Sequence record: OR769032.1
From: Escherichia phage JoYop
Reading direction: 5' to 3' (one strand)
Length of the DNA: 64,000 nucleotides
The notes under the pieces were generated by a model. That model saw only the letters and a program-made list of their open reading frames with translations, searched no databases and was not told the origin of the DNA. This document shows, piece after piece, positions 1 through 64,000 of this stretch; the first letter of the stretch is position 1, and the number at the start of each line of letters is the position of its first letter. The position numbers and the translations under genes were made by a program.

Positions 1-650
1 ACATAATTCGCATGTTCACCTTCAAATTTAGCAGCACCTTGTTTACCTTTTGCCCAAAGCAGAAGTTTATAATTTCCTGGTTGCATTTTCATATTTGCCA
101 TATTGATAATGAAATTAAATGTATTTTCACCATCATAATCACCAAGAGTCAAAGAATATTTAACACGAGTCAAAGCAGAATCTTCTACTTTATTAAAACC
201 GTTAATTACGATTTTACCTTCTTTTACTGTGATAGCAATTGTATCAATCTGCAGACCACGAGATACACGCAACAGCTGTTGAAGGTCTTCAGCTTTAATT
301 TCAGTAACAACAGATGCTACCGGGAATGGAATTGGTTTATTAGGAGCAACTACTGTACTTGGATCGGCTGCTGGCCAAAAAATTGTTGAGCGGGCATCAG
401 CAATTTTAATATTTCCATCTTCTGACTGGGAAATTTCTGCATCATCATTAACTAAGGACAGAATACCAAGAAAACCGTTCAAATCGTAAATTGCTACATC
501 AAAATCAATAACGTCAGAAATATTTGCTTCCGCATAAGTTGTACCATTAACTGCGCGAGTCATAATAAATTGACCTGATTTAAGCATAATACCGGAGTTA
601 ATAGTAGCGAAATTTTTAAGCAGAGCAGTAGTATCTTTAGACAGTTTCAT
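1..650 (-). CDS. 45: DNA polymerase sliding clamp gp45 (partial; C-terminal end lies beyond window edge)
   Basis: Minus-strand translation from ATG at 648-650 reads MKLSKDTTALLKNFATINSGIMLKSGQFIMTRAV..., recognised as T4 gp45; ORF runs off position 1. Confidence 0.9.
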   Translation of the reverse strand, partial: MKLSKDTTALLKNFATINSGIMLKSGQFIMTRAVNGTTYAEANISDVIDFDVAIYDLNGFLGILSLVNDDAEISQSEDGNIKIADARSTIFWPAADPSTVVAPNKPIPFPVASVVTEIKAEDLQQLLRVSRGLQIDTIAITVKEGKIVINGFNKVEDSALTRVKYSLTLGDYDGENTFNFIINMANMKMQPGNYKLLLWAKGKQGAAKFEGEHANY

Positions 651-705
651 GTAATTTCCTTCAATTCAAATGAGATTTAATTTTATAACTAATTTAATAA
701 AGCAA

Positions 706-1095
706 TTAACGATTAAAATCAGAAGCAATTGTTTCTGCAACAATTTGAGCAGCAACAATTAGACGTTCATCTGCATTACCGCAATAATCATCTTCAAGGC
801 GTTCACCACATGAAGTCATAATAAATTTAGCACCAGCATTTAGGGATTCTGCAGTATGTTTACGCATTAGTTCAATCCATTTATCACTTACTTCACGATC
901 GATAGCTTCATAATACGCATGACGAGCTGGAGCAGATTTAATTTTATCCTGAATAATTTCCATTGCGTTTTCAGAAAGAGACAAAACCCATGCTCGACGA
1001 ATTTTATTTTGGTTTTGCGGATTTGAGTCAGAACGCACGTGTTTTGGCTGAATATCTTTTACATCAACGTTATAATTCACAGTAATTTTAGTCAT
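706..1095 (-). CDS. rpbA: RNA polymerase-binding protein RpbA-like
   Basis: 129-aa ORF with ATG start directly downstream of gene 45, matching size and position of T4 rpbA; assigned by synteny. Confidence 0.55.
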
Positions 1096-1104
1096 AATAC
1101 ACCT

Positions 1105-1293
1105 TTAGTCATAATAATCAGTAACAGTCCAAGCTTCATTTCTGTTGGACATTATTTTTGTATATTCTGATTTAAATGCATTCTTAAGCATAGATTCAGT
1201 AACTATATGCTCTTCATTAGAAAAATTATTTCTCAGAATATATCGTTTTATTTCAGGAAAAGTTAATAAATGCTGTCCAGTTGAATATTCCAT
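1105..1293 (-). CDS. hypothetical small protein (T4 45.2 position)
   Basis: 62-aa ORF, ATG start with GGAGG Shine-Dalgarno upstream. Confidence 0.45.
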   Translation of the reverse strand: MEYSTGQHLLTFPEIKRYILRNNFSNEEHIVTESMLKNAFKSEYTKIMSNRNEAWTVTDYYD

Positions 1294-1348
1294 GTTTTTC
1301 CTCCATAGAGATTATACTCTAATAAATTAAAGCATAATCTCTTGTAAA

Positions 1349-3031
1349 TTAAGCCATTACAGTAAATCGACCAACTTTCTTCATTTGAAGATGCTGACCA
1401 TATTCTTGTGGGTCATGGTCTTTATGCGAAATTATAAAAACATTAGTATTTTTCATTGAATTTATAATATTCGCTACACCTTTAATACCTTCGGCATCAA
1501 ATGACCCATCAAACACTTCATCGAGTATTAATGTACTAATACTAACACCAGATACAATAGAAGCAATATCACGCCAAGTAAATAAAAGAGCAATATCAAT
1601 TCTTGCCTTTTCACCTTCACTAAATGAAGCATAACTAAAATCTTCACGACCGCGGGATTTAATTGTCTCATTAAATTCTTCATCTAATGTAAACACATAA
1701 TCCGCTTCCATTATTTTAAGATAATGGTTAATCTGCTTATTGAATAATGGAATGTACTTTTTAATAATAGCACCTTTAATACCAGAATCTTTGAGCATAT
1801 CAGTCAAAATTCCTCGGTGGTATTTTTCCATTACTAAATTAGTTTTTGTCTTAACAATTTTATCAAGTTCTTCTTGAAGCAGTGCTATTTCATCAGCATG
1901 GTCAATAAACTCAGAAGATGCTTTTTCTATAGCCGCTTTAACCTTTTTAGCTTTATCTACCGTCGTGATTAAAGATTGCTTTTTATTGCGAATATCATTT
2001 GCCAACGACTGCTGGGTTTTAATATTATCTCGATATTCATCAACAAGAACTTTTAAATTATCACGATGTGTTGAAAGCTGTTCAAACGAATGCGTGCATT
2101 CAGAAACTTTATCTTTAATTTTAGAAACAACTTTGTCACCGGAACTTAATTGTGACAAACAGGTTGGACATAATCCACCTTCGTGATACATATTAATGAC
2201 TTTATTATACGAGTCAATTTTTGATTTAATTAAAAATGCTTCTTGACCGATTTTATTAAATGCATCAGTCGGGTCTTCATCTAAAACAATATTAACTAAT
2301 CTTTCATTAGCTTCTTCAATTTCTGATTTTAGCGTTCTAGCTTCTTTTGCTAAATCATCATACATATTCTGCAGACGAGTAAGGTTGTCACCAGTTAATT
2401 TTTTCTGGCGTTCAACGTTATCATTATATATTTTAATTTGTTGGATAATACTATCTTTTTTAACGTCAAGCACTTGGTTTTGTGAATTTAATTCACGTAT
2501 TAGTGCTTTATTAAGCTTATCCATTTCAGCTAATGTTCCTACCTCGAGCAGGTCTTCCACAAGCTTTCTTCGCGCAGGGGTCGACAAACCCATGAAAGGG
2601 GTATACCCTGCTGTACCAAGGACAACAATCTGCTTGAAACTGGCATATGACATTCCGATAAGCTGTTCAAATTCTGCTTGGAAATCTTTACTGCTGGCAG
2701 ATTCATTAAGACGTGTACCGTTAACGGTGATTTCGAAAACGTTTGGTTTTTGTCCTCTTTTGATATAGTACTTTTTCTCATCATATTCCATCCACAGTTC
2801 AACTAAAAGTTCTTTCTTATTTGTGCTGTTTATTAATTGGCCTTTCTTTACATCGCGAAATGGCTTGCCAAAAAGCCCAAATGTGATGGCTTCTAACATA
2901 GTAGACTTACCACCGCCATTTCGTCCAGTAATAAGAGTTTTTTGAACCTTATCTAATTGAATGTCAATAGGATTTTGTCCAACTGACATTATATTTTTAT
3001 ATTTTACTCTGTTAAGTTTAAAATTCTTCAC
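1349..3031 (-). CDS. 46: Recombination endonuclease subunit gp46 (Rad50/SbcC-like ATPase)
   Basis: 560 aa; Walker A GRNGGGKST, CPTC zinc-hook-like motif, long coiled-coil middle; first codon appears to be GTG. Confidence 0.9.
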   Translation of the reverse strand: MKNFKLNRVKYKNIMSVGQNPIDIQLDKVQKTLITGRNGGGKSTMLEAITFGLFGKPFRDVKKGQLINSTNKKELLVELWMEYDEKKYYIKRGQKPNVFEITVNGTRLNESASSKDFQAEFEQLIGMSYASFKQIVVLGTAGYTPFMGLSTPARRKLVEDLLEVGTLAEMDKLNKALIRELNSQNQVLDVKKDSIIQQIKIYNDNVERQKKLTGDNLTRLQNMYDDLAKEARTLKSEIEEANERLVNIVLDEDPTDAFNKIGQEAFLIKSKIDSYNKVINMYHEGGLCPTCLSQLSSGDKVVSKIKDKVSECTHSFEQLSTHRDNLKVLVDEYRDNIKTQQSLANDIRNKKQSLITTVDKAKKVKAAIEKASSEFIDHADEIALLQEELDKIVKTKTNLVMEKYHRGILTDMLKDSGIKGAIIKKYIPLFNKQINHYLKIMEADYVFTLDEEFNETIKSRGREDFSYASFSEGEKARIDIALLFTWRDIASIVSGVSISTLILDEVFDGSFDAEGIKGVANIINSMKNTNVFIISHKDHDPQEYGQHLQMKKVGRFTVMA

Positions 3032-3291
3032 AAAAGATTCCTTTTAATGTATCTTTTAGACCATTCTATCATATCATCATAATCTAAAAAGTATTCATCA
3101 AATTCAGCCATACAAACAACGCCTTGTGCTGCTTTTGATGTGATATAAATTATTCCAACATATCTAGAATCTTCTTCGGTGTAATCAATATTTGCTATGA
3201 ATTCATCATTAATGTCAAATGTCGAAAACTTCACAGTATGCATCCTTAATACAAGATACAGCCATATCTTGTAATGATTTAGGTGTATCAT
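3028..3291 (-). CDS. hypothetical protein (46.1 position); start uncertain, possibly internal ATG at 3243
   Basis: ORF between genes 46 and 47; overlaps the upstream ORF in another frame. Confidence 0.35.
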   Translation of the reverse strand: MIHLNHYKIWLYLVLRMHTVKFSTFDINDEFIANIDYTEEDSRYVGIIYITSKAAQGVVCMAEFDEYFLDYDDMIEWSKRYIKRNLL

Positions 3292-3478
3292 TATCTAAAA
3301 TGTTGAAGTTAAAAGATACAGCCCAGTCAGTGCAGACTGTAACCTTTTTAATACAATTATCTTCAACCTCTAGCGGTTCAAACCAGTATTCAATAATATC
3401 TTTATGACCAATATCATCTTTTACTTCGCATTCAAAATGCTGACTCATCATAACATTTTTAAATTCATCAAAAGTCAT
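3215..3478 (-). CDS. hypothetical protein (46.2 position)
   Basis: 87-aa ORF immediately downstream of gene 47. Confidence 0.4.
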   Translation of the reverse strand: MTFDEFKNVMMSQHFECEVKDDIGHKDIIEYWFEPLEVEDNCIKKVTVCTDWAVSFNFNILDNDTPKSLQDMAVSCIKDAYCEVFDI

Positions 3479-4494
3479 TGTGTTGCCTCTACATATAACT
3501 GATTTGCATATTGAATAAGTGCTTCACGGTCAGAATCAGTGATGTCTGGAATTGCATTAATATACTCTTCCATCAACGTCTGAAGCGATTGAACTTCAAC
3601 TTCTTCACTATCATCTGACTCGACAGAGTTATCAATCTTTGACACAACTCGTAATGAATGCACAACTTTTTCTAGCTCAGATTCGAACTTCGTCAGATTT
3701 TTGTCTACCTCAGTTACTATAACACGTACTGATAGATTTGTAAAATCTTTATAATCAATTTTTCCCTTAAATGGATATTGAATTCGACGATGCCAAGTAG
3801 TATTGTTTGGAATAAATTCCATTCGTTCTGTTTCTGTGTCAAACATCCAGAACCCACGAGGGTCATTCTCGTCACCTGCAGTTAGTGTCCATGGTGTCCC
3901 AATATATTTGACGTTTGCAGCCTCAGAAATAGTATGGAAGTGACCAGACCACACTTCTTTATAAGTCTTAAGGAAATCAGGTTCAAGACCGTGAGATTTC
4001 ATTCCTTTATAAAAATAAAATCCATTCAGTTCCCAGTGACCGACACAAAAAGAAGCAGATGAAGTTTTGATATGCTCAAGAATTTCACCAGTATTTTCTT
4101 CGCACATCCAAGGAATCAAATCAATCAAACATCCGTCAAAATCTACTGTAGTAGGCTTATCATATACTTTAACATTAGGATATTTAGCCAAAAGCTCAGT
4201 AGAGGCATTTGGAGTTAAAGTATTTTTGAAGTGCATATCATGGTTTCCTACAATAGTATGTAGGGTAATACCAGCATCATCAAGCATTTGAACTATTTCA
4301 CGAGCGAACTCCATAGTTTTATGCGTGATTGCTTTTCGCACATCAAAAATATCGCCGTATTGAATCCAGGTAGTAATTCCATTTTTCTTAGAATATTCTA
4401 TAGCTTGCTTAATTCCATCCAGCTGAATGGATTGAACCCACTCATCATCGGCTTTAACGCCTAAATGCCAATCACCTAAATTTAAAATTTTCAT
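3475..4494 (-). CDS. 47: Recombination endonuclease subunit gp47 (Mre11/SbcD-like phosphoesterase)
   Basis: 339 aa; calcineurin-like phosphoesterase motifs GDWHLG, GDIFD, GNHD; ATG start. Confidence 0.9.
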   Translation of the reverse strand: MKILNLGDWHLGVKADDEWVQSIQLDGIKQAIEYSKKNGITTWIQYGDIFDVRKAITHKTMEFAREIVQMLDDAGITLHTIVGNHDMHFKNTLTPNASTELLAKYPNVKVYDKPTTVDFDGCLIDLIPWMCEENTGEILEHIKTSSASFCVGHWELNGFYFYKGMKSHGLEPDFLKTYKEVWSGHFHTISEAANVKYIGTPWTLTAGDENDPRGFWMFDTETERMEFIPNNTTWHRRIQYPFKGKIDYKDFTNLSVRVIVTEVDKNLTKFESELEKVVHSLRVVSKIDNSVESDDSEEVEVQSLQTLMEEYINAIPDITDSDREALIQYANQLYVEATQ

Positions 4495-4629
4495 ATATCA
4501 AGAACCGTCATTGAAATGCAAAATAAAATTATTGAAATAAATCCATCTGGAGTGTTAAAAAACCCAATCCAACATGCTCTAGCGAATAGATAAAATGCAA
4601 GAAAAAGTATCACATATCCAAGAAATATC

Positions 4630-4654
4630 ATTATATCAAACTCCGTATAAAGCT
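4630..4654 (-). promoter_or_regulatory. candidate MotA-dependent middle promoter upstream of genes 47/46
   Basis: Minus strand reads AGCTTTA (MotA-box-like) then 12 nt then TATAAT. Confidence 0.35.
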
Positions 4655-4672
4655 AAAGGGCCGAAGCCCTTT
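4653..4672 (-). terminator. intrinsic terminator hairpin after a-gt
   Basis: AAGGGC-TTCG-GCCCTT stem-loop right after the a-gt stop, followed by U-rich tract. Confidence 0.5.
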
Positions 4673-5873
4673 ATTTTGTAATAATGTCAAACTGTTCTTT
4701 AAAACAGAAGCTTGAATCTTGGTGCTGATACAAAAATTCATAAGCTTTTTCACGTTCACGATCATAAAGAGCTCGGTCAGATGACAGTTCTTTAATTCGT
4801 TCAAATGTTGATTCCATGTCATTTTCATCAAACCAAACGATACCGCTATCATGCGAAATTAACGGAGTATTATCAACACGGAATTTTAAATTTTCGCCAG
4901 TAGATTTCCAAAATACCGGAATTGTTCCGCACGCACCAAGCTCGAGATGAGTATATTCTAAAGAACGTTGTAGATATTTTTTGTCCAACTTACTCAGCTG
5001 ATAACCAAATCCGGATTTACTCATGCGTTCAAGCATTTCGCTATTTACATAACGGTCAAGAATTTGCGTTGGCAAATTAGGAGCAATTTTAATTTGGTCT
5101 ACTTGATGAAGACGATAATACTCGTATGGAATTCCTTTTTCTTTAATAGGAATGAATGCCGGAGAACGTTCCAGACCTTCCATAATAGTACTTAGTCCTG
5201 CAGGTTTAAGATGTTTTTCGTGAAAATCAAACATCTGATAAAAACCTTTCCACGTAGTTGTACGACCAATCCAACGGTTGATATTCATGTTAATTTCAGA
5301 AACATCTTTCCAGTAAGTTGATCGAACCTTCGCAATATCCATAGGAGGCTGAAAGTTATATACGGTCGGTGCTTCTTCAATATCATCAAACAAAGAAACT
5401 GTTTCTGGATACCATTCTTTCATCAAAACTTTATTAAAGTCACCATTATCAGAATGACTAAAAATAACATCAGCTCGACGAACAGTTTCTTCTAATCCCA
5501 AATTTCGGCGTAAAGAAAGAGAAGAATGGTCATGTTGATAAACTACAACACGAACAGAAGGTTTAATGTTATCAATAATTTTTTTATAGTTATTAATTGT
5601 GTCTTCTTCAACTGAAGTAGCAGGAACTGAATTGATAACTAGAATATCACAATCATTTACCAGCTTAAGTGTTTTATCGTATTCTTTTGCCAATAAAACT
5701 GGAATTGAAAATGACTTATAATCATGCGCGCAATTACGAGTAAATGATTTATCTTTAGCATAAACCAAAGTTACTTCATGACCATTTTTAATAAACCAAT
5801 CACGCTGCTCAAGAGAAAATTTAGTTACGCCACAACCTTCAAGACCTCGAGCCATAAAAATGCATACTTTCAT
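4671..5873 (-). CDS. a-gt: DNA alpha-glucosyltransferase
   Basis: 400-aa ORF MKVCIFMARGLEGCGVTKFSLEQRDWFIKNGHEVTLVYAKDK... recognised as T4 alpha-glucosyltransferase; located after gene 47. Confidence 0.8.
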   Translation of the reverse strand: MKVCIFMARGLEGCGVTKFSLEQRDWFIKNGHEVTLVYAKDKSFTRNCAHDYKSFSIPVLLAKEYDKTLKLVNDCDILVINSVPATSVEEDTINNYKKIIDNIKPSVRVVVYQHDHSSLSLRRNLGLEETVRRADVIFSHSDNGDFNKVLMKEWYPETVSLFDDIEEAPTVYNFQPPMDIAKVRSTYWKDVSEINMNINRWIGRTTTWKGFYQMFDFHEKHLKPAGLSTIMEGLERSPAFIPIKEKGIPYEYYRLHQVDQIKIAPNLPTQILDRYVNSEMLERMSKSGFGYQLSKLDKKYLQRSLEYTHLELGACGTIPVFWKSTGENLKFRVDNTPLISHDSGIVWFDENDMESTFERIKELSSDRALYDREREKAYEFLYQHQDSSFCFKEQFDIITK

Positions 5874-5925
5874 TTAATATCCTCATTGTTTTGGTTTATT
5901 TTACCAAAAATTTATAAAGCAATAT

Positions 5926-5939
5926 AGGAGCCGAAGCTC
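5926..5939 (-). terminator. GC-rich hairpin (GGAGC-TTCG-GCTCC) upstream of a-gt; terminator or RNA processing structure
   Basis: Perfect inverted repeat with tetraloop in a 240-bp intergenic region. Confidence 0.3.
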
Positions 5940-6116
5940 CTATCCGCATAATACGCCATACAGAGGCTCATTAGAACTTCTAAATTTTATACGCTTATAT
6001 TTTATAGTTCCTTCTGCTTTAGCTTTATCATGAGACTCTTTAAAGCGTCTCATCATTTCTTCTTTAGAGGAACGAATTTTATTATAATCTATTTCAGAGG
6101 TCTGGGCGTTCATCTT

Positions 6117-6320
6117 TCACAGTTGCCACCATTTTTTGACTTGATAAGAATCAACCCACACTTTCATATTAGGGTCTGCTCTTACAATAGGAGGATTAAC
6201 TTCTTTAATTGAACTATCATGGTATTCTTTTTCAGAAATTTTCACACAAAGATGACCATTCAAAGATTCAGTAAATCCTGCATTAATTTTAAGACGCTTG
6301 AATTTTACGTGTGTAAGCAT
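6117..6320 (-). CDS. hypothetical small protein; weak call
   Basis: ORF track start is TTG; nearest ATG at 6320; overlaps next ORF by about 30 nt. Confidence 0.3.
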   Translation of the reverse strand: MLTHVKFKRLKINAGFTESLNGHLCVKISEKEYHDSSIKEVNPPIVRADPNMKVWVDSYQVKKWWQL

Positions 6321-6606
6321 CAATCATATCCTCAATCTGTGATCTAGTAGTCTTCCAAAGAATACTAATGAGTTCATCGTTATATGGCTGTTTAAGAATA
6401 TCCCGACTTTTCTTGATAGCATATTCGTACTGAGCAAAATTATTATTTTCAGCTGCAATCTGAGCGTGCTTGTAAAGACGGTTCAGTTCGCGTTTGTTTT
6501 TAGACAATAACTTGTTTGCTTTTCTTTCTGCTTCAAGACGGTTCTTTTCTTCAATAGAAGAAATAAGCTTTTCCACTTCATCATTAATTTCGGGTTTATC
6601 AGTCAT
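6289..6606 (-). CDS. hypothetical protein, coiled-coil rich
   Basis: 105-aa ORF, ATG start. Confidence 0.5.
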   Translation of the reverse strand: MTDKPEINDEVEKLISSIEEKNRLEAERKANKLLSKNKRELNRLYKHAQIAAENNNFAQYEYAIKKSRDILKQPYNDELISILWKTTRSQIEDMIDAYTRKIQAS

Positions 6607-6607
6607 A

Positions 6608-6826
6608 TTATTTCTCTAATATAAAATAAAAATCATCATCTGTTAAATGATACCGATAGTTTAATTCTACACCATTAGATTTAAAAGCGGTATCATACGG
6701 ATTTTCTGGGTCAATATCAATGTCAAGAGCTAAAACTTCCCTGAGATACATTTTAAGTAAATAGGGAATAGCTTCAACTTCAGGTATTTCTTCCAAGAAT
6801 CCGGAGAGGTTAATCGTTAGCCTCAT
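6608..6826 (-). CDS. hypothetical protein
   Basis: 72-aa ORF, ATG start, immediately downstream of gene 55. Confidence 0.5.
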
Positions 6827-7367
6827 ATAAAAAATCCAAACTAGGAGAATCGTCTACAACACTTTTCTTTTCAGCCCCCGGTGTTCTATAGGTTGATTCT
6901 TCGTAATGCGTCATTTTATCGTAGATATCTTGAATAAAAGTTTCATCTACTAACGCAACCATATCGTCGTCACGACTGTCATAGACATTGTGAACGAAGT
7001 AACTATATTTCTTTGCAACTTCCTTACGCTCTTTTTTAATACGTTGGACGAATGCATTAAAACAAGCTTGAGTTATATATGCATGTGGGTTTTTATATTT
7101 CGTTTCATCAAAATTATGAAGCCCCTTAATAGAAGCTTCTATACCATCTGCAATCATTTCTTGTTTCCAAGACTGGGTGTATCCTGAAAAGTTGAAACGT
7201 TTAGATAAGCCTTCTGCAATAAGCATAATGGCTAATCCGATAGTATCATTCTGACGAACTACTTTATTTGGGTCTTTATTATTTGCTAATTCTGTTTTCC
7301 AATCAATAATAGCTTGTAAAAGCTCTTTATTGTTTACGTAATTATATTTAGGCTTAGTTTCTGACAT
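6810..7367 (-). CDS. 55: Late-transcription sigma factor gp55
   Basis: Protein [33 protein letters not shown]... recognised as T4 gp55 (185 aa); track start at 7373 is GTG, true start taken as ATG at 7367 with SD. Confidence 0.9.
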
Positions 7368-7404
7368 TTTCACCTCTTAGCTCAATTCATAGATCTATTA
7401 TATC

Positions 7405-7433
7405 ATAATATTTGAAGACCTATCTTAAAGCAT
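7405..7433 (-). promoter_or_regulatory. candidate middle promoter upstream of gene 55
   Basis: Minus strand TATGCTTTA (MotA box) about 15 nt upstream of TATTAT. Confidence 0.3.
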
Positions 7434-7445
7434 AGAGGATATCAG

Positions 7446-7715
7446 TTATCTAAGTAAGCAGTATGCTTGGAACACTTTCTCCATCATCTTTTTAAATTCA
7501 TGAATATCTATATAATGACTAGTTAAATCAGCATGATATAAAAAGTCTAAAAACTTTTCATGTGTGCTAACATATTCACTTTCATTTAATTCAGAAACAT
7601 GACTTTCCCAATATCCAACACCAGTCTTATTTGGGAAAAATGAAATTTTCATGTATTGGTCAACATAGAAAATTCCATAATTTTCAATAGTAATAGAAAT
7701 ATTAATTAATTTCAT
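7446..7715 (-). CDS. hypothetical protein (55.x cluster)
   Basis: 89-aa ORF, ATG start. Confidence 0.45.
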   Translation of the reverse strand: MKLINISITIENYGIFYVDQYMKISFFPNKTGVGYWESHVSELNESEYVSTHEKFLDFLYHADLTSHYIDIHEFKKMMEKVFQAYCLLR

Positions 7716-7927
7716 GCATTCATCAACTTAGCCGCTCCAAGAGCTGCATCTAGTGAATCAAATTGGTCAACATATTCAATCAATTCGCCGTAATTGGCGT
7801 ATAACCACCATTGATTGAATTCATACTCAAGGATGAATCCATTTCCTTCAATTTGAGTTAAACCAATGCCATTTGTATTTACTTCATATCCAGCAAGGCG
7901 TAAATCGTTAATAAGAGCTTCGTTCAT
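7712..7927 (-). CDS. hypothetical protein (55.x cluster)
   Basis: 71-aa ORF, ATG start, 4-nt overlap with neighbour. Confidence 0.45.
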   Translation of the reverse strand: MNEALINDLRLAGYEVNTNGIGLTQIEGNGFILEYEFNQWWLYANYGELIEYVDQFDSLDAALGAAKLMNA

Positions 7928-7929
7928 AA

Positions 7930-8256
7930 TTATGCCTTAGTAATTTTCAGGTCTGCAAATTTTTTCTTGCGTTGATTTTTCATGCGACGAATAGTTTTAT
8001 CAGAAATTTCATGCTTTTGATAAGCTTTCGATTCTACACCAAAGGCTTTAACATCAAATTCTGACAAGATATATTGAACCAGCAATTCACGGACAGTATT
8101 GCGTCCAATCTTCTGATCATTCTGTTTCATCGTCTGATGAAGCTCTTTTTCCCAGTTATCCAAAATTTGAGGAGTTACAATATCGCCTTTTTCTAGCAAA
8201 GAAACTACTTTATCATATGCATAAGAATTAATGGCGTTTTTAATTTGAATAGTCAT
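7930..8256 (-). CDS. hypothetical protein (55.x cluster)
   Basis: 108-aa ORF, ATG start. Confidence 0.45.
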   Translation of the reverse strand: MTIQIKNAINSYAYDKVVSLLEKGDIVTPQILDNWEKELHQTMKQNDQKIGRNTVRELLVQYILSEFDVKAFGVESKAYQKHEISDKTIRRMKNQRKKKFADLKITKA

Positions 8257-8294
8257 ACATTATCCTCAATTGCGTTAAAATTTTATTATCCAAA

Positions 8295-8310
8295 AAGGGC
8301 CGAAGCCCTT
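8295..8310 (-). terminator. intrinsic terminator hairpin
   Basis: AAGGGC-TTCG-GCCCTT followed by TTTTTGG on minus strand. Confidence 0.5.
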
Positions 8311-8509
8311 AGCTAAACTGTTTGGCGCCCTTCCAGCCTTCGTACATCATTGCAGCTGATATTAATATTGCTCCTGCGCATTTTGAATATTTGTGATTCC
8401 AAAACCAGTTCAGAAAAACTTCGTCATCAATACCTTGGGCTATCATATTTTCAAAGAACTGACGACGAGCTTCGGCAATTCGTTGTGATAATTTAGATTC
8501 AGGATTCAT
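8309..8509 (-). CDS. hypothetical protein
   Basis: 66-aa ORF, ATG start. Confidence 0.45.
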   Translation of the reverse strand: MNPESKLSQRIAEARRQFFENMIAQGIDDEVFLNWFWNHKYSKCAGAILISAAMMYEGWKGAKQFS

Positions 8510-8644
8510 TTAAATTTTCCAGTTACCATTTTCATCAATAAATTTAATCCAGTCATTTACTGACCACTTAGTTGTATCACCTTTTGGAGTAACATTTAAA
8601 GTGTATAACCCCTGCTTAAAAAGCATTCGTTTGATATTCATATT
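8510..8644 (-). CDS. hypothetical small protein (44 aa)
   Basis: Track ORF 8510-8725 starts at TTG and overlaps upstream gene; first ATG with GAGGAAAAT SD is at 8644. Confidence 0.35.
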   Translation of the reverse strand, partial: NMNIKRMLFKQGLYTLNVTPKGDTTKWSVNDWIKFIDENGNWKI

Positions 8645-8648
8645 TTCC

Positions 8649-8942
8649 TCAGCTGTAACGATAACACTCGTTTGATTTACGTTTAGCAACTCGTTGAGAA
8701 GTATTATAATCAAAATCATCATCAATGTAAATTGATTTTTTCAACTTTCTTACTTCACCACGTAATTGGCGATTTAGCTCATCTTTAACTTCTGAATCAA
8801 TGCCTTTCATTCTACGCCATTTATCTGAGCGAAAAATGTTTTCAACCATATCTTTATGACTTACACCATCAGGAGCTTTACGCTTTCCGAAATAGTCATA
8901 ATCACGAACTTTCAAGTCTTTACGACGATACGTTTTACCCAT
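8649..8942 (-). CDS. hypothetical basic protein
   Basis: Track start is GTG; ATG at 8942 preceded by AAGGAAA SD. Confidence 0.4.
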   Translation of the reverse strand: MGKTYRRKDLKVRDYDYFGKRKAPDGVSHKDMVENIFRSDKWRRMKGIDSEVKDELNRQLRGEVRKLKKSIYIDDDFDYNTSQRVAKRKSNECYRYS

Positions 8943-9117
8943 GGAGTTTAATTTCCTTAGCAACTGAACTAAATACAGCACGGTCACAAATCATCTGTTT
9001 ATTTAACTTAAGTATAAGATAATAAACTTCAAAACCGTTTACATAAGTAACACGAACAACATTACCATTAATAAGATAATATTGTCCCTTTTTAATTTCT
9101 TTATCAACCACAACCAT
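8935..9117 (-). CDS. hypothetical small protein
   Basis: 60-aa ORF, ATG start, first gene downstream of an early promoter. Confidence 0.4.
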   Translation of the reverse strand: MVVVDKEIKKGQYYLINGNVVRVTYVNGFEVYYLILKLNKQMICDRAVFSSVAKEIKLHG

Positions 9118-9147
9118 ATCAATTCCTCAAAGGCAATTCATATGTTA

Positions 9148-9177
9148 ATAATACCACGGTTTGAACTCGTTGTAAAC
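9148..9177 (-). promoter_or_regulatory. T4-type early promoter
   Basis: Minus strand GTTTACA-(18 nt)-TGG-TATTAT. Confidence 0.55.
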
Positions 9178-9256
9178 AACTTTGTGAAAATTTTTAGGGA
9201 ATGATAAGAAGGGAACGATAGCTTAGAATGGTAATATACAGAATGTGAGAAAGAAA

Positions 9257-9270
9257 GGCCCAGAGGGCCC
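9257..9270 (-). terminator. intrinsic terminator after nrdH
   Basis: GGGCC-TCTG-GGCC hairpin followed by TTTCTTTCT on minus strand. Confidence 0.45.
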
Positions 9271-9273
9271 GTC

Positions 9274-9582
9274 TTAGTCTTCTATGATATCTCTATCATA
9301 TCCAAGTGAAATGAGAGTTTCTTTGAAGTGTTTAATGTTCTTTTGTCTAGAATCATTAATGAAAATGACTGGATAACGAATGTTAAGAGATGTGAATCCA
9401 GCGCGTTTAGCAAGAGATACAATCAGCGGACGATCATACTCAATCTTACCGTTATTTGTAAGAACTTTATAGAAAGTAAAAGGAGCATTAAGCTCCTTTA
9501 GAAGTTTTGTAACTGATTGACATCCAGGACAACGACCTACTTCTTCAGGGATACCATAAATCTCAATTAAGTTTTGACCCAC
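9274..9582 (-). CDS. nrdH: Glutaredoxin-like protein NrdH
   Basis: 102 aa with CPGC redox motif near N-terminus; lies next to nrdG/nrdD; start codon appears to be GTG. Confidence 0.6.
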   Translation of the reverse strand: MGQNLIEIYGIPEEVGRCPGCQSVTKLLKELNAPFTFYKVLTNNGKIEYDRPLIVSLAKRAGFTSLNIRYPVIFINDSRQKNIKHFKETLISLGYDRDIIED

Positions 9583-9874
9583 AGGAAATTACCCCCTGAT
9601 AGTTCCAGGTTTTTAGAACTTCTTCGCAAACAGCTTCTTCATCAACGGTTTCATAAGGAACATAAACCTGGATAAGGAATCCGGTATCGTCGAAGCTGAA
9701 ATAAACTGTAGGCTTAATACCATGAATCTCAGACAATGCATAGATGTCTTTAAGGTCGTCTTCTTTACCCACAAAGAACTCTGGATTCAGGTCACAATCA
9801 TGGAAATACCATTCATCACCGAACTTGTCCCATGCATTCCAGTTTGTTACAACATATTCTTCAAATCTAATCAT
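9563..9874 (-). CDS. hypothetical protein
   Basis: 103-aa ORF, ATG start. Confidence 0.45.
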   Translation of the reverse strand: MIRFEEYVVTNWNAWDKFGDEWYFHDCDLNPEFFVGKEDDLKDIYALSEIHGIKPTVYFSFDDTGFLIQVYVPYETVDEEAVCEEVLKTWNYQGVISCGSKLN

Positions 9875-9876
9875 AA

Positions 9877-10092
9877 TTAAGCCTTTTTATCAAGAACAGA
9901 ATTCAGCTTATTAGTAATTTTATCCAGACGCGCATTGAACTCGCTAGAAGACAGTCCTTTTTCTGGAGAAATCAAACTAATCACGAAAAATATAACAATA
10001 AAAGGAATAAGGAAAATAGCTCCAACTGCCATAAACAGAAAGAATGTTACAGTTGTAAGAAAATCAGCTAAACCTTTACGAAATTTATACAT
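9877..10092 (-). CDS. small hydrophobic membrane protein
   Basis: Track start is TTG; ATG at 10092 with AAGGG SD; strongly hydrophobic segment FLFMAVGAIFLIPFIVIFFVISLI. Confidence 0.4.
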   Translation of the reverse strand: MYKFRKGLADFLTTVTFFLFMAVGAIFLIPFIVIFFVISLISPEKGLSSSEFNARLDKITNKLNSVLDKKA

Positions 10093-10206
10093 ATTTACCC
10101 TTAATTGATTAACCAAGCATTGATAAGCACTAAACTATATTGTGAATAAAATTCTGGACCAAAATGAAAAATCATATCATTTATAGTATCCATAATATAA
10201 TTCAAT

Positions 10207-10677
10207 TTAATCATGTTTCCACACCCCATCGGTATTTGACCAAAGTCGCTGATTATCTGATCCTCGCCACAGCTTTTTGGTAGGAAGATTTTTCTCATAC
10301 TTCCCATCAATAATAACATCAACATATTTAAGCATTTCTAGTTGTTTAATATCTTCAAACTTATACCCTGTCCACAACCAAATGCTTTTATTGGGATAAA
10401 GATTTTTAATAGTTTGTACCACAGAGTGAATCACGTCTCTGTTATCAGGATAGAGAGGGTCTCCTCCAGTTATAGTTAATCCTTCTATATAATCATTATT
10501 CAAACATTCAATTAATTGTTCTAGTGTTTCACCAGTGAATGGAATACCGTTTCTAGCATTCCATGTTGATTTATTATAACACCCTTCGCATTTATGCAAA
10601 CATCCAGTAACAAAAAGAACGGTCCTGCACCCAGGACCATTAACAAAATCACAAGGATAAATTCTATCGTAATTCAT
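10207..10677 (-). CDS. nrdG: Anaerobic ribonucleotide reductase activating protein NrdG (radical SAM)
   Basis: 156 aa; cysteine cluster CDFVNGPGCRTVLFVTGCLHKCEGC; directly downstream of nrdD. Confidence 0.85.
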   Translation of the reverse strand: MNYDRIYPCDFVNGPGCRTVLFVTGCLHKCEGCYNKSTWNARNGIPFTGETLEQLIECLNNDYIEGLTITGGDPLYPDNRDVIHSVVQTIKNLYPNKSIWLWTGYKFEDIKQLEMLKYVDVIIDGKYEKNLPTKKLWRGSDNQRLWSNTDGVWKHD

Positions 10678-12491
10678 TGATGCTTAACCCTATGCATGAT
10701 TTCTTTATTTTTGCCGAGATTAAATCCGCGTTCATTCGGATTTCCCAAATAGCCGCATGTTCTTCTTATGGTATTCATCTTTTTAGGATCAGTTTCTCCA
10801 CAAATAGAACAAACAAATCCATTTTCAGTCGGAGTCATTTCATGGGTACTTCCGCATGTAAAACACTTATCTACTGGCATGTTAACACCAAAATAATCTA
10901 AATGCTGTGCAGCATAATCCCATACAGCCTCAAGACCTTTTAGGTTGTTTTTCATATCAGGAAGTTCAACATAAGAAATGTGACCACCTGTCGCAATGAA
11001 ATGATATGGTGCTTCACGAGAAATCTTTTCAAACGGAGTAATATTTTCTTCTACTGAAACATGGAAACTGTTAGTGTACCATCCTTTATCAGTAACATCC
11101 TTTACACTTCCATATTTTTCGGTATCGAGTTTACAGAAGCGATAACAAAGGTTTTCAGCAGGAGTAGAATACAAGCTAAAAGCAAATCCGGTTCTTTCTG
11201 TCCACTGCTTAAGACGAGCATTCATTTTAGTTAAAATTTCTTGTCCAATATCACGACCAACAAGAATATTCAATTCGTGAATACCAATGTATCCTAGGGA
11301 CACTGAACTTCTACCGTTTTTAAATAACTCAATTATATCGTCATCAGGTTTAAGACGAACCCCGAATGCACCTTCTTGGTAAAGAATAGGAGCAACAGTC
11401 GCTTTAACTCCTTTTAAGGAACTAATTCTACACATCAATGCTTCAAAACACAAATCCATTCGCTCATTGAATAATTCGGCAAATTTCTGTTCATTGAACT
11501 GTGTTCCAATATAAGAATCTAGCGCAATGCGAGGAAGATTCAGTGTTACAACACCAAGATTATTACGTCCATCAAGAATTTCATTACCAGTCGAATCTTT
11601 CCATACACTCAAGAAACTGCGGCAACCCATCGGAGAAACAGGAATAGATGAACCGGTGATAGCTTTATTATTCTTAGCTGAAATAATATCAGGATACATC
11701 CTTTTGCTTGCGCACTCTAGAGCAAGCTGCTTAATATCATAGTTCGGATCGTCTTTGTAAAGATTAACGCCTTCTTCGACGAACATAACAAGCTTAGGAA
11801 AAATAGGAGTTATCCCATCACGACCAAGACCTTTAATACGATTTTTCAGAATTGCTTTCTGAATCATTCGTTCAGTCCAGTCAGTTCCCGTACCAAATGT
11901 AATTGTTACAAAAGGCGTTTGCCCGTTTGAACTAAAGAGAGTATTTACTTCATATTCATAAGCTTGGAATGCATCGTATACGTCTTTTTCTGTTTTAGAT
12001 TGAGCATAATTCAACGCATCAGCGATTTGCCATTTTTCTGCATCCTCGATATGTTTTGCATAGGTGCGTTTAACATAAGGAGAAAGTACTTTATCTACAT
12101 TCGCAAAAGTCGTTCCGCCATATTGATGAGAAGCAACTTGTGCAGTAATTTGTGCCATAATTGCAGTAGCAACGCCAATTGATTTAGGAGTTTCAATCTG
12201 CGCATTACCAAGCTTAAATCCATTCTCAAGCATTCCTTTTAAATCTACTAAACAGCAATTAGTAAATGGAAGAGCAGGTGAATAATCAATATCATGAAAA
12301 TGGATAATTCCGCTTTCATGCGCTTTCATAATAAAAGACGGGACCATATTTTTGGCAATGTGTTTAGACACAATACCAGCCATAAGGTCCCGTTGAGTTG
12401 GAAAAACACGAGAATCTTTATTAGCATTCTCGTTTAAAAGGTCTTTATTAGTTTTATGAATTAATCCTTCAATTTCTTTTTCAATTGTCAT
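10674..12491 (-). CDS. nrdD: Anaerobic ribonucleoside-triphosphate reductase NrdD
   Basis: 605 aa; C-terminal glycyl-radical motif RRTCGYLG and Cys-rich zinc site CFTCGS...CSIC; single uninterrupted ORF. Confidence 0.9.
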   Translation of the reverse strand: MTIEKEIEGLIHKTNKDLLNENANKDSRVFPTQRDLMAGIVSKHIAKNMVPSFIMKAHESGIIHFHDIDYSPALPFTNCCLVDLKGMLENGFKLGNAQIETPKSIGVATAIMAQITAQVASHQYGGTTFANVDKVLSPYVKRTYAKHIEDAEKWQIADALNYAQSKTEKDVYDAFQAYEYEVNTLFSSNGQTPFVTITFGTGTDWTERMIQKAILKNRIKGLGRDGITPIFPKLVMFVEEGVNLYKDDPNYDIKQLALECASKRMYPDIISAKNNKAITGSSIPVSPMGCRSFLSVWKDSTGNEILDGRNNLGVVTLNLPRIALDSYIGTQFNEQKFAELFNERMDLCFEALMCRISSLKGVKATVAPILYQEGAFGVRLKPDDDIIELFKNGRSSVSLGYIGIHELNILVGRDIGQEILTKMNARLKQWTERTGFAFSLYSTPAENLCYRFCKLDTEKYGSVKDVTDKGWYTNSFHVSVEENITPFEKISREAPYHFIATGGHISYVELPDMKNNLKGLEAVWDYAAQHLDYFGVNMPVDKCFTCGSTHEMTPTENGFVCSICGETDPKKMNTIRRTCGYLGNPNERGFNLGKNKEIMHRVKHQ

Positions 12492-12961
12492 TTTAAACTC
12501 TTTCTAAGCTGCTTCTTAAATGAAGCTATTAATTGTGTTTTAGTGTCAGATTCATTATATTCAAATCCTCTTTGAAGCATCTCGGCCATCATTTCCTCTT
12601 TTCCTAAACGAGAAAATTCCTTTGATTTATCTCCAACAAAGTTAGGGTGAATATTATTTTGGGTGTAATCGGATTTTAAATAAGTGAGTAAATTTTCTAA
12701 CCATTCAAGATAATCAACGCCTTGTCCCTTTAAACCAGAACGATTAAATTTGTGCTTCATTTGACCTTCTGCAGCATTACACAGATTACATAACAATCCA
12801 CGTACCTTTCCTGCTTTCGGTCCATTTAATTCATGGTCATGATCGAGGTGATTAGCTTGAACATCAGGATTTAATTCTCGTTGGCAAATTAAGCATTTAC
12901 CATTTTGTGCATTATAAAATTTTTGTTTTTCTTCTTTGTATAATTTGCCAGTCAATAACAT
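12488..12961 (-). CDS. 49: Endonuclease VII (Holliday junction resolvase) gp49
   Basis: 157 aa MLLTGKLYKEEKQKFYNAQNGKCLICQREL... recognised as T4 endo VII. Confidence 0.9.
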   Translation of the reverse strand: MLLTGKLYKEEKQKFYNAQNGKCLICQRELNPDVQANHLDHDHELNGPKAGKVRGLLCNLCNAAEGQMKHKFNRSGLKGQGVDYLEWLENLLTYLKSDYTQNNIHPNFVGDKSKEFSRLGKEEMMAEMLQRGFEYNESDTKTQLIASFKKQLRKSLK

Positions 12962-13010
12962 AATAAAACCCTTACCTTAAATAGATAAGGGTATTTATTA
13001 TTTTCAAGTA

Positions 13011-13457
13011 TTAAAACGCTCGGTCAGAAAAAGAAATTTGAGTTTCAAGCCATTCAATGTACTCTGCAGCAGCTTGCATCAAATTTCCTTCATAGCCATC
13101 GTTATTTTCTTGTGAAGCTAATTTAGCTAATGCATATGAAATACGTTCACCTTGAAAAGCGGCTTTAGGCTTCTGGGCAGCTTGATCAATTCGTTCTACA
13201 ACTTCTTCAATTTCGCCATTTTCTGCGGATTCAGTATTCCACAAGCACCAATACGTAATTGGCTTATCATAGATGTTAATAATCTTTCCATCAGAAAGTT
13301 CAATTTCAATAATTCCAGTATCAGGTTCTATATCATCTTCACATTCTTTTGCAAGTTCACGAACTTTAAAGACAGTACCTGCACTAAGTTCCGGCCAATA
13401 ATTACACAGCCCTTTATCAGCACGATTAATTCTAAACCACTTATCTACTGCAATCAT
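13011..13457 (-). CDS. hypothetical protein; possibly Pin (Lon protease inhibitor) by position
   Basis: Track start is TTG; ATG at 13457; sits between 49 and nrdC where T4 has pin; identity not verified. Confidence 0.4.
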   Translation of the reverse strand: MIAVDKWFRINRADKGLCNYWPELSAGTVFKVRELAKECEDDIEPDTGIIEIELSDGKIINIYDKPITYWCLWNTESAENGEIEEVVERIDQAAQKPKAAFQGERISYALAKLASQENNDGYEGNLMQAAAEYIEWLETQISFSDRAF

Positions 13458-13580
13458 GTCCCATCTCCATATCAATTAAGTCATTTATTGTTGGTTCATT
13501 ATATACTGTTTCTTCATCAGTGTAAACCGGTTCTTCCGGCTCTGGCTCTACAGTTTCCCATCTAGCCGCCCACCAAGGTT

Positions 13581-13901
13581 TTATAGCGTAATCCATTCTC
13601 GTACTGTCTGAGTTACTACACGTTCACGGGGCTCGACTAATTCAACAGTCGGAACTGCATAATACCAGTCAGAATGATAAGAACCTGATCGAGATTCATT
13701 TACCGCTACATGTACATTATGTTTTGGACTAAAGTAAACACACTGACGATATTGGCATTTACCATCTTGCACCCAATCTTCTATTTCGACAGGTTTAAGA
13801 TAATCCGAAAAATCGAAATCATAATTTTCTGAAAATGCATCGTGGTCTTCAATAATTTCACTCAGAACTGCATCAACATCTAATTTATTTTCAATAGTCA
13901 T
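13581..13901 (-). CDS. hypothetical protein
   Basis: 106-aa ORF, ATG start. Confidence 0.45.
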   Translation of the reverse strand: MTIENKLDVDAVLSEIIEDHDAFSENYDFDFSDYLKPVEIEDWVQDGKCQYRQCVYFSPKHNVHVAVNESRSGSYHSDWYYAVPTVELVEPRERVVTQTVREWITL

Positions 13902-13911
13902 TTGTCACCAC

Positions 13912-14082
13912 TTAATTTCGCAATTTATTAAGTTCTTCATAATCAATCCAGGATTCTAATCCTGATGGCAAATCAGATTCAATTTCCCAAAGAAGTTCTT
14001 CAATTTTCTGAAGACGATCCAATTCTTCAGCTGGAATAGTAACCATTGCCGGAGCTCTTGCTGCACTAATATCGTAAATCAT
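13912..14082 (-). CDS. hypothetical small acidic protein
   Basis: Track start GTG; ATG at 14082 with GGGG SD. Confidence 0.35.
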   Translation of the reverse strand: MIYDISAARAPAMVTIPAEELDRLQKIEELLWEIESDLPSGLESWIDYEELNKLRN

Positions 14083-14299
14083 ATTTACCCCAGTTTGACC
14101 ATGCAATCGCCATATTTCCACTTAGAAATAGACTTTTCGTCATTAGAATAATAAACTTCGAGTTTAGCACGGTTATTTTAATTTGAATAACCTTAGCTGT
14201 CATTAAAGTTCCATACCCATAGTAAACTGCAACTTCATCACCTACATATACCGCGCTTCCGCGGTAGTCATGGATATAATCAGTTCCTTCGAGCATCAT
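14066..14299 (-). CDS. hypothetical protein
   Basis: 77-aa ORF with ATG start; ATGA-type overlap with nrdC stop. Confidence 0.35.
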   Translation of the reverse strand: MMLEGTDYIHDYRGSAVYVGDEVAVYYGYGTLMTAKVIQIKITVLNSKFIILMTKSLFLSGNMAIAWSNWGKYDLRY

Positions 14300-14559
14300 T
14301 TAAAGTATTCCCGCAATTGGTCAAATCCACCAATATGACTTCCATCAGGAGCAAATACTTGAGGCATCGTCAAGCCGATTTGAGTATCACGACCTAGTTT
14401 CGTCAGAAGCTCAGCAATTTTCTCATCATCAAAAACACCTTTTTCCGGCATAATGTTGATAAATTCAAACGGCTGCTTCTTCACGGTCAAAAGACGTTTT
14501 GCATTATCGCAATACACACATTTATGGATGTTGCTATCATAACCGTATACTTTAAACAT
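14296..14559 (-). CDS. nrdC: Thioredoxin/glutaredoxin NrdC
   Basis: 87 aa MFKVYGYDSNIHKCVYCDNAKRLL... with CVYC active site; recognised as T4 thioredoxin. Confidence 0.9.
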   Translation of the reverse strand: MFKVYGYDSNIHKCVYCDNAKRLLTVKKQPFEFINIMPEKGVFDDEKIAELLTKLGRDTQIGLTMPQVFAPDGSHIGGFDQLREYFK

Positions 14560-14560
14560 A

Positions 14561-14803
14561 TTATTCCTTAATTCCTAGTACTTGTTTAAAAGTCTCATCG
14601 TAATCAAGACTTTGGCCCGTTTGTTCTTTATGTTTGTATATAATATCACTTACTTCTGATAGCATATTTTTATATGAACGAGTTAAAGCAGATTTAAGAA
14701 CGCTGTATCTATCAGGAAATTTACCATGTTCATTATAATAAGCTATTGCTAATTCACGGACTGCCTTTTCAGCAGCCTCCATATATTCTTTACGCTTGGT
14801 CAT
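14561..14803 (-). CDS. hypothetical protein
   Basis: Track start TTG; ATG at 14803. Confidence 0.4.
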
Positions 14804-15107
14804 TTTCTTCTCGGTCAAATCGGTGTTTACAATGGCGACATTTATAACGAAGATTACTATTCTGCCAATGAACTAATTGTACCTGTTCAGTGCCGCACTT
14901 TGGGCAATTAGGAATATTCTTAGAAGCTCTTTCACGTCGTTCAACCATGGCCATAATAGCATCCCATGCTGGAGGTTTAAAATCTAAATCGTCGCAACCA
15001 TGAATCTTTCCACGCATTTCCATATCATCTTCCTCACCAGCCATAATAATTTTAATTAAACTGGAATTACTTGAAGCTGCGATGTCTTCTAATAAACGCT
15101 TTTTCAT
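14790..15107 (-). CDS. hypothetical zinc-ribbon protein
   Basis: 105 aa with CPKCG...CRHCKH four-cysteine motif. Confidence 0.45.
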
Positions 15108-16033
15108 TTCAATACCTCGATGGCATTACGTAAACCATTTGCTTTGGCGGTTAAAGCCTTAAGAACTTTAGTATGCTCTTCAATTTGTTTTTCAACTTCA
15201 GCCAAACGTATATTGAGATATTCACGTTCTTCGCTCAGATTATCAACCTTTTCTACTTTAGGTTCTTTTATAACTGACTTATATGTATTAGGGTTCTTCA
15301 GTTTAATTAGAATGCGTGAACTATATAACATTGAACCATTATCTTCGGTTTCGTCATACATTTCTACTACGTCCATGATTTTTAACATCATGCGGAGTTT
15401 ATAAGACAACGAACGAATAGTTTTGTTGTGCTTATTAATTTCTCTAGAGTTCATGGTGCCGAGATTACGTGAGTAATAATAAGGAACCTGGATATTAATT
15501 AATACTGATGAACCACCTGGCTTGTGTGTTACTTCATCAGCAATAACCCAGTCCTTAACATGAACTGTATTTGTACGATCATCGCCCGCGGTGAACAGTT
15601 TGCGAGCATGCTTAAAAAGCATATTCACTTGGTCATTGAATTGGCAAGCAAATTTATCAGCAAATTTGGTTTCAGGAATGGTAGAAAACCAATCAGCCAA
15701 ATGAGTCTTTTTAACATCATTAACAATAGTAAATTCAACCAAATCGGTTATAGATGTCTCAGATTTAATGAAGCTCGGCTTCATAAAGTTTTTAATGTTC
15801 TCATGAGCTACAGTAGAAGATAACATACGAGAACGTTTAAACCATTCAAGCAAATTGCCTAACGAATGAGAATAAGCGTTTTGAGTATCTTTACAGATAT
15901 GATTTTCCTGTCCAACATATTGAAGGAAATCACGAAGAATATTATTAACTACTGCTCTGTGTCCTATCTGATAATTGCGATGTTTAGTAATAAGACTGTC
16001 AAAATAATCAATATAATGTTTACGAGTTTTCAT
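15104..16033 (-). CDS. coiled-coil-tailed protein, member A of a four-gene tandem family
   Basis: 309 aa; N-terminus MKTRKHYIDYF; C-terminal approx 50-aa heptad-rich segment ending LRNAIEVLK. Confidence 0.55.
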   Translation of the reverse strand: MKTRKHYIDYFDSLITKHRNYQIGHRAVVNNILRDFLQYVGQENHICKDTQNAYSHSLGNLLEWFKRSRMLSSTVAHENIKNFMKPSFIKSETSITDLVEFTIVNDVKKTHLADWFSTIPETKFADKFACQFNDQVNMLFKHARKLFTAGDDRTNTVHVKDWVIADEVTHKPGGSSVLINIQVPYYYSRNLGTMNSREINKHNKTIRSLSYKLRMMLKIMDVVEMYDETEDNGSMLYSSRILIKLKNPNTYKSVIKEPKVEKVDNLSEEREYLNIRLAEVEKQIEEHTKVLKALTAKANGLRNAIEVLK

Positions 16034-16087
16034 ATTCTTCTCACTTAGTTAATGATTTATGCTCCAAGCCATCCTTGGCTTTAAATT

Positions 16088-17089
16088 TTACTTAATTAAC
16101 TGTAAAGCTTGTTCAAGACGATCAAGACGATTAACAGATTCTTCCCAAATCCTTTTAGCCTGTTCATATTCTTTCTGTGCTTTATTAGAAATTTCTAGAA
16201 CTTCTTTATAAGCTTTTTCTAGTGCAATAACTTCTGGACGAATTTCTACCGGTTCAGGTGAATCATCAAGACATTCTATTAGTTCCTCAAGAGTAGTTTC
16301 TTCTTTAGGAGTATTCACAATTTCCTCGCATTTTTGTTGATAAATTTCTTTATCAGTCGGTGAGTACGCGCATTTCACTTCACGAAGGCTAATTATAATT
16401 TTATATCCTTCCCAACCACATATATTTTTGAAAGGATACGTATGAATACTTTTTACAGTTTCCATACAGCCCAAAGCCGCCTCTAACTGATGGGTTATAG
16501 TACTAGCAATTGAGAAAAATTTATTAATATTCTTTTGGTTAACTTCCGGTGTAAAAAATCCATAATTCACAAAAATAGCTACTTTATTTTTATCAAGCTC
16601 ATATTCTTTTACGATAATCATATCAGAAGCTAAAGGATGAATTTGACGATAATCACCATAACATAATTTAGAAGCTGATTTTAAAATTTGTCCTTTAAAA
16701 AGTCTGAAATTACTAATCCAACGACGAGTAAAAATATTCTCAGGGTCTTCTTTATTATTAAGATGATAAGAATTAACATCACCGAACCAATTATATCCTA
16801 CTACATCTTTGGTTCGTTTAATTTCTTTCCCAAATTTACCAAAAATATCCCGATTAACCAAATATGAAAGAAGACGAGACCCTTTAAAGGTTTCCTTAAT
16901 ATCATCTTTATCTACACGGCTAGAAATTTTACAAACTTCATGAATAAATTTACTTGAAGAAACTATACTTGCATCAATACTATTGAGCCATTGATTGATA
17001 ATAGAAAGAACACCGTGATGACTAGACATGGGTTTAACTTTATCATCAATAACGCTATTGAATGATTTGATATATTCGTTACGAGTCAT
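16088..17089 (-). CDS. coiled-coil-tailed protein, member B
   Basis: Track start TTG lies inside the promoter; ATG at 17089 (MTRNEYIKSF) with GGAGA SD; C-terminal coiled coil ending LEQALQLIK. Confidence 0.55.
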   Translation of the reverse strand: MTRNEYIKSFNSVIDDKVKPMSSHHGVLSIINQWLNSIDASIVSSSKFIHEVCKISSRVDKDDIKETFKGSRLLSYLVNRDIFGKFGKEIKRTKDVVGYNWFGDVNSYHLNNKEDPENIFTRRWISNFRLFKGQILKSASKLCYGDYRQIHPLASDMIIVKEYELDKNKVAIFVNYGFFTPEVNQKNINKFFSIASTITHQLEAALGCMETVKSIHTYPFKNICGWEGYKIIISLREVKCAYSPTDKEIYQQKCEEIVNTPKEETTLEELIECLDDSPEPVEIRPEVIALEKAYKEVLEISNKAQKEYEQAKRIWEESVNRLDRLEQALQLIK

Positions 17090-17117
17090 AATAATCTCCT
17101 CAGTAGAAAGTAAGAAC

Positions 17118-17147
17118 ATTATACCACATTCTTGTGGCAAAGTAAAC
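17118..17147 (-). promoter_or_regulatory. T4-type early promoter between family members C and B
   Basis: Minus strand GTTTAC-(18 nt)-TGG-TATAAT, overlapping the stop codon region of the upstream gene. Confidence 0.55.
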
Positions 17148-18154
17148 TAGTTCAGTGCATTTAGTGCATTGTTCAGTTTAGAACGTTGTTTTGTCAGATT
17201 TTGAACCCTTGACTGTGCTTGTTCTAACACCTTTTCAGCTTCTAACATTTCATTAGTTGCTTTAACAAGTTCATCATCTACTGCTTTAAGAGACTTCTCA
17301 ATCGCATCGGCGTGCCATTTTTCTACAGGTTTAAAATTTGAATTTTCAGTAGGAAGAAAACTCACTTTATTAAGTTTCCATGCATCTGTACTACTTGAAC
17401 TGTACATCCAACATTTAGGATCGTTGGATGAGCGATTAGTTTGAGGTTCAGGTTTTTTCTCTTGCGTAACTTCATCCTTTCTCAAATAATCATATTTAAA
17501 TGAAACGACCATATCAAGTTCATATGTTGTCGTATCTAATTTAAATCGTTCGAAATGCTGCGAAATCTTAGACTGAACAGCGGAAACAACATCCATATAC
17601 TTAAATGCTTCTGTCAATTGTGATTTAAGGCATTCACAGATTGAAAGAGAATTTTTTGTATTAGGTTTAAAGCTAATTCGTGCAGTTCTGTTATTTTCTT
17701 TTAATGGTCTTACTTCCATCTGAAGAGTATAACCATCAAATTTCAGATTCTTTAAGTTAATGTCAGAGCCTTTTAATCGACTAGCTGTGGACAAAATTTG
17801 CTTTAGTTGTTTACGAAATAGAGCAATAAATCTCCATTCAATACGATAATGATTTGGATTGAAAAATCCAGATGATAAATCGACCTTACTTTGACCAACG
17901 CCTTGAACAAATAGAGGATTTTTATAATCAATAGTTTTACAGAAATCAACGAGTTGTTCACGAGCAGTCATTTGTGTAATATACCCCGCTTTACTAAAAT
18001 GACGTAACCATTCACTGCTATTCAGATGCTTAAAGGCATGAATGGAACAATTAACTTTACCAAGGTCTAAATTATTTTCGCACAAAAATGTCATAACATC
18101 ACGAGTATAACTGGCATTACGAACAATATCTTCAATTTGAGAACGAGTTTTCAT
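17147..18154 (-). CDS. coiled-coil-tailed protein, member C
   Basis: 335 aa; N-terminus MKTRSQIEDIV; C-terminal coiled coil ending LNNALNALN. Confidence 0.55.
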   Translation of the reverse strand: MKTRSQIEDIVRNASYTRDVMTFLCENNLDLGKVNCSIHAFKHLNSSEWLRHFSKAGYITQMTAREQLVDFCKTIDYKNPLFVQGVGQSKVDLSSGFFNPNHYRIEWRFIALFRKQLKQILSTASRLKGSDINLKNLKFDGYTLQMEVRPLKENNRTARISFKPNTKNSLSICECLKSQLTEAFKYMDVVSAVQSKISQHFERFKLDTTTYELDMVVSFKYDYLRKDEVTQEKKPEPQTNRSSNDPKCWMYSSSSTDAWKLNKVSFLPTENSNFKPVEKWHADAIEKSLKAVDDELVKATNEMLEAEKVLEQAQSRVQNLTKQRSKLNNALNALN

Positions 18155-18162
18155 AGTATTCC

Positions 18163-19053
18163 TTAAGATTTAAGTAAATCAACAATTTTAATTAACTTTT
18201 CACGCTCAGATTTAGCTTTACTACTCAATCCAGATAGTCTAAAAATTTCATCATCATATTGTTGAATAGAAATATTCAGTTCTTCAATCTGTTTATTAAA
18301 ATAATCAATTTGTTCAGAATGTTTTTCGTTACTACGAACTGGTACAGGTTTTGTAGGCAATTCAATTGAACTGGATTCATCCGGGCGATAAATTAAAATA
18401 CAACTTGAACCAATTGGGCATTTTGCACCAGATGAATATTCTAATGTTCCAGCTTCTTTTAAAACTTCAAAAGCTAAGCAGAGATGATGCCCCATATTAA
18501 CATAATCTGTAGAGCGAGCTCTAATGTAATAATCAATTCCACGAGTACTAAATTTAAAGCATTTAAGGTCTTCTGTATTATTAGTCTTAAAAATCATTTG
18601 TTTATCTAGACCTTTAGCCAATCGAGCGCCTAATGCTAATAATCGTCGTTGATTTTCCCACAAATCTGTAATCATTTGATCGAATGATAATTTCGGCATT
18701 AGTCGACCATAAAGGTCATATCCTTTATTATAATTGCGAAGGATTTCACTCGCGTTAATACGAGACAATGCTCCAATTTTATTAAGGGCTTTCATAATGC
18801 GATTAGATAAACTCATTCCAGACCCATTTGTTCGCTGTAAATGTTTTTCTAATCCAAATCCAATATCAATTTTAAATTTATCTAAAATTTCAGCATGAAC
18901 ATCTCTGTCAATAACATTCAAATCCAAAGTTGGGTTAAATCTATGAAAAAATTTATCTGGCTCTCCACGACGAAATACAGTCCATTCATTCATCATTTTT
19001 TTATTAACTAAAGATTTAATTACTGCATTGACATTATTAATTACTACTGACAT
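18163..19053 (-). CDS. coiled-coil-tailed protein, member D
   Basis: Track start GTG; ATG at 19053 with GAGGAAAAT SD; C-terminal coiled coil ending LIKIVDLLKS. Confidence 0.5.
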   Translation of the reverse strand: MSVVINNVNAVIKSLVNKKMMNEWTVFRRGEPDKFFHRFNPTLDLNVIDRDVHAEILDKFKIDIGFGLEKHLQRTNGSGMSLSNRIMKALNKIGALSRINASEILRNYNKGYDLYGRLMPKLSFDQMITDLWENQRRLLALGARLAKGLDKQMIFKTNNTEDLKCFKFSTRGIDYYIRARSTDYVNMGHHLCLAFEVLKEAGTLEYSSGAKCPIGSSCILIYRPDESSSIELPTKPVPVRSNEKHSEQIDYFNKQIEELNISIQQYDDEIFRLSGLSSKAKSEREKLIKIVDLLKS

Positions 19054-19060
19054 ATTTTCC

Positions 19061-19468
19061 TCACTCAATTTCAATTTTACTAAATACACAGAATATGATT
19101 GAACAGACTACATAAGCACCACACACAGATTGAACTAATACCATCCCAAAGAACCAAACAATATTATCAAACAGTGTCTGTTTTACGTCGAAAGGACGTA
19201 AACTTACAGTAATATTATCACCTTTTTCTATTGAAGAATACATCTCTGGGGAAATATATTCACTAAATCTATAACCGTCTTTGAGTTCATATACGGCAAT
19301 AAACGATAAACTAGACCCTTTTCCTTGTGTTCCTGTAATAGTATTAACTACAGTAACATCATAATCTTTATAATGCATATAATCATTAATAGCATAATAA
19401 CCATATGCAACTACTATACATAAACAACATATCAATAAATTCAATCTTTTAATTATCAACTGTTTCAT
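19061..19468 (-). CDS. membrane protein (N- and C-terminal hydrophobic helices)
   Basis: 135 aa; hydrophobic segments LLICCLCIVVAYGYYAI and VWFFGMVLVQSVCGAYVVCSIIF. Confidence 0.45.
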   Translation of the reverse strand: MKQLIIKRLNLLICCLCIVVAYGYYAINDYMHYKDYDVTVVNTITGTQGKGSSLSFIAVYELKDGYRFSEYISPEMYSSIEKGDNITVSLRPFDVKQTLFDNIVWFFGMVLVQSVCGAYVVCSIIFCVFSKIEIE

Positions 19469-19497
19469 AATAATCTCAATTAAAAGGGCTTAGAACC

Positions 19498-19518
19498 ATT
19501 ATACCATCCTTGGTATAA
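19498..19518 (-). promoter_or_regulatory. early-promoter-like element
   Basis: Minus strand TTTATAC-(spacer)-GATGGTATAAT. Confidence 0.4.
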
Positions 19519-19523
19519 AGCGG

Positions 19524-20051
19524 TTATGCGAGTACCGTCTTTAACCGTTCTTCAAACTTCCGAAGAGTATTTTGGCGTTCAGCTCTTTGCTTTTTGTAAG
19601 TTTCAATACGCTCTGAAATGAGAGTGTATCGTTCATTCACTGATTCTTTCATAAAATCAGGAATTTCACGAGAAGCTTTAATCTCGTCAAATTTATCAAT
19701 AACAGCTTGCTCTTCAGCAATTAAGTTATCATACATTAAAATATCTTTCTTGATGAACTCAATATCTTCTTGAGTTACACGAGATAATTTAGATGCTTTA
19801 TCCTTTTTGTACTGTTCGTTAGTATCACGAGACCAGTGTAATGTACGATTTTTATTCGTATTTTTGTAAATTTCTACAATACCAATCTCATCAATAATAA
19901 CGATCCAATTCCAACGGGATTTGTAAATCTGTCCTCCATCAACCGTAATTTCACCTCCGATTGAGATGTCATTAAAGAACTTGCTTTGTGCTTCTGACTT
20001 AAATTTACCATCGTTGTAATTTACCAGGTTGAAAATATCTTTAGCATTCAT
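19524..20051 (-). CDS. hypothetical protein with C-terminal coiled coil
   Basis: Track start at 20111 lies inside the promoter; ATG at 20051 (MNAKDIFNLV) with GGAGG SD. Confidence 0.45.
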   Translation of the reverse strand: MNAKDIFNLVNYNDGKFKSEAQSKFFNDISIGGEITVDGGQIYKSRWNWIVIIDEIGIVEIYKNTNKNRTLHWSRDTNEQYKKDKASKLSRVTQEDIEFIKKDILMYDNLIAEEQAVIDKFDEIKASREIPDFMKESVNERYTLISERIETYKKQRAERQNTLRKFEERLKTVLA

Positions 20052-20079
20052 TTTCTGTTCCTCCGTAGTTGATAGTTGT

Positions 20080-20109
20080 ATAGTACCACAGAGGAACAGT
20101 CTTGTAAAC
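20080..20109 (-). promoter_or_regulatory. T4-type early promoter
   Basis: Minus strand GTTTACA-(18 nt)-TGG-TACTAT followed by the conserved ACAACTATCAAC initial transcribed region. Confidence 0.55.
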
Positions 20110-20111
20110 AA

Positions 20112-20414
20112 CTAAAAGAAACTTCTTTCACAATTTTTTCCACTGAACCAGGCGCTCACTGCTTTCTTAGTCTCGGGAGCAGTGTTATCCATAAACCATT
20201 CAAAGGCAGCCTTTTTATGATTCTGGAGGGCTTCTCGGGCTTTAATCTGCTCACGGTCTATTAACACTAACATATGAGCCTTTCTTGTCACCATGGGCTT
20301 CTTATGATTTTTTGAATACTCCCAATCATTTGTCCATCGCATTGTCGTTGCGAATTGAAGTACAGCTTCTTTAATTTTAGTTTCGTAAATTTCACGAGCC
20401 TTTGAGTATAACAT
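20112..20414 (-). CDS. hypothetical protein
   Basis: ATG at 20414 preceded by GGAGGTAATA SD. Confidence 0.45.
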   Translation of the reverse strand: MLYSKAREIYETKIKEAVLQFATTMRWTNDWEYSKNHKKPMVTRKAHMLVLIDREQIKAREALQNHKKAAFEWFMDNTAPETKKAVSAWFSGKNCERSFF

Positions 20415-20496
20415 TATTACCTCCATTCACCAGTTTAATTCTAGTCATCTTTTCGATGGCAGTCCATATAATCTATTTCTGAACTGCCTTTTTGTC

Positions 20497-21216
20497 TTAC
20501 GATTCTTCTAAATGTCTTTTCTGAAAAGTTGATACCATACTACGATATGGTTCATTTGGATACCCGTGTTTTATAGCTTCCTTTGTAAATTTTCTCCATC
20601 CATATTTGGTTTCTTTCCAAAGCTCGAATAATTCATCTTCATATTGCCATATAGTTAAATGAGAACGCTTTGCAGCTTTAATTCCATTAATGTGCTTTTC
20701 TTTTACTGTAGGATTGCTTAGTGTCTTTTTAATAATATTACTAACTTTTCTAACAAAAGCTGGGTCCTTATATCGTTGTGAAGTTTTTATTGAAGTGTTT
20801 AATTTAGCTTCCGGCGTGGATGTGACCTCTTTCATCTTTTTCTTCATATGCTGTATATGATTAGGATTTTTCCATAAATTTATAGAATGCTTTTTACATT
20901 TTATCCTAGTTTCATCTGCAACCTTTCCTCCTTCACCCCCATATGACAGGTTAACACAGTTTTTTCCATATTTCAATTTACCTGCCATGATATATAATAT
21001 TTCAGCTTGTACCATTTTATCATAATTATCAAAAACTTCTAAAACCGTTTTTGATAATATGTGGTCATTTGACACTTTTACACGTTCTATATAATTTCCA
21101 CTACCAACATATGAATCATTGATGTTATTAGTTATATGTCGACCATAATAGTATTTCTTAATACCTGTCTTTAAATTTAATATTTCAGTTTTATAGATAG
21201 TAAAATATTTTTTCAT
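20497..21216 (-). CDS. GIY-YIG family homing endonuclease (Seg-like), free-standing
   Basis: 239 aa; N-terminal FTIYKTEILNLKTGIKKYYYG resembles the GIY...YIG motif pair; basic C-terminal half typical of Seg/Tev DNA-binding regions. Confidence 0.55.
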   Translation of the reverse strand: MKKYFTIYKTEILNLKTGIKKYYYGRHITNNINDSYVGSGNYIERVKVSNDHILSKTVLEVFDNYDKMVQAEILYIMAGKLKYGKNCVNLSYGGEGGKVADETRIKCKKHSINLWKNPNHIQHMKKKMKEVTSTPEAKLNTSIKTSQRYKDPAFVRKVSNIIKKTLSNPTVKEKHINGIKAAKRSHLTIWQYEDELFELWKETKYGWRKFTKEAIKHGYPNEPYRSMVSTFQKRHLEES

Positions 21217-22181
21217 TTTAATAATACCGTTTCAGCAATTTCTTCCCAATGGTTTTTGTCGGTCATAATAAAGTCAGCAAGATAAAGAGCAGTACGCAGT
21301 GAAACATTGCGTAAACGATTAACATTAACTTTCATCCATGATAATGCTTTATAAGTTTCTTCATCAGAAAGACCACGTTTTTGCATCATGTCAGTTGAAA
21401 GAATAACATCTTCAACCCTGACCATAATTTCTTCATTAGTGTGAACACCTAAATCTAAATAAACTGAGCGGGACACTAATGCTTGTAAATGTGGAGCAAG
21501 TTTAGTTCCACGGTCTAATTCACGGTCAATGTCAACGTTTGTGATAAAAACAATCGTTCCTTTAAATTCAAACTCACGCTCAATGCCTTTTTCTTCTAAG
21601 TAAGAAGATGCAGTGCTCCAGCAGACTTTACGGGTCTCTCCAGTGTCCAGAGCAGCTTTTAGAAGATTAAGAATGTCCATATCAGAGAAAACATCCACAT
21701 CATCAATTAAAAGGACAGAATTCTCTTCACGATTATTCCAGAGCTGCTCATAAAGACCGATACCAGAGATTTTACCATTAATGCTTTTATATTCAATGTA
21801 TCCAACATCATTTGCTTTATTTAAAGCTTTATCTAAAGAATACGTTTTACCAATACCTGCCGCACCAGAGATAATTAATGAACGAATGTTTCCGTTAATA
21901 ATACCATTCGTCATCATTCCCATAACATTAAATCTTTTATTAATGCGGGTTTTCATATCTTCATATGATTCTTTAACTTCTTCAACTTTTACACCATCAT
22001 ATGAAATATCTGATTTGTAAACCCAAACACCGCGACGCTTACCGTCAATTTCAACAAAAACTTTACCATCTCCTTGTGCATCTACCGGAGCATTATCTGG
22101 GAACCATTCACCTAAGAGCTCAAAAGTTCCAGAGATTTCTTTACCGAAGTAGATACCCTTATTGATAGTTACAGTTTTCAT
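21213..22181 (-). CDS. P-loop NTPase of unknown function
   Basis: Walker A SGAAGIGKT and Walker B VLLIDDVD; track start is TTG, ATG at 22181 with GGAGAA SD. Confidence 0.55.
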   Translation of the reverse strand: MKTVTINKGIYFGKEISGTFELLGEWFPDNAPVDAQGDGKVFVEIDGKRRGVWVYKSDISYDGVKVEEVKESYEDMKTRINKRFNVMGMMTNGIINGNIRSLIISGAAGIGKTYSLDKALNKANDVGYIEYKSINGKISGIGLYEQLWNNREENSVLLIDDVDVFSDMDILNLLKAALDTGETRKVCWSTASSYLEEKGIEREFEFKGTIVFITNVDIDRELDRGTKLAPHLQALVSRSVYLDLGVHTNEEIMVRVEDVILSTDMMQKRGLSDEETYKALSWMKVNVNRLRNVSLRTALYLADFIMTDKNHWEEIAETVLLK

Positions 22182-22215
22182 TTTGTTCTCCAAATCCGTA
22201 TCAGTTGATAGTTGT

Positions 22216-22245
22216 ATAGTACCATAAAGCTTTATGCTTGTAAAC
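22216..22245 (-). promoter_or_regulatory. T4-type early promoter
   Basis: Minus strand GTTTACA-(18 nt)-TGG-TACTAT-ACAACTATCAAC. Confidence 0.55.
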
Positions 22246-22276
22246 TGTTTTGTGAAAAATTTTTAAAAATAAAAAA

Positions 22277-22294
22277 GGGAGCCCGAAGGCTCCC
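22277..22294 (-). terminator. intrinsic terminator
   Basis: GGGAGCC-TTCG-GGCTCCC followed by TTTTTTATTTTT on minus strand. Confidence 0.6.
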
Positions 22295-22296
22295 TA

Positions 22297-23310
22297 TCAT
22301 TTATAATAACTTCGGTGGTTTTCAAGATAAACCTTCTCAAGGAAGTCATCCCAGAAACTCATGTCTACTTTTTGCTGCATACCGTTCTTAGAAGCTTCAG
22401 TAGATGCTGCTTCTACTTGATCGACCACATCTTCCAAAAACTCTTGAACCGTTTTAAACGGATGCTTACCCAACTTCACGTCGAGAATAAATGGAGCATC
22501 TTTGAGTGGATAGACCAAGTCACCAGTTTTGTAAATTTCCAATAGTTGGAGTCCACCACGACAAGCATGACTTAGTGCTTTCCAGTCAATACCTTCATTG
22601 GCTTCAGCCTTACGAGCACGTTCACCGTATTCAGCATCTAATTTGTTCAGTGACTGCTTAAGCTCAATAAGAGAAAGCGTTGTCTGATATTTACGACCCA
22701 ACACAGTGTAGAACGTTTGAGGGCCTGTTTTCTCATGATTATGGAATACCCATTCACAGAATTCGTTTTCTGGAAGACGATGCTTAATATCTTCAACCTT
22801 GGTACGACGCTGCTTAATATAACCATCTTCTTGATAGTCAACCCACTGATCAGGGATTTGATTAACTACTTTCAATACATCACGTAATGCAGCCAAACGA
22901 GAACCCTTAACGCCATATTTAGAAGCTTGCTTACGAACATATCCTAAATAGGATTTCATGTTAGTCGTATAAAAACGAGAACGGTTGTCTTGAATAAACT
23001 TCCATACGTCAGGCAAATCAGATTTAACCACTAGTTCAGGTGGAGTGTGAAGCATATCTAATGCTACAGTTTCACCATCTGCTGCTAATTTAAAGAAATA
23101 CTTAAGACTATACAATTCGTGGTCAATATCATCTTTAGTGTTTTTAGATGATGTGTTGTTAGTGTTTTTACTCATGTGCTCTTTAACGTTTCCGATAAGA
23201 ATATCACGAGCAGGAGGAACAAAAATTTCTTTAAAATCTACATCAGATTCTGGAGTAGAAGTTCCATAAAGATGACTACCAAAATAGCTTTTCATTACTG
23301 TTTTCATCAT
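22297..23310 (-). CDS. nucleotidyltransferase-fold protein of unknown function
   Basis: 337 aa; N-terminal FGSHLYGTSTPESDVDF matches the G-S...D-x-D polymerase-beta-type NTase signature. Confidence 0.5.
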   Translation of the reverse strand: MMKTVMKSYFGSHLYGTSTPESDVDFKEIFVPPARDILIGNVKEHMSKNTNNTSSKNTKDDIDHELYSLKYFFKLAADGETVALDMLHTPPELVVKSDLPDVWKFIQDNRSRFYTTNMKSYLGYVRKQASKYGVKGSRLAALRDVLKVVNQIPDQWVDYQEDGYIKQRRTKVEDIKHRLPENEFCEWVFHNHEKTGPQTFYTVLGRKYQTTLSLIELKQSLNKLDAEYGERARKAEANEGIDWKALSHACRGGLQLLEIYKTGDLVYPLKDAPFILDVKLGKHPFKTVQEFLEDVVDQVEAASTEASKNGMQQKVDMSFWDDFLEKVYLENHRSYYK

Positions 23311-23768
23311 TCAGCCTTATATTCAATAACAGGACATACTTTAGCTTTACGCGCTTTTAAAAATTCGATAATAAGAGATTTCTTGGGTTGAATAGGAGGT
23401 AAATCTTTATACGCTCTATTAATATTTTCTACGTGTAAAGCATAATCCTTTTTCCATTTATAATTTTTATATTTTTCACGCAAATGCGCAGGAATAACAA
23501 ATGAACCGATAATAAGTAAAACAACCAAAAGAGCAAGTATAAATGCCGATGGAAGAAGAGTCCATAAACTACCGAAAATAAGCCAACGTTGTAGACTTTC
23601 TGCACAAATAATTGTTAGCCCTACGAGTATAGCACACCCAAAAATAGAAACGAAAAATGTAGGGATAGCAATAGACCAAAAGTATGCACATAGTGTCTTA
23701 GGTCGTTGCCATTCGTCGTTAAACAATTTGAACAATTTATAGTGCCAGGAGTTTTCATTAATAATCAT
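23307..23768 (-). CDS. integral membrane protein (about 3 TM helices)
   Basis: 153 aa; long hydrophobic stretches (IAIPTFFVSIFGCAILVGLTIICA; LLALLVVLLIIGSFVIPA). Confidence 0.45.
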   Translation of the reverse strand: MIINENSWHYKLFKLFNDEWQRPKTLCAYFWSIAIPTFFVSIFGCAILVGLTIICAESLQRWLIFGSLWTLLPSAFILALLVVLLIIGSFVIPAHLREKYKNYKWKKDYALHVENINRAYKDLPPIQPKKSLIIEFLKARKAKVCPVIEYKAE

Positions 23769-23770
23769 AA

Positions 23771-24292
23771 TTATCCTTTCATTGAAGGTGTAACAGTTGT
23801 TAAATACTTAATCATAGCTTCAGCTTCTGATTTTGATAATGAAATTTCTCCATTGTTTTGACGAATAGAAATAAAATCCGGATGACGGTCACCACCAGCT
23901 TTTAAAACACACATATAAGTATCAGTTTCATCTTCAATATCTGAAATGATTGAAGCAGTTCCGCATGAATGCGGTTTTTGATAAATCAATACAGCTTTTC
24001 TTCCACCGTTTGACTGTTCATAAACTTTTAATACATCAAACAAATCAGTTCTTTTATCAATAGCTAAAATGTTATTTTCATCTTCAATGTTAAATCCTTC
24101 GGATACTTCATAAAGCGTTACCCATAAATCGCCAATATCAATAACAGCATTTACGTTTCCACGACTTTCAAGAGTATGACAAATTTTCTTGATTTCATCA
24201 TAACTCATTTTAATAATATCATCTCCTTGAATAAGGAAAATATCATTTTTAAATTCAACACGAATTAAACCACTTTCACTTGAAATATACAT
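23771..24292 (-). CDS. hypothetical protein, paralog 1 of a tandem pair
   Basis: 173 aa; shares GFNIE(D/S)E and C-terminal (A/E)(M/L)(I/K)(K/T)YL..V.P(S/T)M motifs with next ORF. Confidence 0.45.
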   Translation of the reverse strand: MYISSESGLIRVEFKNDIFLIQGDDIIKMSYDEIKKICHTLESRGNVNAVIDIGDLWVTLYEVSEGFNIEDENNILAIDKRTDLFDVLKVYEQSNGGRKAVLIYQKPHSCGTASIISDIEDETDTYMCVLKAGGDRHPDFISIRQNNGEISLSKSEAEAMIKYLTTVTPSMKG

Positions 24293-24298
24293 ATTTCC

Positions 24299-24844
24299 TC
24301 ACTTTGAAATCATAGTTGGAATGACAGAATCAAGATAAGTCTTTAGCGCAATAGCTTCGTCTTTGTTTAATGTAATGATATGTGATCGAAAATCGTCAAT
24401 TTGACGAATAGATACTACATCTCCCTCTTCATAGCATTTTGACACATTTAAAATAGTTTCATCATTCTGATTACAGGAGTTAGTAATAATAGCATTACAT
24501 TTTTTAAACCATTTTAAATTATGTTTTCTTTTAGTAGAATCATAAAAATATTTAATCTTAGTTATAAAATTATCCCAATTATTAATTGATAAGCATATTG
24601 ACTCGCTTTCAATGTTAAATCCTGGGCATAAAGAATAAAAATGAATTTTATGCTCATCATTAATGCTTACAATTTTATCAGTATAAGGATTTTCAATTTG
24701 GGTTAAATGAATGATTTCACTAGGCGTAAAATATAGCATATCGTCTTCTTGCGTCAAACGATACATATTATTTACTTTTTCTATAGCCAATTCACCAAAA
24801 AGTGAACTAACTTCTAATACTAATCGTTTCGCCTCTCCCATCAT
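24299..24844 (-). CDS. hypothetical protein, paralog 2 of a tandem pair
   Basis: 181 aa; motif sharing with 23771-24292. Confidence 0.45.
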   Translation of the reverse strand: MMGEAKRLVLEVSSLFGELAIEKVNNMYRLTQEDDMLYFTPSEIIHLTQIENPYTDKIVSINDEHKIHFYSLCPGFNIESESICLSINNWDNFITKIKYFYDSTKRKHNLKWFKKCNAIITNSCNQNDETILNVSKCYEEGDVVSIRQIDDFRSHIITLNKDEAIALKTYLDSVIPTMISK

Positions 24845-24976
24845 TACATACTCCTCTGAATCATATCAATAATGTTGTTCACCAAATTATAAGTAAACAT
24901 TGGGTAATTATATTGAATCATCACATACACAACAAGCAAAACTTTCATTCTCTTCTCCTTGGCAGTTGACAAGATT

Positions 24977-25006
24977 ACTATACCATAACCTTGCCAACTT
25001 GTAAAC
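24977..25006 (-). promoter_or_regulatory. T4-type early promoter
   Basis: Minus strand GTTTACA-(18 nt)-TGG-TATAGT. Confidence 0.5.
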
Positions 25007-25008
25007 CA

Positions 25009-25182
25009 TTAAATGACGTTTTCGATAAAATTCTGAAGCTTTGTGTGAGCATCAACCATGATTTTCATTTCTTCTTTGGCGAAAGCTGTACCTCTTTCCC
25101 GAGAAGAATATTCATAGTCAGAAACTGCATTAGCATATTCTTCAATTAGCTTCATTAAAAACATCTGCTTTTCAGTTTTCAT
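25009..25182 (-). CDS. hypothetical small protein (57 aa), not in ORF track
   Basis: Hand-translated MKTEKQMFLMKLIEEYANAVSDYEYSSRERGTAFAKEEMKIMVDAHTKLQNFIENVI; ATG with GGTGGAATA SD; fills an otherwise empty 330-bp gap. Confidence 0.35.
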   Translation of the reverse strand: MKTEKQMFLMKLIEEYANAVSDYEYSSRERGTAFAKEEMKIMVDAHTKLQNFIENVI

Positions 25183-25366
25183 TATTCCACCTAATCATTT
25201 CAAGATATTGAACTAACTTAGCTTTGGATTTATCCAAATCCTTTTTAGCTGCTTCTATACCGTCGTATGAATATCCTTCACAATGCTCAACTGCTAATTG
25301 GTATGAATCTATTTCAATATCACGTGCTAATTTAATGATTTTTTCAAACTGTTCACGTGTCAGCAT
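25172..25366 (-). CDS. hypothetical small protein
   Basis: 64-aa ORF, ATG start. Confidence 0.4.
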   Translation of the reverse strand: MLTREQFEKIIKLARDIEIDSYQLAVEHCEGYSYDGIEAAKKDLDKSKAKLVQYLEMIRWNNEN

Positions 25367-25368
25367 AC

Positions 25369-25572
25369 TTAAACTCTCGTATTATGATCGATAATTTCAT
25401 CAAGAAACATATCTAAAGCTTCTACAGCATTATCAACTTTAGCTTCAAATTCATCAATACCTTTATTTGCAATACCAGATGAAGCCCAAGCAAAGTCGCT
25501 AAGTTCCTCATCTGCTTTACGAATTAAAGCTACTAATTCTTTAATCTTATCCGCTTGTTCGATACTAATCAT
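25369..25572 (-). CDS. hypothetical small acidic protein
   Basis: Track start GTG; ATG at 25572 with GGTGGAATA SD. Confidence 0.4.
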   Translation of the reverse strand: MISIEQADKIKELVALIRKADEELSDFAWASSGIANKGIDEFEAKVDNAVEALDMFLDEIIDHNTRV

Positions 25573-25760
25573 TATTCCACCACATATGAAAGAGAGAATA
25601 TTGCACACGCCATGTGAGTTGCAACTTCATCACACATATTATAGCGTTTCTTAAGAAGTTCTACAAGTTCTTCACTAGTAACTTCATCCATGTCGACGAA
25701 AAAATCACCATTAATGATGACGTAGATATTTCCTTCTTGATTGAGTGCTTCAATTTTCAT
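25572..25760 (-). CDS. hypothetical small protein
   Basis: Track start lies inside promoter; ATG at 25760 with AGAGGAGAA SD. Confidence 0.4.
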
Positions 25761-25789
25761 GATGTTCTCCTCTTTATCTGATAGTTGTA

Positions 25790-25819
25790 TAGTACCACAG
25801 CTCAAACGGAAAGTAAACC
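25790..25819 (-). promoter_or_regulatory. T4-type early promoter
   Basis: Minus strand GTTTACT-(18 nt)-TGG-TACTAT-ACAACTATCAGAT. Confidence 0.55.
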
Positions 25820-25835
25820 GGTAAAATGAAAAAAG

Positions 25836-25851
25836 TCTCCCGAAGGAGACT
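25836..25851 (-). terminator. intrinsic terminator
   Basis: GTCTCC-TTCG-GGAGAC followed by TTTTTTCATTTT. Confidence 0.55.
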
Positions 25852-25855
25852 AATG

Positions 25856-26242
25856 TTATTCGAGGGAAAGAAGATATTTACTTTGATAAAACATTCCAGT
25901 AATATCATCTATCGTGCTTTGAATGGCTGGAGGCATTTCTTTATAAATGCTGTTAGATTGGTCTAGTATGTGATCAATCATTTTAATTGTATCGGTAGGA
26001 AGTTTACTAGCATCTGGAATTGAAGGAGTGTATTTTCTACCAGAATACCCCAAATACTGCTCACCAAATTTGTCAATCAAATCTGGTAACTCAGAAAAAA
26101 TAAAATCGTATGCTTTGTGTCTAGCATAGCTTTTAGTTTCAAAATGTGCAGAATGAAAATAAGCTTGTGCAGCCATTAATAAACCTAAGTATTCATCTGC
26201 CTTTGAAGGTTTTCCACTTTGTGAAAAGTCGCTGAATTTCAT
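25856..26242 (-). CDS. hypothetical protein (T4 rI.-1 position)
   Basis: 128-aa ORF immediately downstream of rI. Confidence 0.45.
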
Positions 26243-26532
26243 TCAGTCTCCAATTTAATGTTCATAATTCTAGCGTATGATTGTGCCATCTCCGCGCCTC
26301 GTTCTATACATTCAAAATCAGAAGAGCACGGGTCATTTTTATAGGTCGTTCTCATAAAACTATAGAATTGTTCAGACGATTCTACGCTTTTGTTTTCAAA
26401 AAGTGTATAAACATGTCTAATACCAGATTCCATAAATTTATCAAAATGAGGATCGACATTCGCTTCAATAGATGGAGATAAAACAAATGACAATCCTAGC
26501 ATGGCAAATAGTGCCGTTGCTTTTAAGGCCAT
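26239..26532 (-). CDS. rI: Lysis inhibition regulator rI (periplasmic, signal peptide)
   Basis: 97 aa MALKATALFAMLGLSFVLSPSIEANVDPHFDKFMESGIRHVY... recognised as T4 rI. Confidence 0.85.
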   Translation of the reverse strand: MALKATALFAMLGLSFVLSPSIEANVDPHFDKFMESGIRHVYTLFENKSVESSEQFYSFMRTTYKNDPCSSDFECIERGAEMAQSYARIMNIKLETE

Positions 26533-26544
26533 AAAGGCCTCCTA

Positions 26545-26757
26545 TCATTTTTGTCCTGTATTTACTTTATGCCGATGCACGGCCTTAACTTTATCAAGGT
26601 ATTTTTCAAAATTTCGCAATCTGGTATAGTCTGCCGGAGATTGGTTGATTGATACTTCTCGACGCAAAGCTGAAATAACATTTCCAACTTCTCTACGAAT
26701 TTCATCTAATTGAAGCACAGTAAGATTGCGAAGTTGCTTTTCAGTTAATTGTAGCAT
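26545..26757 (-). CDS. hypothetical protein (rI.1 position)
   Basis: 70-aa ORF, ATG start. Confidence 0.45.
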
Positions 26758-26799
26758 ATATACCCCTTTAGTTAGATAAACCTATTTATAACTTTTGCG

Positions 26800-27381
26800 C
26801 TAATCTAGCTTTTTAGTTAATTCGTTCCAATGTTTTCTACATAAAGATACGTAAATTTCATCACCAATACAAATTTGATCGCCTTCTTTAACTGGGGTTC
26901 CATCTTCCATTAATCGAGCGGTCATAATAGCTTTTTTACCACAGTGACAAACCGCTTTAAGCTCAATAAGTTTATCAGCAATCGCCAAAAGTTCTTTAGA
27001 ACCTTCAAATAACTTTCCTGCGAAATCAGTTCTTAATCCATAAGCCATAACAGGAACATTATATGTATCAACAATTCGGCTTAATTGGTGTACTTGTTCA
27101 GTTTTTAAAAACTGAGCTTCATCTACAAATACGCAATGAATATCTTTTTGTGCTTCAGCCCATTTATAGAACTCGAAAATATCCATATCATCCGTAATAA
27201 TATTCGCTTCCTGTTTAATTCCAATGCGAGAAACAACTTCACAAACAGAATCGCGAGTATCAATAGCAGGTTTAAGAACTAATACACCCATTCCACGTTC
27301 TTTATAATTATGCGCAGCAGTCAAAAGAGAAGCAGATTTTCCAGCATTCATTGCTGCATAAGTAAAAATTAAACTCGCCAT
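26800..27381 (-). CDS. tk: Thymidine kinase
   Basis: 193 aa; P-loop AAMNAGKS and C-terminal zinc-ribbon cysteines CHCGK...C; recognised as T4 Tk. Confidence 0.9.
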   Translation of the reverse strand: MASLIFTYAAMNAGKSASLLTAAHNYKERGMGVLVLKPAIDTRDSVCEVVSRIGIKQEANIITDDMDIFEFYKWAEAQKDIHCVFVDEAQFLKTEQVHQLSRIVDTYNVPVMAYGLRTDFAGKLFEGSKELLAIADKLIELKAVCHCGKKAIMTARLMEDGTPVKEGDQICIGDEIYVSLCRKHWNELTKKLD

Positions 27382-27390
27382 ATCACCTTC

Positions 27391-27576
27391 TTAAAGCGTA
27401 TTCACATAAGCTATTAATTCATTTTCTTTCTTATCAAACCGATCAGCAAATTCTTCCTGCTGTTCGGGAGATAGCGGGCCGTATTCATCATAAAAGGTGT
27501 TTGCTTCTGTATGCTCATCTAGAAGTTCATGGATAAGCTCAAACAATTTATCTTTTTGTTCTTTACTTAGGCTCAT
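27391..27576 (-). CDS. hypothetical small acidic protein
   Basis: 61-aa ORF, ATG start. Confidence 0.4.
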   Translation of the reverse strand: MSLSKEQKDKLFELIHELLDEHTEANTFYDEYGPLSPEQQEEFADRFDKKENELIAYVNTL

Positions 27577-27742
27577 ATATTAATTTCCAAAAGTTTTAAA
27601 ATAATTCGCTTTTGCTTAAATATTTCCATAGTTAAATGATCAGTATCTTTTTGACCAATTCCAATAGCAAAACCTTTATTAACAGCGAGTTCAATCAAAT
27701 TATCAATTTCACGCAACACTTCATATTGCATCTCAGAATTAT

Positions 27743-27949
27743 TCATTTCGGTTTGCCTTCTTTAACGAAATCTGGATAAGGATAAAACCCCGAATAAAAT
27801 CCTTCACCTTTATGATTGATGCATCCTTTATTAGAACAATAGCACCAATAATCAAAATCACAAGCCATTTCATCATTACATAAAGCAAAGACAACTGGCC
27901 ATTTACACTTTCCACAATGGGCATTTTTAAGAATACTAGTTTGGCTCAT
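27743..27949 (-). CDS. small cysteine-rich protein (possible zinc binding)
   Basis: ATG at 27949 in ATGA overlap with upstream stop; 9 Cys in 68 aa. Confidence 0.4.
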   Translation of the reverse strand: MSQTSILKNAHCGKCKWPVVFALCNDEMACDFDYWCYCSNKGCINHKGEGFYSGFYPYPDFVKEGKPK

Positions 27950-28158
27950 AACCATGTAACCTTTAAGCAATATTCTTCTACGTGTTGTTTACGACCTTTC
28001 TTATCAATAAAAGTATATTCAACGAATGTTCCAATATAGTCTTTATCTACATCATGTGGACTATTAATTGGGCATTTAGTACGGCAAATGCGTTCCCATT
28101 GACGAATAATTTCCACTTTGTTTTTAGGGTCAAATGGATGCGGGTAATGTGCTTTCAT
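27946..28158 (-). CDS. hypothetical protein
   Basis: 70-aa ORF, ATG start. Confidence 0.4.
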   Translation of the reverse strand: MKAHYPHPFDPKNKVEIIRQWERICRTKCPINSPHDVDKDYIGTFVEYTFIDKKGRKQHVEEYCLKVTWL

Positions 28159-28609
28159 AATCTACCACTATTAAATCAATATCAGGAGTAAACATGTCGA
28201 TTAATTTAGAAACCTTATCCCAATCACCGCCAGCAATACCACAACCTATACGTGGAATGTAAATTACCGGTTTAAACAAAAGGGTTTCTGCCTGCAGATT
28301 TAATTCTATCATACAGTTTACTAAAGCACCATAATCAAGATTAGGACCTGGTTCATATTGCGTATACAGGTTGTAACATATGCCAAAACCATTAGGTTTA
28401 TGTTTAAAAACTATAGACATATCACCGAGTTTTTCACGCGAACCATATTCAGTTGTAGTCTTATCTATTTCTAAAATTTTAGGATAAGCCCTTGCTAATT
28501 GACCAGCTACACCACTGCCCATCGTATGAAAACAGTTGCACCCGTGCGCAATAATATTACCTTCAAGAAAGAGGGCGACAATATCGCCCTTGATATATTT
28601 TACAATCAT
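28130..28609 (-). CDS. macro-domain-like protein (possible ADP-ribose binding or hydrolysis)
   Basis: 159 aa; GDIV...IIAHGCNC...MGSGVAG...IGCGIAGG mirrors the macro-domain GDIT / NAAN / GGGV / G-I-Y-G layout. Confidence 0.45.
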   Translation of the reverse strand: MIVKYIKGDIVALFLEGNIIAHGCNCFHTMGSGVAGQLARAYPKILEIDKTTTEYGSREKLGDMSIVFKHKPNGFGICYNLYTQYEPGPNLDYGALVNCMIELNLQAETLLFKPVIYIPRIGCGIAGGDWDKVSKLIDMFTPDIDLIVVDYESTLPASI

Positions 28610-28953
28610 CTAGTACTCAATCCTCGATTATAAGAATCTACTAAACGGTCAACCATTGAACGACAAGCGGCTTTGTCTTTTTCCTCCGCAACTGAACATT
28701 CTAAGGTATTCCACTTTTTAGCATATCGTTTTAATAATGTATCGTTTTTGTATCTACTTGTTTTATCTCTTTCTCCGTCTTTATATGCATATATTAATTT
28801 CTGCGCAAACTCAGATTGACATGCTTTATTTTTCCCACAATAATCTGCCGCAGTGCGGTTCACATACTCCCTAATTTCAGTATATGATGTATCTGCTGAC
28901 GCATAAGCAGAAAATGAAATTAATCCTATACATAAAACCAAAATTTTAGTCAT
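28606..28953 (-). CDS. secreted or periplasmic small protein
   Basis: 115 aa; N-terminal signal peptide MTKILVLCIGLISFSAYASA; 4 Cys in mature part. Confidence 0.45.
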   Translation of the reverse strand: MTKILVLCIGLISFSAYASADTSYTEIREYVNRTAADYCGKNKACQSEFAQKLIYAYKDGERDKTSRYKNDTLLKRYAKKWNTLECSVAEEKDKAACRSMVDRLVDSYNRGLSTR

Positions 28954-29491
28954 TTACTATTTCCAAAAGTTTATTATTTTTAAGGTAATTAGCCTTTTCT
29001 AGGACTTCAGAAGCATATTTAGAACCTGCTTTAACATTCCATCCCGAATTATAAGAGGATATTGCTTTTCTTATATCGCCCTTATGTATATTTAACCAAT
29101 AAGAAAGTTCAATGTACGCCCATGAAGCTGAATTGGATCGTTTATTCAACATTCTTTTTATTTCAGCATCGGTCATATTATAACCAAGTTCCTTAACTCT
29201 TGCTCTCATAGTAGGCAAATAATTTTGGAACATTCCATAAGCGTGATGCTTTGGTTTAGATTTTAAATTAACTCCGCCAGAGCTTTCTTGCCATAAAATG
29301 GCTGCCATTATATGACCTAATCCACTCTTATGAACATTTTGGTGTGTTTTATATTTTCCATCCTTAGAAAACTGTTCCCCGAATTGATACGCGTAACGCA
29401 TGTTATCGAGTTGGACATTACTGAAAGTATGCTCGGAGCTATGTGCCATCATTGAAATGGCCAATAGACCAGCGAGTAGTGCTTTTCTCAT
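28946..29491 (-). CDS. secreted lytic transglycosylase-like protein (SLT/GH23-like)
   Basis: 181 aa; signal peptide MRKALLAGLLAISMMAHS; SLT-type motifs WQESSGG and AYGMFQ, later SYNSG. Confidence 0.55.
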   Translation of the reverse strand: MRKALLAGLLAISMMAHSSEHTFSNVQLDNMRYAYQFGEQFSKDGKYKTHQNVHKSGLGHIMAAILWQESSGGVNLKSKPKHHAYGMFQNYLPTMRARVKELGYNMTDAEIKRMLNKRSNSASWAYIELSYWLNIHKGDIRKAISSYNSGWNVKAGSKYASEVLEKANYLKNNKLLEIVND

Positions 29492-29498
29492 GTTTGCC

Positions 29499-29960
29499 TC
29501 ATTGAGTTTTAATTACTGCTTTAGAAGCCTTTCCTGGTAAACGACGACTGTTGATAATTGCCATCCTGCATTGAAGTGACGGGTCTTTGAACTTCTCATT
29601 AGGTTTACAAACCGTAAATCCAAGCCAAAGATTTCCATCAGTGATTTCTAAACGTCCAGGGCGATATTCAATTCCATCGATAAAATCTTCATCAATATCA
29701 GGACGCGGAGGCATACTCAGGAATTCATTAACTTCTAAAACATGGTCTTTTATTTTATGGAATAATTCAAAAACATATGTCTCATCAATCTCCCGTTGAA
29801 TTGCACGATCAAGAAGATGCTGAGAATATTTTAGATGAAACGATGAGACCCCTGCTGCTTTTGATGCCTCACGAATCTCATTGTTAATTTGACGAAACTC
29901 CGACTCAAAGTGACGACGAAGCTTATTTCGACGGATAAAAACTTCTGTGTTGATAGTCAT
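29499..29960 (-). CDS. regB: Site-specific endoribonuclease RegB
   Basis: 153 aa MTINTEVFIRRNKLRRHFESEFRQ... recognised as T4 RegB. Confidence 0.85.
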   Translation of the reverse strand: MTINTEVFIRRNKLRRHFESEFRQINNEIREASKAAGVSSFHLKYSQHLLDRAIQREIDETYVFELFHKIKDHVLEVNEFLSMPPRPDIDEDFIDGIEYRPGRLEITDGNLWLGFTVCKPNEKFKDPSLQCRMAIINSRRLPGKASKAVIKTQ

Positions 29961-29987
29961 GTTATTCTCCTCTTAACTGATAGAAAA

Positions 29988-30017
29988 ATTATACCACAGT
30001 CAAGAGGAAAAGTAAAC
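29988..30017 (-). promoter_or_regulatory. T4-type early promoter
   Basis: Minus strand GTTTACT-(18 nt)-TGG-TATAAT. Confidence 0.55.
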
Positions 30018-30019
30018 AG

Positions 30020-30298
30020 TTATTCTTTAAATCTGATCAATTTATTCATAGACTTTGAAACTTCTGCACGAACCTCATGCAGATTTTTGAGCTGTTCAAG
30101 ACGCTGCGTATAGTAAGCAATTTCATCTTCTTCAAGACAGTCCTGCGAATCTTCTTTAAGATAGCGTGCATAATCCTGGAAAGCATTACGAATTACTTCT
30201 TGGAAGTCATCAAGACTTTGAATTTTCTTAGGAGCGGCAGATACACGACGAGGTGCAGTATAATACTCATAACCAAACCCTGCGCTTAATTGAGCCAT
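30020..30298 (-). CDS. hypothetical protein
   Basis: Track start GTG; ATG at 30298 in TAATG overlap with upstream gene. Confidence 0.4.
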
Positions 30299-30564
30299 TA
30301 GTATTTTTCCTCTGGTTGGAACACAGCACGGCAAGCCCACATACTTGCTTCTTTGAGTTTCGTTTTAGCAATAGTTAACTGATCGAGGCTTTCGGCGTAA
30401 TTCTTCGCGAGTTCATCATCTTCACAGCTATCAAATGCTTCCCAAAATTCATCGTATAAAGCATCAAAGATAAGTCCTAAACGAACTTCAGCGTCTTTGA
30501 TAGCATTTACTTTACCGATTTTTTCGTCGGTATGTGGCTTATAACCTTTAATATCTTCAATCAT
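30298..30564 (-). CDS. hypothetical acidic protein
   Basis: Track start TTG; ATG at 30564 with GAGGAAG SD. Confidence 0.4.
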
Positions 30565-30778
30565 ATTTGACTTCCTCACCAGTGCATAAATCGTATTCAA
30601 CTAAACGAATAGGTTCATGAATGCCATATCCTTGAACAGATATTTCTGTCGTAGGATAAATTCCATCAATATCACCCATATTCCACGCTTCATTAAATTG
30701 CTGTTCGCCTGAATTACTAAACCACTCGGCGAAAGCATTTAGCACATCTTTAGAACCTTCAATAATTATCTTTGCCAT
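30557..30778 (-). CDS. hypothetical protein
   Basis: 73-aa ORF, ATG start. Confidence 0.4.
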   Translation of the reverse strand: MAKIIIEGSKDVLNAFAEWFSNSGEQQFNEAWNMGDIDGIYPTTEISVQGYGIHEPIRLVEYDLCTGEEVKYD

Positions 30779-31140
30779 TACAGACTCTCGGTAAAGGTAC
30801 GAGCGATAACGTCGCGCTGCTGTTCCGGAGTCAGAGAGTTAAAGCGAACTGCATAACCTGATACACGGATGGTCAGCTGCGGATATTTTTCCGGATGCTT
30901 AACTGCATCTTCCAGAGTTTCACGACGCAGAACGTTAACGTTCAGGTGCTGACCACCTTCAATTTTAACTGTAGGCTGTGGCTCAATTTCAATTTCACGG
31001 GCATGCAAACCATAGAAAATTTCTGGGTCTACAAAAGAGTCCTCTTTAAAGGTTTTAGAAACGATAATTCGTGCTTGAATACCATCTTCAAAATAAATAG
31101 TACCTTTGTGCGTGCCTTCAAGAATTTGATATGCTTTCAT
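30778..31140 (-). CDS. Autonomous glycyl radical cofactor GrcA/YfiD-like protein
   Basis: 120 aa; C-terminal half [61 protein letters not shown] is the pyruvate formate-lyase glycyl-radical domain signature (RVSGY). Confidence 0.8.
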
Positions 31141-31147
31141 ATAAACC

Positions 31148-31477
31148 TCAATTAGAAAATAAATTTATCCAAGATTGTTCTTTAATTAAAAATGGCTCAG
31201 AATCATATGCCATTAAACTCTGGGTAATTAATCCTTTAAATGGTCCATCAATAAATTCCATTGTAAAATATGGAATTTTATTCATTAACCGTGCATTAGG
31301 AGCAGTGCACAAAACTCTGCATCCTTTGAATACGCCTTTCTGCAATTTATACTGCTTAGGATAAAATTCGCTCAAAATGTTGTTATTTGCCAAAATTTCA
31401 AAATGATTCACCAATTTATTTTTAATAGTTTTTGGCGAAAAATAAAGATATTCGAAAAGCTGTGCATCTGTCATCAT
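31148..31477 (-). CDS. hypothetical protein
   Basis: ATG at 31477 in overlapping ATGATGA junction. Confidence 0.4.
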
Positions 31478-32061
31478 TGCATTCCGATTACGAAAAACTG
31501 TGGACGAGTAATACCACCAATGCAGCATTTACTTTTACAGCAATGTTGCACAGTGTCAATATGAATGTCGTAAATCTTATCCATATCAGGAGATTTAACG
31601 GGCTCATCAATTATATACAAAATTCGTGAAAGCGATAAACCTCTGAACTTGCTTCCTTTATTACCAATAAAACTGCGCACAGAATCAGTAAATAAACGAA
31701 AACGTATATCATCGTTAGAATAACGCGAAAATTCCTTTTTAATGTTATTTGCAGAAATTTTAGCGTAAGCTGAAGTATTAGAAAGAACAATAACTGTTCC
31801 GCCATCATACAACCAATTGGCAGCAAAATTAGTCACAGCAATTGATTTACCGGATTGACGTCCACCGTCAAGTCGAAGTGTGCAGTACTGTTTAAGTAAG
31901 TCTTCAAATGGCGGGATATATTCGTTTTTACAAATTTCTTCTACTCTAGCATCAGAATGGTGTGTAAAAGCATTCATCAGGGATAGATAAGGACCAGTCA
32001 AAAATGTTCTCATTTTGTTCTCTCTAGATTTGGGCCATTCCATGGCGCATGAATTGTCCAT
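31474..32061 (-). CDS. hypothetical protein with P-loop-like motif
   Basis: 195 aa; GGRQSGKS resembles a Walker A; ATG start. Confidence 0.45.
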   Translation of the reverse strand: MDNSCAMEWPKSRENKMRTFLTGPYLSLMNAFTHHSDARVEEICKNEYIPPFEDLLKQYCTLRLDGGRQSGKSIAVTNFAANWLYDGGTVIVLSNTSAYAKISANNIKKEFSRYSNDDIRFRLFTDSVRSFIGNKGSKFRGLSLSRILYIIDEPVKSPDMDKIYDIHIDTVQHCCKSKCCIGGITRPQFFVIGMQ

Positions 32062-32093
32062 TCCTGTATTTACCCCTCCAAGTAATTATGAAT

Positions 32094-32123
32094 ATACTAT
32101 CACAATTCTAGGAGAAAGTAAAC
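32094..32123 (-). promoter_or_regulatory. T4-type early promoter
   Basis: Minus strand GTTTACT-(18 nt)-TGA-TAGTAT. Confidence 0.45.
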
Positions 32124-32125
32124 TG

Positions 32126-32428
32126 TTATTTACCTTTAATTACTTTAGCTGCTTCGATAGCCGCTTGCTGAAGGTCATCCATAGACATACCGAATTTAGA
32201 AGCAAAGTTATCAATTTTCTTTTCGACAGCATTCAAAGGCTTGGCCTGTTTACCTTCATTAGCGCCAGGAAGAGCGAGAATACGCTCTTTGTCAATATAA
32301 AGGCTTACAAGTTTCTTACGGTCTTTATCGGACAAATCATGAAATGAATGGGCCTTTTTATTTATAGCGGCTTCTAATTTACCTGCACTCACTCGCGCTT
32401 CAGTAATAAATTCTTGATAGGTTTTCAT
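32126..32428 (-). CDS. ipII: Internal protein II (capsid-targeted)
   Basis: 100 aa starting MKTYQEFITEARVSAGKLEAA, the capsid targeting sequence shared by T4 internal proteins. Confidence 0.7.
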   Translation of the reverse strand: MKTYQEFITEARVSAGKLEAAINKKAHSFHDLSDKDRKKLVSLYIDKERILALPGANEGKQAKPLNAVEKKIDNFASKFGMSMDDLQQAAIEAAKVIKGK

Positions 32429-32468
32429 ATGTTTCCTTTAATGTAAATAGATTTGAGTATTCGTTTTA

Positions 32469-33047
32469 TTAGGAATTACGGGCTGCATTAGCAACGGCGT
32501 AAGCGTACTGAATATTGACGTCTTTAAACGTACCTTTGGAGGTATCTATTTCTGCCTTAAAGCCGCCTTTAGTCATAACATCGGCAAATTCTTTACGGAA
32601 AGCCATTGCATCAAGACCTTTCCATGATGATTTATGCTTAGCAAATTCAAGACCAGCGTAGTTGACAGCCTTAGCTAATTTATTATCAATAACCCATTTA
32701 CCGGCTTTAGGTACAAACACTGGGCCTTTCTGTTTAGAGAATAGTTTTAAATTCCAACGACGAAGGTCACCGTCAGCTTTAACAAAAGCTGCGTCCAAGT
32801 TACTAGCAACAACATCTTGAATATGGCCAAATTTAAGCCCATCAACTTCAATATTTAGATCAGTACGCCAGCGAAGTCCTTCCCAAGCGAAAGCTTTAAA
32901 GTCAGAAGCTTTTGTAGCTAAGTACCGTTCAATAGGAGCCGTTTTAGGGTCAAAGCCGTTTCCCGATCGATAGGTCCACTCATCTTTATTAATGCCTTTG
33001 GCCTTTTCCACAGAAGCTTCAGCGATAAATTCTTTATACGTTTTCAT
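32469..33047 (-). CDS. ipIII: Internal protein III (capsid-targeted)
   Basis: 192 aa starting MKTYKEFIAEASVEKAK; size matches T4 IPIII. Confidence 0.65.
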   Translation of the reverse strand: MKTYKEFIAEASVEKAKGINKDEWTYRSGNGFDPKTAPIERYLATKASDFKAFAWEGLRWRTDLNIEVDGLKFGHIQDVVASNLDAAFVKADGDLRRWNLKLFSKQKGPVFVPKAGKWVIDNKLAKAVNYAGLEFAKHKSSWKGLDAMAFRKEFADVMTKGGFKAEIDTSKGTFKDVNIQYAYAVANAARNS

Positions 33048-33075
33048 GTGTTTCCTTGTTTGTTTTGATAGAGTA

Positions 33076-33105
33076 ATTATACCATATTAATACTTAAGCG
33101 TAAAC
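33076..33105 (-). promoter_or_regulatory. T4-type early promoter
   Basis: Minus strand GTTTAC-(18 nt)-TGG-TATAAT. Confidence 0.55.
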
Positions 33106-33108
33106 TGT

Positions 33109-33369
33109 TTAAGCTTTACCGCCAGAAATAATTCCGAAGTTGTTAAAATCGTATCCAATATCGTCAACATCTACTTTAGGGCTTGCTACAACATAAGCAA
33201 TTTCACTACGTTTTGCATAGGTGTTTATTTCTTTACCATCACCGCCTAGGAAAGAATACCCATTACGTTTTAATGAGCCAAAGTCTTCCGCATCACCAAT
33301 GAAAGCTTTAACTTTAAATTTAGGACCTTTGGCATCTGCTTCAGTGATAAATTCTTGATACATTTTCAT
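33109..33369 (-). CDS. additional internal-protein-like gene with CTS
   Basis: 86 aa starting MKMYQEFITEADAKG. Confidence 0.5.
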   Translation of the reverse strand: MKMYQEFITEADAKGPKFKVKAFIGDAEDFGSLKRNGYSFLGGDGKEINTYAKRSEIAYVVASPKVDVDDIGYDFNNFGIISGGKA

Positions 33370-33375
33370 TTTTCC

Positions 33376-33789
33376 TTAGTAAATTGATTTACCATAGTAT
33401 TTGTACCAAGTAGGACGTTGAGCAATTTTTTCGTCTAAGCGTGCTTGACTTATCGCAATGGACGCTTCGGACGGGACATAATTATTACGAAATTCGGCAG
33501 GGATGTCAGAAATATCCTGGACAGATGTGTCCTTGATTTTGAAACCACGTTTCAAGCATTCGGCGATTAGCTCGATTTGACGTAAACGTAAAAATTCAAG
33601 TTTGTCGTAAAAGAATGTTACATGACCTGTGCCTAAGATAAATGTTGGAGAGATTTTAAAATCCTTTACACGTTTACCGTTTTGAACATGTTTACGGACT
33701 GCACCAAATACGCGTGGTAATTCACGATACTCAGCCATAAGATGTTGGTCGGTCAGTTCAGAAACAAGTGTTAAATTGATACGAGTCAT
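33376..33789 (-). CDS. denV: Endonuclease V (pyrimidine dimer DNA glycosylase) DenV
   Basis: Track start is TTG; from ATG at 33789 the protein reads [35 protein letters not shown]..., recognised as T4 endo V. Confidence 0.9.
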
Positions 33790-33816
33790 AATTTCCTCCA
33801 AGTAGTTGATGAATGT

Positions 33817-33846
33817 ATAGTATCAAAGTCCTTGGAGGAAGTAAAC
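33817..33846 (-). promoter_or_regulatory. T4-type early promoter
   Basis: Minus strand GTTTACT-(18 nt)-TGA-TACTAT. Confidence 0.5.
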
Positions 33847-33847
33847 A

Positions 33848-34129
33848 CTATTTTTCTGAAGCGCCTGAAATATATTTTTCAAGACGTTGTTTCATCAGCG
33901 AGCCGTTCTTAGCGATTTCTTCCGGTTTATCGCACATACGCAACAAAGCTTCAAGCTTAACGATATCACTGGTACGTTCAAATTTGCGAGTATCTATCTT
34001 ACTAGCAAGTTCAGAAATACGTGCTAATAGACTTTCGGCTTCAACCAAAGCTGCACCTAGCTTAGTTGCAAATGTGTCAGTAGCTTCGTTAAGAATAGAT
34101 TCTGATAAAAATTCACTATATGTTTTCAT
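33848..34129 (-). CDS. additional internal-protein-like gene with CTS
   Basis: Track start TTG; ATG at 34129 in ATGA overlap with lysozyme stop; protein starts [16 protein letters not shown]. Confidence 0.5.
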
Positions 34130-34614
34130 ATATACGCTTTCCAAGTTCCTGTTTTAAATGTTGAGATTACGCGTTTCGCGCGATTAGGTGTCTGACGGTA
34201 CCATTTAGATTGGGCTAGATTTACTGCCGCTTCATCCCAACGTTTCTGTTGAAGCATACGAAGAGAATTAGTAAAACCAGCGACGCCTGCTACACCCATT
34301 TGGAAGACCATATTGACCAACGCACATCGACGAACTGCATCTAAAGAATCATATACCGGTTTAAGTTTAGCATTACCCAAGATTCCGCGAACGGCTTTAT
34401 CAACGTCTTCATTAAATAGCTTTTCAGCCTCATCAAGGGTAATTGTACCGTTGCATTTACGTCCGATCATTCTGTCAAGTTCAGCTTTAGCTACGGCTAA
34501 AGACGGGTTCTTTGTTACTAAATGGCCTATGCCAATCGTCCAAAAGCCTTCAGTGTCTTTGTATAAAGTCAGTCTAAGACCTTCATCTATACGTAACATT
34601 TCAAATATATTCAT
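34126..34614 (-). CDS. e: Endolysin (T4 lysozyme family)
   Basis: 162 aa [32 protein letters not shown]...; catalytic E11/D20/T26 context conserved; about 85 percent identical to recalled T4 lysozyme. Confidence 0.95.
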
Positions 34615-34627
34615 AATACCTCCTAAG

Positions 34628-34648
34628 TATTTATAGAAGGTATTTATA
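34628..34648 (-). promoter_or_regulatory. two tandem late promoters (TATAAATA) upstream of e
   Basis: Minus strand contains TATAAATA twice (plus-strand TATTTATA at about 34628-34635 and 34641-34648). Confidence 0.5.
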
Positions 34649-34650
34649 AA

Positions 34651-35091
34651 TTAAAAGAGGCTGTTCATTATTCGGTAAAGTGAAGGACCCATCACATATT
34701 GCCACTGAGTACGAGGAATAAGAGCAAAAGCGTCCATCTCTGGAATCATAACGCCATCTTTATTTTCAAAATAAGACTCACAATGGCAATTTCTGAACAT
34801 CTCATGCTCTACTGGAATCATATAATAAAATAGCTGTAAGTCTTTATTACTAGAATATTTAAATACACCTAGGTCTTCTAGAAGGTCTGGATTATAATTA
34901 CTAAAACCAGTCTCTTCTAAGCATTCTCTTCGTGCTGCATCTAGTGCGTTTAAATCAGAATTTTCTACACGGCCCTTTGGAATATCCCAACGATGTGCCA
35001 TCATTCCAGGCTTACGAGAACCAGTAACCCGACCCATAAATAAATCTTTATCTTCTGTCATAAAGATAATACCAGCTGATAATGTTTTCAT
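34651..35091 (-). CDS. nudE: Nudix hydrolase NudE-like
   Basis: Nudix box ...GRVENSDLNALDAARRECLEETGF; ATG at 35091 in ATGA overlap with upstream stop. Confidence 0.7.
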   Translation of the reverse strand: MKTLSAGIIFMTEDKDLFMGRVTGSRKPGMMAHRWDIPKGRVENSDLNALDAARRECLEETGFSNYNPDLLEDLGVFKYSSNKDLQLFYYMIPVEHEMFRNCHCESYFENKDGVMIPEMDAFALIPRTQWQYVMGPSLYRIMNSLF

Positions 35092-35576
35092 TTTAATTTC
35101 CTGCATTCAGTGATAAAGTTATTTAAATTTTGAGTATATTTCTTTTCATCAAAAATCTTTTGCTGCCTACGTAAACGCCATGGCATTTCAATGAACACGC
35201 ACCATATTCCTGATAATATTGCTGCAGTAAAAATATTAACAAATATAGTACAAAGAGCCCAATCTCCTATTCTGTCCATTGGATTTTTTCCAAAGAAGTA
35301 AAATACGAATGATGACACAGGAAGACTGATAATATACCACAGAAGCATATTCTTGTCTGTAAACCAATCAGCGTTCGTTAACTTAGCGCGACCATTATGA
35401 ATACACACGAATTTATCATCTGTTACAGTAGATGGCTTAACTGGTTGATATCCCATTCTAAACTCCCTAATTAAACAGTTTTTCATATCTTCGGAACAGC
35501 CATTCCAGTCAACTCTATCAACTGAAATGCCATCATCCCCATCATCTAAATCATACCAACGAGTTTTTAAAATCAT
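35088..35576 (-). CDS. membrane protein with soluble N-terminal domain (member of tandem C-motif family)
   Basis: Track start is ATT; ATG at 35576; hydrophobic helices then C-terminus NFITECRKLK. Confidence 0.45.
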   Translation of the reverse strand: MILKTRWYDLDDGDDGISVDRVDWNGCSEDMKNCLIREFRMGYQPVKPSTVTDDKFVCIHNGRAKLTNADWFTDKNMLLWYIISLPVSSFVFYFFGKNPMDRIGDWALCTIFVNIFTAAILSGIWCVFIEMPWRLRRQQKIFDEKKYTQNLNNFITECRKLK

Positions 35577-35935
35577 CTGATTTTCCTGCAATCACTCACA
35601 AACTCTTTCATTGATTCATTTTCAATATAAGACATGTAGCTGTTATATTCTTTTAATTGTATTTTGTAATCCTTTTTTCTTTGCCAATTTATTTTAAAAT
35701 TATCATAATGAAAATATAACATGATACCAAAGAATGAAAATGATGAAATCGCTATAGTATAATGAAGTTCACTCCAAACTTCTGTTATAATTACTGTGCC
35801 ATCGATGTTTAAAATAAAACAGTCAATTAACAATCCAATAAGACTACCCGCAAGAGCTGCAGCCAACGCCACAGCAAAAATTAAAAATGACTCAGGAAAC
35901 GAATATTTGACTTTATTTAGTTTTGGCTTTTGCAT
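35573..35935 (-). CDS. two-TM membrane protein (tandem C-motif family)
   Basis: 120 aa; hydrophobic helices; C-terminus KEFVSDCRKIR; ATG start. Confidence 0.45.
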   Translation of the reverse strand: MQKPKLNKVKYSFPESFLIFAVALAAALAGSLIGLLIDCFILNIDGTVIITEVWSELHYTIAISSFSFFGIMLYFHYDNFKINWQRKKDYKIQLKEYNSYMSYIENESMKEFVSDCRKIR

Positions 35936-36309
35936 CGTGATTCCTTAACAAATTTCATAATTTCATCAAATTCATACGCAGCAAGTTTAAGCTGGTGTTC
36001 CTTTTTAATCTTTTTACACTGTGCTTTCCAATCGCGTATGCGTTTACGATAATGTCTTCCTTGATACCAGTATCCTACCCAATTTACAGGTACTAATAAA
36101 AATGGAACTATCATTGGAAGAATTAATGTTGACGCAAATATTATATTAGATTCAATATCAGTCATAACATCTATAACTATTCCAACCCCCAGTAGAATTA
36201 CAAATGATACAGCTATTACAGGACCTATTAATACATCAGTAGAAATTAGCTGGCGCTTTAATTCATACTTCAACGGTTTACTTGGAAGATACATTGATGG
36301 CTTTGACAT
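35917..36309 (-). CDS. two-TM membrane protein (tandem C-motif family)
   Basis: Track start TTG; ATG at 36309; C-terminus KFVKESRCKSQN. Confidence 0.45.
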   Translation of the reverse strand: MSKPSMYLPSKPLKYELKRQLISTDVLIGPVIAVSFVILLGVGIVIDVMTDIESNIIFASTLILPMIVPFLLVPVNWVGYWYQGRHYRKRIRDWKAQCKKIKKEHQLKLAAYEFDEIMKFVKESRCKSQN

Positions 36310-36886
36310 ATTCTCTACATTCCTTAACAAATTTTTCTAATAATAAATCGCTTTCAAAATTAGGATTTTCCACGAATTTATCAAAAAGATCATCAACAAT
36401 GGTTAAAATATTCTTTTTGCTAAGAATACGTTTATTTTCATGCTTCGTTTCAGAATCAACTATAAGAGTAAAGAAATATTTCTTGCCACGAAATTTTACA
36501 GTAGTATCAATATAAAATAAATTTGACTTTTGTAAATTACGTTTAAACCATGCGTCACTTAAACTATAAATGCCAAGATAATCATAATCGTCATTTAAAT
36601 AACAAACTGTCCATTCAGGAGAAATGAAATCAGTAAATTCAACATCAAAATCGCATGTCAATGAATGAATTGATTCAATACTTTTAATGAGTATTCCAGG
36701 ACGTATTAAAGACTTTTTACCTCTACAAAATCTTCCAGAAAGGCTTTCATCAGTTTCATATGAAGACCCCCAATAGTAATTACGTCCTTCTGCCATGCGT
36801 TTAAGAGCATTTAGTAATTGGTCTGGAACATCAACCTGTCTTTGGAACTCTTCAAACATTGAATTGAAATCACTTTGCATTTTCAT
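36278..36886 (-). CDS. hypothetical soluble protein sharing C-terminal motif with the downstream membrane proteins
   Basis: 202 aa; C-terminal LEKFVKECREYVKAIN. Confidence 0.45.
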   Translation of the reverse strand: MKMQSDFNSMFEEFQRQVDVPDQLLNALKRMAEGRNYYWGSSYETDESLSGRFCRGKKSLIRPGILIKSIESIHSLTCDFDVEFTDFISPEWTVCYLNDDYDYLGIYSLSDAWFKRNLQKSNLFYIDTTVKFRGKKYFFTLIVDSETKHENKRILSKKNILTIVDDLFDKFVENPNFESDLLLEKFVKECREYVKAINVSSK

Positions 36887-36906
36887 TCCTATTTACTCCA
36901 AGTAAT

Positions 36907-36922
36907 AGGGGCCGAAGCCCCT
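36907..36922 (-). terminator. GC hairpin (AGGGGC-TTCG-GCCCCT), terminator or RNA structure
   Basis: Perfect inverted repeat in short intergenic gap; no clear U-tract. Confidence 0.3.
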
Positions 36923-36927
36923 TATCA

Positions 36928-37521
36928 TTATTTCAGAGAATTAATGTATTCCTGAACATCGGCAGAGGTGGTTTCAACCCCAGAAATATTACCGTTAAAG
37001 GTTTCAACTCGAGCAAGAGTATCTTCAATATCAACCTTAGTCAGTGCTGCAATTTCAACTACATCATCAGCAGTACTAATTCCAAGGGCATTCGCTGCAC
37101 GAGTTTCACGGATATATTCCAATTTAACTGCAAGTTCTTGGCGAGCATCATCTAACTCAACTACTTTCTTGGCGATTTCAATTCGCATTTCAGCATAACC
37201 ATCAGCTTTAGTAGTTAACTGTTCAGCTGTTCGACGATATAACAAGCCGAGTTTAGCATGCATTGTTACATCTTGACCTTCGGAAAGAAGCTTACGAATT
37301 TCACGCTCTTTTGATTCGGCCTGCTTATTCTTTTCGACAATAAGTTCACGAATACGTTTTTCTTCATTAATAGATTTAACAGAAGCAGTTTTTAGGTCTT
37401 TAATTTTATCAAGTAGTTTTGCTGCTGCAGCAGTATACTGTTCTTCAACAGATAGATTTTTAGCCATAGCAGAACCAAGTTTAGTGCGAATAAACTCAAC
37501 AATTTTCTTCAGTGTGTTCAT
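36928..37521 (-). CDS. PspA/IM30-like coiled-coil protein (tentative)
   Basis: 197 aa, almost entirely heptad-like with A/E/K/R-rich segments reminiscent of phage-shock protein A. Confidence 0.4.
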
Positions 37522-37564
37522 AGTATTTCCTTAGGTTAATTAAGATTTAAAATCCATGAGAGTA

Positions 37565-37741
37565 TTATACTCCGGATAGTTTGTAAACTATTTTAACATC
37601 GCCTTTTGCTGCTTTATAACCTTCAGCCCAAGATACAACCGAGTTTTTATCTGAAGATTCAAATTCTGGCATTGGGCTTTCACCAATGTTCACACAATAT
37701 GTTTCTTCATTTTCGTCGAACCAAATAGTTAAAGTAGTCAT
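37565..37741 (-). CDS. hypothetical small protein (58 aa), not in ORF track
   Basis: Hand-translated MTTLTIWFDENEETYCVNIGESPMPEFESSDKNSVVSWAEGYKAAKGDVKIVYKLSGV; ATG with GGAG SD. Confidence 0.35.
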   Translation of the reverse strand: MTTLTIWFDENEETYCVNIGESPMPEFESSDKNSVVSWAEGYKAAKGDVKIVYKLSGV

Positions 37742-37777
37742 TTATTTCTCCGTTTCTATATTTGTTTTGATAAGTCT

Positions 37778-37807
37778 ATAATAACACCGTCCTTGGTGTT
37801 TGTACAC
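37778..37807 (-). promoter_or_regulatory. early-promoter-like element
   Basis: Minus strand GTGTAC-(18 nt)-TATTAT. Confidence 0.35.
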
Positions 37808-37809
37808 AA

Positions 37810-38073
37810 TTATTTCATATTATTGAAATATTCTTCTGCGATTTCGTCGTTATCATGGTAAACTTTAGAAGACAGCTTAACATAACCTTCAGCAGTGAAC
37901 ATGTTAATCACAACCTTTACAGTATACCACTGACCGTCTTCATTACCCATTACTGCATAGGTTTCAAACATCGGATGGTCAGGACCGATAACTTTAATAT
38001 CATTCACCGTACGACCAAAATCTTCTGAAACACATTTCATAAAGAAGTTGAACAGTTCACCGTAATTATCCAT
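37810..38073 (-). CDS. hypothetical protein
   Basis: Track start TTG; ATG at 38073 (MDNYGELFNFF...). Confidence 0.45.
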   Translation of the reverse strand: MDNYGELFNFFMKCVSEDFGRTVNDIKVIGPDHPMFETYAVMGNEDGQWYTVKVVINMFTAEGYVKLSSKVYHDNDEIAEEYFNNMK

Positions 38074-38116
38074 TTCGTTCTCCAAGTTGTTTTCTGTATC
38101 AGTAGTTGATAGTTGT

Positions 38117-38146
38117 ATAGTACCACAGAAGAACAGGGATGTAAAC
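38117..38146 (-). promoter_or_regulatory. T4-type early promoter
   Basis: Minus strand GTTTACA-(18 nt)-TGG-TACTAT-ACAACTATCAAC with A/T-rich upstream element. Confidence 0.55.
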
Positions 38147-38284
38147 AGTTTTGTGAAAAAATTTTTAAAAAGTTTTGGGGAATTCTAGGGCAGGGAGGGG
38201 CAATTAAAGGATAGGATAATATATTATAAAGGGTAGAAACTAAATGATGCCTAGAGAGGCCCGGAAAGGCCTAGATATCAAAAA

Positions 38285-38304
38285 CCCCAACCTTTCGGCT
38301 GAGG
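38285..38304 (-). terminator. intrinsic terminator after internal-protein-like gene
   Basis: CCTCAGCC-GAAA-GGTTGGGG hairpin then TTTTTG on minus strand; a second GGCC...GGCC hairpin follows. Confidence 0.5.
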
Positions 38305-38313
38305 CTAAGAATG

Positions 38314-38787
38314 TTATTTGATTTGTTTAGCAGACCAAATGCGGTCTTTAATAATTTTTTGGATGTCTTCAACATACTCAAGAGAGTGAACATGCGGGTT
38401 ATCTTTGAAACTATAAGCACGAGCTAGCTTTTGGCCTTCAGTTTTGATTACTAAAAGCTCTTTAAGGATAGCTTCATATTTGGAAATAATTCCTTTAACA
38501 ATATTTTTCTCTTGTGCGACTTTAGGATCTGCTTTAGGAGCAGGTTTACCTGAAGCTTTTGCAAAAGCAGCTCCAGTAGCAACTAAACTTTTCCAAGCCA
38601 TACTAACTGCATTTCCCGTAAATCCTTCTGCTTTCATATCGCGAGCAAATTGGAATCGCGATTCATCAGAAGCATCTTTATAGGAATATTTACCCGCGGC
38701 AATGGCAGCTTTTGCGACAGCTTGAATTTCGGTGCTAGATGCTTCATTTAACACCGCTTCATTTAAAAATTGAGCATATGATTTCAT
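38314..38787 (-). CDS. additional internal-protein-like gene with CTS
   Basis: 157 aa starting MKSYAQFLNEAVLNEA; Ala/Lys-rich. Confidence 0.5.
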   Translation of the reverse strand: MKSYAQFLNEAVLNEASSTEIQAVAKAAIAAGKYSYKDASDESRFQFARDMKAEGFTGNAVSMAWKSLVATGAAFAKASGKPAPKADPKVAQEKNIVKGIISKYEAILKELLVIKTEGQKLARAYSFKDNPHVHSLEYVEDIQKIIKDRIWSAKQIK

Positions 38788-38838
38788 CTTATTTCCTGTT
38801 TTAATTCGGGGTTTTAATATACTTATTTATACTAAAAA

Positions 38839-38860
38839 GCCCCAACCTTTCGGTTGGGGC
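38839..38860 (-). terminator. intrinsic terminator closing the tRNA/stable RNA transcription unit
   Basis: GCCCCAACC-GAAA-GGTTGGGGC followed by TTTTTAG on minus strand. Confidence 0.6.
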
Positions 38861-38864
38861 TAAG

Positions 38865-39190
38865 CCTTGCGGCAACCTTGTCGGGGTTCCACCTGCTAAG
38901 GCAAGTGTTTGTACGAAACGCCGGGATTCGAACCCGGTTATCAAGCAGTTGACGCTACTCAATATTTTTAAAAGGCCATATCTCGACCATATCCGAACGT
39001 TCCGTCAAAAACGCTACTCGGCTTACGGCAAAGATATTTCCTCGAATCGATAATTCGGTGCGCCGTTTCTGCTGTGATATAAGGGAACATTAACAGATCG
39101 TAAAGATTTGTTAATGCCGGTCCTTAAACAGGGAGCATCAGTCCGACGACTTACCGGTAGCGACCCGGTTTCTTAATATTCTTTTAAAGC
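38865..39190 (-). ncRNA. candidate structured stable RNA(s), tRNA-like (cf. T4 rnaC/rnaD position)
   Basis: 326-bp ORF-free region downstream of tRNA-Arg; contains a tRNA T-arm-like CCGGG-TTCGAAT-CCCGG element and a distant complementary acceptor-like segment about 150 nt apart. Confidence 0.3.
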
Positions 39191-39196
39191 ATCAAT

Positions 39197-39523
39197 TTAT
39201 TCACAGCGTTTACGCCATAAATCAATTGCTTCATAAGCGGATTCAGCATTTCGAATTAGCCGGCATTTATGTAAAGACTTATGATTTTGATATTGTGTAG
39301 ATAATGGAATTGTATCTAAAAGGTCTTTACGATCAAAGTATTCGTAACCATCTAAACCAAATGAACGATTTTTGAGAAATTGCCAATGGCCAAATTCATT
39401 TTCAACATAAACATAATCTGCATGCTGATAAAGCAAATTAATTACGCGTTCAGAAATAACAGTATCATTATGATTAAAATAAAATGTTAAATCATGAACT
39501 ACTAAATAAACATTACCTTTCAT
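39197..39523 (-). CDS. hypothetical protein between tRNA-Arg and the stable-RNA region
   Basis: ATG at 39523 with GAGGAAAAT SD; the longer track ORF overlaps tRNA-Arg. Confidence 0.4.
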   Translation of the reverse strand: MKGNVYLVVHDLTFYFNHNDTVISERVINLLYQHADYVYVENEFGHWQFLKNRSFGLDGYEYFDRKDLLDTIPLSTQYQNHKSLHKCRLIRNAESAYEAIDLWRKRCE

Positions 39524-39541
39524 ATTTTCCTCACTTATAAT

Positions 39542-39618
<77 letters not shown>

Positions 39619-39622
39619 TATT

Positions 39623-39697
39623 TGGCGGACATGCATGGATTCGAACCATGGACCAATTGATTAACAGTCAACTGCTCTACCACTGAGCTACACATCC
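39623..39697 (-). tRNA. tRNA-Asn (anticodon GUU)
   Basis: Hand-folded: GGATGTG acceptor, D-arm GCTCAGTGGTAGAGC, anticodon loop CUGUUAA, T-loop TTCGAAT, CCA encoded. Confidence 0.65.
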
Positions 39698-39701
39698 AAA
39701 T

Positions 39702-39788
39702 TGGTGGGGAGTGATGGAGTCGAACCACCCGAGTCGCAATGACAATGGATTTACAGTCCACACCGCTACCTCTACGGGATAACTCCCC
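39702..39788 (-). tRNA. tRNA-Tyr (anticodon GUA), long variable arm
   Basis: 87 nt; anticodon stem-loop GTGGA-CUGUAAA-TCCAT; variable arm resembles bacterial tRNA-Tyr; D-arm fold less clean. Confidence 0.55.
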
Positions 39789-39801
39789 TTAATTCTTAAT
39801 T

Positions 39802-39876
39802 TGGTGGCCCTGGGTGGAATTGAACCACCATCTGGCGATTATGAGTCGCTTGCTTGAACCTTCCAGCTACAGGGCC
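39802..39876 (-). tRNA. tRNA with CAU anticodon (Ile2/lysidine-type or Met)
   Basis: Hand-folded: acceptor GGCCCTG, anticodon loop CUCAUAA; T4 has a CAU tRNA read as Ile. Confidence 0.6.
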
Positions 39877-39877
39877 T

Positions 39878-39953
39878 TGGTGCTGATTGACGGAATCGAA
39901 CCGCCGACCTTCTCATTACAAGTGAGTTGCTCTACCTACTGAGCTAAATCAGC
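39878..39953 (-). tRNA. tRNA-Thr (anticodon UGU)
   Basis: Hand-folded: D-arm GCTCAGTAGGTAGAGC, anticodon loop CUUGUAA. Confidence 0.65.
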
Positions 39954-39958
39954 AAAAC

Positions 39959-40048
39959 TGGCGGAGGCGATAGGATTTGAACCTATGAGTCGCCGGAGCG
40001 ACTGCCGGTTTTCAAGACCGGTGCATTAAACCACTCTGCCACGCCTCC
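39959..40048 (-). tRNA. tRNA-Ser (anticodon UGA), long variable arm
   Basis: 90 nt; anticodon stem-loop CCGGT-CUUGAAA-ACCGG. Confidence 0.65.
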
Positions 40049-40050
40049 AG

Positions 40051-40124
40051 TCTCCATACAAGGATTTGAACCTTGGACCTCCTGATCCCAAATCAGGCGC
40101 TCTACCAAACTGAGCTACACGGAG
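40051..40124 (-). tRNA. tRNA-Pro (anticodon UGG)
   Basis: Hand-folded: anticodon stem-loop CCTGA-UUUGGGA-TCAGG; CCA not encoded. Confidence 0.65.
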
Positions 40125-40134
40125 TAAATTAAAT

Positions 40135-40208
<74 letters not shown>

Positions 40209-40213
40209 AAATT

Positions 40214-40300
40214 TGGTGCGAGAAGTGGGACTCGAACCCACAAGGAAATCATTCCGCAGCATTTTAAGTGCTGTGCCTTTACCAATTTGACCATTCTCGC
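40214..40300 (-). tRNA. tRNA-Leu (anticodon UAA), long variable arm
   Basis: 87 nt; anticodon stem-loop CAGCA-CUUAAAA-TGCTG; T-arm GTGGG-TTCGAGT-CCCAC. Confidence 0.65.
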
Positions 40301-40306
40301 GCTATA

Positions 40307-40915
40307 TTATTTATTACGTGAAAAAGACTGTTCTATCAATTCTGGACACTTTCGTTCTATCCATTTTCTAGCTTTTTGTGGGCTTATACCTATTATTTTA
40401 GCAGCTTTACTAACCCATCCAAATTTAGAATAATCGATTTTAACTAATTCTTCGTAAATTTCATCAGTTAAAATCTTTTCATTAATATTTACCAGTAAAT
40501 GATATAATTTATTATCATTAGCAATTTTAATGAATCTTTTATAGTTTCCGCCTTTACTTAAACCTAATGAAGTAATTGCAGATGATATAGTAGCCGAATT
40601 TAATAGTGCGTTTAAAATTTCTTCATCACTAACATTATAACGCTTTTTATTATTTTTAATATTTTTACCAGCAAAAGTATCAGTTTGCGAATGGCAATTT
40701 GGACATAATAATCTTAAATTTGATTTAAGATGATTTTTGTTATTTCCATCAATATGATCTAATTGCAGAACAATATGCTTATTTTGCCATTTTGAAATTT
40801 TACAAATTGCACACTCATATGGAAAAATATTTTCTTTTATTATTTTGTCTTTCAGCTTTCCTGTACTAAAATTTGGATGTTTTCCTTCAAAAATTTCAGC
40901 TAATTTAGTATCCAT
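40307..40915 (-). CDS. HNH family homing endonuclease, free-standing, abutting the tRNA cluster
   Basis: HNH core CAICK...LQLDHIDGNNKNHLKSNLRLLCPNCHSQTD; C-terminal helix-turn-helix-like region; track start TTG, ATG at 40915. Confidence 0.65.
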   Translation of the reverse strand: MDTKLAEIFEGKHPNFSTGKLKDKIIKENIFPYECAICKISKWQNKHIVLQLDHIDGNNKNHLKSNLRLLCPNCHSQTDTFAGKNIKNNKKRYNVSDEEILNALLNSATISSAITSLGLSKGGNYKRFIKIANDNKLYHLLVNINEKILTDEIYEELVKIDYSKFGWVSKAAKIIGISPQKARKWIERKCPELIEQSFSRNK

Positions 40916-41025
40916 AATATAATTCCCAATTATTAACAAAGGCTCTCAAGCAAGAACCCTTGATGATAGAGGGTATTAATCAGTGCGATATGAGTTAATA
41001 ATAACAAATAATTCTTAAAGCATAT

Positions 41026-41313
41026 TTACCATTTATGCCGATACGTATTTACGATACATTCAAGACCCAAAGGATTCTTGAAAACATCATATTCAAGAGG
41101 ACCTTTTTCTGTTTCAATAAAGAAATCAAAATTTACTATATTAAATTTACGGTCTTCCTTTACTAATTTAACTTGAGAAGATGAACGGTCAATGTAAACC
41201 TTTTCAACTTCAAAACATGTTAAAATGCCATAATCATCAATCAAGGCTTTAGCTGCTTCTTGATCATATTTATATCCATTTTCAACGGATGATACTTTCG
41301 CATAAAGAATCAT
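41026..41313 (-). CDS. hypothetical protein
   Basis: 95-aa ORF, ATG start. Confidence 0.45.
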   Translation of the reverse strand: MILYAKVSSVENGYKYDQEAAKALIDDYGILTCFEVEKVYIDRSSSQVKLVKEDRKFNIVNFDFFIETEKGPLEYDVFKNPLGLECIVNTYRHKW

Positions 41314-41315
41314 TA

Positions 41316-41696
41316 TCAGCCTTCATCAACAATAGTGTGCGTATTGGCATTTACAATTTGCCACCAATCAAAGCGATTAGAACCATACATTGGTTTGTTC
41401 TCATTTTCTTTAATGATATCACGGAGTTCATCTTCGGTAGCAGCTTTCGCGATTAAATCGGCATATCCACCACGAGGATAATAATTATCACCTGCAAAAA
41501 GTAAAAAATTTGGTGTAATATTATTAAACTCTTCAAGAGTAATAACTGTTCCACCAGGTTGAACAATTTCTACATATTTATATCCTAATTTTTGAGCAGC
41601 ATCTACTGCTTCAAGCAGGGTATCATGGGCCCATCCAATTTGGCAATCTGGCTTTTCAGATGGATTAGCCTGATAATCCGCGTACACTTTATACAT
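41316..41696 (-). CDS. hypothetical protein
   Basis: Track start TTG; ATG at 41696 with AAGGTGAA SD. Confidence 0.45.
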   Translation of the reverse strand: MYKVYADYQANPSEKPDCQIGWAHDTLLEAVDAAQKLGYKYVEIVQPGGTVITLEEFNNITPNFLLFAGDNYYPRGGYADLIAKAATEDELRDIIKENENKPMYGSNRFDWWQIVNANTHTIVDEG

Positions 41697-41697
41697 T

Positions 41698-41883
41698 CTA
41701 TTCACCTTTAGAAATTTTATCCATAACAATAGCGATTAAACCAATTAAAAATGCTACTACAAGTGAAAAAACATTTTCTGCTGTAGTTAATAATCCGCAT
41801 ATAAATCCAACAAACATTGAAAAACTAAAAGCAGAAGCAGAAATTGCAATAGCAACATTTCGAATTAATTCACAACGTTTCAT
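41698..41883 (-). CDS. small membrane protein
   Basis: 61 aa, largely hydrophobic (AIAISASAFSFSMFVGFICGLL...VVAFLIGLIAIV). Confidence 0.4.
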   Translation of the reverse strand: MKRCELIRNVAIAISASAFSFSMFVGFICGLLTTAENVFSLVVAFLIGLIAIVMDKISKGE

Positions 41884-41911
41884 TTTATTCTCCTCGGTAG
41901 TTGATAGGGTA

Positions 41912-41941
41912 ATAGTATCACTACCCCATCTAAAAGTAAAC
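41912..41941 (-). promoter_or_regulatory. T4-type early promoter
   Basis: Minus strand GTTTACT-(18 nt)-TGA-TACTAT. Confidence 0.5.
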
Positions 41942-41951
41942 AGTTTATAAA

Positions 41952-42260
41952 CTATTTTATTCCGCGTGATGCAATTGTATTCTGTCGTTTAACACTAGTT
42001 TGTTTAAAGTCATGATTGTCGATTTGATCGGTACGAGCAACCCCGAATGATGATTTAATCTTAGCTTTAGATCCTTTAGTTATAGAAATAAACATCTCGG
42101 AAGCCCCTTTCTTAAAGTCAGAAGCGATTACTTCAACACCGTTCTTAGCAAGTGACCCCAGAATTGCCTCCGCATACTCATCGTCAAGACTAGCCTGAGT
42201 ATTAATAACGAATGTCTTTGGTGCAACTGCTTCATTGATAAATTCTTTGAAAGTTTTCAT
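41952..42260 (-). CDS. ipI: Internal protein I-like (capsid-targeted)
   Basis: 102 aa starting MKTFKEFINEAVAPK; located just upstream of 57B as T4 ipI. Confidence 0.6.
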   Translation of the reverse strand: MKTFKEFINEAVAPKTFVINTQASLDDEYAEAILGSLAKNGVEVIASDFKKGASEMFISITKGSKAKIKSSFGVARTDQIDNHDFKQTSVKRQNTIASRGIK

Positions 42261-42290
42261 TTTATTTTCCTAATTAATTTTGATGAGATA

Positions 42291-42320
42291 ATAGTATCAC
42301 TACCTCATCAGTATGTAAAC
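42291..42320 (-). promoter_or_regulatory. T4-type early promoter
   Basis: Minus strand GTTTACA-(18 nt)-TGA-TACTAT. Confidence 0.5.
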
Positions 42321-42332
42321 AACTTTGTGAAA

Positions 42333-43029
<697 letters not shown>

Positions 43030-43030
<1 letters not shown>

Positions 43031-43743
43031 TATAGTACCTTTAGTGTATTTTTAATTTTAGAAAAAAGTTCTTCAAGAGAACCATCGTTTGTAATTACTA
43101 AATCGCCATCACGAATTGGCAATCCAGCTTCTGTAATATGTGTATCATTGGATTTTTGACCAGGACGAACTACATGAATTACTGTAGCACCCATCGCCCT
43201 AGCCGCATCCATTTCATGATCTTGACGAGTATCAGGAACGATATAATAATCATAACCTGAGTTAAATTTATCAAGATAATCTAAAGCAAATAATTTTACC
43301 CAATACATGCGATCGAAGTTATTAACAATCAAATCCGTACCTAGGGCTTGCATCAGACGACGGACTGACCATTGATCTTCAATAGTATTTATAACGTCAG
43401 CAATCTTGTTAAATGCTACGAAATTAACTGCGTCATCAAAAACAAACACACCTTTAATCGGGCTTTTACTATTAAGATAGCAAAATGCTTGTTCCATAAT
43501 CGTGATTACTTCTAATTTAGTCAGATTTAAATTAGTCTCACGATCATAGTCAATTCCTTCAAACTCTTTACGAGTTAAGCAAGGATAGCCAGTGTTTGCT
43601 GCAAATACACCCCATGCATAAGCTAATGCGTCCTTAATAGGACCAGCAAGTTGGTATTTAACTGCAGAATAATTGCTCATTATAAAATCAGCAGTAGTAT
43701 CTTTTCCACTGCGCTTTACACCGCTTAAAAAGATTAGTTTCAT
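43030..43743 (-). CDS. 1: Deoxynucleoside monophosphate kinase gp1
   Basis: From ATG at 43743: MKLIFLSGVKRSGKDTTADFIMSNYS... with P-loop GVKRSGKDT; recognised as T4 gp1. Confidence 0.9.
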
Positions 43744-43792
43744 GTGTTTCTCCTCAAATTTAATTAAGATTATAACACACAAAACTGAAGCA

Positions 43793-44323
43793 TTAAACTT
43801 CTGCTATAATTTTACCATCTTTTTCTACTTGAAAATAGGTGTAAGGAATCGTTGCAGTACATACTAAAGCCGGGTCTGAATCTTCTGTGTAGCTAAATTC
43901 TACTTCAGATAGGTCAGAAACCCAAGGCTTATAAAAATTTATTGACATCACGATTTCGGTTTTGCTATTATCTAAGATGTAAAGCGTAATGTACTCAGGA
44001 CCAGTTTTTTGAGCAGTATTTTCACCTGTAAGATAGTTGCTAGTTCCTAGCATCCATTCATACATTCCTATCCATGACTTAAGTTCTTCATCAACTATAA
44101 ATCTCACGATGAGTGGATCGTATTCAAATGTAACACCTGGACGTTGTGCTCGGCCTAGTCCAAACGGCCCAGTCACGGTATCAGTAACAGGTATTCTAAT
44201 TCCTGGAATAGGAACTGACTGAGCATTTAAAGTAAAAGCAGATGTAGTATTACTATGTGGTATTGATATTACAAAGTTAGTTGTATTTGCTTGGTTAAAA
44301 ATTTGTTGCAGAGCTTGCGACAT
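43793..44323 (-). CDS. 3: Tail completion / sheath stabilizer gp3
   Basis: ATG at 44323 with GAGGAATAT SD gives 176 aa, matching T4 gp3 size and position. Confidence 0.75.
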   Translation of the reverse strand: MSQALQQIFNQANTTNFVISIPHSNTTSAFTLNAQSVPIPGIRIPVTDTVTGPFGLGRAQRPGVTFEYDPLIVRFIVDEELKSWIGMYEWMLGTSNYLTGENTAQKTGPEYITLYILDNSKTEIVMSINFYKPWVSDLSEVEFSYTEDSDPALVCTATIPYTYFQVEKDGKIIAEV

Positions 44324-44429
44324 ATATTCCTCATAATGCTTTATAACTGTTGGTGGTATAATGGGTCTAAGTCCCTTCCATTCAATTCCATTTAGAACAA
44401 ACAACAGAAAAGAATGGAAGATAATAGAA

Positions 44430-45254
44430 TTAAATATTTGACCAGACTTTGTTTGCAGAGAAACGTTTTCCTTTTGAAACGAACTGCTGAAGTGGCATCA
44501 ACACAACGTTCGCCCAGTCTTTCGGGGCGATTTCAACAAGGCTACCCATAATATTACCAGGTATATATGCCTTAATCATTTGGTCTGCACCCCTAAATCC
44601 TTTCACTTGACTCCAATCAATTTTTAATCTTGTTTTGTTAGTAATAGTAGGTGTATTTGAATATTGCTTTAAAAGCTCTTCTAGAAACTGTTGACGAGCT
44701 TTAGGTGGAATATAGTGCAAGTTCAATCCATACATTAAATTATGTTTACCTAAACCAAGGTAAATTATCAAAGGAAATTTATCCCAGTAAGGAAGAGTTT
44801 CCTTGTGTTTAGCATCATAAGCAAAAGCATATATTCGTCCCGGCTGCGGGCGAACAACTTTATGTCCTTTTACTTGCTTAATAGTTTCAGCAAACCACTT
44901 TCTGGTTTTATTATTAATTGCTGCGCCTTCATTACGAATTTTATCGCGTAATGATTGTCTGAATGAATTTATCATAAGCAGTTGTCTTTCTTGCTTATTG
45001 AGTTTATTCATTGGTTTTGATTCAAGCTTTTGAATCTTTTCGGCAGTTTTAATTCCTGAAGCATATTTTGACATTGCTGAAGTAAATGTAGAGTATTTGA
45101 TTCCTCTTTCTTCGGCAAATTGCTTTCCTGTCATTCCTTTTGCTTTGGCCTTTTTATATTCAAGACCTATCTGAATCCATTTCTTTTCGTTTAATGATTG
45201 CTTAACCTTTGGAACTTGGGGAGTGCTTTCATTAATTATCTGAAAAATAGCCAT
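44430..45254 (-). CDS. 2: DNA end protector gp2
   Basis: 274-aa basic protein [19 protein letters not shown]...; size and position match T4 gp2. Confidence 0.8.
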
Positions 45255-45706
45255 TATGCCCCCTTAAAGCCAAGAGCTCGTAATCCATCTTCTGTTAGAA
45301 TTCTAAATTTTATTCCACGCTTTTCAGCTAACGATTGTGCTGCTTTCCATTTGTCAGTGTTAACAGAATATGTATAAATTTCATTCATAAATCTTTTCTT
45401 CGCTGCGGTTGTTAGATGTGCTGGTTTAACTGGTGGTTGTGTTTCTTTTTTAGGTTTTATTTCAATAAAAAATTCTTGTCCAGAAGAATCTTTCATCCAA
45501 ATATCCATGAAGTATCTACGTTTTTTCCCTTCTGCATTACAAAAATAAGGAATTACTGCTGTTTCACTACCCCACGCAATAATTTCTGGATTTTTATCTA
45601 ACCATTCAAAAAAGAATTTTTCCCAATTTGATCTATACGTAATTTTTTTAGGGTCACCTCTATATTTTGATATATTTTTAGGAACCCATTTTCCAGAATA
45701 TGCCAT
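45254..45706 (-). CDS. 4: Head completion protein gp4
   Basis: 150 aa; size and position match T4 gp4; overlapping stop/start with gene 2. Confidence 0.8.
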
Positions 45707-45717
45707 TGGATTCTCCT

Positions 45718-45725
45718 TATAAATA
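45718..45725 (+). promoter_or_regulatory. late promoter (TATAAATA) for gene 53 and downstream baseplate genes
   Basis: TATAAATA about 29 nt upstream of gene 53 ATG. Confidence 0.55.
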
Positions 45726-45732
45726 GATAATA

Positions 45733-45740
45733 TATTTATA
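45733..45740 (-). promoter_or_regulatory. late promoter (TATAAATA) for gene 4, divergent from the gene 53 promoter
   Basis: Plus-strand TATTTATA = minus-strand TATAAATA, about 27 nt upstream of gene 4 start. Confidence 0.5.
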
Positions 45741-45753
45741 AACAGGAGGGCCC

Positions 45754-46344
45754 ATGCTCTTTACATTTTTTGACCCGATTGAATATGCGGCCAAAACGGT
45801 GAATAAAAACGCGCCGACTATTCCTATGACAGATATTTTTAGAAACTATAAAGACTATTTTAAGCGTGCTCTTGCGGGATATCGCTTACGTACTTATTAC
45901 ATTAAAGGTTCACCACGCCCGGAAGAATTAGCAAATGCTATATATGGAAATCCACAACTGTATTGGGTTTTATTGATGTGTAATGATAATTATGACCCGT
46001 ATTATGGATGGATTACTTCACAAGAAGCTGCTTATCAAGCATCTATACAAAAATACAAAAATGTAGGTGGAGACCAAATAGTATACCATGTGAATGAGAA
46101 TGGTGAAAAATTTTATAATTTAGTATCATACGATGATAATCCATATGTTTGGTATGATAAAGGTGATAAAGCAAGAAAATATCCTCAATATGAAGGAGTG
46201 CTTGCTGCGGTCGATACGTATGAAGCTGCTGTTCTTGAAAATGAAAAACTTCGTCAAATAAAAATAATAGCAAAATCAGACATCAATTCATTTATGAACG
46301 ACCTTATACGTATAATGGAGAAATCTTATGGAAATGATAAGTAA
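45754..46344 (+). CDS. 53: Baseplate wedge protein gp53
   Basis: 196 aa; position and size as T4 gp53; GGAGG SD. Confidence 0.8.
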   Translation: MLFTFFDPIEYAAKTVNKNAPTIPMTDIFRNYKDYFKRALAGYRLRTYYIKGSPRPEELANAIYGNPQLYWVLLMCNDNYDPYYGWITSQEAAYQASIQKYKNVGGDQIVYHVNENGEKFYNLVSYDDNPYVWYDKGDKARKYPQYEGVLAAVDTYEAAVLENEKLRQIKIIAKSDINSFMNDLIRIMEKSYGNDK

Positions 46345-48055
46345 TAACCTTAATTGGTTTGTTGGTGTTGTTGAAGATAGAATGGACCCATTAAAATTAG
46401 GCCGTGTTCGTGTTCGTGTAGTTGGTTTGCATCCACCTCAACGAGCGCAAGGTGATGTAATGGGTATTCCAACCGATAAATTACCATGGATGTCAGTTAT
46501 TCAACCTATAACTTCGGCAGCTATGTCTGGAATTGGAGGTTCTGTTACTGGACCAGTAGAAGGAACTAGAGTTTATGGTCATTTTTTAGACAAATGGAAA
46601 ACTAACGGAATTGTCCTTGGCACGTATGGTGGAATAGTTCGTGAGAAACCTAATAAACTTGAAGGATTTTCTGATCCAACTGGGCAATATCCTAGACGTT
46701 TAGGAAATGATACGAACGTATTAAACCAAGGCGGAGAAGTAGGATATGATTCCTCTTCTAACATTATCCAAGATAGCAACTTAGACACTGCAATAAATCC
46801 AGATGATAGACCACTATCAGAGATTCCAACTGATGATAATCCAAATATGTCAATGGCTGAAATGCTTCGCCGTGATGAAGGATTAAGACTAAAAGTTTAC
46901 TGGGATACTGAAGGATATCCAACAATTGGTATTGGTCATCTTATCATGAAGCAACCAGTTCGTGATATGACTCAAATTAATAAAGTTTTATCAAAACAAG
47001 TTGGTCGTGAAATTACTGGAAATCCTGGTTCCATTACAATGGAAGAAGCGGTAGCTTTATTTGAACGTGATTTGGCTGATATGCAACGCGACATTAAATC
47101 ACATTCTAAAGTAGGACCGGTTTGGAAAGCTGTCAACCGTTCTCGCCAAATGGCATTAGAAAATATGGCATTTCAAATGGGTGTTGGCGGTGTAGCTAAA
47201 TTTAACACAATGCTAACTGCCATGTTAGCAGGGGATTGGGAAAAAGCATATAAAGCCGGTCGTGATTCATTGTGGTATCAACAAACAAAGGGTCGTGCAT
47301 CCCGTGTTACTATGATTATTCTTACGGGAAATTTGGAATCATACGGTATTGAAGTTAAAACTCCAGCTAGGTCTTTGTCGGCAATGGCTGCTACTGTGGC
47401 GAAGTCTTCTGATCCAGCTGACCCTCCTATTCCAAATGACTCGAGAATTTTATTCAAAGAACCAGTTTCTTCGTATAAAGGCGAATATCCTTATGTGCAT
47501 ACAATGGAAACTGAGAGCGGTCATATCCAAGAATTTGATGATACTCCCGGGCAAGAACGATATAGATTAGTTCATCCTACGGGAACTTATGAAGAAGTAT
47601 CACCGTCAGGAAGAAGAACAAGAAAAACTGTCGATAATTTGTATGACATAACAAATGCTGATGGTAACTTTTTGGTAGCCGGTGATAAAAAGACTAACGT
47701 CGGTGGTTCAGAAATTTATTACAACATGGATAATCGTCTTCACCAAATAGATGGAAGCAATACAATATTTGTGCGTGGCGATGAAACTAAGACGGTTGAA
47801 GGTAATGGAACTATCCTAGTTAAAGGTAATGTTACTATTGTAGTTGAAGGTAATGCTGACATTACAGTTAAAGGAGATGCTACCACTTTAGTTGAAGGAA
47901 ATCAAACTAATACAGTAAATGGAAATCTTTCTTGGAAAGTTGCTGGGACAGTTGATTGGGATGTTGGTGGCGATTGGACAGAAAAAATGGCATCTATGAG
48001 TTCTATTTCATCTGGTCAATACACAATTGATGGATCGAGGATTGACATTGGCTAA
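46328..48055 (+). CDS. 5: Baseplate central spike / tail lysozyme gp5
   Basis: 575 aa; MEMISNNLNWFVGVVEDRMDPLKLGRVRVRVVGLHPPQRAQG N-terminus, central lysozyme domain (EGLRLKVYWDTEGYPTIGIGHL), C-terminal VxGxxxxx beta-helix repeats. Confidence 0.95.
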   Translation: MEMISNNLNWFVGVVEDRMDPLKLGRVRVRVVGLHPPQRAQGDVMGIPTDKLPWMSVIQPITSAAMSGIGGSVTGPVEGTRVYGHFLDKWKTNGIVLGTYGGIVREKPNKLEGFSDPTGQYPRRLGNDTNVLNQGGEVGYDSSSNIIQDSNLDTAINPDDRPLSEIPTDDNPNMSMAEMLRRDEGLRLKVYWDTEGYPTIGIGHLIMKQPVRDMTQINKVLSKQVGREITGNPGSITMEEAVALFERDLADMQRDIKSHSKVGPVWKAVNRSRQMALENMAFQMGVGGVAKFNTMLTAMLAGDWEKAYKAGRDSLWYQQTKGRASRVTMIILTGNLESYGIEVKTPARSLSAMAATVAKSSDPADPPIPNDSRILFKEPVSSYKGEYPYVHTMETESGHIQEFDDTPGQERYRLVHPTGTYEEVSPSGRRTRKTVDNLYDITNADGNFLVAGDKKTNVGGSEIYYNMDNRLHQIDGSNTIFVRGDETKTVEGNGTILVKGNVTIVVEGNADITVKGDATTLVEGNQTNTVNGNLSWKVAGTVDWDVGGDWTEKMASMSSISSGQYTIDGSRIDIG

Positions 48056-48065
48056 TATAATTCCA

Positions 48066-48584
48066 ATGAGCACTGATTTAGGGGAATCCATGGAAGGTTC
48101 TTCTATCGACGTCACCTTTACTGCTCAATTAGAAACAGGTGAAACGTTAGTATCTATAAATATAACTAGTTACGAAGAAACTCCGGGAGTTTCAGTAGAA
48201 GAAAACCGCTTATATGGAACGTATGAATCTGTATTTGGTTTTGGAAGTGACGCATTAAAATATCGTTTAGGCGATGAATTTAAAACTGCTTCTTCATGGG
48301 AAGAACTTCCAACTGATTCTAATACTCAGTTGTATTTATGGAAAGCTCCCCAAAACCTCCAGAAGACATTCACATATGAAGTAACATTAATATATGACTA
48401 TCAAGAACAAAGTGAATCTGGAGGTTCTGGCAGTAATTCTAGGTCATCTTCTGATACTACTGAACCGACAGACCCTCCTGCTCCAGTAAGAAAAACTCTT
48501 GTTAAAAATTATACTAAAACTATAGTTGGAAATTGGAGTCGTTGGGCTAATAAATTAAGAAGCTATGTGTATGAGAGGCCATAA
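48066..48584 (+). CDS. 5.1: hypothetical protein gp5.1-like
   Basis: ORF after gene 5; start moved to first ATG after gene 5 stop. Confidence 0.55.
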
Positions 48585-48878
48585 ATGTCAGGATTAAGTT
48601 ATGATAAATGTGTTACTGCTGGTCATGAAGCATGGCCTCCAACAGTTGTGAATGCTACACAGAGTAAAGTATTCACTGGAGGAATTGCTGTTCTCGTAGC
48701 AGGCGATCCAATTACAGAACATACAGAAATCAAAAAGCCATATGAAACACATGGCGGAGTGACACAACCTAGAACATCTAAGGTATATGTCACGGGAAAG
48801 AAAGCTGTTCAAATGGCTGATCCAATATCATGCGGCGATACTGTGGCTCAGGCATCATCTAAAGTATTCATTAAATAG
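48585..48878 (+). CDS. 5.4: PAAR-repeat spike tip protein gp5.4
   Basis: 97 aa, Gly/Val-rich with Cys/His pairs; size and position of T4 gp5.4. Confidence 0.75.
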
Positions 48879-48886
48879 GATTTAAA

Positions 48887-50869
48887 ATGGCAAATACCCC
48901 TGTAAATTATCAATTAACAAGAACAGCAAATGCTATTCCCGAGATATTCGTCGGGGGTACATTTGCTGAAATAAAACAAAACCTGATTGAATGGCTTAAT
49001 GGCCAAAATGAGTTTTTGGATTATGATTTTGAAGGCTCAAGATTAAACGTTCTGTGTGACCTTTTGGCTTATAATACATTATACATTCAGCAGTTTGGTA
49101 ATGCTGCTGTGTATGAAAGCTTCATGCGTACTGCTAACTTACGAAGTTCAGTTGTTCAGGCTGCACAAGATAACGGATATTTACCTACTTCAAAATCAGC
49201 TGCACAGACTGAAATTATGTTAACATGTACAGACGCATTGAATAGAAACTATATCACCATTCCACGTGGCACTCGTTTTTTAGCATATGCAAAAGACACT
49301 TCCGTTAATCCATATAACTTCGTTTCTACCGAAGACGTTATTGCTATTCGTGATAAAAATAACCAATATTTTCCACGTTTAAAACTTGCTCAGGGACGTA
49401 TAGTAAGAACCGAAATCATTTATGATAAATTGACACCTATTATCATTTATGATAAAAATATTGATAGAAACCAAGTTAAATTATATGTTGATGGAGCGGA
49501 ATGGATCAACTGGACAAGAAAATCAATGGTTCATGCTGGTTCTACATCAACAATTTACTACATGCGTGAAACTATTGATGGAAATACTGAATTTTATTTT
49601 GGTGAAGGTGAGATTTCCGTTAATGCGGCAGAAGGAGCTCTAACTGCTAACTATATTGGAGGTCTTAAACCTACTCAGAACTCAACTATCGTTATTGAAT
49701 ATATCAGTACTAATGGTGCAGATGCGAATGGCGCAGTCGGATTTTCATATGCAGATACATTGACAAATATAACTGTCATCAATATTAATGAAAATCCAAA
49801 TGATGACCCAGATTTTGTTGGTGCTGATGGCGGTGGTGATCCAGAAGATATTGAACGTATTCGTGAATTGGGTACTATTAAGCGTGAAACTCAGCAGCGA
49901 TGCGTAACTGCGACAGATTATGATACATTTGTCTCAGAAAGATTTGGTTCTATTATTCAAGCTGTCCAGACTTTCACTGATTCTACTAAACCTGGTTATG
50001 CATTTATTGCTGCTAAACCAAAATCAGGACTGTATTTGACTACTGTACAACGTGAAGATATTAAAAATTATCTCAAAGATTATAATTTAGCACCTATTAC
50101 ACCATCAATTATTTCTCCTAATTATCTTTTCATTAAGACTAATTTAAAAGTCACATATGCTTTAAATAAGCTGCAAGAATCTGAACAGTGGCTTGAAGGT
50201 CAAATAATTGATAAAATTGATCGCTATTATACTGAAGATGTAGAAATTTTTAACTCATCTTTCGCTAAGTCTAAGATGTTAACTTATGTAGATGATGCAG
50301 ATCATTCTATCATTGGTTCATCAGCGACTATTCAAATGGTTCGTGAAGTACAAAACTTCTATAAAACGCCTGAAGCTGGTATTAAATACAATAATCAAAT
50401 AAAAGACCGTTCTATGGAATCTAATACGTTTTCATTTAATTCTGGACGAAAAGTTGTAAATCCTGATACTGGTTTAGAAGAAGATGTATTATACGATGTT
50501 CGTATAGTATCAACAGACCGAGATTCTAAAGGAATTGGTAAAGTTATTATCGGTCCATTTGCTTCTGGCGATGTTACAGAAAATGAAAATATTCAGCCAT
50601 ACACAGGAAATGATTTTAACAAATTAGCAAACTCCACAGGACGCGACAAATACTATGTTATTGGTGAAATAAACTATCCAGCTGACACAATTTACTGGAA
50701 TATCGCTAAAATTAATTTAACATCTGAAAAATTTGAAGTTCAGACTATTGAATTATATTCTGACCCAACAGATGATGTTATCTTTACTCGCGATGGTTCA
50801 CTGATTGTATTTGAAAATGACTTACGTCCACAATACTTAACTATCGATTTGGAGCCTATATCACAATGA
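48887..50869 (+). CDS. 6: Baseplate wedge protein gp6
   Basis: 660 aa; size and order match T4 gp6. Confidence 0.85.
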   Translation: MANTPVNYQLTRTANAIPEIFVGGTFAEIKQNLIEWLNGQNEFLDYDFEGSRLNVLCDLLAYNTLYIQQFGNAAVYESFMRTANLRSSVVQAAQDNGYLPTSKSAAQTEIMLTCTDALNRNYITIPRGTRFLAYAKDTSVNPYNFVSTEDVIAIRDKNNQYFPRLKLAQGRIVRTEIIYDKLTPIIIYDKNIDRNQVKLYVDGAEWINWTRKSMVHAGSTSTIYYMRETIDGNTEFYFGEGEISVNAAEGALTANYIGGLKPTQNSTIVIEYISTNGADANGAVGFSYADTLTNITVININENPNDDPDFVGADGGGDPEDIERIRELGTIKRETQQRCVTATDYDTFVSERFGSIIQAVQTFTDSTKPGYAFIAAKPKSGLYLTTVQREDIKNYLKDYNLAPITPSIISPNYLFIKTNLKVTYALNKLQESEQWLEGQIIDKIDRYYTEDVEIFNSSFAKSKMLTYVDDADHSIIGSSATIQMVREVQNFYKTPEAGIKYNNQIKDRSMESNTFSFNSGRKVVNPDTGLEEDVLYDVRIVSTDRDSKGIGKVIIGPFASGDVTENENIQPYTGNDFNKLANSTGRDKYYVIGEINYPADTIYWNIAKINLTSEKFEVQTIELYSDPTDDVIFTRDGSLIVFENDLRPQYLTIDLEPISQ

Positions 50870-53800
50870 CAGTAAAAGCACCTTCAGTCACTAGTCTCAG
50901 AATTTCCAAGTTATCCGCAAATCAGGTGCAAGTACGCTGGGATGACGTTGGTGCTAATTTCTACTATTTTGTAGAAATCGCTGAGACAAAAACAGACTCG
51001 GGGGAAAATCTCCCGAGCGATCAATATCGTTGGATTAATTTAGGATATACAGCAAATAATAGTTTCTTTTTTGATGACGCTGATCCACTTACATCGTATG
51101 TTATTAGAGTAGCTACGGCGGCTCAAGATTTTGAGCAGTCTGACTGGATTTATACTGAAGAGTTTGAAACTTTTGCTACGAATGCTTACACATTTCAAAA
51201 TATGATTGAAATGCAATTAGCTAATAAATTCATTCAGGAAAAGTTCACTCTTAATAATTCTGATTATGTTAATTTTAATAATGACACCATAATGGCTGCA
51301 TTGATGAATGAATCGTTCCAATTCAGCCCATCGTATGTTGATGTCTCATCAATCAGTAATTTTATTATTGGCGAAAATGAGTATCATGAAATACAAGGTT
51401 CTATTCAGCAAGTATGTAAGGATATTAACCGAGTTTATTTGATGGAATCGGAAGGTATTCTATATCTTTTTGAGCGCTATCAACCCGTAGTTAAAGTATC
51501 TAATGATAAAGGACAAACCTGGAAAGCTGTAAAGCTCTTCAATGACCGTGTAGGGTATCCTTTATCTAAGACTGTATATTACCAATCTGCAAACACAACA
51601 TACGTTCTAGGATACGACAAGATTTTCTATGGCCGTAAATCGACTGACGTTAGATGGTCAGCAGATGATGTCAGATTCAGTTCACAGGATATAACATTTG
51701 CTAAATTAGGAGACCAACTTCATTTAGGATTCGATGTTGAAATCTTCGCTACTTATGCTACTTTACCAGCGAATGTATATCGTATAGCTGAGGCTATTAC
51801 TTGCACGGATGATTATATCTATGTTGTTGCCAGAGATAAAGTTAGATACATAAAAACGAGTAATGCACCCATAGATTCTGATCCATTATCTCCAACATAC
51901 TCGGAAAGACTTTTTGAACCTGACACAATGACTATAACCGGAAATCCTAAAGCAGTATGCTATAAAATGGATTCTGTCGGTGATAAAGTTTTTGCTCTTA
52001 TTATTGGTGAAGTTGAAACATTAAATGCCAATCCTAGAACATCAAAAATAATTGATTCCGCTGATAAAGGAATATATGTTTTAAACCATGATACGAAAAC
52101 ATGGAAAAGAGTTTTTGGTAATACCGAAGAAGAGAGAAGACGTATTCAACCTGGATATGCGAATATGTCAACTGATGGTAAATTAGTTTCTCTGTCTTCA
52201 AGTAATTTTAAATTTTTAAGTGATAACGTTGTTAATGACCCTGAAACTGCGGCAAAATATCAGTTAATTGGTGCTGTTAAATATGAATTTCCTCGCGAAT
52301 GGTTAGCTGATAAACATTATCACATGATGGCGTTTATAGCGGATGAAAAATCTGATTGGGAGACTTTTACTCCTCAGCCGATGAAATACTACGCAGAACC
52401 ATTCTTTAACTGGTCTAAAAAATCTAACACACGCTGTTGGATAAACAACTCTGATAGAGCTGTAGTAGTTTATGCGGATTTAAAATACACCAAAGTTATA
52501 GAAAATATTCCGGAAACATCACCAGATAGATTAGTACATGAATACTGGGATGATGGCGATTGCACTATAGTAATGCCAAATGTTAAATTCACTGGATTTA
52601 AAAAATATGCATCTGGGATGCTTTTCTATAAAGCCTCTGGCGAAATAATTTCTTATTATGATTTTAACTATCGTGTGAGAGATACAGTAGAAATTATTTG
52701 GAAGCCAACCGGGGTATTTTTAAAAGCGTTTTTACAAAATCAGGAGCATGAAACTCCTTGGTCACCGGAAGAAGAGCATGGATTAGCTGACCCTGATTTA
52801 AGACCATTAATTGGCACAATGATGCCTGATTCTTATTTGTTACAGGATTCGAATTTTGAGGCATTTTGCGAAGCATATATTCAATATCTTTCTGATGGAT
52901 ACGGAACTCAGTATAATAATTTGCGAAATTTAATTCGTAATCAGTATCCACGAGAAGAGCATGCATGGGAATATTTGTGGTCAGAGATATATAAAAGAAA
53001 CATTTATTTAAATGCTGACAAACGCGATGCTGTTGCAAGATTCTTTGAATCACGTAGTTATGATTTTTATTCTACTAAAGGAATTGAAGCATCATACAAA
53101 TTTCTTTTTAAAGTTCTTTATAATGAAGAAGTTGAAATTGAAATTGAATCGGGAGCAGGTACTGAATATGATGTAATCATTCAATCTGATTCTCTTACAG
53201 AAGATTTAGTAGGACAGACTATCTATACTGCAACCGGAAGATGCAATGTTACTTATATAGAAAGAAGTTATTCTAATGGTAAATTGCAATGGACTGTGAC
53301 TATACATAATCTTTTGGGGCGTTTAATAGCAGGACAAGAAGTTAAAGCAGAAAGACTTCCGGGATTTGAAGGCGAAATTATTCGTGGTGTTAAAGGAAAG
53401 GATTTGCTTCAAAATAATATAGACTATATTAATAGAAGTCGGTCATACTACGTAATGAAAATTAAATCCAATTTACCTTCTTCCCGCTGGAAATCTGACG
53501 TTATTCGTTTTGTTCACCCAGTAGGATTTGGATTTATAGCAATTACACTTTTAACTATGTTTATTAATGTCGGTTTAACTCTTAAACATACAGAGACAAT
53601 AATTAATAAATATAAAAACTACAAATGGGATTCTGGATTGCCTACTGAATATGCTGATAGAGTAGCTAAATTAACTCCTACCGGTGAAATTGAACACGAT
53701 TCAGTAACAGGCGAAGCAATTTATGAACCTGGTCCAATGGCTGGTGTAAAATATCCTCTTCCTGATGACTATAATGCTGAAAATAATAATTCAATGTTTC

Positions 53801-53964
53801 AAGGTCAATTGCCGTCTGAACGACGTAAATTAATGAGTCCTCTATTTGATGCATCTGGAACAACATTTGCGCAATTTAGAGATTTAGTTAATAAACGTCT
53901 AAAAGATAATATAGGAAATCCAAGAGACCCTGAAAATCCAACACAGGTTAAAATAGATGAATGA
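50866..53964 (+). CDS. 7: Baseplate wedge protein gp7
   Basis: 1032 aa; size and order match T4 gp7. Confidence 0.85.
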   Translation: MTVKAPSVTSLRISKLSANQVQVRWDDVGANFYYFVEIAETKTDSGENLPSDQYRWINLGYTANNSFFFDDADPLTSYVIRVATAAQDFEQSDWIYTEEFETFATNAYTFQNMIEMQLANKFIQEKFTLNNSDYVNFNNDTIMAALMNESFQFSPSYVDVSSISNFIIGENEYHEIQGSIQQVCKDINRVYLMESEGILYLFERYQPVVKVSNDKGQTWKAVKLFNDRVGYPLSKTVYYQSANTTYVLGYDKIFYGRKSTDVRWSADDVRFSSQDITFAKLGDQLHLGFDVEIFATYATLPANVYRIAEAITCTDDYIYVVARDKVRYIKTSNAPIDSDPLSPTYSERLFEPDTMTITGNPKAVCYKMDSVGDKVFALIIGEVETLNANPRTSKIIDSADKGIYVLNHDTKTWKRVFGNTEEERRRIQPGYANMSTDGKLVSLSSSNFKFLSDNVVNDPETAAKYQLIGAVKYEFPREWLADKHYHMMAFIADEKSDWETFTPQPMKYYAEPFFNWSKKSNTRCWINNSDRAVVVYADLKYTKVIENIPETSPDRLVHEYWDDGDCTIVMPNVKFTGFKKYASGMLFYKASGEIISYYDFNYRVRDTVEIIWKPTGVFLKAFLQNQEHETPWSPEEEHGLADPDLRPLIGTMMPDSYLLQDSNFEAFCEAYIQYLSDGYGTQYNNLRNLIRNQYPREEHAWEYLWSEIYKRNIYLNADKRDAVARFFESRSYDFYSTKGIEASYKFLFKVLYNEEVEIEIESGAGTEYDVIIQSDSLTEDLVGQTIYTATGRCNVTYIERSYSNGKLQWTVTIHNLLGRLIAGQEVKAERLPGFEGEIIRGVKGKDLLQNNIDYINRSRSYYVMKIKSNLPSSRWKSDVIRFVHPVGFGFIAITLLTMFINVGLTLKHTETIINKYKNYKWDSGLPTEYADRVAKLTPTGEIEHDSVTGEAIYEPGPMAGVKYPLPDDYNAENNNSMFQGQLPSERRKLMSPLFDASGTTFAQFRDLVNKRLKDNIGNPRDPENPTQVKIDE

Positions 53965-54961
53965 TTCAAGTGTTATCTATCGTGCGATAGTTACTTCAAA
54001 ATTTAGAACAGAAAAAATGTTGAATTTTTATAATTCAATTGGAAGTGGTCCGGATAAAAACACTATCTTTATCACATTTGGAAGATCAGAACCGTGGTCA
54101 TCAAATGAAAATGAGGCGGGCTTTGCCCCGCCTTATCCCACTGATTCTGTATTAGGTGTAACTGATATGTGGACGCATATGATGGGAACTGTAAAGGTTC
54201 TTCCATCGATGCTCGATGCAGTTATTCCTCGTCGAGATTGGGGAGATACTAGATATCCGGATCCATACACGTTTAGAATTAATGATATTGTAGTGTGTAA
54301 CTCAGCTCCTTACAATGCTACTGAATCAGGCGCGGGTTGGTTAGTGTATCGCTGTTTAGATGTTCCTGATACTGGAATGTGCTCAATAGCATCTTTAACT
54401 AATAAGGATGAATGTCTTAAATTAGGTGGAAAATGGACACCTTCTGTTAGGTCAATGACTCCTCCTGAAGGTCGAGGAGATGCTGAAGGAACAATTGAAC
54501 CCGGAGACGGATATGTGTGGGAATATCTTTTTGAGATTCCGCCTGATGTATCTATAAATAGATGCACGAATGAATATATCGTGGTTCCTTGGCCTGAGGA
54601 ATTAAAAGAAAACCCGACTAGATGGGGATATGAAGATAATCTCACTTGGCAACAAGACGATTTTGGATTAATTTATCGTGTTAAAGCTAATACAATTCGC
54701 TTTAAAGCATATTTAGACTCAGTTTATTTTCCTGAAGCTGCACTGCCAGGAAATAAAGGGTTTAGACAAATATCGATAATTACAAATCCTCTTGAAGCCA
54801 AAGCTCATCCAAATGATCCAAACGTTAAAGCTGAAAAGGACTATTATGATCCGGAAGATTTAATGAGGCATTCCGGCGAAATGATTTATATGGAAAATAG
54901 GCCACCTATTATTATGGCAATGGATCAAACAGAAGAAATCAATATTCTGTTTACATTTTAA
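53957..54961 (+). CDS. 8: Baseplate wedge protein gp8
   Basis: 334 aa MNDSSVIYRAIVTSKFRTEKMLNFYNSIGSG... recognised as T4 gp8. Confidence 0.9.
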   Translation: MNDSSVIYRAIVTSKFRTEKMLNFYNSIGSGPDKNTIFITFGRSEPWSSNENEAGFAPPYPTDSVLGVTDMWTHMMGTVKVLPSMLDAVIPRRDWGDTRYPDPYTFRINDIVVCNSAPYNATESGAGWLVYRCLDVPDTGMCSIASLTNKDECLKLGGKWTPSVRSMTPPEGRGDAEGTIEPGDGYVWEYLFEIPPDVSINRCTNEYIVVPWPEELKENPTRWGYEDNLTWQQDDFGLIYRVKANTIRFKAYLDSVYFPEAALPGNKGFRQISIITNPLEAKAHPNDPNVKAEKDYYDPEDLMRHSGEMIYMENRPPIIMAMDQTEEINILFTF

Positions 54962-54966
54962 ATTGA

Positions 54967-54984
54967 GGGAGCCCATGGGCTCCC
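54967..54984 (+). terminator. intrinsic terminator after gene 8
   Basis: GGGAGCCC-ATGGGCTCCC hairpin followed by TTTTTC. Confidence 0.55.
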
Positions 54985-54992
54985 TTTTTCTT

Positions 54993-55000
54993 TATAAATA
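54993..55000 (+). promoter_or_regulatory. late promoter (TATAAATA) for gene 9
   Basis: TATAAATA about 25 nt upstream of gene 9 ATG. Confidence 0.55.
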
Positions 55001-55024
55001 CTATAAACTCATAAGGAAACCGCT

Positions 55025-55891
55025 ATGTTCATTCAAGAACCAAAGAAATTGATTGATACCGGCGAAATTGGTAACGCTTCTACTGGTGATATCTTATTCG
55101 ACGGTGGTAATAAAATTAATAGTGATTTTAACGCAATTTATAATGCGTTTGGCGATCAACGCAAAATGGCAGTAGCAAACGGTACTGGCGCTGATGGCCA
55201 AATTATCCATGCTACTGGATATTATCAAAAACACACTATCGCAGAGTATGCAACTCCTGTAAAAGTTGGTACTAGGCATGATATTGATACTTCTACCGTA
55301 GGCGTAAAAGTTATTATTGAAAGAGGAGAACTTGGTGATTGTGTTGAATTTATTAACTCTAATGGATCAATATCAGTTACTAATCCTTTAACTATTCAAG
55401 CCATTGATTCAATTAAAGGCGTTTCAGGTAATTTAGTAGTAACTAGTCCATATAGTAAAGTTACTTTGCGTTGTATTTCATCTGATAATTCAACTTCAGT
55501 TTGGAATTATTCTATTGAAAGCATGTTTGGTCAAAAGGAATCACCAGCTGAAGGTACATGGAATATTTCTACATCTGGATCAGTTGACATTCCATTATTT
55601 CACCGTACTGAATACAATATGGCTAAATTGTTAGTTACGTGCCAATCAGTAGATGGAAGAAAAATTAAAACGGCAGAAATAAATATTCTTGTGGATACTG
55701 TTAATTCAGAAGTTATTTCTTCTGAGTATGCTGTCATGCGGGTTGGGAATGAAACAGAAGAAGACGAAATCGCTAATATTGCATTTAGTATTAAAGAAAA
55801 TTATGTAACGGCGACTATAAGTTCTTCAACTGTCGGTATGAGAGCAGCAGTTAAAGTTATCGCTACGCAGAAAATCGGGGTGGCTCAATAA
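55025..55891 (+). CDS. 9: Baseplate long-tail-fiber attachment protein gp9
   Basis: 288 aa; size and order match T4 gp9. Confidence 0.85.
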   Translation: MFIQEPKKLIDTGEIGNASTGDILFDGGNKINSDFNAIYNAFGDQRKMAVANGTGADGQIIHATGYYQKHTIAEYATPVKVGTRHDIDTSTVGVKVIIERGELGDCVEFINSNGSISVTNPLTIQAIDSIKGVSGNLVVTSPYSKVTLRCISSDNSTSVWNYSIESMFGQKESPAEGTWNISTSGSVDIPLFHRTEYNMAKLLVTCQSVDGRKIKTAEINILVDTVNSEVISSEYAVMRVGNETEEDEIANIAFSIKENYVTATISSSTVGMRAAVKVIATQKIGVAQ

Positions 55892-57699
55892 TGAAACAAA
55901 ATATTAATATCGGTAATGTTGTAGATGATGGTACCGGTGACTACCTGCGTAAAGGTGGTATAAAAATAAATGAAAACTTTGATGAGCTTTATTACGAGCT
56001 CGGTGATGGAGATGTTCCATATTCAGCTGGTGCCTGGAAAACTTATGATGCTTCATCTGGGCAAACACTAAAAGCTGAATGGGGAAAATCATACGCTATT
56101 AATACCTCTTCTGGAAGAGTGACTATAAATCTTCCAAAAGGAACAGTTAATGATTACAACAAGGTAATTAGAGCTAGAGACGTATTTGCTACATGGAACA
56201 TCAACCCAGTTACTTTAGTAGCTGCTTCCGGTGATACGATTAAAGGGTCTGCAGTACCAGTTGAAATTAATGTTCAATTTAGTGATTTAGAACTGGTGTA
56301 TTGTGCTCCAGGTCGTTGGGAATATGTCAAAAATAAGCAAATTGATAAAATTACTAGTTCAGACATTAGTAATGTAGCTCGTAAAGAATTTTTAGTCGAA
56401 GTTCAAGGACAAACAGACTTTTTAGATGTTTTCCGTGGAACTAGCTATAATGTAAATAACATCAGAGTAAAACATCGTGGTAACGAATTGTATTACGGCG
56501 ATGTATTTAGTGAAAATAGTGATTTTGGCTCTCCTGGCGAAAATGAAGGCGAATTAGTTCCTCTCGATGGATTTAATATTCGATTAAGACAGCCTTGTAA
56601 TATTGGTGACACCGTTCAAATTGAAACATTTATGGATGGTGTATCGCAGTGGAGAAGTTCATATACAAGACGTCAAATTAGATTGTTAGATTCAAAATTG
56701 ACGTCAAAAACTTCTTTAGAAGGAAGTATTTACGTTACTGATTTATCAACAATGAAATCAATTCCATTTTCAGCTTTTGGACTAATTCCAGGTGAACCTA
56801 TTAATCCTAACTCTCTTGAGGTTCGTTTTAATGGAATTTTACAAGAATTGGCTGGAACAGTTGGAATGCCGTTATTTCATTGTGTTGGTGCCGATTCAGA
56901 CGATGAAGTAGAATGTTCTGTTTTAGGTGGAACTTGGGAACAATCTCATACCGATTATTCAATTGAAACTGATGAAAACGGCATACCAGAAACATTGCAC
57001 TTCGATAGAGTATTTGAGCATGGTGACATTATCAATATCACCTGGTTTAATAATGATTTAGGTACATTATTAACAAAAGACGAGATTATTGATGAAACTG
57101 ATAATCTTTATGTATCTCAAGGACCGGGAGTAGACATTTCTGGTGACGTAAATTTAACGGACTTCGATAAAATTGGTTGGCCAAATGTAGAAGCAGTTCA
57201 ATCTTATCAACGTGAATTTAATGCTGTTTCAAATATTTTCGATACGATTTATCCTATCGGAACTATATATGAAAATGCTGTTAATCCAAATAACCCTGTT
57301 ACATATATGGGATTCGGCTCGTGGAAATTATTTGGGCAAGGAAAAGTTTTAGTTGGATGGAATGAAGATATTTCGGATCCTAACTTTGCTTTAAATAACA
57401 ATGATTTAGATTCGGGTGGAAATCCTTCGCATACTGCAGGCGGAACAGGCGGTTCTACTTCTGTTACATTGGAAAATGCTAATCTTCCTGCAACTGAGAC
57501 AGATGAAGAAGTTCTAATAGTTGATGAAAATGGATCAGTCATTGTTGGTGGATGTCAATACGATCCAGATGAGTCTGGTCCAGTTTACACGAAATATCGT
57601 GAAGCTAAAGCATCTACTAACTCTACTCACACTCCGCCAACATCAATAACTAACATTCAACCATATATTACAGTTTATCGTTGGATAAGGATTGCATAA
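55891..57699 (+). CDS. 10: Baseplate wedge / short tail fiber attachment protein gp10
   Basis: 602 aa; size and order match T4 gp10. Confidence 0.85.
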
Positions 57700-58358
57700 T
57701 GAGTTTACTTAATAACAAAGCGGGAGTTATTTCCCGCTTAGCCGATTTTCTTGGTTTTAGACCTAAAACTGGTGATATTGATGTAATGAATCGTCAATCA
57801 GTTGGGTCAGTGACAATTTCTCAATTAGCGAAAGGATTCTATGAACCGAACGTAGAATCAGCTATTAATGATGTTCATAATTTTTCTATAAAAGACGTTG
57901 GTACAATTATTACTAATAAAACCGGTGTTTCGCCTGAGGGTGTTTCTCAAACTGATTATTGGGCATTTTCGGGAACGGTAACAGACGATTCGCTTCCTCC
58001 TGGTTCTCCTGTTACTGTATTAGTATTTGGACTTCCAGTTTCAGCTACAACCGGAATGACAGCAATTGAGTTTGTTGCTAAAGTCCGTGTTGCATTACAA
58101 GAAGCTATTGCGTCATTTACTGCTATCAATTCATATAAAGACCATCCAACAGATGGTAGTAAATTAGAAGTTACTTATTTAGATAATCAAAAACATGTAT
58201 TAAGCACATATTCTACATATGGAATAACTATTTCGCAGGAAATTATTTCTGAGTCTAAGCCTGGATATGGCACGTGGAATTTGCTTGGTGCGCAAACTGT
58301 AACTTTAGATAATCAGCAGACTCCTACAGTATTTTATCATTTTGAGAGAACAGCATGA
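57699..58358 (+). CDS. 11: Baseplate wedge protein gp11
   Basis: From ATG at 57699: [29 protein letters not shown]... recognised as T4 gp11. Confidence 0.9.
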
Positions 58359-59938
58359 GTAATAATACATATCAACACGTTTCTAATGAATCTCGTTATG
58401 TAAAATTTGATCCAACCGGTACAAATTTTCCAGAAGAGATTACTAATGTTCAGGCTGCTATAGCAGCCATTTCTCCTGCTGGTGTAAATGGAGTTCCTGA
58501 TGCATCGTCAACAACAAAGGGAATTTTATTTCTTGCCACTGAACAGGAAGTTATCGATGGAACCGATAATACCAAAGCAGTTACACCAGCAACGCTGGCA
58601 ACAAGATTATCTTATCCAAACGCAACTGAAACTGTTTATGGATTAACACGATATTCAACTGACGAAGAAGCAATTGCTGGAGCTAATAATGAATCTTCTA
58701 TAACTCCTGCTAAATTTACCGTCGCCCTTAATAATGCCTTTGAAACTCGTGTTTCAACTGAATCATCAAATGGAGTTATTAAAATTTCATCTTTACCGCA
58801 AGCATTAGCTGGCGCAGATGATACGACTGCAATGACTCCATTAAAAACTCAACAGTTAGCTATTAAACTAATTGCGCAAATTGCTCCTTCTGAAACTGCA
58901 GCTACCGAATCGGCCCAAGGCGTTGTTCAATTAGCAACAGTAGCGCAAGTTCGTCAAGGAACTTTAAGAGAAGGCTATGCGATTTCTCCTTATACGTTTA
59001 TGAATTCTACTGCTACTGAAGAGTATAAAGGTGTAATTAAATTAGGAACACAGTCAGAAGTTAACTCGAATAATGCTTCAGTTGCAGTTACTGGCGCAAC
59101 TCTTAATGGCCGTGGTTCTACAACGTCAATGAGAGGCGTAGTTAAATTAACTACAACTGCCGGTTCACAAAGCGGAGGTGATGCTTCATCAGCACTAGCT
59201 TGGAATGCTGACGTTATTCACCAAAGAGGTGGTCAAACGATTAATGGAACACTCCGCATTAATAATACGCTCACAATAGCTTCAGGTGGAGCAAATATTA
59301 CCGGCACAGTTAATATGACTGGTGGTTATATTCAAGGTAAGCGTGTTGTAACGCAAAATGAAATTGATAGAACTATTCCTGTCGGAGCTATTATGATGTG
59401 GGCGGCCGATAGCCTTCCTAGTGATGCTTGGCGATTCTGTCATGGTGGAACTGTTTCAGCTTCAGATTGTCCATTATATGCTTCTAGAATTGGAACAAGA
59501 TATGGCGGAAGTTCATCAAATCCCGGATTGCCTGACATGCGTGGTCTTTTTGTTCGTGGCTCTGGTCGTGGCTCTCACTTAACGAATCCAAATGTTAATG
59601 GTAATGACCAATTTGGTAAGCCTAGATTAGGTGTAGGTTGTACCGGTGGATATGTCGGTGAAGTACAAAAACAGCAGATGTCTTATCATAAACATGCGGG
59701 CGGGTTTGGCGAGCATGATGATGCAGGAGCATTCGGTAATACTCGTAGATCAAATTTTGTTGGTACACGTAAAGGACTTGACTGGGATAACCGTTCATAC
59801 TTCACCAATGATGGATATGAAATTGACCCAGCATCACAACGAAATTCCAAATATACATTAAATCGTCCCGAATTAATTGGAAATGAAACACGTCCATGGA
59901 ACATTTCTTTAAACTACATTATTAAGGTAAAAGAATGA
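58355..59938 (+). CDS. 12: Short tail fiber protein gp12
   Basis: 527 aa; size and order match T4 gp12. Confidence 0.85.
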
Positions 59939-61398
59939 CAGATATTGTACTGAATGACTTACCATTCGTTGACGGCCCTCCTGCAGAGGGCCAGAGCCGC
60001 ATTTCCTGGATTAAAAACGGCGAAGAAATTTTAGGAGCTGACACACAGTATGGAAGTGAAGGTTCAATGAATAGACCTACAGTTTCCGTACTAAGAAATG
60101 TTGAAGTTCTCGATAAAAACATTGGAATACTTAAAACATCTTTAGAAACCGCAAATAGTGATATTAAAACAATTCAGGGCGTCTTAGATGTATCTGGTGA
60201 TATTGAAGCTTTGGCTCAAATAAGTATCAATAAAAAGGATATTTCTGACCTTAAAACGCTAACCAGTGAACATACGGAAATATTAAATGGAACTAATAGT
60301 ACGGTTGACAGCATTCTTGCTGATATTGGTCCATTTAACTCCGAAGCCAACTCTGTATATAGAACGATCAGAAATGATTTATTGTGGATTAAACGTGAAT
60401 TAGGTCAATATACAGGTCAAGATATTAATGGTCTTCCTGTTGTAGGAAATCCTAGCACAGGAATGAAGCATCGCATTATTAATAATACCGATGTCATTAC
60501 TTCACAGGGAATACGTTTAAGCGAATTAGAAACAAAATTTATTGAATCTGATGTAGGTTCTTTAACTATTGAAGTCGGTAATCTTCGCGAAGAACTTGGA
60601 CCTAGACCTCCATCATTTTCCCAAACTGTTTATAGTCGTTTAAATGAAATTGACACTAAACAGACAACAGTTGAGTCTGACATTAGTGCTATTAAGACCT
60701 CAATAGGATATCCAGGAAATAATTCGATTATCACAAGCGTTAATACAAACACTGATAATATTGCATCTATTAATTTAGAGTTAAATCAAAGTGGAGGTAT
60801 TAAACAACGTTTAACCGCTATTGAAACATCTATTGGTTCAGATGATATTCCTTCGAGTATTAAAGGCCAAATCAAAGATAATACAACTTCAATCGAAGCT
60901 CTAAACGGAATTGTAGGTGAAAACACTTCATCTGGTTTAAGAGCGAATGTTTCATGGTTAAACCAAATTGTTGGAACTGATTCTAGTGGTGGACAACCGT
61001 CTCCTCCTGGGTCTCTTTTAAACCGAGTTTCTACAATTGAAACTTCTGTTTCAAGCTTGAATAACGATGTTCAAAACCTACAGGTAGAAATTGGTAATAA
61101 TAGCACAGGAATTAAAGGGCAAGTTGTAGCGTTAAATACTTTAGTAAATGGAACTAACCCAAATGGTTCAACTGTCGAAGAACGCGGATTAACCAATTCA
61201 ATAAAAGCTAATGAAACCAACATTGCATCAGTTACACAAGAAGTGAATACCGCTAAAGGTAGTATATCTTCTCTGCAAGGTGATGTTCAAGCTCTCCAAG
61301 AAGCAGGTTATATTCCTGAAGCTCCAAAAGATGGTCAAGCTTACGTTCGTAAAGACGGCGAATGGGTATTACTTTCTACCTTTTTATCACCAGCATAA
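59935..61398 (+). CDS. wac: Fibritin (whisker antigen control)
   Basis: 487 aa coiled-coil protein ending in the foldon [30 protein letters not shown]. Confidence 0.95.
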
Positions 61399-61401
61399 CA
61401 T

Positions 61402-61417
61402 GGGGCCGCAAGGCCCC
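61402..61417 (+). terminator. terminator-like hairpin after wac
   Basis: GGGGCC-GCAA-GGCCCC immediately after wac stop. Confidence 0.45.
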
Positions 61418-61430
61418 AAAGGATTTTTAA

Positions 61431-63132
<1,702 letters not shown>

Positions 63133-63173
63133 TAAATATTATAAACTAATTAAAGCCCAGATTAGGAGAAATC

Positions 63174-63992
63174 ATGTTTGGTTATTTTTATAATTCGTCT
63201 TTTAGACGATATGCTACCTTGATGGGCGATTTGTTTTCAAATATCCAAATCAAGCGTCAGTTAGAATCTGGTGATAAGTTTATACGTGTTCCTATTACAT
63301 ATGCATCAAAGGAACACTTTATGATGAAATTAAATAAATGGACATCAATAAACTCGCAAGAAGACGTAGCCAAGGTTGAAACTATTCTACCTCGTATAAA
63401 TTTGCATTTAGTTGATTTTAGCTATAACGCTCCATTTAAAACTAACATTTTAAATCAGAATTTACTGCAAAAAGGCGCAACTTCTGTAGTATCACAGTAT
63501 AATCCATCTCCTATTAAAATGATTTATGAATTGAGTATTTTTACTCGCTATGAAGATGATATGTTTCAAATAGTTGAACAGATTCTTCCATATTTTCAAC
63601 CTCATTTTAATACGACAATGTATGAACAATTTGGAAATGATATTCCATTTAAAAGGGATATCAAAATTGTACTGATGTCTGCTGCTATAGATGAAACTAT
63701 AGATGGGGACAATTTATCTCGTCGTCGAATTGAATGGTCATTAACATTTGAAGTAAATGGCTGGATGTATCCTCCAGTAGATGATGCAGAAGGATTAATT
63801 CGTACTACTTATACAGATTTTCATGCTAACACCAGAGATTTACCCAATGGTGAAGGTGTTTTTGAATCTGTTGATAATGAAGTTGTTCCTCGAGATATTG
63901 ACCCAGAAGACTGGGATGGAACAGTAAAACAAACTTTCACTAGTAATGTAAATAGACCAACACCGCCAGAACCTCCTGGCCCAAGAACATAG
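63174..63992 (+). CDS. 15: Tail sheath stabilizer / tail terminator gp15
   Basis: 272 aa; size and order match T4 gp15. Confidence 0.85.
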   Translation: MFGYFYNSSFRRYATLMGDLFSNIQIKRQLESGDKFIRVPITYASKEHFMMKLNKWTSINSQEDVAKVETILPRINLHLVDFSYNAPFKTNILNQNLLQKGATSVVSQYNPSPIKMIYELSIFTRYEDDMFQIVEQILPYFQPHFNTTMYEQFGNDIPFKRDIKIVLMSAAIDETIDGDNLSRRRIEWSLTFEVNGWMYPPVDDAEGLIRTTYTDFHANTRDLPNGEGVFESVDNEVVPRDIDPEDWDGTVKQTFTSNVNRPTPPEPPGPRT

Positions 63993-64000
63993 AGGTTATT

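Follow-up and report, generated by a model that had tools for sequence, protein, structure and literature searches.

How a promoter motif that recurs throughout the early region of a phage genome comes to be conserved beyond its -10 hexamer, and whether the sequence around it does more than initiate transcription, are the questions raised by the genome of Escherichia phage JoYop (sequence record OR769032.1). The stretch of DNA analysed here, hereafter the window, comprises 64,000 nucleotides of this genome; it is 97% identical to RB32 and RB33 and collinear with T4, which places the phage among the Tequatrovirus. A first-pass annotation had described in it fifteen minus-strand copies of an early-promoter cassette and proposed that the cassette had either spread recently or carried a conserved 5' leader that had a function of its own.

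Early promoters of T4 have been described as 'uber' UP/-35/TGn/-10 promoters with additional consensus regions (PMC2988021). Related composite repeats have been defined as promoter-early stem-loop (PeSL) cassettes and linked to the shuffling of modules, with the PST/T4 consensus TTTACW-N17-TAYWAT (Comeau et al. 2014, PMC4122927), and their stem-loops, located between the promoter boxes or overlapping them, have been assigned a terminator or attenuator action (Arbiol et al. 2010, PMC2839356). A different use of RNA structure is known from the T4 genes e, soc, 49 and I-TevI, in which the long transcripts from upstream pair the SD/AUG, and a promoter placed within or after the 5' arm gives rise to transcripts that lack this arm and are translatable (Uzan & Miller 2010, PMC3014915).

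Identification of the promoter copies

Twelve exact matches to GTTTAC-N18-TAYWAT were found in the window between 9148 and 42320, exclusively on the minus strand, which is the coding one in the early region, against 0.05 +/- 0.22 expected from dinucleotide shuffles. Three variants were added by a PWM scan of the window, at 37807 (GTGTAC...TATTAT), 32123 (...TAGTAT) and 25006 (...TATAGT), giving the same total of fifteen and the same outer coordinates as originally reported. Fourteen copies lie 5' of an ORF whose SD and ATG follow the predicted +1 at 19-37 nt; in nine of them the leader is 21-22 nt long. These fourteen cassettes are as follows:

42258..42344, minus strand: cassette of the IP-locus ORF (102 aa, MKTFKEFINE...); -35 G 42320, +1 42284, ATG 42260
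42291-42296, minus strand: -10 hexamer TACTAT of the preceding cassette
41881..41965, minus strand: cassette of the trna.4 homolog; -35 G 41941, +1 41905, ATG 41883
38071..38170, minus strand: cassette of e.8, long-leader subfamily (ACAACTATCAACTACTGATAC...GGAGAA); -35 G 38146, +1 38110, ATG 38073
37739..37831, minus strand: variant cassette (GTGTAC / TATTAT); +1 37771, ATG 37741
33787..33870, minus strand: cassette of denV, identical to RB69 Pe:64934; -35 G 33846, +1 33810, ATG 33789
33045..33129, minus strand: cassette of the ipIII homolog; -35 G 33105, +1 33069, ATG 33047
32059..32147, minus strand: cassette of a vs.8-like ORF, -10 TAGTAT; -35 G 32123, +1 32087, ATG 32061
29958..30041, minus strand: cassette of regB; -35 G 30017, +1 29981, ATG 29960
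25758..25842, minus strand: cassette of mobD.5, leader ACAACTATCAGA; -35 G 25818, +1 25782, ATG 25760
24946..25030, minus strand: cassette of mobD.2, -10 TATAGT; -35 G 25006, +1 24970, ATG 24948
22179..22269, minus strand: cassette of nrdC.10, long-leader subfamily; -35 G 22245, +1 22209, ATG 22181
20049..20133, minus strand: cassette of nrdC.8, leader ACAACTATCAAC; -35 G 20109, +1 20073, ATG 20051
17087..17171, minus strand: cassette of nrdC.4; -35 G 17147, +1 17111, ATG 17089
9115..9201, minus strand: cassette of the 55.6 homolog; -35 G 9177, +1 9141, ATG 9117

The fifteenth copy lies inside a gene, and a further, degenerate site is present outside the fifteen:

13498..13527, minus strand: motif match inside a 49.1-like coding sequence, in which GTTTAC encodes P-V-Y
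37559..37588, minus strand: degenerate promoter copy upstream of e.6

The copy at 13527, which lacks the TGn, the conserved start region and an SD/ATG at the fixed distance, is a doubtful member of the family and may be silent; its RB69 ortholog is a predicted weak Pe in Nolan et al., listed as Pe:48639. As for the e.6 promoter, its T4 ortholog at 69967 is intact.

Promoter architecture and orthology with T4 and RB69

Among the fourteen cassettes, the -35 element GTTTAC(A/T), at -36..-30, is exact in thirteen and replaced by GTGTAC in one (10.3 bits), and the -10 hexamer takes the forms TACTAT, TATAAT, TATTAT, TAGTAT and TATAGT (6.8 bits), at an invariant spacing from the -35 that corresponds to a 17-bp spacer in sigma-70 numbering. 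A TG occupies -15/-14 in all fourteen (5.7 bits for the TGn); the earlier description of a spacer ending in TGG applies to nine of the fifteen copies, the triplet being TGA in four and TGT in one. Further upstream, an A/T-rich UP element contributes 5.7 bits over -60..-37, with AAAATTTTTCACAAA-type blocks in four copies.

A generic sigma-70 scan performed no better than chance (92 found vs 89.7 expected), so that the promoter call rests on the T4-specific motif. This motif has 33 matches genome-wide in T4 and 23 within 1-78 kb of RB69; all 23 RB69 sites correspond to published Pe predictions, at the present coordinate +14, and the 'Pe133295' of the T4 record coincides with the predicted +1 of the T4 site 133331. 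The window cassettes occupy positions orthologous to those of early promoters in T4 and RB69 and match the T4 early-promoter architecture, in agreement with the promoter reading first given to them. Indeed, the -35, TGn and UP elements are shared with the T4 early promoters (Wilkens & Rueger; Miller et al. 2003; Hinton 2010, PMC2988021), as are the TAnnAT form of the -10, the extra start-site consensus, the position 5' of early genes and the location on the early strand. The extended identity that had been called unusual is therefore usual for the group, since additional consensus regions belong to the T4 early promoters. No essential difference separates both sets, apart from the window phage having its own set of copies: its denV and ipIII promoters, for instance, are of RB69 type at places that are arranged differently in T4, and its e.6 promoter is degenerate.

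In our view the copies are very probably sigma-70-dependent early promoters (Pe), each joined at constant spacing to a short leader, a GGAG-type SD and an early-gene ATG, and thereby known PeSL cassettes. Their start sites and early timing are predicted by orthology to T4, and the putative +1 was placed from the spacing, in agreement with the T4 annotation 'Pe133295'. Host RNA polymerase would bind the UP element, the -35 GTTTAC(A/T), the TGn extended -10 and the TAYWAT -10, as known from T4, and would start transcription at the A of the conserved T(-1)A(+1)TCAAC. The resulting leader, of 21-37 nt, would be unstructured and CA/A-rich, and its GGAG with the A-rich tail would constitute both the SD and the RegB/S1 cleavage target known from the literature.

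Conservation of the start region and leader

The sequence T(-1)ATCAAC is conserved in most cassettes, and positions +1..+9 hold 6.5 bits, vs 6.8 for the -10 hexamer; with at most one mismatch, TAYWAT-N4-YTATCAAC retrieves seven promoter copies in the window. The 12-nt leader ACAACTATCAAC, initially credited to at least six copies, is exact in three only (20068, 22204 and 38105), and agrees at 10/12 positions at 25818. In 11/14 leaders an A-rich stretch extends from a GGAG to the ATG, thereby matching by sequence the single-stranded 11-mer of GGA plus A-rich sequence described as the RegB/S1 target (Durand et al. 2006, PMC1702504).

Two alternative explanations might account for this conservation. 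The shared leader might fold into a regulatory element that acts in cis within the transcript of its own promoter, for instance a riboswitch or a hairpin bound by a protein, for which the conservation of +1..+9 would speak. Folded from +1, however, the leaders reach an MFE of only 0 to -1.2 kcal/mol (z +0.26 to +0.79), an Rfam search of the window returned tRNAs only and nothing in the leaders, and their 21-37 nt are mostly taken by the SD and the A-rich tail. As a structure, then, the proposed leader function finds no support, and we regard this explanation as extremely unlikely. Alternatively, the identity downstream of the -10 might reflect descent, through recent spread or gene conversion of one subfamily, with no function of the leader. 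The three ACAACTATCAAC copies and 25818 do have identical runs of 19-28 nt in common that span -19..+9, and in T4 exact blocks of 30-58 nt, with pair-specific boundaries (e.g. -55..+3, -15..+28 and -70..-29), recur in cassettes at unlinked loci. Breakpoints of homology between the window and T4 cluster in the cassettes, which contain 7/34 of them and cover 4.6% of the region (p=7.5e-4), and recombination between the -10 and the SD/ATG has been obtained experimentally for PeSL in RB49/phi1 (PMC2839356). Against this, whole window cassettes are only 35-64% identical and are consequently not recent copies, and T(-1)ATCAA is also conserved in RB69 and next to unrelated spacers and leaders, so that the start region must also be under a constraint acting across the whole family. 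What stands of the recently spread cassette is thus a subfamily with exact mosaic blocks of 22-58 nt, of differing boundaries and at unlinked loci, together with the breakpoints inside cassettes, a pattern consistent with recombination or gene conversion between cassettes.

Descent as the sole explanation is quite possible, albeit short of an even chance, and it complements the main explanation rather than excluding it. According to the latter, the identity downstream of the -10 has two sources: a constraint that the family as a whole places on start region and leader, and recombination or gene conversion in a subfamily of cassettes, which also turns them into junctions of mosaic exchange.

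Cassettes as junctions of mosaic exchange

The IP/denV locus has a mosaic make-up and its junctions lie at the cassettes 33105, 33846, 32123, 41941 and 42320, the first of which, that of the ipIII homolog, contains a junction between RB69-like and T4-like homology. The cassette type found at 32123 also precedes ipIII in T4 and denV in the IMG/VR locus L036, and the ORF behind the 37807 cassette has a homolog in RB69 and none in T4. The cassettes mark the exchange of modules of this genome with RB69-like and T4-like relatives.

The same features are recognised in PeSL (PMC2839356, PMC4122927), with which the window cassettes share the succession of AT-rich region, strong sigma-70-like promoter, stem-loop, SD and ATG, the repetition in plastic regions with insertion or replacement junctions in the cassettes, and a likeness to the repeated flanks of the IP loci (Repoila et al. 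1994, cited in the PeSL papers); the PeSL consensus fits the window motif. The window cassettes are composite, mostly carry a stable stem-loop (spanning the -10 in 8/14) and are associated with insertions, deletions and replacements, as PeSL are. The position of the stem-loop sets them apart from the PST/T4 PeSL, published as having it just upstream of the promoter (PMC4122927): only two to four window copies are so arranged, and the eight with a stem spanning the -10 follow the description given for RB49/phi1. Some of the stems have the SD itself as their 3' arm, an arrangement not found in the accessible PeSL literature.

Complementarity between promoter spacers and their own leaders

In 8/14 cassettes the promoter spacer shows complementarity to the leader or SD of the same cassette, and the read-through versions of these eight fold with z from -2.5 to -5.95, in contrast to leaders alone (z>0). 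Two or three other cassettes carry an upstream terminator-like stem-loop, and some three carry neither, six of the fourteen being without a spacer hairpin. The structures considered below are:

42281..42310, minus strand: 13-bp hairpin bracketing the -10 of the 42320 cassette; -14.8 kcal/mol, z -3.64
41903..41930, minus strand: 12-bp hairpin bracketing the -10 of the 41941 cassette; z -2.52
33793..33840, minus strand: denV hairpin, spacer TTCCTCCAAG with SD region CTTGGAGGAA; -17.8 kcal/mol, z -3.64
32068..32123, minus strand: hairpin from the -35 hexamer and spacer to the SD (GGAGGGG); -20 kcal/mol, z -3.46
29965..30011, minus strand: regB hairpin, spacer TTTTCCTCTTGACTG with CAGTTAAGAGGAGAA (regB SD); -22.4 kcal/mol, z -5.28
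24964..24999, minus strand: 15-bp hairpin bracketing the -10 of the 25006 cassette; -19 kcal/mol, z -3.69
20055..20099, minus strand: 15-bp nrdC.8 hairpin, spacer CTGTTCCTCTGTGG with SD region ACGGAGGAACAG; -23.2 kcal/mol, z -5.95
25834..25851, minus strand: intrinsic-terminator-like stem-loop with T run, directly upstream of 25818, a classic PeSL stem-loop
22276..22295, minus strand: intrinsic-terminator-like stem-loop with T run, upstream of promoter 22245

Spacers pair with their cognate leaders more stably than with non-cognate ones, both in the window (-12.7 vs -8.5 kcal/mol, permutation p <5e-5) and in T4 (-11.8 vs -7.7 kcal/mol, p <1e-5) and RB69 (-10.5 vs -7.5 kcal/mol, p <1e-5). When 26 distinct promoters, many of them orthologs or paralogs and hence not independent, were aligned on the SD, 83% of cells were paired vs 62.8% in shuffles and 43-51% in slid controls, and double-sided changes numbered 76 vs 33, a value reached in 0/500 shuffles; in alignment A2, pairing of the anti-SD/SD columns is built in. 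Pairing is kept with different arm sequences among regB and denV orthologs, the hairpin of the 25006 cassette shows covariation among paralogs and orthologs, and that of the 41941 cassette retains the same architecture with different arms in T4 and RB69. Pairing of the SD in read-through RNA is predicted, with support from covariation, at 20109, 30017, 33846 and 32123. The 5' arm occupies -30..-13, with the predicted +1 downstream of it; in the 42320 cassette it lies in the spacer and its partner extends from the discriminator to +4, a hairpin predicted to form in read-through RNA only.

Inverted repeats around the -10 might instead act in DNA, as cruciforms or as a palindromic site for a dimeric protein; many stems are symmetric about the -10 hexamer, and Arbiol et al. 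speculated that a DNA-binding recombination protein targets PeSL stem-loops (PMC2839356). Yet the arms differ between promoters with complementarity kept, leaving no common binding site, 67/477 stem pairs are G-U, the sense RNA folds more stably than the antisense in 26/31 cases (-18.3 vs -13.7 kcal/mol), and the 15-30 nt loops of the stems that reach the SD are unfavourable for cruciforms, which makes an action in DNA very unlikely. The published PeSL reading, in which promoter-overlapping hairpins attenuate or terminate upstream transcripts rather than mask translation, has stronger grounds. An RB49 PeSL stem-loop placed between a promoter and lacZ cut expression as strongly as the rrnB T1 terminator (PMC2839356), hairpins and upstream intrinsic terminators are mutually exclusive (a hairpin in 1/16 promoters with an upstream terminator vs 28/51 without, p=4.7e-4), and the stems that bracket only the -10 leave the SD uncovered, so that the hairpins need not all share one function. 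On the other hand, no U tract follows any of the window hairpins, which thus differ from canonical intrinsic terminators; the paired segment of regB and denV is specifically the SD in every lineage examined, even in those with a 5' arm shifted to the -10/discriminator region; and the RB49 lacZ assay does not distinguish termination from an influence on translation or stability. Attenuation is possible as a general explanation, but on balance rather doubtful.

Taken together, the cognate pairing, the covariation in regB and denV, the sense bias and the exclusivity with terminators point to insulation from read-through or to SD masking in it. RNA reading through from upstream promoters would form a hairpin that covers the -10 region or the SD, and RNA started at the cassette's own promoter would lack the 5' arm and stay open, so that the hairpin would insulate the gene from read-through expression as the upstream terminator would in other copies. 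We tentatively propose, somewhat short of an even chance, that in T4-type phages the otherwise free spacer of many early promoters has been recruited as a 5' arm against its own leader or SD and that the cassette might filter transcripts by origin, leaving those of its own promoter open to translation and masking early, middle and late read-through from upstream. Masked read-through RNA would perhaps also be shielded from RegB, which needs a single-stranded target and from which a paired SD should escape.

Implications and relation to SD-masking systems

The repeated motif itself, a strong early promoter, is already known and ordinary for T4-like phages; its recovery re-identifies the early promoters of such a phage, adds little beyond annotation and yields 14 predicted early transcription units with their start sites for this genome. 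The hairpin layer, a modest mechanistic extension, is the only part of possible wider importance. If spacer-SD pairing masks read-through, it would explain 'immediate-early only' genes inside long T4 early and middle transcripts, as well as the tightly limited output of regB, and the PeSL stem-loop would have a translational role, instead of or besides termination. Synthesis of RegB and DenV would then be confined to the first minutes of infection, and the design of phages or synthetic operons would gain a compact way to answer one promoter and ignore upstream transcription.

The principle of e, soc, 49 and I-TevI would likewise be extended to the early class. Membership of the cassettes in that set was rejected, their internal promoter being early, and only the mechanism is analogous: the four T4 genes rely on late or middle internal promoters and delayed translation, whereas an early promoter in the window is predicted to allow an immediate-early burst only. 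The corresponding geometry (PMC3014915) is predicted at regB, denV, nrdC.8 and the 32123 cassette.

Fifteen copies of a T4-type early-promoter motif

The pattern GTTTAC-N18-TAYWAT was matched 12 times in the window, always on the minus strand and between 9148 and 42320 (0.05 matches in shuffles), and a weight-matrix scan contributed three further variants, at 37807, 32123 and 25006 (copies are named by the coordinate of their -35 G), which together reproduce, with identical end coordinates, the fifteen copies counted by the first-pass annotation. Fourteen of them lie directly 5' of an ORF and, with +1 defined as the 7th base past the -10 hexamer, have a leader to the ATG of 21-22 nt (9 copies) or 24-37 nt (5 copies) that invariably carries a Shine-Dalgarno (SD) sequence of GGAG or GAGG type. 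The fifteenth, 13527, falls within the 49.1-like coding sequence and is devoid of TGn, conserved start region and SD/ATG; its RB69 ortholog is listed as a weak predicted early promoter (Pe). The spacer separating -35 from -10, proposed to end in TGG, does so in nine copies, while four end in TGA and one in TGT. A generic sigma-70/terminator scan returned promoter-like sites at chance level (92 vs 89.7; 64 vs 63.4), and is thus uninformative for calling these promoters and useful for two upstream terminators only. A decayed early-promoter copy was also observed 5' of e.6 (37559-37588), which keeps GTTTAC but has a displaced -10, with TATAAT only 13 nt past the hexamer; its T4 counterpart is an intact promoter at 69967.

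These sites are built like T4 early promoters, with an A/T-rich UP element, a -35 GTTTAC(A/T), TGn and a -10 TAYWAT. The same matrix identified 33 sites in T4, in a scan of fixed spacing that missed promoters with a 1-nt shorter spacer such as that of T4 denV, and 23 within the initial 78 kb of RB69; almost every one is 5' of an early gene. The early-promoter predictions of Nolan et al. 2006 include all 23 RB69 sites, with 5' ends that correspond to our coordinate +14, and the 'early promoter Pe133295' of the T4 record is the exact predicted +1 of the site with its -35 G at 133331. In the Hinton review these are 'uber UP/-35/TGn/-10 promoters', and aligning them is said to 'reveal additional regions of consensus' (PMC2988021). 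Comeau et al. 2014 defined in PST/T4 the promoter-early stem-loop (PeSL) as an AT-rich region, TTTACW-N17-TAYWAT, a stem-loop, SD and ATG (PMC4122927), a composite likewise described for RB49/phi1 by Arbiol et al. 2010 (PMC2839356). Taken together, architecture, T4 and RB69 matches and published descriptions indicate that an already known element has been found again: the motif belongs to the T4 early promoters, or PeSL cassettes. The promoter interpretation was correct and the earlier observation real, if partly overstated. The extension that had seemed unusual is normal for the class.

Conservation of the start region

At least six copies had been credited with an identical 12-nt leader, ACAACTATCAAC, of which we found only three exact copies and one matching at 10/12 positions. 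The wider truth behind this claim is the conservation of T(-1)A(+1)TCAAC across most copies, positions +1 to +9 holding 6.5 bits of information, near the 6.8 bits of the -10 hexamer. Folded alone, the shared leader showed no structure (MFE 0 to -1.2 kcal/mol, z +0.26 to +0.79), and Rfam recognized nine tRNAs only in the window, with no family matching the leaders. A structured leader element was consequently rejected, the leaders from +1 being unfolded and without an Rfam family. Beyond the start region, the SD and an A-rich tail take up most of the leader, and 11 of the 14 leaders are shaped like the 11-nt RegB/S1 target, GGA then A-rich, which is single-stranded (PMC1702504). The leader of the 55.6-like gene (9117-9146, minus strand) has a hairpin of its own, CATATGAATTGCCTTTGAGGAATTGATATG, of about -12 kcal/mol, conserved in T4, which pairs the SD region and AUG even in the transcript from its own promoter.

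Predicted hairpins spanning the promoter

The spacer, the sole promoter part free to vary, frequently matches the reverse complement of its own cassette's leader. Duplex energies between spacer (-36 to -13) and leader (-6 to ATG+6) were stronger for cognate than for non-cognate pairs in the window (-12.7 vs -8.5 kcal/mol; 0/20,000 permutations), in T4 (-11.8 vs -7.7 kcal/mol, n=32; 0/100,000) and in RB69 (-10.5 vs -7.5 kcal/mol, n=23; 0/100,000). When folded from -36, 8 of the 14 window copies formed strong hairpins (-14.8 to -23.2 kcal/mol, z -2.5 to -5.95), and the long-leader copies 38146 and 22245 gave no significant hairpin. Two geometries were distinguished:

Arms bracketing the -10 hexamer (minus strand): 42320, 41941 and 25006
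3' arm formed by the SD (minus strand): 20109 (nrdC.8), 30017 (regB), 33846 (denV) and 32123

At the T4 motB promoter (T4 6630, minus strand; T4 being locus L002) the -35 is degenerate, ATATAC, and the spacer ATCAGTAGTTGAT equals the reverse complement of the conserved leader ATCAACTACTGAT exactly; the shared leader itself now provides the 3' arm of a promoter-spanning hairpin of 13 bp.

The pairing was kept between lineages while the sequences of the arms changed. Three lineages of regB promoters differ in their distal arms, and the denV pairing was likewise retained in T4, in the window and RB69, and in IMG/VR phages, which add at least four more versions of the arms. Several other T4-like lineages use another partner for the denV SD and AUG: the spacer is replaced in this role by the end of the -10 hexamer together with the discriminator, in stems of 10-13 bp (-18 to -25 kcal/mol). 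Here too the 5' arm is upstream of the expected start; the arm differs and the logic is unchanged.

Pairing arms of the regB and denV promoters
regB, T4 type: TTTTCCTCTTGACTG/CAGTTAAGAGGAGAA
regB, RB69 type: TTCTCCTCTAGTTG/CAACTAGAGGAGAA (perfect 14 bp)
regB, 68%-identity lineage: CTCCTGTAAG/CTTACAGGAG
denV, T4: CTCCTGTAG/CTACAGGAG
denV, window and RB69: TTCCTCCAAG/CTTGGAGGAA
denV, -10/discriminator pairing: loci L023, L029, L030, L038-L040, L042, L044, L045, L051 and L052 (positions ~228-306)

Spacer length varies between 17 and 18 nt, which put the arms out of register in a MAFFT alignment of regB promoters, and 26 distinct promoters were therefore aligned anchored solely on the spacer anti-SD (CTCC/CCTC) and the leader SD. 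In this alignment, in which the four anchor columns pair by construction, the flanks alone are informative and orthologs are non-independent, 83% of cells were paired, compared with 62.8 +/- 2.0% after shuffling, and double-sided changes numbered 76 against 33 (0/500 shuffles reaching either value), and slid controls gave 43-51% paired. Paralogs and orthologs with stems bracketing the -10 also differ by compensatory changes.

Level of action and putative role of the hairpins

A palindrome or cruciform acting at the DNA level was judged unlikely, given that G-U pairs make up 67 of the 477 pairs in the stems and that, of the 31 promoters with a strong fold on either strand, 26 are more stably folded as sense than as antisense (-18.3 vs -13.7 kcal/mol, p=1.6e-4); both observations place the constraint on the sense RNA, and both arms are present only in transcripts arriving from upstream. 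One of the RB49 PeSL stem-loops is reported to reduce downstream lacZ to the same degree as a strong terminator, and the authors interpreted these stem-loops as terminators/attenuators (PMC2839356). A canonical intrinsic terminator was rejected for the promoter-overlapping hairpins of the window, which have no U tract, and the placement of PST/T4 stem-loops just upstream of the promoter (PMC4122927) fits only 22245 and 25818. A spanning hairpin was found in 1 of 16 promoters having a terminator-like stem-loop with a T run at most 110 nt upstream, against 28 of 51 of the others (Fisher p=4.7e-4), and the two devices look like alternative ways of handling read-through.

A parallel is offered by T4 e, soc, 49 and I-TevI, whose long transcripts are translationally masked while a promoter inside the hairpin yields open transcripts (PMC3014915); the geometry is the same where the 3' arm is the SD, with the difference that the internal promoter of the window hairpins is an early one. 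On the grounds of this geometry, the near-exclusivity with upstream terminators and the missing U tract, we favour insulation from read-through expression as the putative role. In the regB/denV type insulation would work by masking the SD, and for the type bracketing the -10 we keep attenuation, masking of the 5' leader and stabilisation of the upstream RNA side by side as candidate modes. Full-text searches, reviews and the PeSL papers yielded no description of SD pairing by early-promoter spacers, and older T4 work may have noted the regB/denV case. The spacer/SD complementarity extends established T4 biology modestly and in a testable way.

Constraint and probable exchange between cassettes

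Identity running past the -10 has two contributions, a family-wide constraint and recombination among a subfamily. The start-region motif is also present in copies with otherwise unrelated spacers and leaders, and in RB69. Regarding the proposal of a recently spread cassette, the window cassettes are 35-64% identical over their whole length, for which reason recent whole-cassette duplication was rejected, and the part that stands concerns a subfamily (38146, 22245, 20109 and 25818) sharing exact runs of 19-28 nt around -19 to +9. T4 cassettes at unlinked loci share exact blocks of 30-58 nt with limits varying by pair (-55 to +3, -15 to +28, -70 to -29), a mosaic pattern that exchange between cassettes would give. 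Consistent with such exchange, 7 of 34 breakpoints of homology between window and T4 fall in cassettes, which occupy 4.6% of the region (p=7.5e-4).

The e-denV-IP locus (32050-35110) is rearranged relative to T4, running e, denV, an 86-aa ORF, ipIII, ipII and a vs.8-like ORF instead of e, ipIII, ipII, denV and vs.8. Since 33018-35102 is 90% identical to RB69 and denV merely 78% to T4, the locus is a T4-like/RB69-like mosaic, whose junction to the T4-like ipIII falls inside cassette 33105. The gene behind the promoter type of 32123 is the vs.8-like ORF in the window, whereas T4 has ipIII and an IMG/VR phage (L036) has denV in that position. Both cassette exchange and the rearranged locus match the published picture of PeSL and IP-locus shuffling (PMC4122927, PMC2839356).

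Gene order and relatives

Between genes 45 and 5 the window runs collinear with T4, and a 4-kb segment of the region shows 97% identity to RB33, RB32 and many other Tequatroviruses. Minus-strand genes up to ~46 kb correspond to the T4 early/middle region (55.x, nrdD, 49, nrdC.x, mobD.x, tk, vs, regB, denV, IP genes, e, tRNAs and ipI), followed on the plus strand by late genes, with a flip in GC skew. T4 mobile elements are missing or replaced at 5864-5889, 11953-11956 and 23311-24274: mobB is absent, nrdD is uninterrupted because the intron with I-TevII is absent, and ~960 bp of unrelated sequence stand in place of the mobD region. A 239-aa ORF between nrdC.9 and nrdC.10 (20497-21216), lacking in T4, represents the insertion of a free-standing homing endonuclease; its annotation in RB32/RB33/AR1 reads site-specific intron-like (seg-type) DNA endonuclease. 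The tRNA cluster (39545-40300) holds nine Rfam matches, one of them borderline (30.2 bits), against eight annotated tRNAs in T4, and homology to T4 breaks off at 39173-39857 and 40303-40920. Finally, the minus strand carries two near-identical, strong terminator-like stem-loops ~550 bp apart (38283-38306 and 38838-38861), AGCC(C/T)CA(A/G)CCGAAAGGTTGGGG(C/T)T with a T run after it. They are located upstream of the e.8 promoter, close to the region homologous to rnaC/rnaD.

What the first reader, a model, noticed from the sequence alone, without database searches (positions are those of the whole stretch)
20497..21216. Free-standing GIY-YIG (Seg-like) endonuclease between the coiled-coil family and the ATPase/NTase pair
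The N-terminus has the GIY...YIG spacing (TIYKTEILNLKTGIKKYYYG) and the C-terminal half is basic, as in Seg/Tev DNA-binding domains. Its stop overlaps the ATPase gene start, which is typical of homing endonuclease insertions and may explain local mosaicism.
Basis: partly seen in the sequence, partly recalled or inferred. Interest (0 to 1): 0.4.

Follow-up and report, generated by a model that had tools for sequence, protein, structure and literature searches.

The report
Seg-like GIY-YIG homing endonuclease gene
This is an ordinary, already-annotated selfish gene of T4-like phages: a free-standing Seg-type GIY-YIG homing endonuclease inserted just after the nrdC.10 ATPase gene, present in about one in eight close relatives.

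Summary

T4, wV7 and others lack the gene. In them about 40 nt takes the place of the ORF plus a recoded last 7 codons of nrdC.10. Three diverged homologues (41-46% identity) in other T4-like lineages also sit directly after nrdC.10. Carrier copies differ less than their flanks (0.9% vs 2.2-2.7%). Variable codons are 12 synonymous to 5 replacement. One copy (AR1) is frameshifted.

This is the signature of intronless homing. A link to the local mosaicism is not supported. Cleavage activity and target site are untested.

The parts
20497..21216 (-). Seg-like homing endonuclease ORF, 239 aa (equals RB32ORF093c and the T6 'putative site-specific intron-like DNA endonuclease')
   Evidence: ORF listed. 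It is 98-99.6% identical to annotated genes in T6, RB32, RB14, RB51 and others. PHROG 314 at 5e-30.
20923..21216 (-). N-terminal GIY-YIG catalytic domain (about residues 1-98), with Y8, Y23-x-G25, H27, D34, Y36, G38-S39-G40, E72, N89 and G93-G94
20662..20922 (-). Basic helical linker (about residues 99-185, pI 10.4) with degenerate NUMOD3-like repeats; presumed DNA-tracking region
   Evidence: pI and charge. Predicted helices at 101-116, 118-132, 135-150, 152-166 and 169-190. 51 of 130 relatives hit NUMOD3 in this region, but the query itself does not.
20497..20661 (-). C-terminal three-helix module of about 50 aa (residues 186-239, W..y.dELf.lW...G...F...A...GYP..Y..m...F), a presumed helix-turn-helix DNA-binding domain, plus the stop codon
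21213..21236 (-). Recoded 3' end of nrdC.10 that travels with the endonuclease gene. Carriers read GCT GAA ACG GTA TTA TTA AAA TGA (AETVLLK*); non-carriers read GCT GAG GTT ACT CTT CTG AAA TAA (AEVTLLK*). It includes the ATGA stop/start overlap.
   Evidence: This block differs in all 6 carriers from all 6 non-carriers. Apart from the replaced spacer, it is the only difference fixed between the two groups; the 2.2 kb flanks on each side hold none. The metagenomic homologue L015 has the same junction. RB69, which lacks the gene, has the EVTLLK* form.
21213..22181 (-). nrdC.10 (AAA-type ATPase of unknown function): the upstream gene, and the probable host gene of the homing site at its 3' end
   Evidence: Weak AAA-family Pfam hits and PHROG 1250. 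Annotated as nrdC.10 in RB32, T6 and T4. Homologues of the endonuclease follow the nrdC.10 homologue in L006, L015 and L017.
22216..22244 (-). Early-type promoter-like site (TTTACA, 17 nt, TG-TACTAT) upstream of nrdC.10; the likely source of the transcript that also carries the endonuclease ORF
   Evidence: Consensus scan only. No late-promoter TATAAATA lies within 5 kb on either side of the ORF. The ORF has no Shine-Dalgarno sequence and overlaps the nrdC.10 stop.
20458..20488 (-). Hairpin (GGCAGUUCA...UGGACUGCC) in the spacer just downstream of the ORF. It belongs to the ancestral nrdC.10-nrdC.9 intergenic region, and homology with gene-less phages resumes here.
   Evidence: Fold z-score -2.6. 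The sequence is shared by carriers and non-carriers.

Best explanation
The ORF encodes a functional, free-standing homing endonuclease of the T-even Seg type. It has an N-terminal GIY-YIG nuclease domain, a basic helical linker and a C-terminal helix-turn-helix-like DNA-binding module.

**Expression (inferred).** The gene has no promoter or ribosome-binding site of its own. It is probably co-transcribed early with nrdC.10 and translated at a low level by termination-reinitiation at the ATGA overlap.

**Homing (inferred from SegB, SegF and SegG).** When the phage co-infects a cell with a T-even relative that lacks the gene (T4, wV7 and others), the enzyme binds the junction at the 3' end of nrdC.10 and the following spacer in the gene-less genome. 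In non-carriers this reads roughly GAGGTTACTCTTCTGAAATAATTCATAAGAGG. The enzyme makes a double-strand break nearby. The phage recombination machinery repairs the break from the carrier genome, which copies in the 720-bp gene and the adjacent recoded about 21 nt of nrdC.10 (intronless homing, or localized marker exclusion). The carrier is protected because the insertion splits the site and the adjacent codons are recoded.

**What is shown and what is not.** Shown here: the ORF, its homology and fold, the precise presence/absence polymorphism, the same insertion site in four lineages, lower divergence than the flanks, purifying selection, and one decayed copy. Inferred: enzymatic activity, the exact target and cut site, the expression mode, and homing in crosses.
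For: - **Identity.** The locus is 97% identical to T6 and RB32, where the gene is annotated as seg-like. Petrov et al. 2010, Table 5, counts two seg-like HEGs in RB32 (PMC2993671).
- **Mobility signature.**
  - T4, wV7, Sf22, UFV13, PST and teqskov lack the gene. At the same point they carry about 40 nt instead.
  - About 66 of about 505 records with the locus at Tequatrovirus-level identity carry it.
  - No flanking SNP is fixed between carriers and non-carriers within 2.2 kb on either side.
  - Copies in carriers differ by 0.91%, against 2.15% and 2.74% for their own flanks.
  - Among intact copies, 12 variable codons are synonymous-only and 5 change the amino acid.
  - The AR1 copy carries a 1-nt deletion.
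- **Site fidelity.** Homologues at 41-46% identity lie directly after the nrdC.10 homologue (74-78% identity) in Klebsiella phage ValerieMcCarty03 and in two metagenomic T4-like lineages.
- **Precedent.** SegB is an experimentally proven site-specific GIY-YIG homing endonuclease (PMC2330249 abstract). Edgell et al. 2010 list SegA, B, C, E and F as active free-standing HEGs that target neighbouring genes (PMC2988022).
Against: - The protein alone gives no GIY-YIG hit in Pfam, NCBIfam or PDB sequence searches. Foldseek with the whole model found nothing.
- The equivalent of the catalytic Arg (I-TevI R27) cannot be assigned with confidence. The profile alignment treats the I-TevI R27 helix as an insertion, and the candidate R45 column is R or K in only about half of relatives.
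- I found no biochemical or genetic data for this particular gene.
- The sample for the divergence and linkage comparisons is small: 6 carriers and 6 non-carriers.
- The recoded block could be a co-conversion footprint from a foreign donor rather than an immunity determinant.
- The AR1 frameshift could be a sequencing error.
Confidence: 0.75

Rival explanations
1. Co-opted nuclease. The protein is an active GIY-YIG endonuclease, but it is kept mainly because it benefits the phage. It might exclude competing T-even genomes, or trigger recombination or segmental amplification of nearby genes, as recently reported for SegB. Under this reading it is not kept by its own selfish homing.
For: - Purifying selection: 12 synonymous against 5 replacement variable codons.
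- The lineage has stayed at the same locus across genera.
- T6 SegB promotes amplification of anti-defence loci both in cis and in trans (PMC13096335).
Against: - The gene is absent from about 87% of close relatives, and one copy is frameshifted. This fits the gain-and-decay cycle of a selfish element better than a maintained beneficial function.
- Nothing here links it to a defence or anti-defence phenotype.
Confidence: 0.1
2. Inactive relic or DNA-binding protein only. The gene arrived by homing but no longer cleaves DNA. It persists by hitch-hiking, or as a DNA-binding or regulatory protein.
For: - There is no direct Pfam hit.
- The beta-hairpin between the GIY and YIG motifs is 4 residues longer than in most relatives.
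- The catalytic Arg equivalent is unassigned.
- Decayed copies exist: AR1, and RB3 matches in two pieces.
Against: - Every invariant or near-invariant residue of the active family is retained, including E72 and N89.
- The ORF is intact in 5 of the 6 carrier copies examined; AR1 is the exception. All the high-identity records listed matched the full 239 aa at 98.3% identity or more; the two broken copies (AR1, RB3) appear.
- Substitutions are mostly synonymous.
- The longer hairpin is shared with the 46% orthologue, so it is an old feature.
Confidence: 0.1
3. Chance resemblance. The ORF is an unrelated basic protein whose N-terminus merely looks like GIY...YIG.
For: The protein alone gives no GIY-YIG match in Pfam, NCBIfam or PDB sequence searches.
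Against: - 1465 relatives at E<=0.001 in an exhaustive search.
- Many of the 130 aligned relatives hit the GIY-YIG Pfam models.
- SegB at 2e-13.
- hhalign E 1.5e-5 with the catalytic residues in register.
Confidence: 0.02

Closest known systems
RB32ORF093c and the T6, RB14 and RB51 'putative site-specific intron-like DNA endonuclease, similar to seg'
   Same: It is the same gene at the same position, at 98-99% amino-acid identity.
   Different: There are only a few substitutions: A153, T165 and T170 in the window copy. Some records mislabel it segE (AR1, RB68). T4 segE lies at the inh/uvsW locus, and the only T4 Seg gene this ORF matched at E<=1e-3 was segB.
Phage T4 SegB (experimentally characterised free-standing GIY-YIG homing endonuclease)
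   Same: Both have the N-terminal Seg-type GIY-YIG domain (Y..YxGxH...DxYxGSG...E...N..GG.GG) followed by a basic helical region with PEYREK-like repeats. BLASTP gives 27% identity over residues 21-186, E 2e-13. Both are free-standing and polymorphic among T-even phages.
   Different: The insertion site differs: SegB sits in the tRNA cluster, this gene after nrdC.10. This gene has a 4-residue longer hairpin and a different C-terminal module. SegB passes the Pfam GIY-YIG cutoff and this protein does not. Activity has been shown for SegB only.
T4 SegF and SegG (the intronless-homing paradigm)
   Same: Each is a free-standing HEG inserted between conserved genes, with its target in the neighbouring gene of HEG-less relatives, and each spreads by double-strand-break repair with co-conversion of flanking markers (as cited in PMC2993671 and PMC2988022). 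The insertion-plus-recoded-flank pattern seen here fits that model.
   Different: In this sample the linked tract is only about 21 nt, with no linkage further out. The cleavage site is unknown. The homology is distant: no T4 Seg other than SegB scored at E<=1e-3 in tblastn.
I-TevI (intron-encoded GIY-YIG endonuclease; catalytic domain 1LN0)
   Different: This gene is not intron-encoded; no Rfam family other than tRNA, and so no group I intron, reached threshold in the window. No zinc finger was seen. The I-TevI R27 helix has no clear counterpart in the alignment. Sequence identity is only about 17-18%.

Membership tests
GIY-YIG nuclease superfamily | GIY-YIG alpha/beta fold: a three-stranded antiparallel sheet with flanking helices (beta-beta-alpha-beta-alpha core) | tested here: met
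GIY-YIG nuclease superfamily | Motif residues: the Tyr of 'GIY', Tyr-x-Gly of 'YIG', the catalytic Glu (I-TevI E75) and the Asn (I-TevI N90) | tested here: met
   Y8, Y23-Y24-G25, E72 and N89 are present. These columns are invariant or at least 90% conserved across 130 relatives. They align to I-TevI Y6, Y17-G19, E75 and N90. The spacing between the motifs is 14 residues rather than 10-11.
GIY-YIG nuclease superfamily | Conserved catalytic Arg (I-TevI R27, UvrC R39) | tested here: inconclusive
   The profile alignment treats the I-TevI helix that carries R27 as an insertion. The candidates in the query are R26 and R45. The R45 column is R in 48 and K in 17 of 130 relatives. The proven enzyme SegB has the same arrangement.
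GIY-YIG nuclease superfamily | Statistically significant sequence homology to recognised GIY-YIG domains | tested here: met
   The direct hmmscan of the protein against Pfam (E<=1) and NCBIfam gave no GIY-YIG hit. Indirect evidence is significant: PHROG 314 at 5e-30; SegB at 2e-13, with SegB scoring 28.3 bits against the PF01541 cutoff of 22.6; 59 and 45 of 130 relatives hit PF19835 and PF01541; hhalign against I-TevI gives E 1.5e-5, probability 79%.
T-even Seg-type free-standing homing endonuclease genes | Free-standing: located between genes, not inside an intron or intein | tested here: met
   The ORF lies between intact nrdC.10 and nrdC.9. No Rfam family other than tRNA, and so no group I intron, reaches threshold in the window.
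T-even Seg-type free-standing homing endonuclease genes | Presence/absence polymorphism at one precise site among otherwise near-identical genomes | tested here: met
   Six carriers and six non-carriers share the same boundaries. About 66 of about 505 records with the locus at Tequatrovirus-level identity carry it. Diverged homologues occupy the same site in three other lineages.
T-even Seg-type free-standing homing endonuclease genes | C-terminal DNA-binding region (NUMOD3-type helices and/or a helix-turn-helix) | tested here: inconclusive
T-even Seg-type free-standing homing endonuclease genes | Site-specific cleavage of the HEG-less allele, and preferential inheritance of the gene in mixed infection | not testable with these tools
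   This needs biochemistry and phage crosses. I found no publication on this gene.

The most novel reading that the evidence does not exclude
This Seg lineage is an old, locus-faithful element tied to the last codons of nrdC.10 in several T4-like genera. It has become translationally coupled to nrdC.10 through the ATGA overlap and carries a recoded host-gene end. It could therefore be more than a parasite. It might act as a weapon against co-infecting relatives, or as a trigger for recombination or amplification of the nrdC.10-nrdC.11 ATPase/nucleotidyltransferase pair, by analogy with the role recently shown for SegB.
Probability: 0.1. Interest if true: 0.45.

Novelty: already known. Interest (0 to 1): 0.15.

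Why it matters
It matters little beyond bookkeeping, because the gene has been annotated as seg-like since the RB32 genome record. The analysis adds three things:
- a firm fold-level confirmation for a protein that standard domain scans miss;
- a concrete, testable target-site prediction: the 3' end of nrdC.10 plus the following spacer in gene-less T-even phages;
- the observation that this Seg lineage keeps the same insertion site across genera.

An uncharacterised Seg enzyme with a predicted target could serve as one more model of intronless homing, or as a source of a modular DNA-binding domain. No open question depends on it.

Tried and rejected
- **Direct domain and sequence searches with the protein alone gave no GIY-YIG hit.** This covers Pfam at E<=1, NCBIfam at E<=10 and phmmer against PDB. 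The only matches were weak, spurious ones (GerD, CHDCT2, PI4-kinase).
- **The word-indexed homologue search returned only 2 proteins.** The exhaustive representative search was needed to reach the family.
- The alignment contained two sequences taken from fetched loci, so I rebuilt it as A3.
- **A regulatory RNA hairpin around the start codon was rejected.** The fold z-score is +0.6.
- **An own late promoter was rejected.** No TATAAATA lies within 5 kb on either side of the ORF.
- **Paralogues in the window were rejected.** tblastn and a family HMM find only the ORF itself.
- **Linkage of flanking polymorphisms to the gene, the co-conversion tracts that might explain local mosaicism, was rejected.** There are no fixed differences within 2.2 kb on either side.
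- **IMG/VR pattern scans for the two junction types returned one contig each.** That is too few to estimate prevalence, and my second pattern matched only the T4-type junction.
- **Literature searches found no study of this gene.** I searched for RB32ORF093c, nrdC.9 and nrdC.10 together with endonuclease terms.
- **One python run timed out, and one codon count used the wrong reading frame.** Both were redone.

Full report
**What is there.** The window is a Tequatrovirus. Positions 19500-23400 are 97% identical over their full length to phages T6, RB32, RB33, RB14 and many others. The finding's coordinates hold an intact 239-aa ORF on the minus strand, 20497..21216. In RB32 the same gene is annotated RB32ORF093c, [quoted passage not shown]. 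It lies between nrdC.10 and nrdC.9. T6, RB14, RB51 and about 60 other records carry it at 98-99.6% protein identity.

The quoted N-terminal string is residues 6-25. The C-terminal half is basic: pI 9.97 for residues 100-239 and 10.4 for residues 100-185. One detail in the finding is reversed. Both genes read on the minus strand, and the upstream ATPase gene nrdC.10 ends with a TGA that overlaps the endonuclease ATG (ATGA, 21216-21213). The endonuclease stop overlaps nothing.

**Is it a GIY-YIG enzyme?** Searches with the protein alone fail.
- Pfam at E<=1 gives no GIY-YIG hit.
- NCBIfam gives nothing.
- phmmer against PDB gives nothing meaningful.
- The word-indexed homologue search found only two proteins.

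More sensitive tests all point the other way.
- PHROG 314 "homing endonuclease" matches at 5e-30 over the whole length.
- BLASTP to T4-type SegB gives 2e-13 (4e-6 database-wide by tblastn). SegB itself passes the Pfam GIY-YIG gathering score.
- An exhaustive phmmer search found 1465 relatives at E<=0.001.
- Of 130 aligned relatives, 59 hit PF19835 (SegE_GIY-YIG), 45 hit PF01541 (GIY-YIG) and 51 hit NUMOD3.
- The family's invariant or near-invariant columns are Y8, Y23, G25, H27, D34, Y36, G38, S39, G40, E72, N89, G93 and G94. All are present in the query.
- A profile of the family finds the I-TevI catalytic domain (1LN0) as its best PDB hit, at a marginal E of 0.028.
- hhalign of that profile against I-TevI gives E 1.5e-5, probability 79%. 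It aligns Y8/Y6, Y23-G25/Y17-G19, E72/E75 and N89/N90.
- An AlphaFold2 model built on the alignment has mean pLDDT 95.6 and a beta-beta-alpha-beta-alpha N-terminal domain.

The probable reason for the Pfam miss is a 4-residue longer hairpin between the two motifs, giving a spacing of 14 rather than 10-11. One superfamily feature stays unresolved. The equivalent of the catalytic Arg (I-TevI R27) cannot be assigned from the alignments. SegB, a proven enzyme, has the same arrangement.

**Evidence that it is a mobile insertion.** T4, wV7, Sf22, UFV13, PST and teqskov are 96-97% identical in the flanks but lack the gene. The boundaries are the same in all six carriers and all six non-carriers that I compared.
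- Non-carriers read ...GAAGAAAT(C/T) GCT GAG GTT ACT CTT CTG AAA TAA TTCATAAGAGG(A/C)CTTC TA(A/T)GACAAAAAGG...
- Carriers read ...GCT GAA ACG GTA TTA TTA AAA TGA, with ATGA opening the 720-nt ORF. The ORF ends ...TC(G/C) TAA GACAAAAAGG.

So the ORF replaces about 17 nt of spacer. The last codons of nrdC.10 are recoded (AEVTLLK* becomes AETVLLK*), with about 10 substitutions in 21 nt. The surrounding DNA differs by only about 2%.

Four further observations fit a selfish element.
- Apart from the replaced spacer, the recoded block is the only difference fixed between carriers and non-carriers. None of the variable sites in 2.2 kb on either side is linked to the gene.
- Among carriers, the endonuclease genes differ by 0.91%, against 2.15% and 2.74% for their own flanks. 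That fits a younger common ancestor for the gene than for its surroundings, which horizontal spread would produce.
- Among five intact copies, 12 variable codons are synonymous-only and 5 change the amino acid. That indicates purifying selection.
- The AR1 copy has a 1-nt deletion that truncates it at residue 166, and RB3 matches in two pieces. Both fit the decay phase of the homing-endonuclease life cycle, though sequencing error is possible.

About 66 of roughly 505 records with the locus at Tequatrovirus-level identity carry the gene. That count includes GenBank/RefSeq duplicates.

**Site fidelity across lineages.** Three diverged homologues occupy the same position, immediately after the nrdC.10 homologue and downstream of the nrdC.11 nucleotidyltransferase.

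| Lineage | Endonuclease identity | nrdC.10 identity |
|---|---|---|
| Klebsiella phage ValerieMcCarty03 (Jiaodavirus) | 46% | 74-75% |
| Metagenomic lineage, P0003 (L017-L019) | 45% | 74% |
| Metagenomic lineage, P0002 (L015/L016) | 41% | 78% |

In L015 the junction GAAACGGT(T)TTATTAAAATGA and the ETVLLK* end match the window. The gene caller started the ORF too late; read from the ATGA it is full length. RB69, which lacks the gene, has the EVTLLK* form. That form therefore looks ancestral and is conserved across genera, as expected for a homing site in a conserved coding sequence. The recoded block in Tequatrovirus carriers is most simply a piece of donor flank brought in with the gene. It may also contribute to self-immunity. 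I cannot separate these two readings.

**Expression (inferred).** A terminator-like hairpin follows nrdC.11 (22295-22276), and an early-type promoter-like site precedes nrdC.10 (22244-22216). No late promoter lies within 5 kb on either side of the ORF, and there is no significant RNA structure at its start. There is also no Shine-Dalgarno sequence. With the ATGA overlap (8-nt spacers in two of the homologues), this suggests low-level translation coupled to nrdC.10.

**Most likely mechanism.** This is intronless homing, as established for SegB, SegF and SegG (PMC2330249, PMC2988022 and PMC2993671). The enzyme would cleave the nrdC.10-end/spacer site of a co-infecting gene-less relative, and repair from the carrier would copy in the gene. 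Activity, target and cut geometry are inferred and have not been shown.

**Comparison and novelty.** The gene is already annotated as seg-like. Petrov et al. 2010 count two seg-like HEGs in RB32. I found no experimental study of it. It is not T4 segE, although some records call it that. The finding is correct but ordinary. The other indels in this region have their own boundaries: mobD against a membrane-protein ORF, and extra small ORFs between nrdC.10 and nrdC.11 in some phages.

Noticed in passing
window 39542-40300 (minus strand): There are nine contiguous tRNA genes: Leu, Gly, Pro, Ser, Thr, Met(CAT), Tyr, Asn and Arg. tRNA-Tyr and tRNA-Asn sit where T4-type phages (RB55 locus L004) carry segB between the CAT tRNA and tRNA-Arg. 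No segB homologue exists anywhere in the window, and no tRNA-Gln was detected. This phage would be a potential recipient for SegB homing.
   Followed up: partly
L008 (phage AR1) 2498-3216; also RB3 (KM606994.1, hit H149): The AR1 copy of the endonuclease gene has a 1-nt deletion at about codon 153 and terminates at residue 166, losing the DNA-binding end. The RB3 copy also matches in two pieces. These are either decaying copies or sequencing errors.
   Followed up: partly
window 22194-22296 (nrdC.10-nrdC.11 spacer); L010 4253-4662: This is a second indel hot spot about 1 kb from the endonuclease. Phage JE01 has two extra small ORFs between nrdC.10 and nrdC.11. Several other relatives show about 480 extra bases in this locus, with a DUF4031 protein annotated (hits H91, H109). 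The window has only a terminator-like hairpin here.
   Followed up: no
window 23307-23768 (minus strand): A 153-aa predicted membrane protein (RB32ORF096c type) occupies the place where T4 carries the HNH homing endonuclease gene mobD, next to nrdC.11. The RB32 record notes 'replaces mobD'.
   Followed up: no
window 20497-20661 (residues 186-239); proteins P0010, P0018, P0040, P0116, P0135: The C-terminal module of about 50 aa has no Pfam model. It occurs as two or three tandem copies in other Seg-like GIY-YIG proteins and alone in short proteins. It looks like an undescribed modular DNA-binding domain of phage homing endonucleases.
   Followed up: partly
L015 3872-4594: The metagenomic gene call for homologue P0002 (197 aa) starts too late. 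Read from the ATGA overlap with nrdC.10, the ORF is 239 aa and includes the GIY and YIG motifs.
   Followed up: yes
public records matched to window 16088-23310: Many GenBank records label nrdC.5 to nrdC.11, including the AAA ATPase and the nucleotidyltransferase, as 'thioredoxin', apparently propagated from the gene-name prefix. Some label mobD.1 as 'molybdopterin-guanine dinucleotide biosynthesis protein MobD', and this endonuclease as 'segE'.
   Followed up: no
They match separate PHROGs (1435, 2351, 2257), with weak cross-hits to phrog_26858 and C-terminal coiled-coil-like Pfam hits. Their function is unknown.
   Followed up: no

What the first reader, a model, noticed from the sequence alone, without database searches (positions are those of the whole stretch)
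23771..24844. Tandem duplicated gene pair of unknown function
Two adjacent ORFs of 173 and 181 aa share internal (GFNIEDE versus GFNIESE) and C-terminal (EAEAMIKYLTTVTPSM versus EAIALKTYLDSVIPTM) motifs, indicating a diverged duplication. They lie next to a three-helix membrane protein.
Basis: seen in the sequence. Interest (0 to 1): 0.35.

Follow-up and report, generated by a model that had tools for sequence, protein, structure and literature searches.

The report
Tandem MobD.1-family phage gene pair
Two neighbouring early genes of a T4-like phage are old, diverged copies of the known but uncharacterised MobD.1 (y05I) family; the pair is real and already annotated in hundreds of phages, it is dispensable in the laboratory, and its function is still unknown.

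Summary
ORFs 24299-24844(-) (181 aa) and 23771-24292(-) (173 aa) are homologous: BLASTP gives 26% identity with E=2e-10, and the Smith-Waterman z-score is 15 against 2000 shuffles. The window is a Tequatrovirus. The upstream ORF is the orthologue of T4 mobD.1. The downstream one is RB32ORF097c, which GenBank already labels "similar to mobD.1". Both carry Pfam T4_y05I_N + T4_y05I_C. The family is tiny (29 representatives among 1.84 billion proteins) and found only in T-even-like phage genera.

Mosigvirus and Gaprivervirus have one copy. T4 lost the second copy and the membrane gene where the mobD homing endonuclease now sits. T2 carries both copies frameshifted.

AlphaFold predicts three beta4-alpha units. 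Matches to PUR and Whirly/MRP folds are weak, and the proteins are acidic (pI 4.2-5.4 in nearly all members), which argues against the "transcription factor" label.

The C-terminal unit also exists as a stand-alone gene. In seven genera it lies immediately upstream of the same small membrane protein. Both copies are under purifying selection (dN/dS 0.19-0.32). Published transposon data class T4 mobD.1 and the Bas37 genes I map to this pair as non-essential.

Best guess: a dispensable early host-interaction module. Low novelty.

The parts
24977..25005 (-). Early-type sigma-70 promoter (TTTACA-17-TATAGT with TG extension) in the gap between mobD.2a and mobD.2. It is the probable start of the transcription unit that holds the pair.
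   Evidence: Consensus scan, 10/12 matches with TG, and sequence read. The GTTTAC -35 plus extended -10 shape resembles T4 early promoters (my own knowledge). Function is inferred, not shown.
24844..24948 (-). mobD.2 (34 aa from the ATG at 24948; the mechanical ORF list starts at a TTG at 24972). Its stop overlaps the mobD.1 start (TAATG).
   Evidence: ORF list, sequence, RB51 and T4 annotation.
24299..24844 (-). mobD.1 orthologue, 181 aa. T4_y05I_N spans residues 8-104 (24533-24823). T4_y05I_C spans residues 109-178 (24311-24520).
   Evidence: Pfam 3.1e-41 and 4.9e-21. N/C-domain identity to T4 mobD.1 is 90.6% / 97.3%. Synteny.
23771..24292 (-). Second MobD.1-family copy (= RB32ORF097c), 173 aa. 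T4_y05I_N spans residues 3-95 (24008-24286). T4_y05I_C spans residues 102-171 (23780-23989). A GAGGA Shine-Dalgarno lies 4 nt before the ATG.
   Evidence: Pfam 1.4e-32 and 3.1e-23. Found in 473 phage records, 433 of them at >=80% identity. RB51 annotation 'similar to mobD.1'.
23307..23768 (-). Small basic membrane protein (= RB32ORF096c / RB69ORF104c family), 153 aa, with hydrophobic stretches at about residues 25-98 and a basic C-terminal tail. It is the conserved downstream partner of the y05I C-domain gene.
   Evidence: phrog_944 'membrane protein' 1.9e-49. Hydropathy, pI 9.5, net charge +9. Homologues directly downstream of a y05I_C-bearing gene in 7 genera.
22297..23310 (-). nrdC.11, a Pol-beta-superfamily nucleotidyltransferase (RlaP-like), 337 aa. 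Its start overlaps the stop of the membrane gene (ATGA). It is the last gene of the unit.
   Evidence: PF10127 RlaP 2e-11. phrog_388 1.8e-136.
22276..22295 (-). Intrinsic-terminator-like hairpin (8-bp stem, 6 GC pairs, T-run) immediately after nrdC.11. It is the probable end of the unit.
   Evidence: Terminator scan. A matching hairpin at 25834-25851(-) lies after rI.-1, upstream of mobD.5; it is not the start of the promoter-to-terminator unit named here, which begins at the 25005..24977 promoter.

Best explanation
SHOWN: The two ORFs are paralogous members of the MobD.1 / y05I family (Pfam T4_y05I_N + T4_y05I_C) of T-even-type phages. They lie in a tightly packed minus-strand gene run, mobD.2 - mobD.1 - second copy - membrane protein - nrdC.11. 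An early-type promoter precedes the run and a terminator hairpin follows it. Both copies are intact and evolve under purifying selection. The published transposon data are for T4 mobD.1 and for three Bas37 genes that I equate with this arrangement by gene size and order only, and they class all four as non-essential on E. coli K-12. PREDICTED: Each protein is an acidic soluble protein made of three beta4-alpha units. Units 1 and 2 form one compact N-domain. Unit 3 is the C-domain. INFERRED mechanism: The C-domain is the conserved core of the system. It occurs alone as a 67-87 aa protein in other genera. Alone or fused, it is always encoded directly upstream of the same small membrane protein with a basic tail. 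I therefore infer that it works with that membrane protein, probably by binding it and/or by pairing C-domain to C-domain, as single beta4-alpha units do in PUR/PC4-type proteins. The N-domain is a faster-diverging add-on that probably recognises a host or rival-phage target. Two copies would give a Tequatrovirus two N-domain specificities on one shared C-domain/membrane platform, possibly as a heterodimer. The most likely role is a dispensable early host-interaction function (counter-defence, exclusion or host takeover), not an essential step of phage development. My confidence that the ORFs are MobD.1-family paralogues is about 0.97. The confidence given below is for the inferred mechanism.
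For: Paralogy and family. Phage identity and annotation. Restricted, tiny family: 29 representatives at E<=1e-3 among 1.84e9 proteins, and 726 phage records, nearly all named for enterobacterial hosts. Operon signals and overlapping or abutting start/stop codons. Purifying selection (Nei-Gojobori, 6 phages): mobD.1 0.32, second copy 0.19, membrane gene 0.085. Structure: the full-length model has N-domain pLDDT ~90 and C-domain 55-74. The N-domain alone gives pLDDT 93, pTM 0.84, with strand/helix order (bbbb-a)x2. Unit 1 aligns with unit 3 by profile-profile comparison (hhalign P=5e-4: LTQEDD...TPSE versus IRQxDD...TKDEA). Stand-alone C-domain proteins. C-domain gene followed directly by a membrane-protein homologue in Tequatro-, Mosig-, Gapriver-, Teguna-, Marfa-, Winkler- and Kagamiyamavirus. 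A natural chimera (P0021, 6 contigs) joins the mobD.1 N-domain to the second copy's C-domain and is the only y05I gene in its locus, so the domains are modular. At long range the N-domain diverges more than the C-domain: 40% versus 59-63% identity between mobD.1 allele classes, and 39% versus 80% between second-copy variants. The mobD.1 slot is swapped for a ~49%-identical allele in RB27 and AndreasVesalius while the second copy stays. Dispensability: T4 lacks the second copy and the membrane gene. T2 has both copies frameshifted. HIDEN-SEQ classes T4 mobD.1 (58/59 TA sites hit) and Bas37 0207/0208/0209 (47/50, 36/39, 54/56) as non-essential (bioRxiv 10.1101/2025.11.20.689424). Neighbourhood: the same paper reports nrdC.1 as a Septu inhibitor and bas37_0203 as a Druantia III inhibitor. 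By size and position bas37_0203 is the nrdC.8 orthologue, so this early region holds counter-defence genes. Acidic proteins (pI 4.2-5.4 in all full-length members and most stand-alone C-domain proteins; net charge -6 to -22 for the full-length ones) next to a membrane protein of net charge +9.
Against: No experiment links these genes to any phenotype. In the two Bas37 host comparisons I read, insertions in 0207-0209 had no effect (log2FC between -0.07 and +0.24, adjusted p=1). Redundancy between the copies could mask an effect. The partnership between C-domain and membrane protein rests on gene order only. More distant homologues of the membrane protein (L012-L016) have no y05I neighbour. The C-domain model has low confidence (pLDDT 55-74). 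No dimer or complex could be modelled. Among close relatives dN/dS shows no consistent N>C pattern (mobD.1: N 0.41, C 0.23; second copy: N 0.13, C 0.36). The Bas37 gene mapping was not checked against sequence. The NJ tree has no bootstrap support.
Confidence: 0.4

Rival explanations
1. Both proteins are PUR/Whirly-type single-stranded nucleic-acid binders, as Pfam's label 'putative transcription factor' implies. The beta4-alpha units would bind ssDNA or RNA early in infection and regulate transcription, RNA stability or replication. Units 1+2 would form an intramolecular PUR-like domain and unit 3 a dimerising repeat, as in Pur-alpha.
For: The unit topology is three consecutive bbbb-a units. 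Foldseek matches the full-length model to Pur-alpha repeat III, 5fgo (prob 1.0, TM 0.70 on the target, rmsd 1.4 A over 50 columns, E 0.05-0.1). It matches the N-domain to the guide-RNA-binding MRP1/MRP2 Whirly-fold proteins 2gje and 2gia (prob ~0.9, TMq 0.48). The 2+1 arrangement of units mirrors Pur-alpha (my own knowledge). The Pfam family names support this reading. The genes sit in an early operon next to an RNA-repair-type nucleotidyltransferase.
Against: No PDB fold match to the N-domain reaches E<=1e-3, and TM stays below 0.5. Unrelated folds score equally well, for example hydroquinone dioxygenase at TMq 0.5, plus Ctf4, Rtt106 and sliding clamps. No sequence or profile hit to PurA, Whirly or any solved structure was found. 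The family is acidic almost throughout (pI 4.2-5.4 in all but two stand-alone members), and its conserved motifs are acidic turns (QEDD, NIExE, RQxDD). Known PUR, Whirly and PC4 binders present basic/aromatic sheets (my own knowledge). The conserved link to a membrane protein is not expected for a transcription factor.
Confidence: 0.2
2. On origin: the second copy is not an in-place tandem duplicate. It is a xenologue, a distant family member brought in by recombination from another T4-like phage and inserted next to the resident mobD.1.
For: The second copy branches outside the clade of all sampled mobD.1 orthologues from three genera. It is only 24-28% (N) and 29-33% (C) identical to each of them. 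The locus is visibly mosaic: the mobD.1 slot holds alleles only ~49% identical within one genus. Homing endonucleases have been inserted nearby (mobD in T4, a seg-like gene at 20497-21216). A chimera shows recombination between the copies.
Against: No donor lineage with a closer relative was found among 1.84e9 representatives. Short in-register DNA matches between the copies fit either origin. An old duplication followed by loss in Mosigvirus and Gaprivervirus, or fast divergence after duplication, explains the tree equally well. The tree is NJ, midpoint-rooted and without bootstrap support.
Confidence: 0.3
3. The two copies are functionally redundant leftovers, with one copy decaying and no distinct role for the pair.
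For: T4 does without the second copy. T2 has both copies broken. A chimera collapses the two into one gene. Transposon insertions give no phenotype.
Against: Both copies are intact in about 430-470 sequenced phages. dN/dS is 0.19 for the second copy and 0.32 for mobD.1. At 26% identity they have persisted side by side for a very long time, which neutral redundancy does not predict.
Confidence: 0.1

Closest known systems
T4 MobD.1 (UniProt Y05I_BPT4): Pfam PF24449 T4_y05I_N + PF24448 T4_y05I_C; PHROG 1502
   Same: Both ORFs have the full two-domain architecture, well above Pfam's gathering scores. The 181-aa ORF is the positional orthologue, lying between mobD.2 and nrdC.11 and 91-97% identical per domain to T4 mobD.1. 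Neither has a known function, and T4 mobD.1 is reported non-essential.
   Different: T4 has one copy followed by the HNH homing endonuclease mobD. This phage, like about 430-470 other Tequatrovirus records, has a second copy only 26% identical plus a membrane-protein gene in that place.
Pur-alpha / PUR repeat proteins, including single-repeat bacterial PUR proteins
   Same: The units have beta4-alpha topology. There are three units per chain, with units 1+2 forming one domain and unit 3 separate. Unit 3 also exists as a stand-alone small protein. The best local fold match of the full-length model is Pur-alpha repeat III.
   Different: There is no detectable sequence relationship, and the fold scores are weak (E 0.05-0.1). 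The proteins are acidic rather than basic. No nucleic-acid binding has been shown. They are encoded next to a membrane protein.
Whirly-fold RNA/ssDNA binders (trypanosome MRP1/MRP2, plant Whirly/p24, PC4 C-terminal domain)
   Same: The arrangement is two beta4-alpha motifs per domain. MRP1/MRP2 is among the best TM matches of the N-domain model (TMq 0.48).
   Different: TM is below 0.5 and rmsd about 6 A. Unrelated folds score as well. The proteins are acidic and share no sequence similarity with these binders.
Counter-defence genes of the same early region (T4 nrdC.1 anti-Septu; Bas37_0203 anti-Druantia III; HIDEN-SEQ preprint)
   Same: These are also small, early, non-essential genes of unknown fold in the nrdC.x-mobD.x block. 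They vary between related phages.
   Different: Those genes gave a host-dependent transposon phenotype. The mobD.1 pair and the membrane gene did not in the comparisons I read. There is no sequence similarity.
DUF7438 tandem family (mobD.2a, mobD.3, mobD.4) 200-800 nt upstream
   Same: This is another set of small diverged tandem paralogues in the same early block, which shows that the region accumulates tandem copies.
   Different: It is an unrelated ~57-aa helical family with three or four copies and no membrane partner.

Membership tests
MobD.1 / y05I family (Pfam PF24449 + PF24448) | N-terminal domain matches PF24449 above the gathering score (24.9 bits) | tested here: met
   140.5 bits for the 181-aa ORF and 112.7 bits for the 173-aa ORF
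MobD.1 / y05I family (Pfam PF24449 + PF24448) | C-terminal domain matches PF24448 above the gathering score (27 bits) | tested here: met
   75.3 and 82.4 bits. The conserved K-x-E-A...Y-L...V-x-P-[ST]-M tail is present in both.
MobD.1 / y05I family (Pfam PF24449 + PF24448) | Position in the T-even early block between the mobD.2 side and nrdC.11 | tested here: met
   Same order in RB51, T4, JS09, VR25, RB27, AndreasVesalius and T2
PUR repeat family (Pur-alpha, Pfam PurA) | Sequence or profile match to the PUR repeat | tested here: not met
   No PurA hit in Pfam at E<=0.1. No PUR protein among PDB sequence hits at E<=10, using the single sequence or profiles of the full length, N-domain or C-domain.
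PUR repeat family (Pur-alpha, Pfam PurA) | beta-beta-beta-beta-alpha repeat topology, two repeats per globular domain | tested here: met
   AF2 N-domain model (pLDDT 93): E7-13, E17-24, E27-32, E35-39, H41-49 and E57-60, E66-69, E76-79, E84-87, H90-103. The third unit spans residues 108-180. This is a prediction, not a solved structure.
PUR repeat family (Pur-alpha, Pfam PurA) | Significant 3D superposition on a solved PUR domain | tested here: inconclusive
   5fgo (repeat III): prob 1.0, TM 0.70 on the target, rmsd 1.4 A over 50 columns, but E 0.05-0.1. No PUR I-II domain appears among the top 50 hits for the N-domain.
PUR repeat family (Pur-alpha, Pfam PurA) | Basic/aromatic nucleic-acid-binding surface and binding of ssDNA/RNA | tested here: not met
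   Only the charge proxy was tested. pI is 5.4 and 4.7 here and 4.2-5.4 in nearly all family members, and the conserved motifs are acidic. Binding itself cannot be tested with these tools.
Whirly-fold binders (MRP1/MRP2, Whirly, PC4) | Structural match with TM > 0.5 to a solved member | tested here: inconclusive
   2gje_D and 2gia_B: TMq 0.48, TMt 0.38, rmsd ~6 A, prob ~0.9, E 0.07-0.09. Hydroquinone dioxygenase scores the same.
Phage counter-defence (anti-defence) proteins | Gene becomes conditionally required on hosts that carry a given defence system | not tested
   Literature only. There was no depletion of insertions in Bas37 0207-0209 in the two host comparisons read, and the remaining tables were not read. 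No PADLOC hit was found, but that library models defence proteins, not counter-defence proteins.

The most novel reading that the evidence does not exclude
The MobD.1-family proteins and the downstream membrane protein form a previously unrecognised early phage module. An acidic PUR/Whirly-like beta4-alpha scaffold would be used as a protein-binding or nucleic-acid-mimicking decoy rather than to bind nucleic acid, and would be docked at the inner membrane through its C-terminal unit. The two copies would form a heterodimer that widens the range of host defence or exclusion targets it neutralises.
Probability: 0.12. Interest if true: 0.55.

Novelty: already known. Interest (0 to 1): 0.17.

Why it matters
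As a sequence feature it adds little. The pair is present at 90-97% identity in hundreds of sequenced T-even phages. Its paralogy is already noted in GenBank, and the family is in Pfam. What this analysis adds is mostly housekeeping that could guide experiments:

- The family's conserved core is the short C-terminal unit plus the downstream membrane protein (seven genera), not the full-length protein.
- The "putative transcription factor" label rests on a weak fold resemblance and conflicts with the family's acidity.
- The locus is a mosaic hotspot, with allele swaps, a homing-endonuclease replacement in T4, frameshifts in T2 and a natural two-into-one chimera.
- The locus lies in an early block where two counter-defence genes were recently found.

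If the module turned out to be a counter-defence or exclusion device it would be of moderate interest to phage biologists. RefSeq's name for mobD.1, [quoted passage not shown], is a name-propagation error that should be corrected.

Tried and rejected
- **Chance similarity:** rejected by shuffling.
- **Sequence links to solved structures:** phmmer and profile searches with the full length, N-domain and C-domain found nothing relevant.
- **NCBIfam and PADLOC:** no hits for either copy.
- **Further copies in the window:** HMMs of each domain against all six-frame ORFs found only the two known genes.
- **Whole-chain fold search:** the top hits (Ctf4, Pob3/Rtt106, sliding clamps) have TMq below 0.2 and were discarded as beta-rich noise. 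BFVD returned only family members and uncharacterised proteins.
- **y05I next to distant membrane-protein homologues:** none in L012-L016. This limits the linkage to T-even-like phages.
- **nrdC.11 related to the 'Gad2'-tagged or 305-aa neighbours of those distant homologues:** no similarity. Dropped.
- **Literature:** 'mobD.1', 'y05I', RB32ORF096c/097c and PF24449 gave no functional study. The CRISPRi-ART paper does not mention these genes in its main text.
- **bas37_0203 (anti-Druantia III):** I first suspected it might be one of these genes. By gene size and order it corresponds to nrdC.8, not to the pair.
- **dN/dS between the two copies:** not attempted because synonymous sites are saturated. 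Orthologue comparisons were used instead.
- **MotA-box middle promoter inside the 3' end of mobD.1** (reported for T4 mobD in PMC2988022): I saw no convincing match by eye and did not pursue it.

Full report
**What the window is.** The 1.6-kb stretch around the finding matches 493 phage records at 80-99% DNA identity. Nearly all are Tequatrovirus (T4-like) phages of Escherichia, Shigella and Yersinia. Gene order around it is the T-even early block nrdC.6 ... nrdC.11 - mobD.x - rI - tk, all on the minus strand.

**The observation.** The two ORFs lie exactly where stated: 24299-24844(-) at 181 aa and 23771-24292(-) at 173 aa, with the quoted motifs.
- BLASTP gives 26% identity over 175 columns, E=2e-10.
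- The Smith-Waterman score is 114, against 32.3 +/- 5.5 (maximum 60) for 2000 shuffles. Each half is similar on its own, with z=8.5 and 7.9.
- Both proteins carry Pfam T4_y05I_N (PF24449) and T4_y05I_C (PF24448) far above the gathering scores, and both hit phrog_1502.
- Short in-register DNA repeats survive at the GFNIE and IRQ motifs.

The paralogy is real.

**Identity.** The upstream ORF is the orthologue of T4 mobD.1 (UniProt y05I). The downstream one is RB32ORF097c, which the RB51 GenBank record already annotates as "similar to mobD.1". The adjacent 153-aa ORF, 23307-23768(-), is RB32ORF096c, a membrane protein of phrog_944.

**Distribution.**
- A profile search of 1.84 billion representative proteins found only 29 family members at E<=1e-3.
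- tblastn found mobD.1-like genes in 726 phage records and the second copy in 473, of which 433 are at >=80% identity.
- Mosigvirus JS09 and Gaprivervirus VR25 have a single copy followed by the membrane gene and nrdC.11.
- T4 has mobD.1, then the HNH homing endonuclease mobD, then nrdC.11. It has neither the second copy nor the membrane gene (insertion site per PMC2988022).
- T2 carries both copies split by frameshifts.
- RB27 and AndreasVesalius carry a mobD.1 allele only ~49% identical but the same second copy.
- A chimera (P0021, six contigs) joins the mobD.1 N-domain to the second copy's C-domain at a shared DET motif. It is the only family gene in its locus.

**Age of the split.** In NJ trees of the full length, the N-domain and the C-domain, the second copy branches outside the clade uniting mobD.1 of the three genera. 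The split is therefore old, or the second copy was acquired laterally. The tree has no bootstrap support, so this remains open.

**Selection.** Nei-Gojobori estimates over six phages give dN/dS of 0.32 for mobD.1, 0.19 for the second copy and 0.085 for the membrane gene. Split by domain, all values stay below 0.45 and show no consistent N-versus-C pattern. At longer range the N-domain diverges more than the C-domain: 40% versus about 60% identity, and 39% versus 80%.

**Transcription context.** A promoter-like site lies at 25005..24977(-) (TTTACA-17-TATAGT with TG), upstream of mobD.2. Terminator-like hairpins lie at 25851-25834(-) and 22295-22276(-). This suggests a unit mobD.2 - mobD.1 - second copy - membrane gene - nrdC.11. 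Start and stop codons overlap or abut along the whole run. These are consensus matches, so function is inferred.

**Structure.**
- The AF2 full-length model has mean pLDDT 76. The N-domain is about 90 and the C-domain 55-74.
- The N-domain modelled alone gives pLDDT 93 and pTM 0.84.
- The predicted order of elements is three beta4-alpha units.
- Unit 1 aligns with unit 3 in a profile-profile comparison (P=5e-4).
- PDB fold searches are weak. The full-length model gives only low-TM hits, apart from a local match to Pur-alpha repeat III (prob 1.0, TM 0.70 on the target, rmsd 1.4 A over 50 columns, E 0.05-0.1).
- The N-domain has no hit at E<=1e-3. Its best TMs are about 0.5 to hydroquinone dioxygenase and 0.48 to the Whirly-fold MRP1/MRP2.
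- BFVD returned family members and uncharacterised proteins only.
- No sequence or profile link to any solved structure was found.

Pfam's "putative transcription factor" label therefore rests, as far as I can reproduce, on a topological resemblance to PUR/Whirly binders.

**Charge.** The family is acidic almost throughout. pI is 5.4 and 4.7 here and 4.2-5.4 in all full-length members and most stand-alone C-domain proteins (two of the latter have pI 6.7 and 9.2). Net charge is -6 to -22 for the full-length members. The conserved motifs are acidic turns. The membrane protein carries net charge +9. This argues against direct nucleic-acid binding.

**Conserved partner.** Stand-alone C-domain proteins of 67-87 aa exist. 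In Tegunavirus TG1, Marfavirus VAC36, Winklervirus X20 and Kagamiyamavirus EcS1, such a gene lies directly upstream of a homologue of the membrane protein. With the three genera that carry full-length genes, this makes seven genera with the same gene pair. More distant homologues of the membrane protein have no such neighbour.

**Experimental data from the literature.** The source is the HIDEN-SEQ preprint, bioRxiv 10.1101/2025.11.20.689424.
- T4 mobD.1 is classed non-essential, with 58 of 59 TA sites hit.
- Bas37 genes 0207, 0208 and 0209 match the membrane gene, the second copy and mobD.1 by size and order. They are classed non-essential on E. coli K-12.
- In the two host comparisons I read, insertions in these genes had no effect.
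- The same paper reports nrdC.1 as a Septu inhibitor and bas37_0203 as a Druantia III inhibitor. By size and position, bas37_0203 is the nrdC.8 orthologue.

**Interpretation.** The identity of the pair is settled. The function is not. I commit, at about 0.4, to a dispensable early host-interaction module. In this model the C-terminal unit works with the membrane protein, and the variable N-domain recognises a target. Two copies would give two specificities. The PUR/Whirly nucleic-acid-binding reading is the main rival, at about 0.2. The finding is already known as a sequence feature and scores low on interest.

Noticed in passing
window 25009-25608 (-): mobD.2a, mobD.3 and mobD.4 are three adjacent small paralogues (57, 64 and 79 aa) that all match Pfam DUF7438 (E 1e-16 to 1e-18). 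This is a second tandem family just upstream of the finding. Related loci carry four copies (L017).
   Followed up: partly
window 20497-21216 (-): A 239-aa seg-like homing endonuclease (phrog_314; annotated as RB32ORF093c) sits between nrdC.9 and nrdC.10. T4 has no gene there.
   Followed up: partly
window 19524-20051 (-): This is the nrdC.8 orthologue (528 bp from the ATG). By gene size and order it corresponds to bas37_0203, which the HIDEN-SEQ preprint reports as an inhibitor of Druantia type III. The equivalence was not checked by sequence.
   Followed up: partly
window 22206-22224 and 25779-25797: An exact 19-nt direct repeat, TGATAGTTGTATAGTACCA, is present at both sites. On the minus strand it covers the -10 and leader of promoter-like sites upstream of nrdC.10 and mobD.5. 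A similar leader (translated as CGTIQLS) also precedes nrdC.8. These look like shared early-promoter cassettes.
   Followed up: partly
public records matched: There are name-propagation errors in RefSeq and GenBank. mobD.1 and mobD.4 are called 'molybdopterin-guanine dinucleotide biosynthesis protein MobD'. nrdC.10 and nrdC.11 are called 'thioredoxin'. A 61-aa tk.1-like ORF is called 'helicase loader'.
   Followed up: no
L007 (phage T2) 1940-3019: In T2 both mobD.1 and the second copy are split into fragments by frameshifts, while the membrane gene and nrdC.11 are intact.
   Followed up: partly
L017-L019 2501-3040 (and equivalent positions): A natural chimera (P0021) joins the N-domain of mobD.1 to the C-domain of the second copy, with the junction at a shared DET motif. 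It is the sole family gene in its locus and is preceded by a Phage_tudor gene instead of mobD.2.
   Followed up: yes
L012 1395-3465; L014 2492-3459: Distant homologues of the membrane protein in metagenomic phage contigs lie next to a protein tagged Gad2 (precomputed Pfam hit, not reproduced at E<=0.01) and next to a GmrSD_N-domain protein. They have no y05I neighbour.
   Followed up: partly
L003 3437-3652 and L004 3785-4000: The small ORFs just upstream of mobD.1 in JS09 and VR25 show marginal similarity (E 0.06-0.3) to the unit-1 and unit-3 profiles. They may be another single beta4-alpha unit, or this may be noise.
   Followed up: no
window 23917-23938 and 24067-24088: A 22-nt direct repeat (82% identity, 150 nt apart) inside the second copy encodes IEDE in unit 2 and unit 3. 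This is weak DNA-level support for the internal repeat, but it could be chance.
   Followed up: no
window 39545-40300 (-): A cluster of nine tRNA genes, the T4-type tRNA region.
   Followed up: no

What the first reader, a model, noticed from the sequence alone, without database searches (positions are those of the whole stretch)
28130..28609. Macro-domain-like protein in the tk-regB interval
The 159-aa protein shows the linear motif order of macro domains: GDIV, then IIAHGCNC in the place of the NAAN box, then MGSGVAG in the place of GGGV, then IGCGIAGG near the C-terminus. T-even phages ADP-ribosylate host proteins, and hosts use ADP-ribosylation in defence, so an ADP-ribose-binding or -removing protein would be functionally meaningful. 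The NAAN box is atypical (HGCNC), so this may be a divergent or different binding fold.
Basis: partly seen in the sequence, partly recalled or inferred. Interest (0 to 1): 0.55.

Follow-up and report, generated by a model that had tools for sequence, protein, structure and literature searches.

The report
Phage macrodomain Tk.4 (anti-DarT2 AdfM)
The 159-residue protein is a genuine macrodomain, the T4-like phage gene tk.4, whose T4 counterpart was recently shown to protect the phage from the bacterial DNA-ADP-ribosylating defence DarTG2, so the finding is correct but already known.

Summary

It is the tk.4 gene of a Tequatrovirus, in the conserved order tk...tk.3-tk.4-vs-vs.1-regB. Public records already call it 'A1pp phosphatase' or 'macro domain protein'. 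A 2025 preprint showed that T4 tk.4 (renamed adfM) is the one T4 gene needed to resist DarTG2.

Most likely mechanism: it removes ADP-ribose from thymidines that DarT2 puts on phage single-stranded DNA.

Two refinements come from this work:
- **Active site.** It is not DarG-like. An invariant Gln84 sits where DarG and TARG1 have the catalytic lysine, as in Streptomyces SCO6735 and BT1257, but the long mobile loop of that subclass is absent.
- **Divergent allele.** This Tk.4 is only 58% identical to T4 Tk.4, although most neighbouring genes (rI, rI.1, tk, tk.3, vs, vs.1, regB) are 93-99% identical.

The 'atypical NAAN box' (HGCNC) is normal for this macrodomain class, not a different fold. Verdict: real, correctly read, already known. 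Low interest.

The parts
28130..28609 (-). tk.4 coding sequence: a 159-aa stand-alone macrodomain, orthologue of T4 Tk.4/AdfM
28502..28546 (-). Residues 22-36, HGCNCFHTMGSGVAG: the catalytic-Asn loop (N25) and the Gly-rich substrate-binding loop
   Evidence: H22, G23, N25, C26, G33 and A35 are invariant in 60 homologues. N25 aligns with DarG N22 and SCO6735 N27. SCO6735 N27S is almost inactive.
28358..28372 (-). Residues 80-84, NLYTQ: Gln84 occupies the position of the catalytic Lys of TARG1 (K84) and DarG (K80), and of the essential Gln85 of SCO6735
   Evidence: HMM alignment to TARG1 and BT1257. MAFFT alignment A2. N80, Y82 and Q84 are invariant. The N-x-Y-[TS]-Q motif is in at least 118 of 120 database homologues and in 79 of 80 bacterial relatives, the other reading N-x-Y-I-Q, so Gln is kept in all 80. 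SCO6735 Q85A is dead.
28220..28255 (-). Residues 119-130, PRIGCGIAGGDW: the phosphate-binding loop
   Evidence: P119, G122, G124 and W130 are invariant. G122 and G124 align with SCO6735 G126 and G128. The SCO6735 G128E mutant has reduced activity.
28606..28609 (-). ATGA overlap of the vs stop codon with the tk.4 start codon, suggesting translational coupling within the vs-tk.4-tk.3 early gene run
   Evidence: Sequence read directly. T4 and RB32 have the same arrangement. A predicted hairpin covers the SD and ATG (prediction only).
28110..28560 (.). Divergent allele block: the body of tk.4 is 38-76% identical in DNA to T4, inside a backbone that is 93-100% identical
   Evidence: Sliding-window identity against T4. 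Per-gene identities: tk.4 58% aa, against vs 96.5%, vs.1 98.9%, tk.3 92.9% and regB 99.3%.

Best explanation
The gene is tk.4 (adfM) of a T4-like phage (Tequatrovirus). It encodes a small stand-alone ALC1-like-class macrodomain that acts as a counter-defence enzyme. The host toxin DarT2, of the DarTG2 toxin-antitoxin defence, ADP-ribosylates thymidines in phage single-stranded DNA and so blocks replication. Tk.4 binds the ADP-ribose between its two Gly-rich loops (residues 30-36 and 121-128) and hydrolyses the thymidine-ribose bond, restoring the DNA. The chemistry is probably that of SCO6735 rather than DarG. Gln84, held in place by Asn25, positions the distal ribose for attack by an activated water. 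DarG and TARG1 use a catalytic lysine instead. What is shown: the fold, class, orthology and residue equivalences (this work), and the requirement of T4 tk.4 for resistance to DarTG2 (preprint). What is inferred: that this 58%-identical allele does the same job, that it acts by hydrolysing thymidine-linked ADP-ribose, and that Gln84 is essential.
For: - Macrodomain family and fold.
- The best structural neighbours are exactly the enzymes known to cleave thymidine-linked ADP-ribose on DNA, namely DarG, TARG1 and the SCO6735/BT1257 group (activities in PMC9411070 and PMC12879935).
- Orthology to T4 Tk.4: same position between tk.3 and vs, and 58% identity over the full length.
- Genetics in T4: tk.4 was the single significant hit in a transposon screen on a DarTG2-expressing host, and a clean knockout became DarTG2-sensitive (bioRxiv 10.1101/2025.11.20.689424).
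- Active-site residues H22, N25, Q84, G122 and G124 are invariant across 60 homologues. They match SCO6735 H24, N27, Q85, G126 and G128. Mutation of N27, Q85 or G128 impairs activity. The H24Y loss of activity was attributed to a disrupted fold, so H24 is not informative.
- An unrelated phage macrodomain, PhiKZ gp104, has been shown biochemically to remove DarT2-made ADP-ribose from DNA, so the strategy exists in phages (PMC13309987).
Against: - No biochemistry exists for any Tk.4-type protein. The preprint itself says hydrolysis 'seems likely'.
- The allele here is only 58% identical to the tested T4 protein.
- The catalytic lysine of DarG is absent.
- The two lysines that position DNA in SCO6735 (K34, K89) are not kept: S32 stands at the first and there is no equivalent for the second. 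The long mobile loop of that subclass is missing too.
- Scores against DarG models are weak: 28 bits against a cut-off of 250.
- None of the 25 most frequent Pfam families among the flanking genes of 80 bacterial relatives was a DarT family, so the family as a whole probably has a broader role.
- SCO6735 and TARG1 also act on protein substrates, so DNA need not be the only target.
Confidence: 0.72

Rival explanations
1. It is a metabolite-processing enzyme, as the historical annotation 'A1pp phosphatase' implies. It would be an ADP-ribose-1''-phosphate phosphatase like yeast Poa1p, or an O-acetyl-ADP-ribose deacetylase, clearing NAD-derived by-products during infection.
Against: The 'phosphatase' label is a transferred domain name, not an assay. 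The only phenotype on record for the T4 orthologue is loss of DarTG2 resistance. Poa1p F152 corresponds to Ala126 here (alignment to the F152A entry). T4-like phages have no known source of ADP-ribose-1''-phosphate (own knowledge).
Confidence: 0.08
2. It reverses ADP-ribosylation of proteins or RNA rather than DNA. It might trim marks made by the phage's own transferases Alt, ModA and ModB, or undo host ADP-ribosyltransferase toxins that target RNA or proteins.
For: TARG1 and SCO6735 also de-modify proteins. ALC1-like and other macrodomains reverse RNA ADP-ribosylation (PMC11833690 abstract). T-even phages ADP-ribosylate many host proteins (PMC8120803).
Against: Alt, ModA and ModB make arginine-linked ADP-ribose, which macrodomains are not known to cleave (own knowledge). 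The screen in T4 found a phenotype for tk.4 specifically with DarTG2, a DNA modifier. No data link it to RNA.
Confidence: 0.12
3. It protects without catalysis, by binding and blocking the DarT2 toxin directly (interaction-inhibition) or by sequestering ADP-ribose-derived molecules.
For: Catalytically dead SCO6735, DarG and TARG1 macrodomains all inhibit DarT in vitro, SCO6735 most strongly. A protein-protein interface under an arms race would explain why tk.4 is so divergent inside a conserved backbone.
Against: Every residue needed for catalysis in SCO6735 is invariant across the family, including bacterial members with no recurrent DarT neighbour. That pattern argues for an enzyme. Binding could still add to hydrolysis rather than replace it.
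Confidence: 0.08

Closest known systems
T4 Tk.4 / AdfM (anti-DarT factor Macrodomain; bioRxiv 10.1101/2025.11.20.689424)
   Same: Same gene position (tk.3-tk.4-vs), same length class (155 against 159 aa), 58% identity over the full length, and identical catalytic-site residues. Both belong to PHROG 335.
   Different: This is a strongly divergent allele: 66% DNA identity in a backbone that is about 96% identical. It has four extra C-terminal residues and IGCGIAGGDW instead of IGAGIGKGNW in the phosphate loop. This allele has not been tested.
Streptomyces coelicolor SCO6735 and Bacteroides BT1257 (Gln-type ALC1-like macrodomains; PDB 5E3B, 2FG1/2AFC)
   Different: Only 26-27% identical. Tk.4 lacks the extended mobile loop, which is 5-6 residues longer in that subclass, and lacks the DNA-positioning K34 and K89.
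DarG antitoxin macrodomain of DarTG2 (PDB 5M3I, 5M31/5M3E, 7OMU)
   Different: Tk.4 has no C-terminal DarT-binding domain and no adjacent darT. Gln stands in place of Lys80. It scores 28 bits against a DarG model cut-off of 250.
PhiKZ gp104 'AdfM' of chimalliviruses (Cell Rep 2026, PMC13309987)
   Same: A phage-encoded stand-alone macrodomain that counters DarTG2. It carries the same name.
   Different: A different lineage. gp104 is a true DarG-type protein (FPTKdnWR motif with K78, PADLOC DarG 133 bits, E 9e-25 to M. tuberculosis DarG). It is barely alignable with Tk.4 by BLASTP, E 0.001 over 31 residues.
Human TARG1/OARD1 and yeast Poa1p
   Different: The TARG1 Lys84/Asp125 dyad corresponds to Gln84/Ala126 here. 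Poa1p is a phosphatase for ADP-ribose-1''-phosphate.

Membership tests
Macro domain (Pfam PF01661) | Score above Pfam's gathering threshold over the whole domain | tested here: met
   34.4 bits against a cut-off of 22. Residues 22-136 match profile positions 2-117 of 118.
Macro domain (Pfam PF01661) | Three-layer alpha/beta/alpha macro fold | tested here: met
ALC1-like macrodomain class (TARG1, DarG, Poa1p, SCO6735/BT1257) | Closest structural and sequence neighbours are members of this class, separated from the other classes | tested here: met
DarG antitoxin (NCBIfam NF048014, PADLOC DarG) | Score above the curated equivalog cut-off | tested here: not met
   28.1 bits against a cut-off of 250. 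PADLOC DarG gives 28 bits, against 133 bits for PhiKZ gp104.
DarG antitoxin (NCBIfam NF048014, PADLOC DarG) | Two-domain protein with a C-terminal DarT-binding domain | tested here: not met
   The protein has 159 aa, and only positions 2-142 of the 338-position DarG profile are matched.
DarG antitoxin (NCBIfam NF048014, PADLOC DarG) | Catalytic lysine (T. aquaticus K80) in the F-P-T-K motif | tested here: not met
   Gln84 aligns with that lysine.
DarG antitoxin (NCBIfam NF048014, PADLOC DarG) | Encoded next to a darT toxin gene | tested here: not met
   The neighbours are vs and tk.3. None of the 25 most frequent Pfam families among the flanking genes of 80 bacterial relatives was a DarT family. 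Only the 25 most frequent families are listed, so single cases cannot be excluded.
SCO6735/BT1257 subclass (Gln-type thymidine-ADP-ribose hydrolases) | Gln at the position of the catalytic Lys, buttressed by the conserved Asn; G-x-G phosphate loop | tested here: met
   Q84, N25 and G122/G124 align with Q85, N27 and G126/G128. All are invariant in the family.
SCO6735/BT1257 subclass (Gln-type thymidine-ADP-ribose hydrolases) | Extended 'mobile loop', about 5 residues longer than in DarG and TARG1 | tested here: not met
   There is a six-residue gap in Tk.4 relative to BT1257 and SCO6735 directly after Gln84. The loop length equals that of TARG1. The definition of the loop is in PMC9411070.
SCO6735/BT1257 subclass (Gln-type thymidine-ADP-ribose hydrolases) | Hydrolysis of thymidine-linked ADP-ribose on single-stranded DNA | not testable with these tools
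   This needs an enzyme assay. It is inferred only from the T4 knockout phenotype.
T4 Tk.4/AdfM orthologous group (PHROG 335) | Full-length homology to T4 Tk.4 and conserved position between tk.3 and vs | tested here: met
   58% identity, E 6e-70. PHROG 335 E 2.5e-71. Gene order is identical in T4 and RB32.
T4 Tk.4/AdfM orthologous group (PHROG 335) | Required for phage growth on a DarTG2-expressing host | not testable with these tools
   Shown for T4 only.
Poa1p-type ADP-ribose-1''-phosphate phosphatase | Residues probed by mutation in the Poa1p structures (H23, S30, F152) | tested here: inconclusive
   H23 aligns with H22, S30 would fall at T29, and F152 at A126 (alignment to the F152A entry 6LFU). 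The effect of those mutations was not looked up.

The most novel reading that the evidence does not exclude
Tk.4-type AdfM proteins may form a third mechanistic type of DNA de-ADP-ribosylase: a Gln-based active site like SCO6735, but in the short-loop scaffold of TARG1 and DarG. The sharp allele replacement seen here (58% identity inside a roughly 96% identical backbone) may reflect diversifying selection on a protein-protein surface. That surface could serve direct binding of different DarT2 variants, or escape from a host factor that senses or inhibits the phage macrodomain. Selection on the hydrolytic activity alone would not explain the pattern.
Probability: 0.2. Interest if true: 0.45.

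Novelty: already known. Interest (0 to 1): 0.18.

Why it matters
The protein is one of the enzymes by which T-even phages erase a host-imposed DNA modification. With AdfN (a NADAR enzyme, active against DarTG1) it gives these phages cover against both DarT families. The family and its role are already on record, so this window adds no discovery.

It does sharpen two points that the literature seen here does not make for Tk.4:
- The T4-type 'AdfM' has the Gln-type active site of SCO6735/BT1257, not the Lys-type site of DarG. It is therefore a different lineage from the PhiKZ protein that bears the same name.
- The gene exists as deeply divergent alleles within otherwise near-identical Tequatrovirus genomes.

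Both points are cheap to test and bear on how macrodomains cleave the thymidine-ribose bond, a mechanism still described as unresolved for DarG.

Tried and rejected
- **Orphan DarG captured from a DarTG2 operon.** Not supported. DarG model scores are weak and the lysine is absent. All 80 closest bacterial relatives are stand-alone proteins whose ORFs are mostly 146-190 aa (seven run longer, up to 327 aa, from the first upstream start codon). None of the 25 most frequent Pfam families among their neighbours was a DarT family. Caveat: only the 25 most frequent neighbour families are displayed, and the loci were picked with two motif patterns.
- **Functional link to valyl-tRNA synthetase.** tk.4 overlaps vs, the ValRS modifier, and seven bacterial relatives lie downstream of a class I aminoacyl-tRNA synthetase. 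Rejected. Six of those seven synthetases were checked against NCBIfam and all six are IleRS, confined to Hyphomicrobiaceae and Jannaschia. Five Ruegeria loci have rpoC instead, so this is lineage synteny.
- **Own promoter or terminator.** The consensus scan found no more promoter-like sites than shuffled sequence (20 found, 23.9 expected). The terminator-like hairpin at 28572-28590 lies inside the coding region. The gene is more likely read through from upstream and translationally coupled to vs.
- **Plasmid homologues.** Only distant matches, at most 42% identity, and uninformative.
- **Exact source phage.** Not found. The best records are 94-97% identical.

Full report
**1. Observation**

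The window holds one ORF at 28130-28609 on the minus strand, with an ATG start and 159 aa (sequence read).

The ORF lies in a run of minus-strand genes. These are rI, rI.1, tk (26800-27381), three small ORFs, tk.3 (27946-28158), this ORF, vs (28606-28953), vs.1 (28946-29491) and regB (29499-29960).

**2. Is it a macrodomain?**

Yes, by every test available.
- Pfam Macro (PF01661) scores 34.4 bits against a gathering score of 22, and covers 116 of 118 profile positions.
- PHROG 335 matches at E 2.5e-71.
- Direct sequence search of the PDB finds BT1257 (2AFC/2FG1, E 1e-10), yeast Poa1p, SCO6735, the M. tuberculosis DarG macrodomain and human TARG1.
- A profile of 60 homologues raises these matches to E 2e-19 through 1e-10.
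- An AlphaFold2 model built on that alignment has mean pLDDT 94.2 and pTM 0.89.

[quoted passage not shown] Its 'atypical NAAN box' is simply the H-x-C-N form of that class: Poa1p has HSCNC, SCO6735 HVCN and BT1257 HICN.

**3. What gene is it?**

The window comes from a Tequatrovirus. The best public records are 94-97% identical over 25 kb, and none is identical. The ORF is the orthologue of T4 tk.4.
- Gene order is the same in T4 and RB32.
- It is 58% identical to T4 Tk.4 over 155 residues without gaps, E 6e-70.

The T4 RefSeq record already says 'Tk.4; contains A1pp phosphatase motif'. Near-identical proteins in other records are labelled 'macro domain protein', 'Appr-1-p processing protein' or 'phosphatase'. 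Relatives occur in 2768 phage records across many host genera. The domain assignment is public knowledge.

**4. Function on record**

A bioRxiv preprint (10.1101/2025.11.20.689424) screened a T4 transposon library on E. coli expressing DarTG2. It found tk.4 as the single significant hit. A clean knockout became sensitive to DarTG2, and the authors renamed the gene adfM, for anti-DarT factor Macrodomain. The authors infer, but do not show, that it removes ADP-ribose from DNA.

DarT2 ADP-ribosylates thymidines in single-stranded DNA. DarG2 reverses this with its macrodomain (PMC11825919).

Separately, a Cell Reports 2026 paper (PMC13309987) showed that PhiKZ gp104 removes DarT2-made ADP-ribose from a TNTC oligonucleotide. 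That protein is also named AdfM. [quoted passage not shown]

**5. Mechanism: what this analysis adds**

I recovered comparator sequences from PDB alignments and aligned them with the window protein. They were BT1257, SCO6735, TARG1, two DarG macrodomains and PhiKZ gp104. The equivalences are:

| Window Tk.4 | SCO6735 | DarG | TARG1 | PhiKZ gp104 |
|---|---|---|---|---|
| Asn25 | N27 | N22 | - | - |
| Gly122, Gly124 | G126, G128 | - | - | - |
| Gln84 (NLYTQ) | Q85 | K80 | K84 | K78 |

BT1257 also has Gln at the Gln84 position.

- H22, G23, N25, C26, G33, A35, N80, Y82, Q84, P119, G122, G124 and W130 are invariant in 60 phage-type homologues.
- N-x-Y-[TS]-Q is found in at least 118 of 120 database homologues.
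- It is found in 79 of 80 bacterial relatives, and the eightieth reads N-x-Y-I-Q, so Gln is kept in all 80. Those relatives were retrieved with patterns that did not include this motif.

For SCO6735, the Q85A mutant is inactive, N27S almost inactive and G128E impaired. That enzyme cleaves thymidine-linked ADP-ribose on DNA faster than DarG. The proposed mechanism has Gln85, locked by Asn27, positioning the distal ribose while an activated water acts (PMC9411070).

Tk.4 therefore carries the Gln-type active site, not the Lys-type site of DarG. It is not a plain member of the SCO6735/BT1257 subclass either.
- It lacks the extended mobile loop that defines that subclass. There is a six-residue gap right after Gln84.
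- It lacks the two DNA-positioning lysines. S32 stands at K34, and nothing corresponds to K89.

PhiKZ gp104 is a genuine DarG-type protein. It scores PADLOC DarG 133 bits, against 28 and 36 bits for the window and T4 proteins, and E 9e-25 to M. tuberculosis DarG. It is hardly alignable with Tk.4. Two different macrodomain lineages now share the name AdfM.

**6. Origin**

The 80 closest bacterial relatives are 34-43% identical. All are stand-alone ORFs, mostly 146-190 aa, with seven longer ORF calls up to 327 aa.

Their immediate neighbours are heterogeneous. They include ileS in Hyphomicrobiaceae and Jannaschia, rpoC in Ruegeria, and a few NAPRTase, NAMPT and NADAR genes. None of the 25 most frequent Pfam families among them was a DarT family.

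This does not support capture of a DarG antitoxin. It suggests that phages recruited a housekeeping-type stand-alone macrodomain. The tool shows only the 25 most frequent neighbour families, so isolated DarT neighbours cannot be excluded.

**7. Allele divergence**

Against T4, the neighbouring proteins are 93-99% identical.

| Gene | Amino-acid identity to T4 |
|---|---|
| rI | 99.0% |
| tk | 98.4% |
| tk.3 | 92.9% |
| tk.4 | 58.1% (66.5% DNA identity) |
| vs | 96.5% |
| vs.1 | 98.9% |
| regB | 99.3% |

A sliding window places the divergent block at about 28110-28560. DNA identity decays gradually from the 5' end of the gene. There is a local rise to 76% over the NLYTQ region, and a sharper boundary at the tk.3/tk.4 junction.

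In the phage collection, 318 records carry this allele at 90% identity or more. Intermediate alleles at 60-82% identity exist. T4, RB32 and RB51 carry the allele at about 58%.

This is consistent with allele exchange or fast evolution of a counter-defence gene. It is not proof of either.

**8. Expression context**

The vs stop codon and the tk.4 start codon overlap as ATGA at 28606-28609. A predicted hairpin pairs the 3' end of vs with the Shine-Dalgarno sequence and start codon of tk.4. T4 and RB32 keep it through a G-U-compatible change. That points to translational coupling, but it is a prediction only. The promoter scan found nothing beyond the level of shuffled sequence.

**9. Verdict**

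The protein is a macrodomain, and it most probably removes ADP-ribose as a counter-defence.

It is already known. The domain has been annotated for years, and the T4 orthologue has an assigned anti-DarTG2 role.

Three things remain open. No biochemistry exists for any Tk.4-type protein. The role of Gln84 is untested. It is unknown whether the divergent alleles differ in specificity.

Confidence that this protein is an anti-DarT2 ADP-ribosyl-thymidine hydrolase is about 0.7.

Noticed in passing
window 27380-27950: This is a second divergent cassette next to tk.4. T4 has tk.1 and tk.2 here. This phage has three small ORFs: 61 aa (PHROG 653), 57 aa (PHROG 3452) and a Cys-rich 75-aa ORF (PHROG 2306, 27743-27970). 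All are of unknown function. DNA identity to T4 falls to 11-56%, while the flanks are above 90%.
   Followed up: partly
window 28540-28650 (minus strand): A predicted RNA hairpin pairs the last codons of vs with the Shine-Dalgarno sequence and ATG of tk.4. T4 and RB32 keep it, with an A-to-G change that preserves pairing. A second GC-rich hairpin lies inside codons 7-13 (28572-28590) and is also kept in T4. Together with the ATGA stop/start overlap, this suggests translational coupling. It was not tested against shuffles or a wider alignment.
   Followed up: partly
window 28130-28158: The 3' end of tk.4 overlaps the start of tk.3 by 29 nt here, against 4 nt in T4. This allele carries four extra C-terminal residues and the junction differs.
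   Followed up: no
L007, L022, L038, L039, L046, L066 (upstream ORFs); five other loci with RpoC domains; one search list: Bacterial stand-alone Tk.4-like macrodomains lie directly downstream of ileS in Hyphomicrobiaceae and Jannaschia, and of rpoC in several Ruegeria. A few sit beside NAPRTase, NAMPT or NADAR genes, hinting at a link to NAD/ADP-ribose metabolism in some lineages.
   Followed up: partly
L003:22518-23006 (PhiKZ gp104) versus window 28130-28609: There is a name clash in the literature. 'AdfM' denotes both T4 Tk.4 (Gln-type, PADLOC DarG 28-36 bits) and PhiKZ gp104 (Lys-type, true DarG-like, 133 bits). The two proteins are barely alignable.
   Followed up: yes
window 28946-29491 (vs.1): Vs.1 (181 aa, PHROG 600, unknown function) has weak matches to lytic tail protein and endolysin families, E 9e-6 to 5e-4. 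These are consistent with a transglycosylase-like domain.
   Followed up: no
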